From a virus (taxonomy: Duplodnaviria > Caudoviricetes): a stretch of DNA of 25,070 bases. Numbering within the stretch: the first letter of the stretch is position 1; the number at the start of each line of letters is the position of its first letter. The notes below the pieces were generated by a model. It ran no database searches and was not told the origin of the DNA. It was given only the letters and a program-made list of their open reading frames with translations. The position numbers and the translations under genes are program-made. Where the stretch lies: the IMG/VR virus record IMGVR_UViG_3300048562_000077, positions 1 to 25,070 of that record, one strand, 5' to 3'. This document shows positions 1 through 25,070 of the stretch, one piece after another.

Positions 1-411
1 ATGACCAACAAGAACCAGATCGCTGGACAGGCAGCACACAGCCAGGTCGATCACACTGTCTACAACGCTAACGCGAGTTACCTCGACACCGAGGTCCAGA
101 TAGTGAATGAACCTCTGGCCAATCCTCAGATCGCATACCGAGCAAGCATCGGTCAGCTCCTGCAACTGCGTCAGACGTTGGCTGCCTCATACGAAGCAAC
201 ATACGAAGCAACATACGACATCACAACTGCTCTGTACGGCTCAGTGAAGCCATCCCTGTCCCAGCTGACCACTGCGAACTCGGACCTTAGCGAGGCACTC
301 AACATCCTAATCCTCGTTGTCTTTAATCCGACCGCCCCACTCTCGAAGTCCCATGCAGACCGGCTGGTGAAGGCGCTTTGCTCGTTGATCGACTCGCGCC
401 TACCAAAGTGA
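1..411 (+). CDS. hypothetical protein (136 aa)
   Basis: Open frame from the first base. The upstream RBS is outside the window and I see no recognisable motif. Contains a YEAT-YEAT duplication. Confidence 0.4.
   Translation: MTNKNQIAGQAAHSQVDHTVYNANASYLDTEVQIVNEPLANPQIAYRASIGQLLQLRQTLAASYEATYEATYDITTALYGSVKPSLSQLTTANSDLSEALNILILVVFNPTAPLSKSHADRLVKALCSLIDSRLPK
188..218 (+). repeat. 12-bp tandem repeat CATACGAAGCAA x2.5
   Basis: Copies at 188-199 and 200-211, plus partial CATACGA at 212-218. In frame with ORF 1..411. Confidence 0.85.
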
Positions 412-423
412 GCCTTTGAAAGA

Positions 424-436
424 CCCGCTGTAAATA
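424..436 (+). promoter_or_regulatory. putative late promoter CCCG-CTG-TAAATA upstream of candidate ncRNA
   Basis: CCCGCTGTAAATA is identical to 8283-8295 and is intergenic. Confidence 0.65.
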
Positions 437-440
437 CCGT

Positions 441-618
441 CAGTACGTTGTGTTCCTAGTGATCGTAAAACATCTGCATGAAGCTCTCCTTAAGGAGCGT
501 ACATAACCCAACAACTCCAGAACACAGGAGTTGGGACTGAACTTGGAGAGGGTTTTGTGTTCCCCTTTGCTCTCTCGAACTAAAAGGCCGCTCGTCTAGT
601 CCCGAGCGGCCTTTTTCT
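441..618 (+). ncRNA. candidate structured small RNA (~175 nt)
   Basis: Lies between the TAAATA motif (431-436) and an intrinsic terminator (582-616), with no credible ORF. Hairpins at 486-497, 512-533 and 547-568. Loop GAACACA (520-526) is complementary to loop TGTGTTC (556-562). Confidence 0.55.
582..616. terminator. bidirectional intrinsic terminator
   Basis: AAAA-GGCCGCTCG(586-594)-8 nt loop-CGAGCGGCC(603-611)-TTTTT: a perfect 9-bp GC stem with A and T tracts on either side, between convergent units. Confidence 0.85.
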
Positions 619-985
619 TTGCTCTGGCTTTGTTGAGACGCTCACGACGGGCTTCGTTGGTGATGAGGTGCTGCTCGATCTCTTTCTTCTTCACGGGTAC
701 GCAAGGGTTCTTCCAGAGCCATAGAACCTCGTACCACGCTGGGCGTGGTCTTCCAGCTCTCTTCCACTCTTCACGAGCCTCACGCCACGGCAGAACGAGG
801 TTCGGGTGCTCTGTCTCCCAGACATCCAAGGCCGCACAGAGCGCGTCGTACTTTGCATACGCCTTCTCAATCTCATCGCCGAGCGTTCCATCGCGGATGC
901 ACTCGATGAGGTCTTCAGGCAGGTGGAGGCTTCGCAGGACGTTGCAGTCCTTTTTCCTTCGGTAGTACGTCGCGTCTTTACTCAT
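596..985 (-). CDS. hypothetical basic, Trp-rich protein (129 aa), probably leaderless
   Basis: Protein-like composition. The stop lies in the terminator loop. A - strand TAAATA (997-992) ends 6 nt before the ATG and there is no SD. Confidence 0.65.
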   Translation of the reverse strand: MSKDATYYRRKKDCNVLRSLHLPEDLIECIRDGTLGDEIEKAYAKYDALCAALDVWETEHPNLVLPWREAREEWKRAGRPRPAWYEVLWLWKNPCVPVKKKEIEQHLITNEARRERLNKARAKKKAARD

Positions 986-991
986 GAGGAC

Positions 992-1014
992 TATTTAACG
1001 TCCCGCCCTAAATA
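992..1014. promoter_or_regulatory. back-to-back divergent TAAATA motifs
   Basis: TATTTA at 992-997 (TAAATA on -, facing ORF 985..596) and CCCG-CCC-TAAATA at 1002-1014 (+, facing the small terminase). Confidence 0.65.
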
Positions 1015-1059
1015 ACTCCGTGCCCACCTTGAAGCCATCACGGCCCATCACGGAGCGAT

Positions 1060-1494
1060 ATGACCGACGAGACACTTCCAGTCGCCGTTAGCGACGATGC
1101 CATTGACGCCTCAACAGAAGCCTATCTAAGGGCTGACAACATTCTTGAGTCGATCAACGCGAACTTGCCGGACGGCAAGAAGCTACTTCCTATCCCAAAA
1201 GAGTACGTCTTCAAGAAGCGAGACCGAGAGATTGTCTCCGCTGCGTTTCACGGGGCCTTTGAACTGGCTGGCGGTCTGCCCCGCTTTGTCGCTTGGGCGC
1301 ACCAGAACCCAACACAGTTCTACTCGCTCTACGCGAAGTTGCTCCCGTCTGAGACCCAGTCCGGCGTCAACACCAACATCACCATCGTCTCTGCAATTCC
1401 AGAGATTCCATCAGATCGCACCACCATTGACGAGTGCGGCAAAGCCGCGGTGGCTGAGTTCACTGAAGTCGATGATTTCGACGATCCCGAATGA
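1060..1494 (+). CDS. putative terminase small subunit
   Basis: SD GGAG at 1052-1055 and ATGA overlap with the large terminase. The GGxxxFxxWAxxNPxxFYxLxxKLLP segment is a pattern I associate with small proteins preceding TerL. Confidence 0.7.
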   Translation: MTDETLPVAVSDDAIDASTEAYLRADNILESINANLPDGKKLLPIPKEYVFKKRDREIVSAAFHGAFELAGGLPRFVAWAHQNPTQFYSLYAKLLPSETQSGVNTNITIVSAIPEIPSDRTTIDECGKAAVAEFTEVDDFDDPE

Positions 1495-2915
1495 CGGCCT
1501 TCGTCCACCACTACAAGCCCCGCTCCTACTTCAAGTCCTTTCACTCTAGGACGCAGCGCTTTGCCTGCATCGTAGTTCATCGCCGTGGCGGTAAGACCTA
1601 CGCAGTCATCAACGACATGGTAGTGCGCGGCCTGCGCACGAAGAAGAAGAACTGGCGCGGTGGGTACATCGCGCCCTTCCTCGGTCAGGCAAAGGACGCC
1701 GCCTGGCAGCCGCTGCTAGACGCCGTTGAGGGTATTCCGGGGATCAAGATTTCAAAGAGCGACCTTACGGTCACCTTCCCGAATGGCGCTCGTATCCGCC
1801 TTTACGGTGCCGACAACCAAGAGGCAATCCGTGGTGGCTACCTCGACTACGCCGCCATCGACGAGTACGGCGACATTCACCCTTCAGTGCTGGGCACCAT
1901 CGTTATGCCGATGCTGTCTGGCCGGCGCGGCGTGCTGGTCATCATCGGCACCCCAAAGGGTCAGAACCAGTTCTTTGCCCGCTTTGAGAAGGCACAAGCC
2001 CGTCCAGACACTTGGTATCACGCCTACCTCCCAATCACCAAGACCGGGGAGGAAGCGCTCTCCTATGAGGACCAGCGCGAGGTACGGGAAGAGCTTGAGG
2101 ACCCTGAGTGGAACCAAGAGTTCCTCTGCTCATGGACCGCCGAGTTCCGTGGCTCCTACTACGCCACACAGCTTGAAGCGCTACGCAACAACGTCGTCCC
2201 TGGCCGCATTGGCAAGTTCCCATACATTCCGGGCCATAAGGTCTTTGTGGCGATGGACGTTGGCCGCCGTGACGCCACTGCAATGTGGTACTGGCAGTAC
2301 ATCGCTGGCCGCGTCAACGTTTTTAAGTATTTCGAGAGGACGGGCCTAGACGCCGATGAGGCGTGTGATGTCCTCGACGCTGAGTGTGTCCCGTTTGACA
2401 CGGTGTTCCTGCCACACGACGCCACCCACGAAACGTTCCAGTCCAGAAAGTCAGCTCTCGACACATTCATCAGTCGTGGGCTCCCTGCTCGCAAGGTGCC
2501 GAACCCAGACAAGGGCAACCGCATCTATCACGGCATCGACGCCAGCCGAAAGGTGCTTCGCACATACCCAATCGACTTCGACGAAGTTGGTTGCAAGGGT
2601 GGGCTTGAGGCGCTTGCCAACTACTCACGAAAGTACGACCAGAAGAAGCAGGTCTACTCCGACACTCCGAACCACGACAAGTGGTCGCACGGTGCTGACG
2701 GCTTTCGCTACGCCGCCTGCGCCATCAGTCCTACCGAGATAGCCCGCTCTAAGGAGCGCGCCGAAGCGGTCACTCGCACGGTGCCTGGTCTGCGCGGACC
2801 TCTAAATAACTCGAAGCCGCTTCTGCTCAAGCGCCAGACGCTTGATGAGCAGTTGGCAGAGCACGAACGCAAACAGCGCCAGCTCGACAAGAACAAGTAC
2901 AGGGTCAACTACTAA
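1491..2915 (+). CDS. terL: terminase large subunit
   Basis: Walker A HRRGGKT, Walker B AAIDEY, motif III IGTPKG, nuclease acidic motifs MDVGRRDATA and HDKWSHGADGFRY; 474 aa. Confidence 0.96.
   Translation: MTAFVHHYKPRSYFKSFHSRTQRFACIVVHRRGGKTYAVINDMVVRGLRTKKKNWRGGYIAPFLGQAKDAAWQPLLDAVEGIPGIKISKSDLTVTFPNGARIRLYGADNQEAIRGGYLDYAAIDEYGDIHPSVLGTIVMPMLSGRRGVLVIIGTPKGQNQFFARFEKAQARPDTWYHAYLPITKTGEEALSYEDQREVREELEDPEWNQEFLCSWTAEFRGSYYATQLEALRNNVVPGRIGKFPYIPGHKVFVAMDVGRRDATAMWYWQYIAGRVNVFKYFERTGLDADEACDVLDAECVPFDTVFLPHDATHETFQSRKSALDTFISRGLPARKVPNPDKGNRIYHGIDASRKVLRTYPIDFDEVGCKGGLEALANYSRKYDQKKQVYSDTPNHDKWSHGADGFRYAACAISPTEIARSKERAEAVTRTVPGLRGPLNNSKPLLLKRQTLDEQLAEHERKQRQLDKNKYRVNY
2803..2808 (+). promoter_or_regulatory. 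TAAATA motif inside terL 3' end, upstream of portal
   Basis: CTCTAAATA about 110 nt before the portal start, within the C-terminal extension of TerL beyond the last nuclease motif. Confidence 0.45.
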
Positions 2916-4951
2916 TGGCAACTACACAAGATCAGCTCGCAGCTGACAACAAGATTGACGACAGCTTGACCCAGATGGTTCAGCTGAACGAGCAGCAGAC
3001 GCCTGAAGAACAATCTCGTTGGGTCAAGGAGCTTGAATCCGCGCGTAAGGGTCGAAAGGATTTCGACAACTCTGGTCGCAAGACCATTGAGCGCTACGCC
3101 GCCGAGAAGAGCGACAAGAACACTCACGACTACAACCTATTCTTCGCGAACACCGACATCAAGCTGTCAGCGCTCTATTCGCGCACTCCGCAGCCTGACA
3201 TTCGTCGCCGCAACATGGATGCGAAGGACGACGCTGGTCGTGTTGCCTCCACCCTGCTCCAGCGCACCGTCTCCATGGAGCTGGACATTGACGACTTTGA
3301 TGCCCAGTTCAAGCAAATGCTTTTCGACTGGAAGGTTCCTGGCATCGGTATCGGCTGGGTCCGTCTTGAAGAGACCTACGACACCGTAAGCAACCAGACC
3401 CAGCAGGTGGACCCGGTAACGGGTGCCGTAACCGTCCAAGAGACGAGCGAAGAGCAGCTTGTCGAACAGTCCTCCCCGATCGACTACGTAGCGTGGGTCG
3501 ATTTCCTCTGGGCACCGTGCAAGGTCTGGACCGACTGCCGTTGGATTGCCCGCCGCTGCCCAATGTCCAAGGACGCCATTGAGGCGCGCTTTGGCGATAC
3601 CTGCGATGAGGAAGTTCTCAAGAACCTCTCATACGAGGCTTGCAAGACGGAACAGGACAAGAAGGCCGTCAGCAACGAACTTCAGAACACTACCGACGTA
3701 TTTGAGATTTGGGATAAGGAGACCCGCTCGATCTATTGGATCAGCGAGAGCGCTCCTTACCCGCTCGACGTAAGGGAAGACGACAAGGAGTTTCCTGGCT
3801 TCTACCCGACGCCGCTGCCACCACTAGGCCGCTTCACCACTTCCTCGACCATTCCACGCTCTGACTACCTCCTAGCGCAGGGTCTCTACCAGTCGCTGGA
3901 CCAGCTCCAAGAGAAGGCATGGGGCCTCATTGAGTGCATCAAGGCCATCGGCGGCTATGACAGCTCCATTCCAGAACTCAAGAACATTCTGACGGCTGAT
4001 CCGAACACGATGATCGCCATCAAGGACCTCGCCATCATCAACACCGAGAAGGGTGGCGTCGCCAACGCAATGGCGTTCGTTCCGATTGACCAGTATTCCA
4101 CCGTACTTGCCCAGACGCTTTCGCAGATGGGTGTTGTCAAGCAGCAGATCTTCGAGATCGAAGGTATCGCCGACTTCATGCGCGGTGAGACACAGGCGTA
4201 TGACTCCGCTGCCGCCATCAAGCAGAAGGGACAGTTCGCCCCTAACCGTCTTGGCATGGAGCAGAAGACCGTCGCCAAGTACGTCGAGCGCCTTATTCAG
4301 CTCAAGACGCACATCATTTCGAAGTTCTACAAGCCTGAGATTCTCGTTGACCACGCTGGCGCCATCCCTGAAGCGGACAAGCAGTACCTCGCACAGGCTG
4401 TGCAGCTGTTGCAGTCCAACTTCAAGGCGAACTTCAGCCTGTCCGTTTCGGTTGACTCCATTCAGGACACCTACTGGCGCGTAGAGCAGGAAGAGCGTGC
4501 CAACACCGTTCGCACCGTCAGCGGAATGCTCCAGCAGGCTGGTCCAGCTATGCAGCAGCAGCCACAGATTGCGCCGCTCGTCATTGAGCTTATCCGCTAC
4601 GCCGTTGCCGGCACCAAGGGTGCTGAAGCTATCGAGGGCATCCTCGATTCGACTCTCGATCAGGTGCAGCAGGCCCTCAAGGCCAGCGCTGGTCAGCCGA
4701 AGTCGCCAAGCAAGGAAGAGATCAAGGCACAGATTGCCGAGCAGAAGAACCAGACCGACATGGCCATCTCTACACAGAAGAACCAGACGGACATGGCTAT
4801 CGCTCAGTCTGAGGCGTCGAGCCGCGCCATCAACGACCAGCAAGAGCTTGAGGTGGCAAAGATGAACACCCAAGTGAGCGCCGTAGAGGCGTCAGCCAAG
4901 CTGCTCACCGCAATGCACAAGCAGACGCTTGATCTGTCGAGGGGAAGCTAA
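2915..4951 (+). CDS. portal protein (P22-like, long C-terminal helical barrel)
   Basis: 678 aa, directly after terL with a TAATG overlap. Portal-like segments (GIGWVRLE, VFEIWDK, IFEIEGIADFMRG) and a Gln-rich coiled-coil C-terminus. Confidence 0.9.
   Translation: MATTQDQLAADNKIDDSLTQMVQLNEQQTPEEQSRWVKELESARKGRKDFDNSGRKTIERYAAEKSDKNTHDYNLFFANTDIKLSALYSRTPQPDIRRRNMDAKDDAGRVASTLLQRTVSMELDIDDFDAQFKQMLFDWKVPGIGIGWVRLEETYDTVSNQTQQVDPVTGAVTVQETSEEQLVEQSSPIDYVAWVDFLWAPCKVWTDCRWIARRCPMSKDAIEARFGDTCDEEVLKNLSYEACKTEQDKKAVSNELQNTTDVFEIWDKETRSIYWISESAPYPLDVREDDKEFPGFYPTPLPPLGRFTTSSTIPRSDYLLAQGLYQSLDQLQEKAWGLIECIKAIGGYDSSIPELKNILTADPNTMIAIKDLAIINTEKGGVANAMAFVPIDQYSTVLAQTLSQMGVVKQQIFEIEGIADFMRGETQAYDSAAAIKQKGQFAPNRLGMEQKTVAKYVERLIQLKTHIISKFYKPEILVDHAGAIPEADKQYLAQAVQLLQSNFKANFSLSVSVDSIQDTYWRVEQEERANTVRTVSGMLQQAGPAMQQQPQIAPLVIELIRYAVAGTKGAEAIEGILDSTLDQVQQALKASAGQPKSPSKEEIKAQIAEQKNQTDMAISTQKNQTDMAIAQSEASSRAINDQQELEVAKMNTQVSAVEASAKLLTAMHKQTLDLSRGS
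4742..4801 (+). repeat. 33-bp-period duplication encoding QKNQTDMAI x2
   Basis: Copies at 4742-4768 and 4775-4801 differ only at synonymous sites. 11-residue period in the portal coiled coil. Confidence 0.85.
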
Positions 4952-5304
4952 TGCCTTTCTACCTCGCCGAGTGCCCTAAGTGCAACGCACAGCATGAGTA
5001 CATGTGCAAGATCGCCGACCGCGCCAAGACACCGCGCTGTTGCAAGACAAAGACCGTGCGCGTCATTGAAGCCCCGCAGGTCGCCGCCTACTCAACCCTG
5101 ACTGGCTGGAAGGACGTTCAAGTCAACGGCAAGCACTTCGCCTCAGGCGATTTGGCAAAGAAGTACATCAAGGACAAAGACCTCTGCACTCAGGACGAAG
5201 GCAAGGCCCGCTCCGAGCAGGCCATCCGCAACCGCAAGCAGACGTACAAGAAGGATTTGAGGGCCGACCTTACGAAGGCCGTCAATAAACACTGGCAACA
5301 CTAA
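4951..5304 (+). CDS. FmdB-like CxxC zinc-ribbon protein
   Basis: N-terminus MPFYxxECPKC...TPRCC resembles the MPxYxYxCxxC...CPxC pattern. TAATG-coupled to the portal. Confidence 0.7.
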   Translation: MPFYLAECPKCNAQHEYMCKIADRAKTPRCCKTKTVRVIEAPQVAAYSTLTGWKDVQVNGKHFASGDLAKKYIKDKDLCTQDEGKARSEQAIRNRKQTYKKDLRADLTKAVNKHWQH

Positions 5305-5328
5305 CAACAAGAAGAAGGAATACCCGCC

Positions 5329-6426
5329 ATGTCAGACGAAACAATCGCCACTGGCAACGGAGAGACCCAGACCACTATCGTCGAAGAGACGACTGCTACC
5401 TCTACCGCTGCCCCTGAAACCACCACCACAGCCATTGAAACGGCTGCCAAGGACAACAGCCTCAAGGCCGTTCTTGGCCGCAACTTCGACAAGCTGACAG
5501 CGAAAGCTGGGGATACAACGCAGGCTCCAGCTGCCACCAGCACTGCTGCCCCTGCCGGTGAAATGGACCCAATCACTGGTCGCAAGCTCGACCCAATCAA
5601 GGCCCCACAGAGCGTCCCTCTCGCAATGCGCGAGAAGTGGGCGGCTGTACCACGCGAATTCCAAGAGTTTTGGGCTAAGCGTGAGAACGACATCAACACT
5701 CGCCTTACTCAGACCGCCGAGGACCGCAAGTTTGCTGACCGCTTCAAGACTGTGCTTCAGCCTTACTCCGAGGTGTTCAAGCAGCACGGTGTAGACAGCG
5801 TTCAACACGTACACGGCCTACTTCAGGTGAACCACGCCCTACACGCCGGCACCCCTGAGCAGCGCGCTCAGATCCTCTTCAATCTCGTAAATCAGTTCAT
5901 CGGACAGGACCCTAAGGGTCGCCAGGTCTTCGGTGGTCTGCTGACCGGCAAGGTGCAGCATATCCCTGCCGCGCAGGGTGTCCCAACCGCGCCTGAGAAG
6001 TCTGTTGACCAGCTCGTTGAAGAGCGTATGCAGAGCAAGAGCAGCGAAGCGGAACTCGCGAGCGGCGCCACCGCGCTAGATGCGTTCCTAGCTGATCCAG
6101 CCAACGAGTTCGCGGATGACCAGGAGATTCGAGATTTGATGGGAACGGCCCTTGAGGCTGGACTTGTCAAGGGCGATACCTGGGCGGACGTATGGAAGAA
6201 CGCCTACGCATTCGCCTGTTCTAACCACCAAGGTGTGAAGACCGTTCTAGCGGGTCGTCAGACTCAACAGAGCACCACGGCGGCTGTAACGACCACGACG
6301 ACTCCAACAAAGCCCGTCCAGTCGGTAAAGCCATCCGCAGGCGCTGGTACTCGCACAAACGCCAACATGAAGGGCAAGTCGCTTCGTGAGCAGCTTGAGG
6401 CAGCAATGGATCAGCACGGCAGCTGA
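5329..6426 (+). CDS. putative capsid scaffolding protein
   Basis: Lies between portal and capsid. Thr/Ala-rich disordered ends, helical core, C-terminal SLREQLEAAM helix. SD AAGGA. Confidence 0.75.
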   Translation: MSDETIATGNGETQTTIVEETTATSTAAPETTTTAIETAAKDNSLKAVLGRNFDKLTAKAGDTTQAPAATSTAAPAGEMDPITGRKLDPIKAPQSVPLAMREKWAAVPREFQEFWAKRENDINTRLTQTAEDRKFADRFKTVLQPYSEVFKQHGVDSVQHVHGLLQVNHALHAGTPEQRAQILFNLVNQFIGQDPKGRQVFGGLLTGKVQHIPAAQGVPTAPEKSVDQLVEERMQSKSSEAELASGATALDAFLADPANEFADDQEIRDLMGTALEAGLVKGDTWADVWKNAYAFACSNHQGVKTVLAGRQTQQSTTAAVTTTTTPTKPVQSVKPSAGAGTRTNANMKGKSLREQLEAAMDQHGS

Positions 6427-6438
6427 GCTTTTTGCGAC

Positions 6439-6451
6439 CCCGGTGTAAATA
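6439..6451 (+). promoter_or_regulatory. putative late promoter CCCG-GTG-TAAATA for capsid operon
   Basis: Matches the CCG-N3-TAAATA consensus, just downstream of the scaffold stop. Confidence 0.65.
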
Positions 6452-6456
6452 AAAGC

Positions 6457-6734
6457 AGAAGAACAACACACAGACGCGGCTGATCGATTGGTTTCAGTCA
6501 GCCGCTAACTGTGGGCGTAGATGATCGTGGCCAGCGAGTTCCACCCCAACCATTGCAAGGTTGGTCATTGGAGCTGACAAGCACGGCGATCTACACGCTC
6601 GACCTCAAGTCTTAGAGAAGGCCAGCGAGCCGACACGTTCACTCTGAACGCCAGTCGAGCTGACAAGCACGTTCCCTGAAGGCGTTGACGGTTCCTAACA
6701 CGAAACCGCTTAACGATTCATTGGAGAACTACAA
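6457..6734 (+). ncRNA. structured 5' leader of major capsid gene with tandem RNA motif
   Basis: Stems at 6469-6513, 6514-6600, 6620-6671 and 6678-6720. Duplicated blocks GGCCAGCGAG (6529, 6620) and GAGCTGACAAGCACG (6571, 6657). Confidence 0.7.
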
Positions 6735-7718
6735 ATGACATTCCCAGTTGGGCAAATCATTGCCACCACTTACGAGAGCCGCAACGGCAAGCTCTCAGAC
6801 AACTTGACTGCGCACAACGCGCTGTTCAACCACATTAACAAGTCCGGCAACGTCAAGTCGTTCTCGGGCGGCTCAGTCATCACTGAAGAGCTTGTTTGGG
6901 CTGCAAACGGTAACGCTGGTTCGTACAGCGGTGCTGACGCGCTGACCGTGAACGAAACCGGCGGCATCGACCGCGCTGAGTTCGACATGAAGCAGTACGC
7001 GGCTCCTATCGTCTTCACGGGTCGTGACGAGCTGATGAACGCTGGCAAGGAAAAGGTCATTGACCTTCTCGAAGCCAAGATCGAGCAGGCTGAAACCTCG
7101 CTCTTCAACAAGCTCAACGTTGACGCATACGGCGACGGTACCGGCAACTCAAGCAAGGTCATCACTGGTCTCGCTGCTGCTGTTTCTACCTCACCATCCT
7201 CGGGTACCTACGGTTCTATCGACCGTTCGAACTCGTCATACGCTTTCTGGCGCAACAAGAACTACATCTCTGGTGTGGACTTCACGTCTGGTCAGGCAGC
7301 AACTTCCTCCACCATCATCAACCAGCTCGGTCAGGTTGTTCAGGGCGTTACCTTCGGTAGCAACCGTCCAACCGTAATCATCGCTGGTCTGACTGTCTAC
7401 AACCTGCTTCTCGGTGCGACCACCGCGAACCAGCGCTTCATGGACGGTGGCAAGGCGGACGCTGGCTTCCAGTCGCTTGACTTCCAGGGCATTCCAGTTG
7501 TGTACGACGCTGCTAACGCATCGTTCCTCGCAACTCAGGCATACGCTCTGAACACCAAGTTCCTGCGTCTCCGCGTTCACAAGGACCGTAACTTCGTGAT
7601 GCTGAAGGGCAAGGACCCATCGAACCAGGACCTCACCATCGAGACTCTCGTATGGGCAGGCAACCTGACTTCAAGCGGTCAGCGCTACCAGGCTGTCTAC
7701 AGCTCACTCGCGTCATAA
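6735..7718 (+). CDS. major capsid protein
   Basis: 327 aa after the scaffold, with SD GGAGA and strongly biased codons. IIATTxExRxGKLxDN start and FQSLDFQGIPVVYD P-domain-like segment are consistent with an HK97-fold capsid. Confidence 0.9.
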   Translation: MTFPVGQIIATTYESRNGKLSDNLTAHNALFNHINKSGNVKSFSGGSVITEELVWAANGNAGSYSGADALTVNETGGIDRAEFDMKQYAAPIVFTGRDELMNAGKEKVIDLLEAKIEQAETSLFNKLNVDAYGDGTGNSSKVITGLAAAVSTSPSSGTYGSIDRSNSSYAFWRNKNYISGVDFTSGQAATSSTIINQLGQVVQGVTFGSNRPTVIIAGLTVYNLLLGATTANQRFMDGGKADAGFQSLDFQGIPVVYDAANASFLATQAYALNTKFLRLRVHKDRNFVMLKGKDPSNQDLTIETLVWAGNLTSSGQRYQAVYSSLAS

Positions 7719-7730
7719 GGAGTAAGCACC

Positions 7731-8222
7731 ATGGCACTTGGAATCCTCACATACCCAGGCGCACCTGCACCGGGCACGACCGACACCACCCCAAAGGTGG
7801 CGCTCGGTCTGACCGCTCAGGCCGTCAATGATGCAACCAACCCACAGTCCGCTGTGGAGTTGGTTTACCTGAAGGGTGTTGCATCCACCGCTGTCGGCGA
7901 TGTCGTCACGTACAACCCAGCAACGGGCGTTACAGCCCGTCTTGTTGCAAGTGCTCGTGGCCCAGTTGCCGTAGCTCTAGCGGCCTGCACAGCTGGCTTG
8001 TACAGCTGGTACGCCATCCGTGGTGTCGTGTCGGCGAAGGCTGGCACCGTCGTTTCTGGTACTCCAGCGTTTGCATGTGCAACCACCGCTCAGGTGGACG
8101 ATGCCAACGTTTCGGGTGACAAGATCGACGGCATGACGTTTGCCTCTGCTGACTCGGCTGGTCTCGCCTCAGTGGCGCTGAACTACCCAGTGTTGAACGG
8201 CAACGACGTAAGCGGCGCTTAA
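7731..8222 (+). CDS. putative capsid decoration/cement protein
   Basis: 163 aa, Ala/Gly/Val-rich beta protein. Strong SD AAGGAG; co-transcribed with the capsid gene up to a terminator. Confidence 0.65.
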   Translation: MALGILTYPGAPAPGTTDTTPKVALGLTAQAVNDATNPQSAVELVYLKGVASTAVGDVVTYNPATGVTARLVASARGPVAVALAACTAGLYSWYAIRGVVSAKAGTVVSGTPAFACATTAQVDDANVSGDKIDGMTFASADSAGLASVALNYPVLNGNDVSGA

Positions 8223-8246
8223 CGCGTAGGCATCACATCGAAATGT

Positions 8247-8278
8247 AGGGCTGGCTTCGCAAGAGGTCAGCCCTTTTT
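8247..8278 (+). terminator. intrinsic terminator after capsid/decoration genes
   Basis: AGGGCTGGCTTC-GCAA-GAGGTCAGCCCT-TTTT: 12-bp stem with G-U pairs, GNRA loop and U tract. Confidence 0.9.
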
Positions 8279-8282
8279 GCTG

Positions 8283-8295
8283 CCCGCTGTAAATA
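8283..8295 (+). promoter_or_regulatory. putative late promoter CCCG-CTG-TAAATA
   Basis: Begins 5 nt after the terminator U tract and is identical to 424-436. Confidence 0.7.
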
Positions 8296-8357
8296 AGAAC
8301 GCAGCAATATCGCTGTTAACCATTGAGGCCAACCGATAACAAGGTTGGAACCGCACA

Positions 8358-9035
8358 ATGTCCGAAGAGCTATCTGTTCACCGTAAAATGTACGACGAAG
8401 CCGCCAACATGGCCGCCAAGTCGCAAATCCTTGGCCTGCACCAGCTTGACGCCGATGGCGAAATCTTTCGCGATAGTCGTGGTCGCATCCTAGGCTCCCG
8501 CAGCGGCGATCTGCACTCAGACGCCATCCTTGTCGTGAAGTTCTCACGTCGTAAGGTCCTTCACAAGTTCAAGACCATCGAAGCCGGCAACCCAGTCCTT
8601 GTAGACGTGGAGTTCATCACCTATTTCGTTCCAGGCAAGGAACGAGAGCTGATCAACGACAGACCTGTCAACGACTACGACAAGTGGCGCTTCAAAAAGG
8701 AATATGAAGCCTTCTCGTCAGGCGGAGCGGGTGATGGCACTGCCATCTCGGCCCTTAGCCTGTCTCCAGGCGATATCTCGGCCCTCAACAACAACGGCAT
8801 CTACACAGTCGAGCAGCTTGCGACCATCTCTGATGATGTGTGCAAGGTCATCCCGAATGTGTCCGATCACCGCACCGCTGCTGAGCGTTATCTCAAGACG
8901 CAAGTCACCGCAAGTACGAAGGAACTTCAGGAACGCCTTGCTGCTCAGGGCGAGCAGATCGAGGAACTGAAGAAGATGTTGGCCGCTTCACTGCCAGACA
9001 AGAAGTCTGGCAAGAAGGCTGGCAGCGAAGAGTAA
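8358..9035 (+). CDS. hypothetical protein with HhH-like segment and C-terminal coiled coil
   Basis: LNNNGIYTVEQLA resembles the LxxxGIxTxEQLA helix-hairpin-helix pattern. Basic tail. Confidence 0.75.
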   Translation: MSEELSVHRKMYDEAANMAAKSQILGLHQLDADGEIFRDSRGRILGSRSGDLHSDAILVVKFSRRKVLHKFKTIEAGNPVLVDVEFITYFVPGKERELINDRPVNDYDKWRFKKEYEAFSSGGAGDGTAISALSLSPGDISALNNNGIYTVEQLATISDDVCKVIPNVSDHRTAAERYLKTQVTASTKELQERLAAQGEQIEELKKMLAASLPDKKSGKKAGSEE

Positions 9036-9048
9036 AGAGGCGGGTATG

Positions 9049-9086
9049 TAAATACCGGCAGTCCTTCATAACTGAGGCTGCCGGTA
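9049..9086 (+). promoter_or_regulatory. TAAATA motif overlapping an RBS-sequestering hairpin
   Basis: TAAATA at 9049-9054. TACCGGCAG (9053-9061) pairs with CTGCCGGTA (9078-9086), and CCT pairs with the AGG of SD GAGG (9074-9077). Confidence 0.7.
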
Positions 9087-9087
9087 A

Positions 9088-9792
9088 ATGAGCCGCAAGA
9101 CCGTACTCGAAATTTCGCGCGATGTCGCGCCGACCATCAACCTCTCGCAGCCGCAGAGCGTATTTGCCAACACGAACGGTTCTATCGTCAAGCTCCGTGA
9201 GCTGATGAAGCTCGCTTGTGTCGATCTACTCGCAGAGCATCCTTGGCAGTTTCTACAGAAAGAGACGACCCTCACCACGGTTGCCGATCAGGAGGCATAC
9301 GACCTCCCTGCCCTCTGCGATCACCTGACGGCCCTCTCCTTCTATGACTCCACACAGGGCAAGCGCCTCAGCGGCTCCCTGACCTCGACTCAGTGGCAGG
9401 CCGTTCAGACTGCGGTTGGCGGCAATTCTCCATACAAGAAGTTCCGCTTGTTCGACAACAAGCTGCACCTCTCCCCAACACCGAGCGACAGCTCTACAAC
9501 CATCAACTACGAGTACGTCACCAGCGCCTACGCAACGTCCTCAGGTGGTACGCCAAAGAGCGAGATTTCCGAAGACTCGGACATCGTCCTTTTCGACCAC
9601 ATCCTGGTCATCTATGCCACCAAGCTGAAGTGGGCAGAGGCACAGGGTAACGACACCACCGCCGCCCTCGCCGATTACCAGCGTGCCCTCGAACACGCCA
9701 AGAGCAAGGACGTTCCCGGCGATGTCATTCACATGGGTCGGAAGCCGTCTTCTGGCCTCATCTCGACCGCCAACATTCCTGACTGGGCGTAA
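9088..9792 (+). CDS. head-tail adaptor (P22 gp4/T7 gp11-like)
   Basis: 234 aa, with HPWQFL..TLTTVADQEAYDLP and LHLSPTP...INYEY segments typical of podoviral adaptors. Synteny before the nozzle. Confidence 0.75.
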   Translation: MSRKTVLEISRDVAPTINLSQPQSVFANTNGSIVKLRELMKLACVDLLAEHPWQFLQKETTLTTVADQEAYDLPALCDHLTALSFYDSTQGKRLSGSLTSTQWQAVQTAVGGNSPYKKFRLFDNKLHLSPTPSDSSTTINYEYVTSAYATSSGGTPKSEISEDSDIVLFDHILVIYATKLKWAEAQGNDTTAALADYQRALEHAKSKDVPGDVIHMGRKPSSGLISTANIPDWA

Positions 9793-9794
9793 GC

Positions 9795-11444
9795 GTGGCT
9801 AAGTTCACTAAGCGCCCCGTCCAACGCACGAACAGGATCGTTCCTGCCTCACCGCCGTACAAGGGCTTGAATGACATTCAGCCTGTTGCGGCGATGGACC
9901 CTGAGTACGCCATTGTCTTCGACAACTTCCTCGCCAAGACCATTGGGCCAACGACGCGCCTAGGCTCCCGTAAGCACTACTCCGGGTTTACCTCTGGCGT
10001 TAAGTCCTTCATCCGCTACAACGGAAAGGTGCCTGCCGACAGCAAGCTTTTCGCTGTTGACGGTGCTGACCTTTACGACATCACTGCGAATGGCGCGGTT
10101 GGCGATGACGCCCCTCTGGTGACCGGCCTCTCTACATCAAACGTTTGGTGGCAGTTCACACAGCAGACCCACACAACGGCGACCCACAACTACCTCATTG
10201 CGGTGAACGGCGCAAACCTGCCGATCCTCTACAACGGTACGTGGTCAACGGCATCGCAGACCGGCTCCCCGTCTGCTGCTGGTGAGTTCAGCAACGTGGA
10301 CAACAACGGCAACTCGGTAGACATCTCAAGGTTCAAGGACGTATCACTCCACCAACAGCGCCTGTGGTTTGTCAGCACAAACAGCACCATCGGGTACTAC
10401 AACGACATCGCGCAAGTCGGCGGCGATCTGTTCGCCTTCGACTTTGGCCCATTCTTTCCACGCGGCGGCAACCTTCACAAGATCGCCACTTGGACCCTTG
10501 ACGCTGGCGGTGACAGCGGTGTCCAGGCAATCCTCATTGCCATCTCGTCTAACGGCGACGTTGTCGTGTTCGACGGCAACAACCCCGCTGATGCGGCCTC
10601 GTGGCAGTACAGAGGGTCCTACCAACTAGGCGCTCCAGTGGGTCAGCGCTGCACTGAGCCATTTCAGGGTGAACTGCTCTACCTCTCGGTAGAGGGTCTC
10701 TTCCCGCTTTCCAAGTACCTACGCTCTGCCGGCACGGACCCGACTCAGGCGCTGACGTACAACATTTCCAACGCCATTTCCTCCCTCGTCAACACGTACA
10801 CCAACCTAGACGGGTTTGAGGTCAAGTCCTTCGCTCCGCAAAGCGCACTGGTGCTGAACATCCCCCAGCCAGACAGCAAGCTGAACCTTCAGTACGTCAT
10901 GAACACCCTCACGGGCGGCTGGGGTCGCTTCACGGGCTGGGCCGCTCACGCCTTCATCGAGTTCGAGGGTCAGTTCTACTACGGTACAAACAACGACGTA
11001 TTCATCGCGTTCTCAGGCTTCACTGACAACGCCGACGCAGACGGAACCAATGGAACTGCCGTTGTTGGGCGTGGCCTTCAGGCGTTCACAACGCTCCCAC
11101 AGGCTGACCTCGACAGCATCATCAAGTCGGTCAATGGCATCAAGCCATACATCACGTCCTCCAACCCAACGATTTCCCTGTCCGTTGGCATCAACGTCGA
11201 TTTCGACACGAGCCTTGGCTCAGTGGCTGGCGTCACCCTGCCTACTACGTCTGTCGCACTTTGGGACAGCGCCGTTTGGGACAGCGCCGTTTGGTTCGGC
11301 GGCTCGACCACCTTCAACTCGTGGTTCGTTCCGCTCAGCAACCCTGGCAACAACGTCGCCGTTGCGCTCGTCATCTCTGGCAACTCACAGATTACGTGGT
11401 CAAAGACTGACTGGCGTCTCGTGGGCGGATTCGAGAACGGATGA
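9795..11444 (+). CDS. tail nozzle / DNA stabilisation protein (P22 gp10/T7 gp12-like)
   Basis: 549 aa beta-propeller-like sequence (HQQRLWFV, ELLYLSVEGLFPLS) with a C-terminal WDxxxWDxxxW motif. GTG start. Confidence 0.8.
   Translation: MAKFTKRPVQRTNRIVPASPPYKGLNDIQPVAAMDPEYAIVFDNFLAKTIGPTTRLGSRKHYSGFTSGVKSFIRYNGKVPADSKLFAVDGADLYDITANGAVGDDAPLVTGLSTSNVWWQFTQQTHTTATHNYLIAVNGANLPILYNGTWSTASQTGSPSAAGEFSNVDNNGNSVDISRFKDVSLHQQRLWFVSTNSTIGYYNDIAQVGGDLFAFDFGPFFPRGGNLHKIATWTLDAGGDSGVQAILIAISSNGDVVVFDGNNPADAASWQYRGSYQLGAPVGQRCTEPFQGELLYLSVEGLFPLSKYLRSAGTDPTQALTYNISNAISSLVNTYTNLDGFEVKSFAPQSALVLNIPQPDSKLNLQYVMNTLTGGWGRFTGWAAHAFIEFEGQFYYGTNNDVFIAFSGFTDNADADGTNGTAVVGRGLQAFTTLPQADLDSIIKSVNGIKPYITSSNPTISLSVGINVDFDTSLGSVAGVTLPTTSVALWDSAVWDSAVWFGGSTTFNSWFVPLSNPGNNVAVALVISGNSQITWSKTDWRLVGGFENG
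11260..11294 (+). repeat. perfect 15-bp tandem repeat TTTGGGACAGCGCCG x2.3 (WDSAV)
   Basis: Copies at 11260-11274 and 11275-11289, partial at 11290-11294. Confidence 0.9.
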
Positions 11445-11974
11445 GGTACATCGGTGGGACCACAGACAAGAACCGCGCCTTCCTTTGGAAGTGGATGGCT
11501 GATAGGTGGCCTGACGCTGACCGACAAGATATGCCTGCCGACTTTCGCGGCCTGTACTACGCCGACGACACCGCACTTATCGCTGTTGTCGGTCTTCTCG
11601 ATTGGACTCACTCGACCGCTTCAATCCACATCTCTAGCGATGACACTGCTAGGTGGATGACCAGAAGCTTTCTACACGAGATCCACAACTACATTTTCAA
11701 GACTTGTGGACTCACTCGAATCCACACCGTCGCTCTCGACGACAACCCGGCAGTTGCCAAGGTTCTCGAAGGCATCGGCTACACCCGCGAGTGTGTGCTG
11801 AAGCACTACAACGGCAAGCACAAGCATGCCGCCCTCTACGCAATGACGTTTGAGGACTGGGCGGTAAGCAAATGGAACAAGACGAGGGCTGATTTCACAG
11901 CCCCGAATGTAAATACCGGGCAACAAGACCCGAAGGACGAACTAAATGGGCAAGAAGGCACCAGCCGCACCTGA
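11441..11974 (+). CDS. GNAT-family (RimJ/RimL-like) acetyltransferase
   Basis: YIFKTCGLTRIHTVALDDNPAVAKVLEGIGYTRECVLK fits the RimJ/RimL motif B. ATGA-coupled to the nozzle, in a position where podoviruses commonly carry a GNAT-like gene. Confidence 0.85.
   Translation: MRYIGGTTDKNRAFLWKWMADRWPDADRQDMPADFRGLYYADDTALIAVVGLLDWTHSTASIHISSDDTARWMTRSFLHEIHNYIFKTCGLTRIHTVALDDNPAVAKVLEGIGYTRECVLKHYNGKHKHAALYAMTFEDWAVSKWNKTRADFTAPNVNTGQQDPKDELNGQEGTSRT
11902..11915 (+). promoter_or_regulatory. putative late promoter CCCG-AATG-TAAATA for ejection proteins
   Basis: 30 nt upstream of ATG 11946, inside the unstructured 3' tail of the GNAT gene. Confidence 0.6.
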
Positions 11975-13337
11975 TTACACAAGCGCAGCCGAAGCGACAG
12001 CGCAGACAAATCAATGGGCCACACAGTATCAGACAAGCGCCAACCGCCCGGATATGGTCACGCCGTGGGGTACATCCACATGGGACGAGCAGAAGAGCTT
12101 CGATCAGGGCTCCTATGACAAGGCAATGGCGGACTGGAACTCGAAGGACGCCAAGTGGCGCTCTAAGAACCAGGCGCTCATGCCTTCGCAGAACGATTTC
12201 TACACGTCTGACTGGACCAACAACGTAACGCTGACGCCTGAACAGCAGGCTTCTCTGGATGCGCAGCAGCACGTTCAGATGAACCAGTCGCAGCTTGCTG
12301 ACCAAATGCAGGGTCAGGTAGCGGACACCATGTCGAAGGGTCTCGATTCCCCTGAACTTACTGACTACGTCGGAAACGGTCCTCAGCTCAACACCAACTT
12401 TGGTGGGTTTCAGTCAGGCGCTCCGGCCGTCAAAACCGATTACGCCAACTTCTCGAACCCGAATACTGACTTCGAGCGCCTTTCTGGCTTCACTGGCAAT
12501 GGCGTTGGTGCTGTCAACACGACCGCACCTCAGCTCACGTCTGGGCAGGACGCTACAAAGGCCGCTTACGACGCGAACACTGCGCTGCTCAAGCCGCAGA
12601 TGGAGCAGGACACAAAGCGTCTTGACGAAAAGCTACGTCTTCAGGGCCTGACTCCAGGTACCGAAGCCTACAACAACGCGATGCAGAACCTGACTAAGTC
12701 TCAGGGCGCGCAGCTGAACCAGCTTGCCAACCAGTCAGTGCTGACGGGTAACGAGGTTGCAAACCGCAACTTCAGCTCTGAGCTTGCTGGCGCACAGTTT
12801 GGCAACTCAGCGCAAGACCAGCAGTTCGCACAGGAACTCAACAAGTACGGGACCACCCAAGACGCCGTGAAGGGCAACAACGAGTTTTCTCAGCAGGACT
12901 GGACAAACATGCTCGCCGCCTACATGGCTGATCAAGGCGCACAGGACAAGAGCAACACTGCTCAGGCGCAGGCGTATGGGCAGGATCTTGGCGAGTACCA
13001 GACGGACCAGGAAGCACAGCAGAACTCCAACGCTGCTGCTCAGCAGGACTTCCTCAACAACCTTCAGCGCTACTCCACCGTCGACGCTGCCGCATACCAG
13101 AAGTACTACGCACCTTTGAACGCCCTGTCTGCCGTCATGAACGGTCAGCAGGTGCAGATGCCGTCGTTCAATGGCGCACCAAACTCCACAGCTGGCAACG
13201 GTGGTGGCACCGACTACCTCGGCGCGTACACCGCTCTTGGTCAGTACAACAGCGCAGCTGCTGCCGCCAAGAACTCCGCTATCGGCGGAATCTTCGGTGG
13301 TCTCACCAACATGGGCGCTGCCTACCTAGGCAAGTAA
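11946..13337 (+). CDS. putative DNA ejection/pilot protein
   Basis: MGKKAPAAPDY start, Gln/Asn/Ala-rich helical body, C-terminal glycine-zipper-like IGGIFGGLTNMGAAYLG. Synteny after the GNAT. Confidence 0.7.
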   Translation: MGKKAPAAPDYTSAAEATAQTNQWATQYQTSANRPDMVTPWGTSTWDEQKSFDQGSYDKAMADWNSKDAKWRSKNQALMPSQNDFYTSDWTNNVTLTPEQQASLDAQQHVQMNQSQLADQMQGQVADTMSKGLDSPELTDYVGNGPQLNTNFGGFQSGAPAVKTDYANFSNPNTDFERLSGFTGNGVGAVNTTAPQLTSGQDATKAAYDANTALLKPQMEQDTKRLDEKLRLQGLTPGTEAYNNAMQNLTKSQGAQLNQLANQSVLTGNEVANRNFSSELAGAQFGNSAQDQQFAQELNKYGTTQDAVKGNNEFSQQDWTNMLAAYMADQGAQDKSNTAQAQAYGQDLGEYQTDQEAQQNSNAAAQQDFLNNLQRYSTVDAAAYQKYYAPLNALSAVMNGQQVQMPSFNGAPNSTAGNGGGTDYLGAYTALGQYNSAAAAAKNSAIGGIFGGLTNMGAAYLGK

Positions 13338-13346
13338 GGACATCAC

Positions 13347-14519
13347 ATGGATAACGGAATGTTCGACAACCCATTCAACTACTCACTTGAGGACAACACC
13401 CTCAAGCGCCGTCAGCAGATTCGCGACCTCCTGCGCCAGCAGGCGTCGGGACCTGGACAGGCGCAGTTCGTACAGAACGGTGTTGGTACCTTCTACGCTG
13501 GTGGCAACTCCATCGGTGAGAACCTCGCAAAGCTCGGCTCTCAGCTCATCCTTAACCACAAGGATAAGAAGGGCGAGCAACAGCGCACTGACCTTGACAA
13601 CCGTGAGTCTCAGCGCCGCGCCGCTGCTCTCGACATTCTTCAGGGAACTACAGCGAAGCGCTTGGCGGCAGAGGATGCTGCACGCGCCGCGGAACAGCAG
13701 GCTGCGATTGACGCTGGCGAGACCAATGAGCTTCCAGAAGTCGTTGTACGTCCAAAGGGACCATCAAAGGAACAGGCGCTTGCTGTGCTCCGTCAGGGTA
13801 ACGCTGCATCACAGGGCTATGCCAGTGACTACGAAGACAAGAAGGGACTGTTCGCACCACCTGCTCCACCGCCAATCGAGTTCCACGACGGCTACCTCAT
13901 CAACACTTCAACCGGCGAAAGCAAGCGCGTCACCCCAGAGAAGGTCGAGACCTACGAAGACGTTAATGGCGATCTGCGCAACAAGCAGACGGGCGAACTG
14001 GTTAAGAAGGTTGGGAAGGCCGCCGATCCTAAGGCAATCGCCAAGGAGAACGCTGCTGCCATTGAAGAGAAGTCCAGCTTTGAGTCCGCTGATGCTGACC
14101 TTCAGGGCACCATTAACGAGATGCGCCTCATCCTTGAGAACAAGGGCAACGGCTCTGTCGAGGATACCGCTGGCGCATTCAACATGGTCAGTCGCAACAA
14201 TCCGTTCACGAAGGACTACGACACCAAGTTCAACATCGAGCGCGCCATGGCGCAGAAGATCATTGGCAGCCTGAAGCAGATGAAGGCCGCTGGCGTTGGT
14301 ACGTCAGCCTTCAACTCCGACAAGGAAGCCGAGCGCATGGAAAAGGCGTTCGGCGCCATCAACTGGAACAGCAAAGAAGAAGCCCGTCGCCAGCTCAACA
14401 ACATTTACTCCGACCTTCTCGACACACAGAAGCGCGGTCGTGAGGCCTATGCGGCGAGCAAGAAGGCTCACGGCGGTGGCATAGCGCCATCTGGTGGCAT
14501 CAGCCTTGGAGACTTCTAA
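13347..14519 (+). CDS. putative internal virion/ejection protein
   Basis: 390 aa, largely helical. SD AAGGA; synteny. Confidence 0.6.
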   Translation: MDNGMFDNPFNYSLEDNTLKRRQQIRDLLRQQASGPGQAQFVQNGVGTFYAGGNSIGENLAKLGSQLILNHKDKKGEQQRTDLDNRESQRRAAALDILQGTTAKRLAAEDAARAAEQQAAIDAGETNELPEVVVRPKGPSKEQALAVLRQGNAASQGYASDYEDKKGLFAPPAPPPIEFHDGYLINTSTGESKRVTPEKVETYEDVNGDLRNKQTGELVKKVGKAADPKAIAKENAAAIEEKSSFESADADLQGTINEMRLILENKGNGSVEDTAGAFNMVSRNNPFTKDYDTKFNIERAMAQKIIGSLKQMKAAGVGTSAFNSDKEAERMEKAFGAINWNSKEEARRQLNNIYSDLLDTQKRGREAYAASKKAHGGGIAPSGGISLGDF

Positions 14520-16069
14520 TGGCTGAAGACAACAAGAAGCAGTTCGTCGCTGCCGTTAACAACCATGTTGCCGAGCTTGCAAAGAACAACACCTCACCAA
14601 GCCAAATCGTAAGCAGTCTCCTTGTCATTGACAGCGTTCGCCCTCTCATTGAGGAAGGTCGCGCCGCTGGCATGTCTGAAGAACAGATTGTCGAGAAGCT
14701 CGGTGGCAAGCCATACCAGCCATATGCCGCCGCCAATCGAAAGATCGAGGAACAGGGCGGCATTGGCAACTTCGTTCGTGGCATGGGTGATGTTGGCGGT
14801 GACGTTATGCGCACCGTCGGTAAGGCCGGCGACTGGGCAATGGGTAACGATGCCGGGGTTGAGTACGGTCGCCGCCTCCAGGCGGAAGCCGAAGCCAACC
14901 CAATGCGCATGGCCCGTGAGCGCACGGCCTCCGGTGAGGCTGGTCAGTTCGCTGCCAAGGTAGCGCCAAACGTCGTAGCAGCCGCCCTCACGGGTGGTGC
15001 CAGCCTTCCAGCTCAAGCCGCCATCCAAGGTGGTGTGTCAGCTGCCTCTACTGCCCTTTCAGACCCACATGCCACTGCCGGTGATATCGCCCTCAGCGGC
15101 GGTCTAGGAGCGCTCGCCGTTCCAGCCTCTGTGGTCGGTAAAGGCGTTACAGCAGCCCTCGGTAAGGCTGGTGAGAAGGCTGCCGCTCGTGCCGCCTCCA
15201 TCGAGAGCAAGGCACTCAACGTATCTGAAGACGGTATCGACCGCTCCACCTTCAACAGGGGTGTTGCTGAGCGTCTCGGTCTCAAGGACTACCAAGGCCC
15301 AGTAGACCAGACGATGGTCAAGACCGCCGATCAGAACGCAAAGGCAATGTTCGAGGCGGCCAGCAAGGGTCGCGCTGTACAGCCAACAAAACAGTTTCGT
15401 GACTTCGTTGCCAAGACGGCTGACGAGGACCTTGAGGAAGGTGGCAAGGCTATTCGTCGCCTCGTTGGCGATGACCAGTTTGCCCCTGGCACGTTCGTCT
15501 CTCCAAAGAAGTGGATTGAGATGCGCAGCAAGGTGGCTCAGCTCGCTCGTGACGCTAAGGGACAGGACGCCCATTACATCGGAAACATCGTCGAGAAGAT
15601 GGACGACATTATGGCCGCTGGTCGCGCACCTGAGCAGGTGCAGATGCTTCAGCAGGCTCGGCAGGTGTGGCGCAACTTGCAGCCTGTCGAGGACATGGTC
15701 AAGAAGTCCGGCGACAGCGGCAACATCACTTGGAACCACTTCAAGTCGTCCATCAGCAAGGACGTAGACAAATACTCTCGTGGTCAGGCACCGCTTCAGG
15801 ACCTGTCGGAGGTTGCAAAGCAGCTTCAGCCGCAAGGCAAGCTCATTGACGCCATCAAGGGCAGTGGCACCAACAACGCACTAAACGTCGCCGCCATTGC
15901 AATGCCAAAGGTTGGTGTTCCAGTGAAGGCCGCTCAACTTCTCGCTAACAACCCTACTGCCCTTCGCGGCACCGCTAGCCTGCTCAAGAGTGCCTCAAAG
16001 GGTACCGGCAACAAGCTCGCCCAGCAGCTTCTCGGACAGCTCGCCTCTCGTGGCACTGGGAGCCGGTAA
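14519..16069 (+). CDS. putative internal virion/ejection protein
   Basis: 516 aa with Ala/Gly-rich hydrophobic helices (AAALTGGASLPA, IALSGGLGALAV). TAATG coupling. Confidence 0.65.
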   Translation: MAEDNKKQFVAAVNNHVAELAKNNTSPSQIVSSLLVIDSVRPLIEEGRAAGMSEEQIVEKLGGKPYQPYAAANRKIEEQGGIGNFVRGMGDVGGDVMRTVGKAGDWAMGNDAGVEYGRRLQAEAEANPMRMARERTASGEAGQFAAKVAPNVVAAALTGGASLPAQAAIQGGVSAASTALSDPHATAGDIALSGGLGALAVPASVVGKGVTAALGKAGEKAAARAASIESKALNVSEDGIDRSTFNRGVAERLGLKDYQGPVDQTMVKTADQNAKAMFEAASKGRAVQPTKQFRDFVAKTADEDLEEGGKAIRRLVGDDQFAPGTFVSPKKWIEMRSKVAQLARDAKGQDAHYIGNIVEKMDDIMAAGRAPEQVQMLQQARQVWRNLQPVEDMVKKSGDSGNITWNHFKSSISKDVDKYSRGQAPLQDLSEVAKQLQPQGKLIDAIKGSGTNNALNVAAIAMPKVGVPVKAAQLLANNPTALRGTASLLKSASKGTGNKLAQQLLGQLASRGTGSR

Positions 16070-16632
16070 TGGGCTGGGCTGGTGATCTTCTCAACAAGGT
16101 GAAGAAGCTCGATGACCACGACAGCATCGTGGCACGTATCGGTAAGGTCGGTCAGAAGTACACCGACCCGCTTGCTTGGATTCCAGGCGGCATTGGTGAG
16201 GCATATCAGAACGGCCTCGTGAAGATCGCTGACGGCAGCAACGCCGCATTCAGCAAGATCGGCACGTCAGTAGACAAGTACGCATCGAAGCTCGACCCGA
16301 TGCGCCAAATCCCAATCGTCGATAAGGCCGCGGATGAGATCAACAAGCGTCCTGTAGATGCCGCTGCCATTGCAGCAGGCGCCTACTTCGGCGGTTCCGC
16401 CCTCGGTGGAATGATGGGTGGTGACGGCTCAGGTGCTGGTTCCGGTGGAGCCTCTGACTGGCAGCAGTGGGCACGTATGGCTGGCAATAGTCGTCAAGGC
16501 GGCCAGCAGAACAATCAGGGTCAGGACCTTCAGGCTGAACTGCTCCGTCAGCAACAAGAAACAGAACGACTACGCCAAGAAAGGGAGCGCCGCACACAGC
16601 TGGCGCGTCAGCTCTTGGCTCCTAAGAACTAA
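16069..16632 (+). CDS. hypothetical protein, possible ejection protein
   Basis: 187 aa with a hydrophobic AAAIAAGAYFGGSALGG segment and Gln/Arg C-terminal helix. TAATG coupling. Confidence 0.7.
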   Translation: MGWAGDLLNKVKKLDDHDSIVARIGKVGQKYTDPLAWIPGGIGEAYQNGLVKIADGSNAAFSKIGTSVDKYASKLDPMRQIPIVDKAADEINKRPVDAAAIAAGAYFGGSALGGMMGGDGSGAGSGGASDWQQWARMAGNSRQGGQQNNQGQDLQAELLRQQQETERLRQERERRTQLARQLLAPKN

Positions 16633-16666
16633 ATAGACGTACAGCGCAATAGCACCTGTACAGGAG
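16630..16666 (+). promoter_or_regulatory. TAAATA motif with hairpin abutting SD
   Basis: TAAATA at 16630-16635 overlaps the stop codon. GTACAG (16639-16644) pairs with CTGTAC (16656-16661), next to AGGAG (16662-16666). Confidence 0.45.
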
Positions 16667-16673
16667 CACGGTA

Positions 16674-17240
16674 ATGGGTTGGGCACAAGAACTAATGAGC
16701 AAGGCAGGACAGAAGACTGGCAACACACCTGCTACGCCAGACGCGAAGCCGTCCGGTCTGCAACAGATGATGGCGCGTGGCGACACTCGGTTCTCAAACG
16801 CGATGAGCAAGATTGGCGACAGATGGGGCTTTGCGCAGAACCCAGCGTTTCAAAGCGCAATGGCGAAGATGGGAAACAGCCCGTTCTCTGCAATGCTTCC
16901 AAAACAGAACGGCGCACCGACAACCACTGCACCACAGGCTCCACCTTCTGCGCCGCAGAGCGGCATGAGCAGCCCGAAGATGCCGCCCATCGCATACGGA
17001 GACGTAAGCGGTCCAAAGATGCCGCCGATGGCAATGGGCAACGGTGGCTTCATTCCAGCTCCAAGCGGTTCCTTCAGCAGTGCCACGCCGATGCCTACGT
17101 TTGACTCCCAACAGGGGTGGCAGCAGGCGATGGGCAGCAATCCACAAGCCCTCATGAAGAAGCCACAGCCGGTTCCGCCAGCAGGTGCACAGGCGCCGTA
17201 CACGGCCTTTGGACGCCCAAGCGCGCCACCACTGAAGTAA
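16674..17240 (+). CDS. Pro/Met/Gln-rich low-complexity protein
   Basis: Good SD AGGAG. The N-terminus MGWAQELMSK resembles that of the upstream gene. Internal PKMPP duplication. Confidence 0.7.
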   Translation: MGWAQELMSKAGQKTGNTPATPDAKPSGLQQMMARGDTRFSNAMSKIGDRWGFAQNPAFQSAMAKMGNSPFSAMLPKQNGAPTTTAPQAPPSAPQSGMSSPKMPPIAYGDVSGPKMPPMAMGNGGFIPAPSGSFSSATPMPTFDSQQGWQQAMGSNPQALMKKPQPVPPAGAQAPYTAFGRPSAPPLK

Positions 17241-17252
17241 GGACACGACCTA

Positions 17253-18695
17253 ATGCCACGCTCAGGCGGAAACTACACACCACCAGCTCTGTACAACCCA
17301 GTTGTCACAGACACCCCGATTTCGTCGGATGCTTACAATGCCACCATTGCTGACATCGGAAACGAGCTGACTGGTTCGCTGCCTATTGACGGCACTAAGT
17401 CAATGGCCGCTCAGTTCAAGGCCATCGACGGCCTTGTCTCAGCCCCAGGCATCACGTTTAACGGCGAAGCTGGTTCAGGTCTCTACCGCGTCAGTGCGGG
17501 AAACATTGCGCGTGCTATTTTGGGTCAGGGCGTCGAGTCAACGACTACTTCTACCAAGACACTCAACGTAGATCTCACGCTCTCTGGCAGCAAGTCGCTG
17601 ACTGTCGGTGGCTCTGCTGTCATCACTGGAGCCGTCACCGCTGCCAGCTTTGCGGGTGTCGGAACAAACCTTACCTCACTCAATGCAACCAACCTAAGCA
17701 CTGGCACCGTGCCACTCGCTCGCATGTCGGGCACCTACAACATTGGCATCTCTGGCAACGCGGCTACTGTTTCTGGCACCTCGCCAACTTCTGGCGTCGC
17801 AAGTCGCATTGTGCAAGCTGATGGCTCCGGCTACATCAACAATACCTATTTCAACTCGTCAGACAACTCTGTTGGCTCTGGCGTGTCCGGCGTCATGGTC
17901 AAGGCAGGCGACAACTACCTTCGCACTGGCACAGCGGCAGCTATTGCTGCGTTCATAAGCGGACAGACCTTCAATACGGCTGGCAACGCCGCCACGGCTA
18001 CGAATGCTACCAATGCGACGAATGCCACAAACGCTGAGAACTCCACCTACGCCTCCTATGCGTCCACCGTGCTCATTAACGGCGGCTATCGCACCTTCGC
18101 GTGGGCCGGCAATAGTGGACAACCAACGTGGCTTTGGGGCTCGAACGATGGCGTCAACATCCAGCTTTGGAACCCTTCCAACTTCAGCGTTGCATCGGCT
18201 ACCAATGCTACCAATGCAACTAATGCGACGAACGCAACTCGCTCGTACTACGCCAACCGCCTAGAGCGCGCTGAACAGGACGGCTACAACGTTCAAACGG
18301 CCTATGACGGTGCCTACTGGGTTTTGAACGGCTACTACGGCGACACCTACCACGCTGGATGCAAAGTCGATTACGCCAGCTACGCCCTCACCGCTGCATC
18401 GGTACAGAACAACGGCACGTCCACATTCTCGAACACTGGCAACGGCTACCTGCTGTTCCAGAACGGATTCAAGATCATGTGGGGAACCCTAACGACTGTC
18501 GGCAACAACGCCTACACCGTCTCATACCCAACATCGTTCTCGTCCTACTCACGAGTTGTCTGCTCCGGCTCTGGCTCTGGCGGCAACCCACAGGACAACG
18601 CTGCTGAGGTGACGGGCAGCTCAACTTCCAGCTTCACGCTCTATGACGCCTACGACAGCTCACACACGACCTTCTGGATCGCAGTGGGCTACTGA
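17253..18695 (+). CDS. tail fibre protein
   Basis: N-terminal anchor-like domain, Ser/Gly/Thr/Asn-rich shaft with (ATN)n repeats, and C-terminal GYLLFQNGFKIMWG...FWIAVGY tip of the Mu/P2-type fibre class. Followed by a chaperone. Confidence 0.88.
   Translation: MPRSGGNYTPPALYNPVVTDTPISSDAYNATIADIGNELTGSLPIDGTKSMAAQFKAIDGLVSAPGITFNGEAGSGLYRVSAGNIARAILGQGVESTTTSTKTLNVDLTLSGSKSLTVGGSAVITGAVTAASFAGVGTNLTSLNATNLSTGTVPLARMSGTYNIGISGNAATVSGTSPTSGVASRIVQADGSGYINNTYFNSSDNSVGSGVSGVMVKAGDNYLRTGTAAAIAAFISGQTFNTAGNAATATNATNATNATNAENSTYASYASTVLINGGYRTFAWAGNSGQPTWLWGSNDGVNIQLWNPSNFSVASATNATNATNATNATRSYYANRLERAEQDGYNVQTAYDGAYWVLNGYYGDTYHAGCKVDYASYALTAASVQNNGTSTFSNTGNGYLLFQNGFKIMWGTLTTVGNNAYTVSYPTSFSSYSRVVCSGSGSGGNPQDNAAEVTGSSTSSFTLYDAYDSSHTTFWIAVGY
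17997..18239 (+). repeat. two blocks of Ala-Thr-Asn tripeptide repeats in tail fibre
   Basis: (ATN)4 at ~17997-18035 and ~18198-18239, with degenerate codons. Confidence 0.8.
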
Positions 18696-18704
18696 GGACT
18701 TGAC

Positions 18705-19079
18705 ATGATCAAACGATTTTACTCACCAGGTACCGGCGGCTTCTACTCAGATGAGCCACACGCGGCGCTGCGTCCCGATGACTGCATTGAGGTCTCCGAG
18801 TCTAAGTACAACGCGCTCATGGCCGCTCAAGAGAAGGGCAAAGAGATCGTCTTCACTGCGAGCGGTCTCGTGGCACGCGCACCCATCGTAACGATGGAAA
18901 CCATTCGCGCTGCCCGCAACCGCAAGTTGCGCAACACGGACTGGACACAAACGCTTGACATTCCAGAGGCAACGCGCACGGCGTATGCCGAGTATCGCGC
19001 CGCGCTGCGCGCCCTGCCCCAGACGTTTCCAGATCCGACTGCTGTCGTCTGGCCAACTCCACCCAACTCGAATCTCTAA
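18705..19079 (+). CDS. tail fibre assembly chaperone
   Basis: FYSxxTGGFY...IEVSxxxYxALMxAQxxGK N-terminus and RxxRNxxLxxTDWTQ...YRxALRxLPQ...WPTPP C-terminus, both typical of Tfa-type chaperones. Confidence 0.88.
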   Translation: MIKRFYSPGTGGFYSDEPHAALRPDDCIEVSESKYNALMAAQEKGKEIVFTASGLVARAPIVTMETIRAARNRKLRNTDWTQTLDIPEATRTAYAEYRAALRALPQTFPDPTAVVWPTPPNSNL

Positions 19080-19081
19080 AT

Positions 19082-19405
19082 ATGTCCAGCAACACCAACA
19101 ATGTGGGACTGCAAGAAATGTTTGATTACCTGAGGGACGACGTTAAGCAGTTCCGTGACGAATCGAAAGAAGCCTTCCGAGAGATTCGTGATGAGCAGCG
19201 CCGCTTCACAGAGGCACTACTAGCTCACACAAAAGACGACCGCGACAACTTCGCGTCACTCGACAAGCGCCTACAGAACATCGAGGTCAGTGAGGCTGTC
19301 GTTGGCAAGACCAAGGACGCTCGCTTCAATCGCTTCGTTGGCTACTGCGGCCTCGCCGTTGCCTTCATCGCCTCGGTCTGCGCAGTGCTAGCGCTGCTCA
19401 AGTAA
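19082..19405 (+). CDS. coiled-coil protein with single C-terminal transmembrane helix (holin-associated/XhlA-like architecture)
   Basis: Charged helical N-terminus and hydrophobic FVGYCGLAVAFIASVCAVLALL C-terminus. The true start may be 19118. Confidence 0.65.
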   Translation: MSSNTNNVGLQEMFDYLRDDVKQFRDESKEAFREIRDEQRRFTEALLAHTKDDRDNFASLDKRLQNIEVSEAVVGKTKDARFNRFVGYCGLAVAFIASVCAVLALLK

Positions 19406-19414
19406 GAGGACTCA

Positions 19415-20068
19415 ATGAGAAACGGCAGCGGACACTTCGACCTACTTCCAGAACATAACCCAGTTGTCTCAGGGCAGCCGGTCAGTTCTGATTGGGCAAA
19501 TGAAACGCTTGCCGATGTCGCGGCGGCCCTAACGGACTCCCTCTGCATAGACGGACAGTCCACCATGACTGGTGCCCTGCGCCTTGCTACTGGCACAGGC
19601 TCCGCCCCATCCATGACGTTTGGCGCTGAGACCGGCCTAGGTCTATTCCGCTCGTCAGCTGGTGTTCTTGGCTTCGCAGCTGGTGGTGGCTCCGTTGCCA
19701 CAATCTCTGCCACTGCCTTCAACCTCAGCATCGACCTTTCGACGACCGGAAACCTGCTGCGTTCTGTCGCCAGCGCTGTTACGGCAACTGGCACTACCCA
19801 AGGCGATGCGACAATCCTTACTGAGGACATCAGCGTAGTCACGTCTTCGTCAGGAAGCGCGCTGGGCGTCATTCTTCCCAACAAGACTGGTGCTGAGTTC
19901 GTCGTGTTCAACAACACGGTCAATGCCATCAACGTCTACCCAGCCAGCGGCGGCACTATCGACTTCCGCTCTGCCAACGTTGCGTACTCACTCCCGTCTC
20001 ATGCCCGTATCAGCTTTGTGTCCTACGCAGCCAATACGTGGATAACTCTTAACGCATCGCTCGTGTGA
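19415..20068 (+). CDS. short tail-fibre-like protein with anchor paralogous to 17253..18695
   Basis: NPVVxxxPxSSDxxNxTxAD...LTxSLxIDG...SAPxxTF is shared with the tail fibre N-terminus. SD GAGGA. Confidence 0.8.
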   Translation: MRNGSGHFDLLPEHNPVVSGQPVSSDWANETLADVAAALTDSLCIDGQSTMTGALRLATGTGSAPSMTFGAETGLGLFRSSAGVLGFAAGGGSVATISATAFNLSIDLSTTGNLLRSVASAVTATGTTQGDATILTEDISVVTSSSGSALGVILPNKTGAEFVVFNNTVNAINVYPASGGTIDFRSANVAYSLPSHARISFVSYAANTWITLNASLV

Positions 20069-20082
20069 GCAAGGGTCTGTAA

Positions 20083-20994
20083 ATGGCTCATGCTCACGAT
20101 ACTCCAATCTCAGCGGCAGACTTCAACTCACTAGCGACAGCGGCGGCCTACGTTTATGGCGTTGGCAATGGCGATCACGGCTATGGGCAGTCCAGCCCTG
20201 CCCTTCCTACCCTTAGCTCCGATACCGCCAACCCCGCGTCAGCGTGGACAGCCCTTCGAGGCGTCCTTGAGAACTGCTACATGTGGCAGAACACGGTCGC
20301 AACTCTACTTCCACCCTCTATACAGAACTCGTCCGACAACGCCCACGTTGCGTATGCAGCGGGAGACCCAAAGAGCTGGGCAGACATGACGGCTCTGCTT
20401 GACACCAATCGACTTAACTACCAGTTCGGCAACATGGCCTTGGCCTCTTCTGCTGCCAGCACCACCCGTGGCACTACCTGGGATTCGTTCATTCAGGCTG
20501 GCTTCTCCATTGACTACGACTCAGAGAATGCTGCCCGCTACTTCTTCAACACGGGTGGAGAGCTGCGCATTGCGTTTGCTCACCCAAGCACAGCGTCTAG
20601 CCAGGACACCGACTGGCACAACATGCTGGACAACCTGAACATCGCCTTCCGGGCCCACTCGACGGCGAAGCTGACTGGCAACGGAACTGGCAGCAGCATT
20701 GGCTATTACGAACTGACAACGAGTTGGCAGGCTGTCTACACGGTCAATGGTACCGGCGCGTACTCGGCAAACTCATTGGTCGTCTATGCACGCGCTGACT
20801 CCATCACCGGGCTGAACGGTGCGAAGGGTAGCCTGATCTACCTGTATTGCAACTTCAATGAAAGCCACACAAACGCCTTCTACGACGTAGCGCAGTCAGG
20901 CACCGTCGCAACACTTGGGCGCCTGCGCTGTGCTGGCAGCCCACTTCCATCTGCAATCCCAGCTCCAACGTGCGCCGTAGTTGTCGCCCTCTAA
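20083..20994 (+). CDS. putative virion structural protein (GYGQ / ARYFFNxGG type)
   Basis: 303 aa, rich in Ser/Thr/Ala/aromatics. Motifs at 20179-20190 and 20533-20559. Confidence 0.7.
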   Translation: MAHAHDTPISAADFNSLATAAAYVYGVGNGDHGYGQSSPALPTLSSDTANPASAWTALRGVLENCYMWQNTVATLLPPSIQNSSDNAHVAYAAGDPKSWADMTALLDTNRLNYQFGNMALASSAASTTRGTTWDSFIQAGFSIDYDSENAARYFFNTGGELRIAFAHPSTASSQDTDWHNMLDNLNIAFRAHSTAKLTGNGTGSSIGYYELTTSWQAVYTVNGTGAYSANSLVVYARADSITGLNGAKGSLIYLYCNFNESHTNAFYDVAQSGTVATLGRLRCAGSPLPSAIPAPTCAVVVAL

Positions 20995-21009
20995 CGAGCC
21001 GGCCTAGCG

Positions 21010-21026
21010 ACCGTCGTAAATACGAC
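21010..21026 (+). promoter_or_regulatory. ACCG-TCG-TAAATA motif embedded in palindrome GTCGTA-AA-TACGAC
   Basis: TAAATA at 21017-21022, inverted repeat at 21013-21026, intergenic and 37 nt before ATG 21060. Confidence 0.6.
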
Positions 21027-21059
21027 CAAAGCGCCAGCCGTAAGAATTGAGGACGAATA

Positions 21060-21875
21060 ATGAGCGACAACTATGTCAGCGGATTTCAGACATCGACAGA
21101 CGGTGGCGTCTTCATCAACAACCGCGTTTGGGACGGCGACACTATGTCGTGGGTGGCACAGACGATCGCCTCCATCGGCGCTGTTCCTGCATCGGTCGAA
21201 GTCACTAACTGGCCTGGCACCCAGACTGTCGATGGCGCAGTAGATATTGGCAACCTTCCTGAAGTACAGACCGTCGATGGTTCTGTATCGGTCAGCAACT
21301 TCCCTGCTACTCAGCCTGTCAGCGGCACGGTCGCTGTATCCAACTTTCCAGCCACTCAGCCTGTCTCTGGCTCGATTACGGTTTCCTCACTTCCTGCCAT
21401 TCCAGCCGGCGCGAACACCATTGGTGCGGTCAACATCAACGGCACCATTCCCGTTAGCGGCACTTTTTGGCAAGGGACACAGCCAGTCTCGATTGCGACC
21501 CTGCCATCTCTCGCGGCGGGTTCAAACGCCATCGGCAGCATCACCAACACCACCTTCGCAGCGACCCAGTCTGGCACTTGGAACGTTGGCATTACGAAGT
21601 CTGCGCTGACGCCAGCCTCTCCTGCCACGGCCTCCGTCGGAATCACCAGCGCCCAAGCTGTCGCTTCGAATGGTTCTCGCAAAGGTCTCTTGATCACAAA
21701 TCTGTCGAACAACTTCGTGTCCCTCGGACTTGGAGCTACCGCCGTTCTCAACAGCGGCATCACCCTCACTCCATACGGTTCGTGGCAGATGGATTCGTTT
21801 AGCTTCTGCACTAGCGCGGTGAATGCGATTGCCAGCGCGGCGTCGTCGACCATCTCCGTGCAGGAGTTCAGCTAA
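21060..21875 (+). CDS. fibre-like protein with 15-residue VSNFPATQPVSG repeats
   Basis: About four 15-aa repeats, two LPxxxAGxNxIG repeats and a compact beta C-terminal domain. SD GAGGA. Confidence 0.8.
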   Translation: MSDNYVSGFQTSTDGGVFINNRVWDGDTMSWVAQTIASIGAVPASVEVTNWPGTQTVDGAVDIGNLPEVQTVDGSVSVSNFPATQPVSGTVAVSNFPATQPVSGSITVSSLPAIPAGANTIGAVNINGTIPVSGTFWQGTQPVSIATLPSLAAGSNAIGSITNTTFAATQSGTWNVGITKSALTPASPATASVGITSAQAVASNGSRKGLLITNLSNNFVSLGLGATAVLNSGITLTPYGSWQMDSFSFCTSAVNAIASAASSTISVQEFS

Positions 21876-22987
21876 TGAGTGTTAGCACTCCATTTCTGAC
21901 GCTCGCTAAGAGCGGAGGCGTCGCACAGGACCGCTTCCACACTCTCGACATTACAGGCGGCACCATTGGTGTTTCTGCTGGCGTTGCAACGATTGCTGTC
22001 AGCGTCGATCAGGCTGCCGCCTACACCTGGACGAACACCCACACTTTCAGCAACCAGATAGCCGCTACTGGCGGTGTGGCGCTGAGCGCGGCTCTGTATC
22101 GCTCGAATGGAACAGTTGCGGCCAACGGCACCACTCAAGGTGCCGGCACGGCGCTGACCAAGGACATCAACTACGTTACGTCAGCGACTGGCGGTGTTCA
22201 CACTGCCATCAAGCTGCCAGCCGGCGCTATTGGTCTGTACATCGATGTCGTCAACACGACTGCGGTTGCCCTTCAGGTCTTCCCACAAAGTTCGGCGGCC
22301 ATCGACGCGCTAGGTGCGAACGCAGCGTTCTCACTTCCTGCTGGTGCTACAGCCAGGTTCTACGGCTATTCAAGCACTCAGTGGTACGGCGCTGTTCTTT
22401 CTGGCTTGACCTTGGACCACGCCTCTCAGCCGACCATTCAGTTCAAAATTGGCGGCACCAACAAGGGCAGCGTGTATGACACTGGCACGGTCACCGCGCT
22501 TGACAGCGGCCCGAACACCTTCGTCACGATGCGCGTCAATGGCGCAGCAATGTTCTACGCCGACAGCGGCTCGTGCGCCTTCAACGGACTGGCCCAGTTC
22601 TCGGACACCACGAACTCAACGGCATACAGCAACGGCGCTGCCATATTCTCCGGCGGCATCGGCGTGGCGAAGCAGATGACGAGCCGAGCCATCGCCAACG
22701 ACATCGTCACTGCAAAGAACGCCAACTACACGGTGCTCGACACCGACACATACATCCGCTTCGCCGCTTCCGCGAGCCGTACAGTCACGCTGCCATCCGC
22801 AGCTTCATATCCTGGTCGTATGTTGACCATCTGCAATAGCGGTGCTTTCACCATCATCTCAGCGTCCTCGAACGTTGTGCCTATGACTTCAACGTCTGCT
22901 GGTACTGCCATCTTGGCTGGTACCTCTGGCAAGTGGGCGACCTTGGTTAGCAACGGCACCAACTGGTTTATTCAAGCCGGCAACTAA
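21875..22987 (+). CDS. tail-fibre-like modular protein
   Basis: Gly/Ala/Thr-rich. Internal domain shared with the 19415..20068 C-terminus, a GAAIFSGGIGVAK fibre motif and a C-terminal TVTLP...LVSNGTNW domain. Confidence 0.8.
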   Translation: MSVSTPFLTLAKSGGVAQDRFHTLDITGGTIGVSAGVATIAVSVDQAAAYTWTNTHTFSNQIAATGGVALSAALYRSNGTVAANGTTQGAGTALTKDINYVTSATGGVHTAIKLPAGAIGLYIDVVNTTAVALQVFPQSSAAIDALGANAAFSLPAGATARFYGYSSTQWYGAVLSGLTLDHASQPTIQFKIGGTNKGSVYDTGTVTALDSGPNTFVTMRVNGAAMFYADSGSCAFNGLAQFSDTTNSTAYSNGAAIFSGGIGVAKQMTSRAIANDIVTAKNANYTVLDTDTYIRFAASASRTVTLPSAASYPGRMLTICNSGAFTIISASSNVVPMTSTSAGTAILAGTSGKWATLVSNGTNWFIQAGN

Positions 22988-23000
22988 ACGGAGCATTCAC

Positions 23001-23252
23001 ATGGACAACTCAAAGGTAGTCGTATCCCGTAAGTGGGCCGACAAGACGCTTCTCATCGAAGCATTCGCTACTGATGACGAAGTTGGCGCAAGGATGGACC
23101 TTGGCAACTTCGTCAGCGCCCTCGTCAAAGAGGTTGGCTACATGGTGCCAGCAGACCATGCCATCCCTATGGATGAACTCGCCTCTATCCTTGATAGCGC
23201 TTCAAAGCGCGTCCTCAAGGAAATGAAGGTGCAGACCAAACACGTCGTTTAA
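23001..23252 (+). CDS. hypothetical protein (83 aa)
   Basis: SD GGAG, operon spacing. Confidence 0.7.
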   Translation: MDNSKVVVSRKWADKTLLIEAFATDDEVGARMDLGNFVSALVKEVGYMVPADHAIPMDELASILDSASKRVLKEMKVQTKHVV

Positions 23253-23264
23253 CGGAGAAGAACA

Positions 23265-23585
23265 ATGACCTACGAAGAAGCCTTTGCCATCTTGGCAAGA
23301 GTTCACATTGCTATGAATCTTTTTATGCAAACACACTCAGGAGAGCAGAACCTTGCACTCCGCTGGGTCGCAGCATTCAAGGAGCCAGCAAACGCTGATG
23401 CTCGTGCCGCATACCACGGTGCGCGGGAGTACCTCGCCACCTACGTCAACCCAGACAGCGAGCAGCTTGCCGCTGACACAGAATCGACTTCTCAACTTCT
23501 CGGTGGTGTAGACATTCAGATCAAGGCAGAAGCACTTGCGAAGACCGCAAGATTGGCAAGGCAGGTCAATCCCGAAACGAGATGA
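23265..23585 (+). CDS. hypothetical protein (106 aa)
   Basis: SD GGAGA, operon spacing. Confidence 0.65.
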   Translation: MTYEEAFAILARVHIAMNLFMQTHSGEQNLALRWVAAFKEPANADARAAYHGAREYLATYVNPDSEQLAADTESTSQLLGGVDIQIKAEALAKTARLARQVNPETR

Positions 23586-23607
23586 AGGCTGTTAGAGCCA
23601 CCAAGCG

Positions 23608-24285
23608 CTAAGTTTCTTGAGCCCTCTGCGCTTGTAGCACGTTGAAGTAAGCGGACTCCTGATCCATCTCTCGGTCACGCTCACCTGAGCGTTCCTCACT
23701 GCCATTGAAGGGATCAGGATAATCCTCCTGTTCCTTCATGCTCTTCACTGTCTCGTCATGTTCGTTCTTGGCGTTGGCCAACTCTTGAGCGGACTCCGTC
23801 TTGGCACTTTGGATAGCGCCCTGCCCTAGGAAGAAGCCCGCTACCAGCCCAGCCAGAGCCCCTATCAAGTCGTACCACTTGTAGCCGATTAGGACCGCAC
23901 CCACTCCTATGGCAGCGGCCAGCCACCACGGCGGTGTACCAGCCTTCTTTTGAGCCTTCGCTAGTTCCTTCAGCGAATCGGAAATGTAGATCTTTCGCTT
24001 TAACGCTTCCTTCTTCTCAATCTTGCGTCGAGTCTCGATCAGCTTGCAACGGAGTTCTTTGTCCTCAACCGAGAAGTAGGCATCACGCATCTTGCCCCTG
24101 AAGAAGTCGAACTCATCAGCAAAGTATTCGTCAGGAGTGCACTCATCACCCATCGCACCGAGCGGAATGAAGCGACCCTCAGAAGCGCGAACCATGAGCG
24201 CCGTGATCCCTGCCTTCTCTTCGAGGATCGCGCACTCGGCTTCGAGAGCGTCGATTTCCTTTTGTACGTCGTCAGTGCTGCTCAT
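23608..24285 (-). CDS. membrane protein with two-helix hydrophobic hairpin flanked by coiled coils
   Basis: WWLAAAIGVGAVLIGY and LIGALAGLVAGFFLG segments. ATGA overlap with the upstream gene. Confidence 0.8.
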   Translation of the reverse strand: MSSTDDVQKEIDALEAECAILEEKAGITALMVRASEGRFIPLGAMGDECTPDEYFADEFDFFRGKMRDAYFSVEDKELRCKLIETRRKIEKKEALKRKIYISDSLKELAKAQKKAGTPPWWLAAAIGVGAVLIGYKWYDLIGALAGLVAGFFLGQGAIQSAKTESAQELANAKNEHDETVKSMKEQEDYPDPFNGSEERSGERDREMDQESAYFNVLQAQRAQET

Positions 24286-25070
24286 GCCAACCCCTTGTAG
24301 GCGAGCTTCAAACTGTCTTTGTAGGAGGTTTCGTTGACGCTCTCTGTCCAGTTGAGGTCTGGAAAGCGCACTCCCTCCATGACCCTATTCATGAACGTGC
24401 TGAGCATGATCGCCTTCAAGCTGGCGTCCGCTTGATCCGCATCCAGCAGTGACGGCATATCCATCGCGTGTCGCACTTGATACTCTTGCCATCCACACAT
24501 GCACGAAAGGTACGGGTAGAACCAATCGCGGCTGGTTTCTGAGTTGAAGTCTTTGAATTCCGTCCGCATAGCGTTAAAAATGTGTGCCCATGCGTGGCTG
24601 ATTCGATAGCGCATGAGGATCGGGTTCCACACATCATCCCAGGACTTCACCTCTGGGAATTGGTGCATGAACTCCTTGATGGGCTTGTAGTGTTGAGCGA
24701 CCTCGACCAACTTCGACTTCAGCTCCCCGCTGATGCCGTGAATGCCACGTAGTCCTGTCGGGTCTTCCACAGGCGGCGGGTCCATGACCAGCACTTGCAA
24801 CTCAGACATTCCTAGGATCTGCTCTGAGAGAACCTCTCTGTTCGCCATGCGAGGGTCCTCGCTGCCAACGACTTGGAGTATTTTCGTCAGCATCTTCTCC
24901 GCTTCACTAGCGATGAAGTCCTTAGAGAAGTCCTTGGTCAGCTCGTGCTGCTCAGACCAGTAGCGACGGATAAGGGTAAGGCCGAACGCCACCGTCGGCT
25001 GCTTCAAGAGCTTTGCGACTTCCCGTTCCTGACGGTGCTTGTCCACCAGATCGAACAGCTTTCCCAGCAT
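24282..25070 (-). CDS. hypothetical protein (262 aa)
   Basis: Long ORF with globular composition, starting at the window edge and coupled to 23608..24285. Confidence 0.8.
   Translation of the reverse strand: MLGKLFDLVDKHRQEREVAKLLKQPTVAFGLTLIRRYWSEQHELTKDFSKDFIASEAEKMLTKILQVVGSEDPRMANREVLSEQILGMSELQVLVMDPPPVEDPTGLRGIHGISGELKSKLVEVAQHYKPIKEFMHQFPEVKSWDDVWNPILMRYRISHAWAHIFNAMRTEFKDFNSETSRDWFYPYLSCMCGWQEYQVRHAMDMPSLLDADQADASLKAIMLSTFMNRVMEGVRFPDLNWTESVNETSYKDSLKLAYKGLA

Follow-up and report, generated by a model that had tools for sequence, protein, structure and literature searches.

Genes of the window

The window analysed here, a stretch of 25,070 nt taken at its full length, covers most of an integrated element of ~36 kb that carries an Mx8-like podovirus module. 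It holds the following genes:

596..985, minus strand: conserved all-helical gene of 129 aa that diverges from TerS
1060..1494, plus strand: small terminase-like gene (TerS), assigned by position, no family match
1491..2915, plus strand: terminase large subunit (TerL), phrog_2
2915..4951, plus strand: portal, phrog_12082
5329..6426, plus strand: scaffold-like protein, assigned by position, with a weak phrog_25516 match
6735..7718, plus strand: major capsid protein (MCP) of the Mx8/Mx9/BUCT555 family, by family match
9088..23585, plus strand: adaptor, tail, GNAT, ejection-type, tail-fibre and chaperone genes of the podovirus virion module, by family matches
23608..25070, minus strand: two leftward genes without TAAATA and without a family match

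A sequence-only reading had described this gene set as P22-like, for which we found no supporting match. The set instead resembles that of Mx8 and Mx9 (Myxococcus) and BUCT555 (Stenotrophomonas), with which it shares virion module and gene order (39–42% identity for the MCP, 27–31% for the portal). Mx8 has its own repressor and replication initiator, BUCT555 its own DNA polymerase, helicase and endolysin, and neither contains a single TAAATA. The five relatives of the window that are at least 95% complete have no match to the HTH_3 repressor profile (PF01381), and no replication gene was matched in G001–G005, G010 being the exception in the clade. No polymerase, helicase or stand-alone endolysin was recognised in the complete relatives, AlpA had no match among 111 chosen ORFs, and many small accessory genes of the element family are without family assignment.

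Integration is seen in relatives rather than in the window: G002, G004 and G012 are complete islands with an integrase, bounded by direct repeats (att) of 121–134 bp, and the repeat in G004 lies at the 3′ end of a TIGR00645 gene. The leftward genes at 23608..25070 are probably cargo inside the element, because two run contigs of ~36 kb end 1.3–1.4 kb past the window. On the other side, locus L009 extends the window leftward by 2.9 kb, with ~6.6 kb of the element further left not covered; exact-pattern scans of viral and metagenome contigs yielded nothing past L009. A genome scan returned one distant match, and four DNA runs contained no excision joints over 17000–25070.

TAAATA copies precede genes across the window

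An exhaustive hexamer search of both strands found TAAATA 11 times in the window, 10 times on the plus and once on the minus strand, against 1.45 expected (sd 1.23; never more than 6 in any of 100 dinucleotide shuffles). It is the commonest A/T-only hexamer here, the runner-up having 4 copies, and its 18 one-mismatch variants occur 0–5 times each. A same-strand start lies at most 120 nt downstream of 9 of the 11 copies, as it does for 6.5% of all positions (binomial p ~1e-9). The same holds for 7 of 35 variant copies, three of which are TAAATG stop-start junctions. The copies and the hairpins associated with them are:

431..436, plus strand: TAAATA box, with no long ORF before the hairpin at 582–615; possible transcript of ~175 nt
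582..615, plus strand: terminator-like hairpin between a preceding A run and a following T run, at the leftward gene's 3′ end
992..997, minus strand: TAAATA box; T4 spacing, with the start about 6 nt behind the last A (PMC1524935), would put +1 at ~986 and thus a single base ahead of the ATG (985)
1009..1014, plus strand: TAAATA box, 51 nt before the TerS-like gene
2803..2808, plus strand: TAAATA box inside TerL, 113 nt before the TerL end and 112 nt before the portal start
6446..6451, plus strand: TAAATA box, with the capsid gene beginning 289 nt downstream
8247..8274, plus strand: terminator-like hairpin after the capsid operon
8290..8295, plus strand: TAAATA box, 16 nt after the hairpin at 8247–8274
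9049..9054, plus strand: TAAATA box before the SU10-type adaptor gene
9055..9086, plus strand: hairpin predicted at -17.6 kcal/mol, covering the ribosome site of gene 9088
11910..11915, plus strand: TAAATA box within the 3′ part of the GNAT gene, from which it is 65 nt to the end of that gene and 36 nt to the next start
16630..16635, plus strand: TAAATA beginning with the TAA stop of a gene, next start 44 nt downstream
19077..19082, plus strand: TAAATA beginning with a gene's TAA stop and overlapping the next ATG (TAAATATG)
21017..21022, plus strand: TAAATA box, 43 nt before gene 21060

These are exactly the eleven sites that had been listed by eye, and the enrichment before starts bears out their proposed placement, with the correction that the boxes at 2803 and 11910 sit within TerL and the GNAT gene; the earlier statement that none is mid-gene does not hold. 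The copy at 19077 may be due to chance, because it overlaps both a stop codon and the next ATG. A transcript from the minus-strand box would be near-leaderless. As described before, the boxes at 431 and 8290 are identical over 13 bp, the latter follows directly behind a terminator-like hairpin, and no -35 is shared. A CCG-N3 prefix is indeed present at 431, 1009, 6446, 8290 and 21017, but it is not conserved in relatives (190 sites). We rejected it as part of the motif: it matches at only one of seven loci, the identical copy, and does not appear in the clade profile.

Two of the copies overlap stop codons, and the start sites assigned to boxes are predicted, as might be expected if the boxes were strand-specific protein-binding or RNA-processing signals rather than promoters. 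We regard this as very improbable, because boxes stand immediately behind terminators, form pairs on opposite strands where genes diverge, lie 12–120 nt from starts, and are arranged likewise in a phage that encodes gp55 (see below).

TAAATA also resembles a -10 hexamer, and a host sigma factor or activator could read it (sigma-70 on a -10 without its last T, or a stress sigma), in which case induction would track host state. Element contigs are present in five RNA libraries, in keeping with such host transcription, but in the four of five runs looked at they are thin and flat, and DNA carry-over may account for them. Over 190 clade sites, flank frequencies are flat from -40 to -1, without a conserved -35, and these sites have no conserved flank, extended -10 or downstream element. 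Sigma-70 consensus promoters number zero in window positions 1–12500, and we take the boxes to match none of the sigma-28, -32 or -54 consensus sequences, which likewise counts against a host sigma. Host-readable boxes before integrase and virion genes, with no repressor, would moreover make stable integration hard. Reading by the host thus appears quite improbable.

We also compared predicted ribosome-site accessibility in box-started transcripts. A transcript begun at ~9061 loses the 5′ arm of the hairpin at 9055–9086, which is then predicted to fold at -6.2. For the window copy the gain in accessibility is 0.41 to 0.43, and unlocking is not clear-cut there; the hairpin is lineage-specific, as most relatives do not conserve it at the corresponding position. 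More generally, box-started transcripts free the ribosome site more than do those of matched control genes (gain 0.15 versus 0.07), with a gain above 0.3 at 9 of 46 box genes and 7 of 124 controls (p=0.007).

The hexamer is conserved in a capsid-defined clade

In the MCP tree, the window falls within a 32-row clade with 100% SH-aLRT, whose capsids cluster at 90% with proteins of Massilia suwonensis and Janthinobacterium lividum. The 39 clade loci contain 245 copies of TAAATA against 56 expected. By comparison, 183 more distant loci, a set that includes five clade members or duplicates, contain 334 against 400 expected. With many clade rows being close kin, the clade counts given here and below overstate independence. 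A blastn search of E. coli genomes with one clade capsid gene returned no match, which leaves room for distant kinship. Conservation in related genomes, one of the checks proposed earlier, is seen at the capsid gene, where a TAAATA lies 230–360 nt before the MCP in 30 of 30 testable clade rows versus 1 of 42 outside. The TerL-internal box is kept as xTA-AAT-A in all 20 clade TerL genes through rare codons, with the first residue varying among V, I and L. Relatives also have a box at about the 11910 offset; the opposite-strand pair (997/1009 in the window) is seen again in most relatives, and the terminator-then-box layout of 8247–8295 in many. Together, the family comprises integrated, virus-particle-encoding elements of betaproteobacteria with TAAATA before most of their own genes.

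Boxes are not confined to virion genes. In G010, primase, helicase-primase and integrase matches each lie just behind a box, whereas the integrases of G002, G004, G005 and G012 have none. Cargo resembling TIR, type IV restriction and ATPase genes in the clade is also without boxes. With leftward accessory genes as well as an integrase and a primase-helicase pair behind them, the boxes mark more than a late module.

The boxes resemble T4-type late promoters

In the accessible portions of the sources, the T4 late promoter is TATAAATA at -13 to -6, with CTAAATA as the Aeh1 variant, and is read by gp55 with gp33 and gp45 (PMC1524935, PMC7892883). T4 late promoters likewise have no conserved flank; transcription is basal with gp55 alone, repressed by gp33 alone, and requires DNA-loaded gp45 (PMC7892883, in the text available). 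The window shares the TAAATA core, the missing -35, and placement before virion genes and after terminators. Among Burkholderiales phages, gp55 is encoded by the Delftia T4-like phage PhiW-14 and by Ralstonia phage RSP15, and PhiW-14 has 23 TAAATA against 6.3 expected, many of them 21–71 nt before late genes. The bare hexamer of the clade is the form found in these two phages. Unlike in T4, where TA directly precedes TAAATA at 13 of 21 sites, the clade boxes are without it: the counts are 0 of 23 in PhiW-14, 0 of 11 in the window and 4 of 119 in nine clade genomes, and the full octamer TATAAATA gives the same 0 of 11 and 4 of 119.

Two further differences separate the clade from T4-type phages. 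It consists of integrated podovirus-type elements of ~36 kb in which no gp55 was found, and accessory genes, replication genes and, in G010, the integrase gene also have boxes in front of them. The earlier proposal that a gp55-type late sigma reads a late module is therefore supported as to the kind of promoter and too narrow about the genes. The putative assignment as gp55-type, -10-only promoters is well supported by position, strand, clade-wide and codon-level conservation, and the match to the Burkholderiales hexamer.

No reader is recognised in the elements

We searched the clade for a gp55 of its own. Profile phrog_234 matched 0 of 10 records and nothing in G005, and our own gp55 profile, with filters off, reached a best E of 9.7 across the window plus 14 relatives, 15 clade records in all. 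No gp55 was thus recognised in the att-bounded G002, G004 and G012, and for the window's own element the search covered all but ~6.6 kb. Sigma-70 region 2 (PF04542) was found in 0 of 5 relatives at least 95% complete. Two 10.7-bit matches in G011–G015, inside a 737-aa frame, fall below the 24-bit cut-off and were discarded.

An element-encoded factor that profiles fail to see, such as a diverged gp55-like sigma or an activator working with host polymerase, would make the element an autonomous temperate phage. The full head and tail set, the size of ~36 kb and the ~6.6 kb outside the searched sequence are compatible with this, and two conserved families are candidates for such a factor. Gene 596–985 is all-helical, and its weak model aligns over 77 residues with a row for an ECF sigma (TM 0.42); A2, a 143-aa gene conserved in G001–G005, G012 and G013, has no box in front. 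Neither was recognised as a hidden sigma factor by comparisons that a diverged reader may escape: hhalign against gp55 gave a probability of 0.2 for the former and 1.4 for A2, whose predicted model has a beta-sheet core. For either family, Foldseek gave no match at E<=0.001, an Atlas search no usable named match, and VIA fold matches no sigma (best Z 6.0 and 5.7, generic helices, models built from 19 and 5 sequences). The 596–985 family was, in addition, not found in the L037, L038, L065, L067 and L068 lineages, which keep the boxes. Neither a repressor nor a stand-alone endolysin is recognised in complete relatives, and it would take a coincidence for such an element to have converged on exactly the hexamer that Burkholderiales T4-like phages use. 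We consider an autonomous phage with its own factor unlikely.

The sigma source is likely another phage. Because complete relatives carry no recognisable reader, the element would likely be switched on only by infection with a T4-like phage. A search of viral contigs for relatives of the PhiW-14 gp55 matched PhiW-14 itself only, and so identified no co-occurring helper.

A proposed helper-read prophage

We favour, at a probability of roughly 0.55, the interpretation that the element is a repressor-free, satellite-like prophage whose boxes are T4-type, gp55-dependent, -10-only promoters read in trans by the gp55 of an infecting T4-like phage. The boxes would be unreadable by host polymerase, leaving the element silent without a repressor, while box-less defence-like cargo would rely on host promoters. 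On infection, a T4-like phage would supply gp55, probably with gp33 and gp45, and in this way activate the genes for excision, replication and the virion. The element would then package itself in its own podovirus particles and leave the cell, probably through the helper's lysis.

Against this model, T-even phages degrade host DNA. A resting chromosomal island would be a poor first template, as T4 late transcription needs gp45 loaded on DNA. Most complete relatives have no recognisable replication gene, and their own replication route is not explained by the helper model. A2, with no box, could be an unrecognised activator, a further counterpoint.

The element shares features with two groups of satellites. 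As described in the available text on PLE (Vibrio cholerae) and PICMI, these are integrated, carry defence cargo and are switched on by a virulent phage (PMC7567579, PMC10803314); in the family described here, G010 has a primase-helicase pair, and activation by a virulent phage would be the corresponding step. PLE and PICMI use their helper's particles, whereas the window's element encodes terminase, portal, capsid, adaptor, tail and fibres (PMC7567579, PMC10803314, same portions). The feature by which PICI, PLE and PICMI are recognised, the lack of complete virion genes of their own, does not describe the window. Ando/MulchRoom, MiniFlayer, Phanie and cf-PICIs are closer in having their own capsid and packaging genes with few or no replication and lysis genes, and Ando and MulchRoom in having an integrase (PMC13587820, PMC11476376, PMC12822802, accessible portions). 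However, Ando, MulchRoom, Phanie and cf-PICIs depend on a helper for their tails, and the window's element has a complete short-tail module. It would instead need the helper for transcription, and the portions available of these reports mention no helper-sigma promoters for any of this second group (PMC13587820, PMC11476376, PMC12822802).

We found no matching description in the open-access literature, supplements aside. At about even odds, these elements represent a "sigma-parasite" class of prophage: full tailed phages without repressor, sigma, lysis and most replication genes, with nearly every core gene on the T4-like late promoter of their host group and lytic T4-like infection as the induction signal. 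If so, lysogeny would be possible without a repressor, silence coming from promoters that the host cannot read and the trigger from a lytic phage's late sigma. This would offer a testable answer to how a virulent helper switches on an integrated element; how the helper activates the early regulon is left open, as far as its available text goes, by the PICMI paper (PMC10803314). It would also describe a helper-dependent phage that needs neither helper capsid nor helper tail, and that current satellite models would call an ordinary prophage. T4-like phages would be predicted to mobilise defence cargo in Massilia and Janthinobacterium, two genera that can be cultivated, and the boxes would serve as a simple sequence signature by which further elements of this kind could be found.

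The TAAATA box is enriched ahead of genes in a podovirus-type virion module

The window carries a podovirus virion module with genes for TerL, portal, capsid, an SU10-type adaptor and tail, a GNAT gene, and ejection-type and fibre genes; its nearest isolated phages by capsid, Myxococcus Mx8/Mx9 and Stenotrophomonas BUCT555, share 39-42% identity. An exhaustive search of this 57% G+C sequence for TAAATA (hereafter the box) returned 11 copies against 1.45 expected (maximum of 6 across 100 shuffles). These are exactly the copies listed by the sequence-only reading, with none extra: 431, 1009, 2803, 6446, 8290, 9049, 11910, 16630, 19077 and 21017 on the plus strand and 997-992 on the minus strand. 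TAAATA is the most frequent A/T-only hexamer of the window, and its 18 one-mismatch variants have 0-5 copies each. Nine of the 11 boxes lie at most 120 nt upstream of a same-strand start, as do 6.5% of positions and 7 of 35 variant copies; another precedes the capsid gene by 289 nt. Boxes 16630 and 19077 start on stop codons. The 13-bp identity between boxes 431 and 8290 and the placement of box 8290 right behind a terminator-like hairpin (8247-8274) were borne out. The claim that no copy is mid-gene was not, as boxes 2803 and 11910 fall within TerL and the GNAT gene, both close to the 3′ end.

Behind box 431 the DNA is rich in hairpins and has a terminator-like site (582-615), the sole frame in between having 20 codons (478-540). 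Segment 431-615 may possibly specify a small RNA converging on gene 596-985, an all-helical minus-strand gene divergent from TerS. Elsewhere, fibre-like genes 17253-18695 and 19415-20068 have similar N-terminal sequences, the first with repeated NAT tripeptides.

The window's record is classed as a provirus of 69% completeness, and an identical capsid protein also sits on an 873-kb contig. Two run contigs (36,086 and 35,853 nt, from runs that may be the window's own source) cover positions 17000-25070, and their coordinates would take them ~9.5 kb beyond the window's left edge and 1.3-1.4 kb beyond its right; from these lengths and coordinates, the element is ~36 kb. Locus L009, a leftward extension, adds 2.9 kb and three further boxes, ahead of the window's first gene and of leftward genes including an HNH nuclease (box 35 nt ahead of its start). 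Our searches of the left flank cover these 2.9 kb, with ~6.6 kb lying further left.

L009:747-992, small gene weakly matching regulator family phrog_639, left of the window
L009:89-667, HNH nuclease, left of the window

The boxes are conserved across a capsid clade

Capsid alignment led to 55 fetched loci. Of these, 39 are new and have 43-48% identity; they hold 245 boxes against 56 expected, at offsets that recur relative to the capsid start (about -5800, -4020, -315, +1025 or +1520, and +1820 or +2320). The 183 loci found through TerL, mostly more distant but including five clade members or duplicates, hold 334 against 400 expected, and Mx8 and BUCT555 have zero TAAATA. In a capsid tree built from 76 rows by a quick method, the window sits on a long branch within a 32-row clade (100% SH-aLRT). 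A box lies 230-360 nt upstream of the capsid gene in 30 of 30 testable rows of this clade and 1 of 42 outside it (two rows too short in each group), with numerous closely related rows in these counts.

The TerL-internal box is kept as xTA-AAT-A in all 20 TerL genes examined, the first residue varying between V, I and L; of the window's 373 Asn codons 48 are AAT, and of its 453 Leu codons 39 are CTA. What is selected here is the DNA word. Across 190 sites there is no conservation beyond the hexamer. The CCG-N3 seen earlier ahead of five boxes (431, 1009, 6446, 8290, 21017) is correct for the window; since the hexamer's flanks are unconserved over these sites, it is a local feature and was ruled out as part of the motif.

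The long capsid leader (6452-6734) contains a 15-bp direct repeat (6571-6585 / 6657-6671). Its length of ~315 nt is conserved clade-wide, several relatives have a ~75-codon conserved frame there, and it is possibly a structured RNA or a small gene. Ahead of TerS, the pair of boxes on opposite strands is face to face in one subclade (loci L036:3191-3229, L041:2595-2635 and others), separated by ~39 nt that include an inverted repeat; the window, L039 and L069 have the pair back to back.

The box resembles late promoters of Burkholderiales T4-like phages

T4 late promoters read TATAAATA from -13 to -6, and known variants include the CTAAATA of Aeh1 (PMC1524935). They lack a -35 element; the late sigma gp55 supports basal transcription, which gp33 represses on its own and activates together with the gp45 clamp (PMC7892883). 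Because clade capsids share 90% clusters with Massilia suwonensis and Janthinobacterium lividum proteins, we turned to that order's T4-like phages for comparison. Both Delftia phage PhiW-14 and Ralstonia phage RSP15 encode gp55. In PhiW-14 (56% G+C) TAAATA occurs 23 times where 6.3 are expected, and many of the copies are 21-71 nt upstream of late genes. RSP15, too AT-rich to show enrichment, has 22 against 24 in 50 kb, many nonetheless ahead of late genes. A leading TA precedes the hexamer at 13 of 21 sites in T4, 0 of 23 in PhiW-14 and 4 of 119 in the clade. The element's box is the bare TAAATA form found in Burkholderiales T4-like phages.

Starting at the box raises ribosome-site accessibility by 0.15 in 46 genes, against 0.07 for matched pseudo-starts in 124 control genes (p=0.007), the integrase of relative G010 being the clearest case (0.13 to 0.93). 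Read-through accessibility of these sites is not below controls (p=0.24), and the window hairpin over a ribosome site (9055-9086) is lineage-specific. Overall, the support from accessibility is modest. We consider a non-promoter role very improbable.

Relatives are integrated and encode no recognized reader

Among 13 relatives' records fetched whole, G002, G004 and G012 have 121-134-bp direct repeats at both ends and are, on that basis, complete islands. These att repeats (1-121 / 35755-35874 in G004) are unusually long and 88-96% identical; that of G004 lies at, and duplicates, the 3′ end of a TIGR00645 gene.

We found no recognized reader or repressor in these searches. For gp55, phrog_234 matched 0 of 10 records and nothing in G005, and a profile of 120 homologues with filters off reached a best E of 9.7 over all 13 records plus the window with its L009 extension. 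Sigma-70 region 2 and HTH_3 were found in none of the five records whose completeness is 95% or more. Among 110 element ORFs picked by eye from G001-G005 and L009, matches were to integrase, HNH, H-NS and TIR, to host-type flank genes and, weakly, to a regulator family in L009, with no polymerase or helicase. Relative G010 is telling: its primase, helicase-primase and integrase each lie directly downstream of a box. The integrases of G002, G004, G005 and G012 have none, nor do the TIR, type IV restriction-like and ATPase genes of the defence-like cargo. Muralytic domains are confined to fusions in 716-870-aa virion-module proteins, plus an amidase-labelled family on a 549-aa tail-position gene.

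An unrecognized factor of the element's own could still read the boxes. Family A2, a conserved 143-aa accessory family without a box in front, is a candidate activator. As candidate hidden readers, neither it nor gene 596-985 resembles gp55 in profile comparison; fold searches on models from 19 and 5 sequences gave generic helices as best matches (Z 6.0 and 5.7), with no sigma among the matches. The family of gene 596-985 was not found in several box-bearing lineages. We hold an own factor to be possible though doubtful. Reading by a host factor is unlikely.

The variable slot left of TerS (G001 1886-5578, G004 6809-10425, G007 285-6348, G012 7069-12052) holds TIR, HNH/type IV restriction-like, PDC-S45 and AAA ATPase genes and many without a family, and is likely a defence hotspot. 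A PAPS-reductase-like gene (~250 aa; L091:8065-8823 in G004, also G001-G003, G007-G009 and G012), absent from the window, sits within the virion module amid ejection-type genes, often with a box inside or just downstream.

Proposed activation by an infecting T4-like phage

We favour, at a probability of roughly 0.55, an element whose boxes would be silent in a host free of T4-like phage and switched on by the gp55 of an infecting one, after which it would package itself and leave through helper lysis. Several points count against this reading: four DNA runs over 17000-25070 yielded no excision joint, a PhiW-14 gp55 search of viral contigs for a co-occurring helper gave only PhiW-14, RNA-run contigs (thin, flat and possibly DNA carry-over) gave no start sites, full T4 activation needs template-loaded gp45, and the reading does not account for how most members replicate.

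Virulent phages activate PLE and PICMI, which use helper particles (PMC7567579, PMC10803314), whereas the window element has its own virion module. Ando, MulchRoom, Phanie and cf-PICIs combine their own capsids with borrowed tails (PMC13587820, PMC11476376, PMC12822802), whereas this element has its own tail genes. The word 'promoter' is absent from the available parts of two papers on other satellites (PMC13230959, PMC10055350), and in the open-access literature, subscription papers and supplements aside, no element placed under the late sigma of a helper was found described. For PICMI, the means by which the helper turns on the early regulon is raised as a question (PMC10803314). By gene content the element is not a PICI, PLE or PICMI; on the favoured reading it would work in a manner akin to a satellite of a virulent phage.

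Follow-up and report, generated by a model that had tools for sequence, protein, structure and literature searches.

Few phage small RNAs have a known structure or target. In the ColE1 system the kissing of RNA I and RNA II takes place between two molecules, and the c4 RNA of P1 and the IsrK RNA of Gifsy-1 are grouped with the CI RNA of P4. As described in PMC4825925, the P4 CI arrangement comprises a segment complementary to seqA and seqC, which lie upstream and downstream of it, a short untranslated leader of a temperate element and then a termination site. The pRNA of phi29 is 174 nt long, possesses a three-way junction and pairs its CE and D loops between molecules; in the same source, pRNA is restricted to phi29-like motors and the large terminase is its structural equivalent elsewhere (PMC5066667). 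The RNA origins of mycobacterial prophages, according to PMC7157519, have a small RNA of several hairpins next to a long non-coding region. PMC10690425 mentions 14 candidate RNAs that lie upstream of a putative large terminase; two short motifs had no match in four of its supplements. A literature search for a phage non-coding RNA with a kissing loop and terminase found none, nor did a search by title and start of abstract for the RNA described here or for a TAAATA promoter.

The window (the whole stretch of 25,070 nt that was analysed) is the virion module of a podovirus, with large terminase, portal, a gene at the scaffold position, major head protein and tail genes; it contains 0 tRNA or tmRNA genes. 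Its large terminase matches phrog_2 (E 2e-36). Among annotated phages, even the nearest are remotely related, with terminase identities of 35% (Rhodoferax phage P26218) and 29–33% (Pelagibacter phages). A closer clade consists of 20 metagenomic or prophage loci with 41–49% terminase identity to the window phage, and the closest relative by terminase (P0007) is 75% identical, with P0008–P0010 and P0027 at 47–54%; the terminase-alignment scan covered 5 of the 64 parts of IMG/VR, so that these relatives are a lower bound. A tyrosine integrase (Pfam) is encoded in two clade records, and one clade locus (L237) sits within a Massilia genome. The window proteins are also on record on an 873-kb contig, a recurrence which suggests that this contig carries an integrated prophage. 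The window phage is probably a temperate podovirus. A contig that overlaps the window, L010, reaches 2.9 kb further upstream and differs by 1 base, located outside the unit studied here; about 28 kb of the phage genome are thereby covered, as against 35–37 kb in relatives.

Our reading of positions 437-619, which we put forward as a tentative one, is that they are a small non-coding RNA gene of this probably temperate podovirus, with kissing hairpins, serving as an accessory regulator and not as a part of the packaging apparatus. That the segment is a transcription unit is, judging from its sequence, highly probable. The features concerned are as follows.

1..411, + strand: upstream 136-aa ORF of no family, with TAAATA 5' of it in the overlapping contig L010
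424..436, + strand: promoter-like motif (GC-rich run plus TAAATA), an exact 13-mer that recurs at 8283
442..447, + strand: start signature AGTAYG, pairable with 497-502 and also present in the kissing-loop RNA of relatives
443..507, + strand: 5' domain with several weak alternative folds (helix probabilities mostly 0.1-0.35 with the start at 443)
448..456, + strand: upstream copy of the 9-mer TTGTGTTCC, a possible transient competitor for loop 1
512..533, + strand: hairpin 1, predicted by partition function, with a 7-bp stem and an 8-nt loop 519-526 (7-mer 520-526)
546..576, + strand: hairpin 2, predicted, with an 8-bp stem 546-553/569-576 and a 15-nt loop 554-568 (7-mer 556-562)
582..619, both strands: two-way intrinsic terminator read from the sequence, with a 13-bp stem and an 8-nt loop 595-602
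596..985, - strand: convergent 129-aa gene, stop codon in the terminator loop, own TAAATA at 992-997
1060..2915, + strand: putative small terminase and large terminase genes, with their own TAAATA at 1009

At 1060, a 144-aa gene without family match is called small terminase from its position only. Family and fold searches with ORFs 1-411 and 596-985 gave no family (neither Pfam nor PHROG for the latter) and no convincing fold. ORF 596-985 has homologues in L077, L079 and L080 (37–41% identical); its counterpart, a divergent gene of 130–143 aa, is a fixture of the clade and could, speculatively, be the factor that reads the TAAATA motif. Within ORF 1-411, two exact 12-nt tandem copies (188-211) encode a YEAT repeat. 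At the other end of the window, past the tail module (23608-25070), two minus-strand ORFs of 225 and 262 aa without PHROG or significant Pfam family are likely cargo genes.

The sequence TAAATA is found 10 times on the plus strand of the window, for 0.78 copies expected. Six of the 10 are intergenic, though non-coding DNA makes up 4% of the window, and the other four lie 5–112 nt upstream of gene starts. The single minus-strand copy is 5' of ORF 596-985; at 992-1014 it forms with the plus-strand copy a back-to-back pair that serves this ORF and the putative small terminase. Of the 20 clade loci, 16 have a divergent TAAATA pair 5' of the gene at the small-terminase position, some of these loci being nearly identical in sequence. 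From this distribution TAAATA likely behaves like a phage promoter; we take it to resemble the T4-type late promoters. The promoter-like start that the preliminary description attributed to the unit is thus borne out by over-representation of the motif, and transcription would start at about 437-443. The same description called the RNA 'late', a timing that finds no support because TAAATA also heads a primase and helicase operon in one relative (L084); in other relatives as well, it is found 5' of genes beyond the virion module. The L084 operon is preceded by a structured TAAATA leader (2473-2680, single copy), in which an 8-nt loop is complementary to a later segment. Two other occurrences are worth recording. 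In the window, a TAAATA-led gap with short internal repeats (6446-6734) lies 5' of the major head gene; its counterpart in eight relatives keeps a 57–75-aa ORF with a conserved start, the longest ORF of the window gap being 18 aa, yet short DNA blocks align with the relatives. In L266 (1448-1530) and L269 (17374, minus strand), a short TAAATA-driven unit with a terminator directly follows the integrase gene, and the two have in common a short block 5' of the terminator.

The strong terminator said to bound the unit on its other side is supported both by its sequence and by the predicted stem, whose probability is 0.96-0.97 in each variant of the start. It is two-way by sequence, since the stop codon of ORF 596-985 lies in its loop, and it also ends this opposite-strand gene. 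There is no terminator-like site between ORF 1-411 and the unit: a transcript of ORF 1-411 would, going by the sequence, continue through the unit into the terminator. The unit had also been described as free of ORFs. Taken strictly, this does not hold, the terminator containing the end of minus-strand ORF 596-985 and the unit a 20-codon ORF (478-540), without clear ribosome-binding site, and an 8-codon GTG ORF at 557.

A motif check of the window placed every motif of the preliminary description where that description had put it, with all coordinates correct. The partition function gave the same first hairpin, with a stem 512-518/527-533 (probability 0.80-0.94) and a loop 519-526 that is unpaired at 0.91-1.0. 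For the second hairpin, the sequences of the 4-bp stem initially proposed, 549-552/563-566 around the loop 553-562, are there, but an 8-bp stem (546-553/569-576) is preferred, with a mean pair probability of 0.75-0.99; the 7-mer 556-562 is still in a loop. Forcing both initial stems costs 5.4 kcal/mol (-52.8 versus -58.2). Upstream, no single fold dominates in the 5' domain (443-507) for a start at 442-443. The two long-range pairings suggested earlier, 443-447/498-502 and 440-444/536-540, are present in sequence; they are alternatives to each other, and the second requires a start at or before 440. The domain includes a 12-nt palindrome at 486-497 (palindromes of at least 12 nt occur in 46 of 2000 shuffles). 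A dimer driven by this palindrome was rejected, its predicted energy being ordinary, and so was, as the main fold, an additional kiss of 534-539 with the terminator loop, which costs 4.6-7.2 kcal/mol. A small self-cleaving ribozyme was also looked for: the hammerhead core motif is absent from both strands of the unit, and there is no ribozyme family among the Rfam matches. Small RNAs that sponge CsrA/RsmA carry many GGA motifs in hairpin loops; here four GGA and one ANGGA were counted, mostly in stems.

The 7-mers 520-526 and 556-562 are exact complements, each located in a predicted hairpin loop. How much this means depends on the way it is counted. Of 5000 shuffles, 63% contain some 7-nt complementary pair, 2.6% a 9-nt direct repeat and 1.3% a 7-mer complemented at two places. 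A 7-nt match joining the loops of two predicted hairpins was obtained in 0/1500, 0/1500 and 0/3000 shuffles of three sub-regions. Among 2760 natural non-coding strand-windows taken from related loci it was obtained in three, of which two are the RNA of relatives presented below and one is A/U-rich. Among 44 distinct IMG/VR matches to the pattern TAAATA..GAACACA..TGTGTTC, both 7-mers were unpaired in one, the window sequence itself. The loop complementarity pointed out in the preliminary description therefore exceeds chance. From these statistics and the predicted folds the match is probably real; that the loops actually kiss is, on the same modelling, somewhat probable. In ensemble energy, the price of leaving the two 7-mers unpaired is 0.7 kcal/mol, to be set against -7.3 kcal/mol for the duplex, no pseudoknot penalty being counted.

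The alternative that best survives is that an ordinary promoter and a two-way terminator insulate convergent genes (or express a short peptide), the loop match being a coincidence. We find this rather unlikely, in spite of several observations that fit it well. The z-score of the fold is -3.14 for 437-618 because of the terminator; the body (437-581) gives -0.08, i.e. it folds no better than shuffled sequences. ORF 596-985 needs a terminator anyway, the unit has no homologue (see below), the 20- and 8-codon ORFs are there, and a lenient, energy-free hairpin rule finds a 7-nt loop match in 27 of 930 TAAATA-anchored segments. What this alternative leaves aside is the match between predicted loops, never reached in the 1500 shuffles and with about one unexplained case in the 2760 strand-windows, and the signatures in common with an RNA of relatives. 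A promoter motif 150 nt 5' of a terminator with no good gene in between also calls for a reason, and the 20-codon ORF is without the clear ribosome-binding site that most window genes have.

In the mechanism that we favour, the phage promoter would yield an RNA of ~180 nt, folding as hairpins on a string. Loop 1 would dock onto loop 2 in one molecule through a 7-bp loop helix, for which the 12-nt linker and the 15-nt loop should, we reason, leave enough slack. The docked RNA would be compact, with both loops covered until a partner opens or binds them, and it may act as an accessory regulator of early or replication genes of the phage itself. In the ~28 kb covered, no phage target stood out; given the 35–37 kb of the relatives, the target may lie in the missing part.

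An attenuator or immunity switch of the P4 CI type is a second possibility: loop 1 would pair with either 448-456 or 555-563, in cis or on another nascent transcript, and thereby set termination. One loop with an upstream and a downstream complement, followed by a terminator, is indeed what PMC4825925 reports for CI with seqA and seqC. The three-part pattern occurs in just the 1.3% of shuffles given above, and in L091 a gene directly follows a terminator related to that of the unit. We nevertheless hold such a switch to be unlikely. There is no sense-strand gene behind the terminator, the next plus-strand gene having its own motif at 1009, and the nested fold with the upstream copy is 8 kcal/mol worse. 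Pairing between the 448-456 copy and 520-526 is transient: its probability is 0.2 when the transcript ends at 530 and 0.0 afterwards, so that the stable switch first proposed through this copy appears weak. The high probability of the terminator stem whatever the start speaks in the same direction, as does the lack of an Rfam match. The self-oligomerisation also proposed receives no help from the predicted dimer energy, which is ordinary (189 of 300 shuffles are as good, in a nested model blind to loop-loop contacts).

Homologues of the unit were sought by several routes. An nhmmer search of 241 loci found only the identical contig, blastn against phage and plasmid collections no homologue, and pattern scans of IMG/VR (8, 44 and 67 loci) only the identical contig or nothing; five whole virus records and the small-terminase scans contained none either. 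As these searches gave no alignable homologue, covariation lends no support to the window kiss. In Rfam, no family matches the window or the relatives at gathering score; up to E 10 there are seven matches. The DNA downstream of the divergent gene was then read in 13 clade loci, all 41–49% identical in terminase, with homology to ORF 596-985 shown for three and positional for 10. A similar unit is present in 0/13, so that homologues upstream of related terminases, which the preliminary description had proposed to collect, are not found at this position. In L086, facing TAAATA motifs surround 170 unrelated bases, without such a terminator. The position occupied by the unit thus holds varying cargo in the clade, which argues against a part needed for packaging.

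Such a variable position would suit a small RNA acting in trans, as antisense or decoy, on host or phage messages or on a host defence protein, the kiss masking its seed. Loop 2 is rich in C and U, and there are weak, sub-threshold Rfam matches to terminator-bearing small RNAs (suhB, 26.1 bits versus a cutoff of 41). Loop 2 can also pair with the ribosome-binding region of an upstream, leftward gene of L010 at -17.3 kcal/mol, but 203 of 1000 shuffled loops equal this value and the site was rejected as an antisense target. The unit has no repeat array of the kind seen in type III antitoxins. Taken together, we regard a trans-acting role of this sort as distinctly unlikely.

The RNA of relatives alluded to above (hereafter the cousin RNA) is TAAATA-driven and was found at four places.

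L091 1484-1606, + strand: cousin RNA
L092 88-209, + strand: cousin RNA
L237 1283-1391, - strand: cousin RNA
L252 692-842, + strand: cousin RNA

These amount to three distinct sequences (L091/L092, L237 and L252). The first three loci came from a scan for TAAATA followed by a terminator, without any kissing criterion; L252 was added by a pattern scan. The cousin RNA is ORF-poor and ~105–145 nt long (103–117 nt in L091, L092 and L237). The 7-nt loop of its first hairpin is exactly complementary to a 7-nt loop of its 3' hairpin. In the 3' stem, both partners have changed in 4 of 13 pairs; the loops, the first hairpin and the kiss (7/7 pairs) are invariant. The stem is therefore supported, and the kiss predicted only. 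Just one of the three has the 5-bp first hairpin in its minimum-energy fold. In L091 and L237, the 5' end can also pair with an arm of the 3' hairpin, with a matching change between the two, which suggests an antiterminator form. L252 has a hairpin, a partner hairpin and a separate terminator, in the same order as the window unit.

Kinship of the window unit with the cousin RNA, if distant, is somewhat probable from sequence signatures. AGTAYG occurs within 12 nt of TAAATA at 4 of 190 distinct sites. Of 33 distinct, strong terminator-like hairpins whose loops have at least 6 nt, four carry the loop CTWGWCC; in both cases the four are the window unit and the three cousins, these signatures having been picked after the comparison. 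The terminator loop 595-602 is one mismatch away from the 3' kissing loop of the relatives, a proximity that a random 8-nt loop reaches in 0.27% of cases. The rest of the unit is dissimilar. Alignments of its body with the three cousins do not rise above shuffles (401, 217 and 150 of 500), and a covariance model built from the three sequences finds only the terminator (15.1 bits, E 0.083; unrelated stretches reach 13.1). The first hairpin with loop GGACAAG is absent from the window, where a look-alike at 528-544 costs ~7 kcal/mol of ensemble energy; the window kissing loops differ from those of the cousin in both sequence and position. No further member was found among 401 and 110 genomes, apart from the Massilia one, and no new one in 60 loci or 50 virus records; scans for variants with changed loops gave none.

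In L091, the cousin terminator is directly followed by a ribosome-binding site, a 310-aa gene without known family and an HNH gene. In L237 and L252, what comes after it is the 5' end of the RNA in an inverted copy (13 and 10 bp) and a non-coding region, in which the two have a 115-nt segment in common. The 310-aa and 523-aa genes of this supposed replication slot have no family match. A second conserved unit, a 75-nt hairpin plus terminator, directly follows an HNH gene (L091 2912-2995, L092 1505-1598, L237 1799-1882). In a distant phage, L154, the segment 3670-3760 has a pair of hairpins whose 6-nt loops are exact complements, ahead of a terminator and a gene. From where the cousin RNAs sit, a regulatory role of the window unit in replication or lysogeny can be envisaged by analogy, as a doubtful possibility: the step to replication control is weak, because identified replication genes are present only in L084 and its homologue L077. 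A bolder proposal would make all of them one clade family of kissing-loop RNAs, with loops re-coded between lineages, that controls replication or lysogeny through loop recognition between copies; the window unit would be a three-copy, switchable member, able to oligomerise and lodged in a cargo slot beside the packaging genes. We consider this quite improbable. If the kinship itself is true, it establishes an RNA family absent from Rfam and suggests control at the level of RNA in a podovirus clade about which little is known.

The features could also be DNA-level sites, two dyads with a common inverted 7-bp core (recombination sites or operators) and a third copy beside the promoter, since complementary loops are inverted cores in DNA, relatives have tyrosine integrases, and L237 and L252 carry the inverted 13- and 10-bp copies; this is very improbable, given that the cousin 3' arms change yet keep pairing (in keeping with a folded strand rather than with protein-read arms), that the window dyads differ in arms and spacer (8 versus 15 nt), that the 6-mers are not clearly enriched (9 versus 5.7 and 15 versus 10.5 expected), and that L010, as the one contig compared, shows no inverted form. 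Direct repeats within the convergent gene, after the par model of pAD1, were rejected, there being no match longer than 10 nt outside the unit.

Set against known systems, the preferred reading of 437-619, a gene for an RNA with an intramolecular kiss, departs from each of them. The comparison with the pRNA of phi29, implied in the preliminary description, draws on a similar length (~175 nt for 174 nt in PMC5066667), two complementary loops and the 440 nt that separate the unit from the putative small terminase gene. Here, however, every fold that retains both loops places the hairpins next to each other, separated by a 12-nt linker, and no three-way junction joins the loops; these can meet within one molecule, and the large terminase of the phage is of the standard kind, which that review (PMC5066667) treats as structurally equivalent to pRNA and ATPase together. 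With 0/13 relatives carrying such a unit here, the cousin RNA more than 8 kb away from the terminase gene wherever a single locus carries the two, and the ordinary dimer energy, the proposed link to packaging is left without support; a pRNA-like self-oligomerising RNA would be the most surprising outcome if true and is very unlikely.

The resemblance to P4 CI and c4 is that 520-526 complements both 449-455 and 556-562, ahead of a terminator. The window unit differs from them in having a single 7-nt element, the downstream copy of which is in a hairpin loop, and a minus-strand ORF next to it, with no sense operon behind a strong intrinsic two-way terminator; furthermore, none of these families is among the seven matches in Rfam up to E 10. 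As for ColE1, an overlapping primer transcript is not known for the window unit, and docking is proposed to be intramolecular. A likeness to RNA-based control of replication comes from L010: its ~900 non-coding bases at 1991-2916 contain 14 pairs of inverted repeats, one of them perfect over 18 bp, and stop just 5' of the point where the window begins, with one ORF between them and the unit; this region, a candidate origin or long RNA, matches no relative, and no homologue of it was found among the fetched loci.

The closest likeness in kind is to the cousin RNA, with which the window unit has in common the clade, TAAATA, the AGTAYG start, the CTWGWCC 3' loop and complementary 7-nt loops; the cousin is shorter, its first hairpin kisses the 3' hairpin, and its body does not align with that of the window unit. 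The unit has clear ends, a predicted 7-bp contact between its loops and, in three related phages, shorter cousins, and so lends itself to a direct test. To conclude, it appears from the predicted folds that 437-619 probably encodes an uncatalogued regulatory RNA with an intramolecular kissing-loop fold, possibly kin to this three-member family of the clade.

Follow-up and report, generated by a model that had tools for sequence, protein, structure and literature searches.

What is the long and structured RNA in front of the major capsid gene of this phage for? The window, by which we mean the whole stretch of 25,070 nucleotides analysed here, is the record of a 25-kb provirus that is approximately 69% complete. 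Its genes follow in the order terminase, portal, small FmdB-like gene, probable scaffold and major capsid, as they do at the loci of phages Mx8, Mx9 and BUCT555. The capsid gene (6735..7718, + strand) is of the Mx8/Mx9 type (phrog_9953 major head protein, E 3.9e-73), its product is 39-42% identical to those of the Myxococcus phages Mx8 and Mx9 and the Stenotrophomonas phage BUCT555, and a gap of 308 nt separates it from the probable scaffold gene. A TAAATA box in this gap (6446..6451, + strand), likely a promoter of the T4 late type, precedes the capsid leader. TAAATA was found ten times on the + strand of the window and once on the - strand, with 1.45 occurrences expected on both strands together, and the boxes on the + strand (431, 1009, 2803, 6446, 8290, 9049, 11910, 16630, 19077 and 21017) mostly lie directly 5' of genes. 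As in T4-type late promoters, the TAAATA core stands on the coding strand before late genes, whereas T4's TA prefix is absent at the boxes of the window. A gp55-like sigma factor was not detected among the 29-31 window proteins scanned, which stem from a record about 69% complete. Given the spacing of -13 to -6 stated for T4 late promoters in an excerpt of PMC1524935, the capsid message likely starts near 6457, which makes the flagged stretch of 278 nt (6457 to 6734) its likely 5' leader. Most late gene groups of this small provirus are preceded by a TAAATA box, and the box is present in the sister clade as well. The weak Rfam match of positions 555-627 to suhB/mmgR (26 bits, E 0.13) is probably a mere terminator hairpin following the TAAATA box at 431.

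One independent close relative of the window phage was found, the locus L171, whose capsid protein is 90% identical. In L171 and in the sister clade, TAAATA lies 280-327 nt 5' of the capsid gene (approximately 310 nt in the sister clade). The four-fold sites of the window and L171 differ at 58 of 165 positions in the capsid gene and at 77 of 153 in the scaffold gene (35-50%), while not one of the 96 bases at 6603-6698, around the second copy of the duplicated unit described below, differs between the two phages. The 3' block of copy 1 (6571-6585) is likewise without a difference over 15 bases, and the tip of copy 1 has been replaced in L171 (18 of 32 bases differ) but still folds. Recombination could explain part of this identity, but not the changes that keep the structure. 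As far as sequence goes, the comparison shows that the leader is under purifying selection and that the duplication is real. A recent local duplication without function would match the lineage-specific occurrence of the full unit, yet it is scarcely credible and largely refuted already by a conservation far above that of silent sites, by compensatory changes and by the family-wide enrichment of the loop reported below.

The preliminary description of this stretch had placed a tandemly duplicated RNA motif in the leader, and the repeat itself was confirmed: 6529-6538 and 6620-6629 are identical 10-mers, 6566-6585 and 6652-6671 agree at 18 of 20 positions, and the tandem pattern has two matches in the window and none in 100 shuffles. 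As had been claimed, the hairpins enclosed by the shared blocks are of different sequence and each of them folds (pair probabilities 0.94-1.0), and the flanking stems were recovered at 6469-6513 and 6678-6719. Most of the pairing proposed within the copies did not hold. Of three registers, the one with the CAGC/GCTG helix had the lowest stability in every one of the three copies compared, and none of its pairs covaries; the CGTG/CACG extension cannot form in copy 2, where three of its four pairs are lost; and the supposedly invariant GAG block reads GGG in copy 1 of L171. The GTAGAT/ATCTAC extension fared better in part, being favoured in the window's own predicted fold (0.97) but losing two of six pairs in L171. 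The proposed internal pairing was replaced by another register, in which the closing helix is formed by the bases adjoining the shared blocks on the outside (six pairs in copy 1, five of six in copy 2). Over the three copies, 35 of 36 cells are paired in this register and five pairs are changed on both sides, compared to none in the register proposed before; this covariation is supportive and carries no significance test, since the register was derived from those few sequences. Together with the conservation in L171, the covarying closing helix supports the view that the capsid leader is conserved, structured and cis-acting.

In this register, both copies have one predicted architecture. It comprises, from the base upwards, the closing helix, a G.G, a G-C pair and a 3x1 loop in which CCA faces a single A, and above this loop two G-C pairs, a second loop (1x5), a stem and a tip that varies. 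Copy 1 (6523..6591, + strand) is closed by 6523-6528/6586-6591, where L171 has one U-G to U-A change, and contains the predicted 3x1 loop CCA 6531-6533/A6583 between the G.G and G-C on one side and the two G-C pairs on the other, followed by the 1x5 loop, the stem 6537-6543/6569-6575 and the variable tip. The unconstrained fold contains both the closing helix and the upper stem of copy 1. In copy 2 (6614..6677, + strand) the closing helix 6617-6619/6672-6674, which is extendable, has the register of copy 1 and a different sequence. The predicted outer loop of this copy is CCA 6622-6624/A6669, and an inner, inverted loop (CCA 6651-6653/A6635) is flanked by six and four pairs with helix probabilities of 0.94-0.97. 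In the window copies, the free fold is favoured over the outer CCA/A register by 1.7-2.9 kcal/mol; in copy 1, this register costs 1.7 kcal/mol and therefore rests on comparison. The core pairs of the outer loop never vary in the three copies. The outer loops fail the strict loop scan described below because their helices are too short, so that only the inner loop of copy 2 passes. Each copy is thus predicted to present one CCA/A loop at its base, and copy 2 a second one inside.

As a whole, the capsid leader folds better than all of 200 shuffles (z -4.1). Its 5' hairpin (6469..6513, + strand; pair probabilities 0.91-0.99) keeps 14 of 14 pairs in L171 with an A-U to G-C double change and a U-G to U-A change, and likely protects the 5' end of the message. 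At the other end (6671..6729, + strand), the predicted fold comprises the 3' stem 6678-6719 and an anti-Shine-Dalgarno helix (6671-6676/6723-6729) in which three of the four bases of the Shine-Dalgarno GGAG (6723-6726, + strand) are paired with a probability of 0.98-0.99. All six anti-Shine-Dalgarno pairs are kept in L171, where the 3' stem loses 3 of 14 pairs. The anti-Shine-Dalgarno helix and the closing helix of copy 2 share 6671-6674 and are mutually exclusive, and both are kept in L171, which suggests a possible route of control at the ribosome site. Forcing both copies to form lowered the cost of opening this site from 5.1 to 4.4 kcal/mol in the window and raised it from 6.9 to 7.0 kcal/mol in L171, both values being specific to the nearest-neighbour model. 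An activation switch at copy 2 is therefore unsupported: forcing the units hardly alters the opening, so that the folding predicts no on/off switch and indicates neither activation nor repression of the capsid. Long leaders and short ones are similar in access to the Shine-Dalgarno sequence (medians 0.25 and 0.30, respectively, p 0.054).

Several smaller observations concern the same region. An identical 9-mer occurs in the 3' arm of copy 1 (6565-6573) and at the Shine-Dalgarno sequence (6718-6726), which makes the ribosome site a possible alternative pairing partner for the 5' arm of copy 1. L171 (1698-1889) allows an alternative global fold with pairing over 24 bases between the 5' half of copy 1 and the 3' stem, and the window has this fold in a much weaker form. 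The short reading frame that begins at 6522, with 18 codons (15 in L171), was rejected as a candidate on inspection, being without a good ribosome site and not repeated in copy 2. Contigs from eight runs contained no sequence variants in the leader and revealed no RNA ends, and the contigs from RNA libraries, which may be DNA, cover the leader and the neighbouring genes alike; the leader was not covered in runs with a small share.

Does the leader belong to a known RNA family? An Rfam covariance-model search gave no match for the leader at E<=5, in agreement with the preliminary description, which had not recognised it. No match reached the gathering score in 20 related loci, and at E<=1 one weak match, away from any leader, was obtained in 14 related loci. 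Likenesses to guanidine-III, SAM-II, hammerhead, kink-turn and SRP loop RNAs were dropped on the negative Rfam result. The whole 60-nt unit was found only in the window phage and L171. A covariance model of the three copies, in which copy 2 scores 78.8 bits, retrieved nothing significant beyond them in the window and 175 related loci. Exact-pattern scans of IMG/VR (81 loci, plus 120 stretches from 27 of 64 parts) yielded no independent match to the whole unit; the one locus that fits, L064, carries the window's own sequence, and the remaining matches are apparent chance as judged by eye from inner-fold energy and context. By blastn against 50,697 phage records, the leader gave eight short chance matches. 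A search with a clade-specific capsid pattern identified six loci, one of them a new member of the sister clade, while the scaffold search returned identical copies only.

These searches bear on the proposal that the copies are tandem small-molecule aptamers of a riboswitch, with the copy 2 closing helix and the anti-Shine-Dalgarno helix as the alternative states of the switch. Such an RNA would fit the long unpaired stretches that are invariant in the two copies, and also the two mutually exclusive helices beside the ribosome site, both retained in L171. We nevertheless regard it as improbable, given that the unit is confined to two phages in the IMG/VR and related loci scanned, that Rfam holds no match, that the family shares only a loop of four bases, and that forcing the units hardly alters the predicted opening of the ribosome site. 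The hairpins are long and irregular and lie between genes whose products are needed in different amounts, which would also suit sites for RNase III-like processing, at which scaffold-capsid read-through transcripts would be cut and the capsid part stabilised; T7 is a precedent for processing sites between phage genes. The short helices of the copies and the apparent promoter box of the capsid gene's own make this explanation equally improbable.

The element shared beyond the two phages is the CCA/A loop. We scanned the leaders of the Mx8-like phages for all types of 3x1 loops with at least three pairs on each side; of the 77 long leaders in the non-redundant set, 60 contained CCA/A, compared to 16.7 in six shuffles and 16 on the reverse strand. 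CCA/A ranked first among the 3x1 loop types (z 11.6; next type 3.7). When the leaders were grouped by blastn into 41 classes and one leader per class was taken, with the window's class left out, CCA/A was present in 29 of the 40, in 6 on the reverse strand, with a median over loop types of 6. It was less frequent in coding controls (4/40, 6/40, 11/40 and 10/34) and in phages with short leaders (5/36), and in plain minimum-energy folds it appeared in 17 of 40 leader classes and in none of 40 capsid coding sequences. Eleven of the 41 leader classes failed the strict test, some of which have CAA/A. The loop is present in the cultured phages Mx8 and Mx9 and absent in BUCT555. Across the sequences compared, CCA/A loops are thus shown to be strongly enriched in capsid leaders throughout the phage family. 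In a FastTree of 113 capsids, where the window sits on a long branch, the trait is clustered yet spread over both main branches (20 changes), and gains are indistinguishable from losses. The 5' closing pair of the loop is C-G or G-C in approximately 32 of 35 weighted cases, and the 3' pair is mixed. As only this small loop is shared, covariance models at the level of the family miss RNA elements of this kind.

Two apparent signals elsewhere were not sustained. A CCA/A hotspot at the 3' end of the capsid gene is a codon artefact (CCA/G ranks higher there), and the gene 3' of the capsid showed no clear enrichment (CCA/A in 25 of 111 compared to a 95th percentile of 23). The leaders of L138, L206, L211 and L222 appear to use CAA/A in place of CCA/A; L138, L211 and L222 form one well-supported capsid branch and would be useful for finding a co-varying residue of the binder. 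A large and well-conserved leader class, located approximately 190 nt 5' of the capsid gene (L121, L124, L127, L133, L134, L139, L150, L165, L207, L209, L230, L237, L238, L246 and L257), carries an extended -10-like promoter, and each of its leaders contains two CCA/A loops; no Rfam match was obtained in the members tested, and the members are numerous enough for a covariance model of their own.

The nearest clade, referred to here as the sister clade, has capsid proteins 44-48% identical to that of the window and leaders with two CCA/A loops in two long hairpins. Its CCA is kept in 27 of 28 cases and the single A in 28 of 28, while 7 of 12 flanking pairs are changed on both sides; one closing pair is A.C in 7 of 14 leaders, and the bases next to the second loop are those found in the copies of the window. 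These leaders hold a reading frame of 57-75 codons, mostly with a strong ribosome site. Divergence at the silent sites of the 75-codon frame is about half that of the capsid gene, while the encoded protein has diverged more than the capsid, which suggests that constraint acts on the nucleotide sequence; since the loops fall within this frame, coding constraint may add to their conservation. The frame overlaps the conserved two-hairpin RNA in L092 (2187-2503), L093-L097, L099, L173-L177, L179 and L180, the RNA being closed by a long-range helix of nine pairs, and the two likely form a dual coding and structural element.

A CCA/A loop also lies at a second head gene. The hairpin over the scaffold start codon (5324..5360, + strand) has in its unconstrained fold two opposed loops, CCA 5327-5329/A5357 and CCA 5348-5350/A5336, and the scaffold AUG begins with the last base of the first CCA. 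This hairpin accounts for 77% of the ensemble (z -2.5), and the nested double CCA/A hairpin is unique to 5324-5360 on either strand of the window and absent from 20 shuffles. Compared to L171, one of its 37 bases differs, in the apical loop, and nine of the following 60 bases do. Three double-loop hairpins were found in 520 kb of related loci, two of them being those of the window phage and L171, and all three lie at or just 5' of a scaffold start. Within the clade, 5 of 14 non-redundant members have the loop at the scaffold start, compared to 0-2 of 14 inside the gene. Outside the clade it was detected at the scaffold start in only 2 of 74, with automatic start calls that may be off, and the family-wide count (12 of 88) lies at the 95th percentile of loop types and is unremarkable. 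Scaffold feedback can therefore not be the general reason for the loop, as scaffold starts are not enriched family-wide or outside the clade. Within the clade, scaffold Asp3, which supplies the single A of the loop, is nearly invariant.

The gene at 5329..6426 (+ strand) is probably that of the scaffolding protein, as judged from its position, which is that of Mx8/Mx9, its weak match to phrog_25516 and its fold; the model is mostly helical and of low confidence, with a C-terminal helix (pLDDT 62.6). Upstream of it lies a small basic gene (4951..5304, + strand; FmdB-like phrog_1076, E 1.6e-5) with an N-terminal Zn ribbon. Its homologues are located 5' of the scaffold gene across the family, most of them without CxxC: in the loop-bearing phages CxxC was present in 8 and absent in 29 of those in which the small gene was called, a few calls being clearly in the wrong frame, and the gene was not called in 18. 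The Zn-ribbon protein had been suggested as a binding partner, and the ribbon was dropped as a required binder because it is absent from most loop-bearing phages, which keep the loop without it. Fold searches with the model of the small protein gave nothing informative (best Z 3.2). By eye, its terminal helix resembles the terminal helix of the scaffold, which recurs near the scaffold N-terminus.

The recurrence of the CCA/A loop in many capsid leaders and over the scaffold start codon suggests that it is likely a docking site for a protein. We lean, with modest confidence, towards the leader being part of a multivalent protein-binding translational operator that would coordinate scaffold and capsid output, and this reading is favoured by a fixed loop within changing helices on two head messages, by the protein binding described for C-loops and by the P22 precedent. 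The leader would form the 5' part of a dedicated late capsid message, and the recognition unit would be the predicted 3x1 internal loop with CCA opposite A. One head-module protein, most likely free scaffold, would bind these loops: scaffold is the most plausible candidate with rather less than even confidence, the small basic upstream protein is possible but unlikely, the capsid protein is a more doubtful choice and a host protein a more doubtful one again. A protein bound to the scaffold message would keep the AUG within the hairpin and repress translation; bound to the capsid message, it would tip the balance between the copy 2 closing helix and the anti-Shine-Dalgarno helix, or stabilise the message, so that capsid output would be tied to the state of head assembly in either direction. 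Of the guesses in the preliminary description, an operator for scaffold and coat feedback gains from the loop over the scaffold start, while the aptamer branch is weak. A more far-reaching reading, which we put forward only tentatively and hold to be rather unlikely, is an undescribed head-assembly rheostat of the Mx8-like podoviruses, in which free scaffold would read CCA/A, silence its own start and set capsid translation by way of several such loops arrayed on the capsid message, jointly with leaders of unrelated sequence having kept or re-made the loop across the family. If this were true, coat and scaffold would be made in step with procapsid assembly. A four-base loop common to dozens of unrelated capsid leaders offers a precise and mutable target, and its presence in two Myxococcus phages that are in culture, Mx8 and Mx9, opens the binder and the direction of control to direct tests.

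The main rival to the protein operator is a ligand-free stabiliser or translation enhancer of a very abundant message, in which the CCA/A loops would be architectural and serve helix twist, tertiary packing or the avoidance of nucleases. The dedicated promoter box, the strong 5' hairpin, the lack of a switch in the predicted folds and the association of the loop with long leaders (55 of 70) and not with short ones (6 of 43) are all compatible with an enhancer, as is the statement, in the part of PMC2441787 consulted, that C-loops raise helical twist, typically without contacts to other RNA. Recognition, in contrast, fits a loop whose sequence is fixed while the flanking pairs vary freely, and a double loop over the scaffold AUG would hinder translation rather than enhance it; we consider the enhancer unlikely. 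The loop over the scaffold AUG also argues against a cis antiterminator acting on elongating RNA polymerase, as does the structure adjoining the Shine-Dalgarno sequence. In HK022, put RNA causes read-through of downstream terminators in cis, and two structured units directly 3' of a promoter box, with a terminator-like site following 3' of the capsid gene (8247-8274), would resemble this arrangement. Read-through is not needed here, as a new TAAATA lies at 8290 past this site, and such a role appears very improbable.

How does the proposed operator compare with known systems? To our knowledge, the matching of coat to scaffold output in tailed phages is known mainly from P22, and Wyckoff and Casjens reportedly worked in 1985 on the translational autoregulation of its scaffolding protein. 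P22 scaffold is implicated in translational autoregulation in the part of bioRxiv 2022.12.13.520362 seen. Like in P22, control would be post-transcriptional and act on a head-assembly gene, and a structure over the scaffold start would fit; unlike in P22, it is mainly the capsid leader that contains the element, which is present there several times and downstream of a promoter box of its own. The P22 passage seen describes no RNA structure, and the CCA/A operator proposed here is predicted. T4 gene 32 and gene 43 also have structured leaders beside the ribosome site (excerpt of PMC3014915). Those are read by a phage protein, whereas the binder is a proposal here, and according to the same excerpt each is one operator, a pseudoknot or a hairpin, that belongs to a replication gene, in contrast to a small loop repeated in otherwise unrelated capsid leaders.

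C-loops are described as protein-binding sites in the section of PMC2952876 seen. Like this motif, CCA/A is an asymmetric 3x1 loop within hairpins whose long strand starts with C, with two cytosines and an unpaired adenine. An asymmetric loop within a hairpin, with the longer strand starting from C, was found in the predicted folds of 17 of 40 leader classes, of copy 2 and of the scaffold start. A C-loop contains two crosswise non-Watson-Crick pairs that form two triads, and CCA/A is known here from sequence alone. The viroid example, as given in part of bioRxiv 2021.12.02.470923, has A-U at both closing positions and a single base that is free to vary. Here, in contrast, the single A does not vary, and the loop is closed on its 5' side by G-C or C-G in nearly all cases. 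A CCA bulge opposite A also occurs in another head-related phage RNA, the prohead RNA of phi29, whose UCCA/A bulge is essential (excerpt of PMC3479190). The pRNA is a free-standing motor component according to this excerpt, in contrast to a messenger leader in a phage that encodes a terminase. The leader might be released or used as a trans-acting head-assembly RNA of this kind, a possibility to which we attach very little weight: the window phage has an ordinary large terminase (phrog_2), no terminator-like site is found at the end of the leader, Rfam gave no match, and many relatives are without a long leader. Among 168 capsid loci with the upstream gene called, a redundant set, the gap was at least 120 nt in 102 and below 60 nt in 58.

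The leader is a real, selected RNA and probably a variant among phage translational control elements. No description of it was found in the open-access literature, nor was a defined RNA operator for the capsid gene of a dsDNA phage. A term search of the main text of Weinberg 2017 (PMC5737381) did not return the word capsid. Fremin et al. 2023 list five candidate structured RNAs 5' of the major capsid gene PHA00201 in the portion of PMC10690425 seen; short strings from the leaders had no match in its searchable supplements, and an overlap of some leader classes with these candidates is possible.

Further genes were noticed around the capsid gene of the sister clade. In L092, a reversed cargo gene of 309 aa (1241-2170, - strand), TIR-like by eye, lies between the scaffold gene and the TAAATA box, and long scaffold-capsid gaps are also present in L093, L095, L174, L175 and L176, so that this spot looks like an insertion hotspot. 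The gene directly 3' of the L092 capsid gene (3522-4115, + strand) resembles type VI secretion Hcp by eye and is followed by two small genes.
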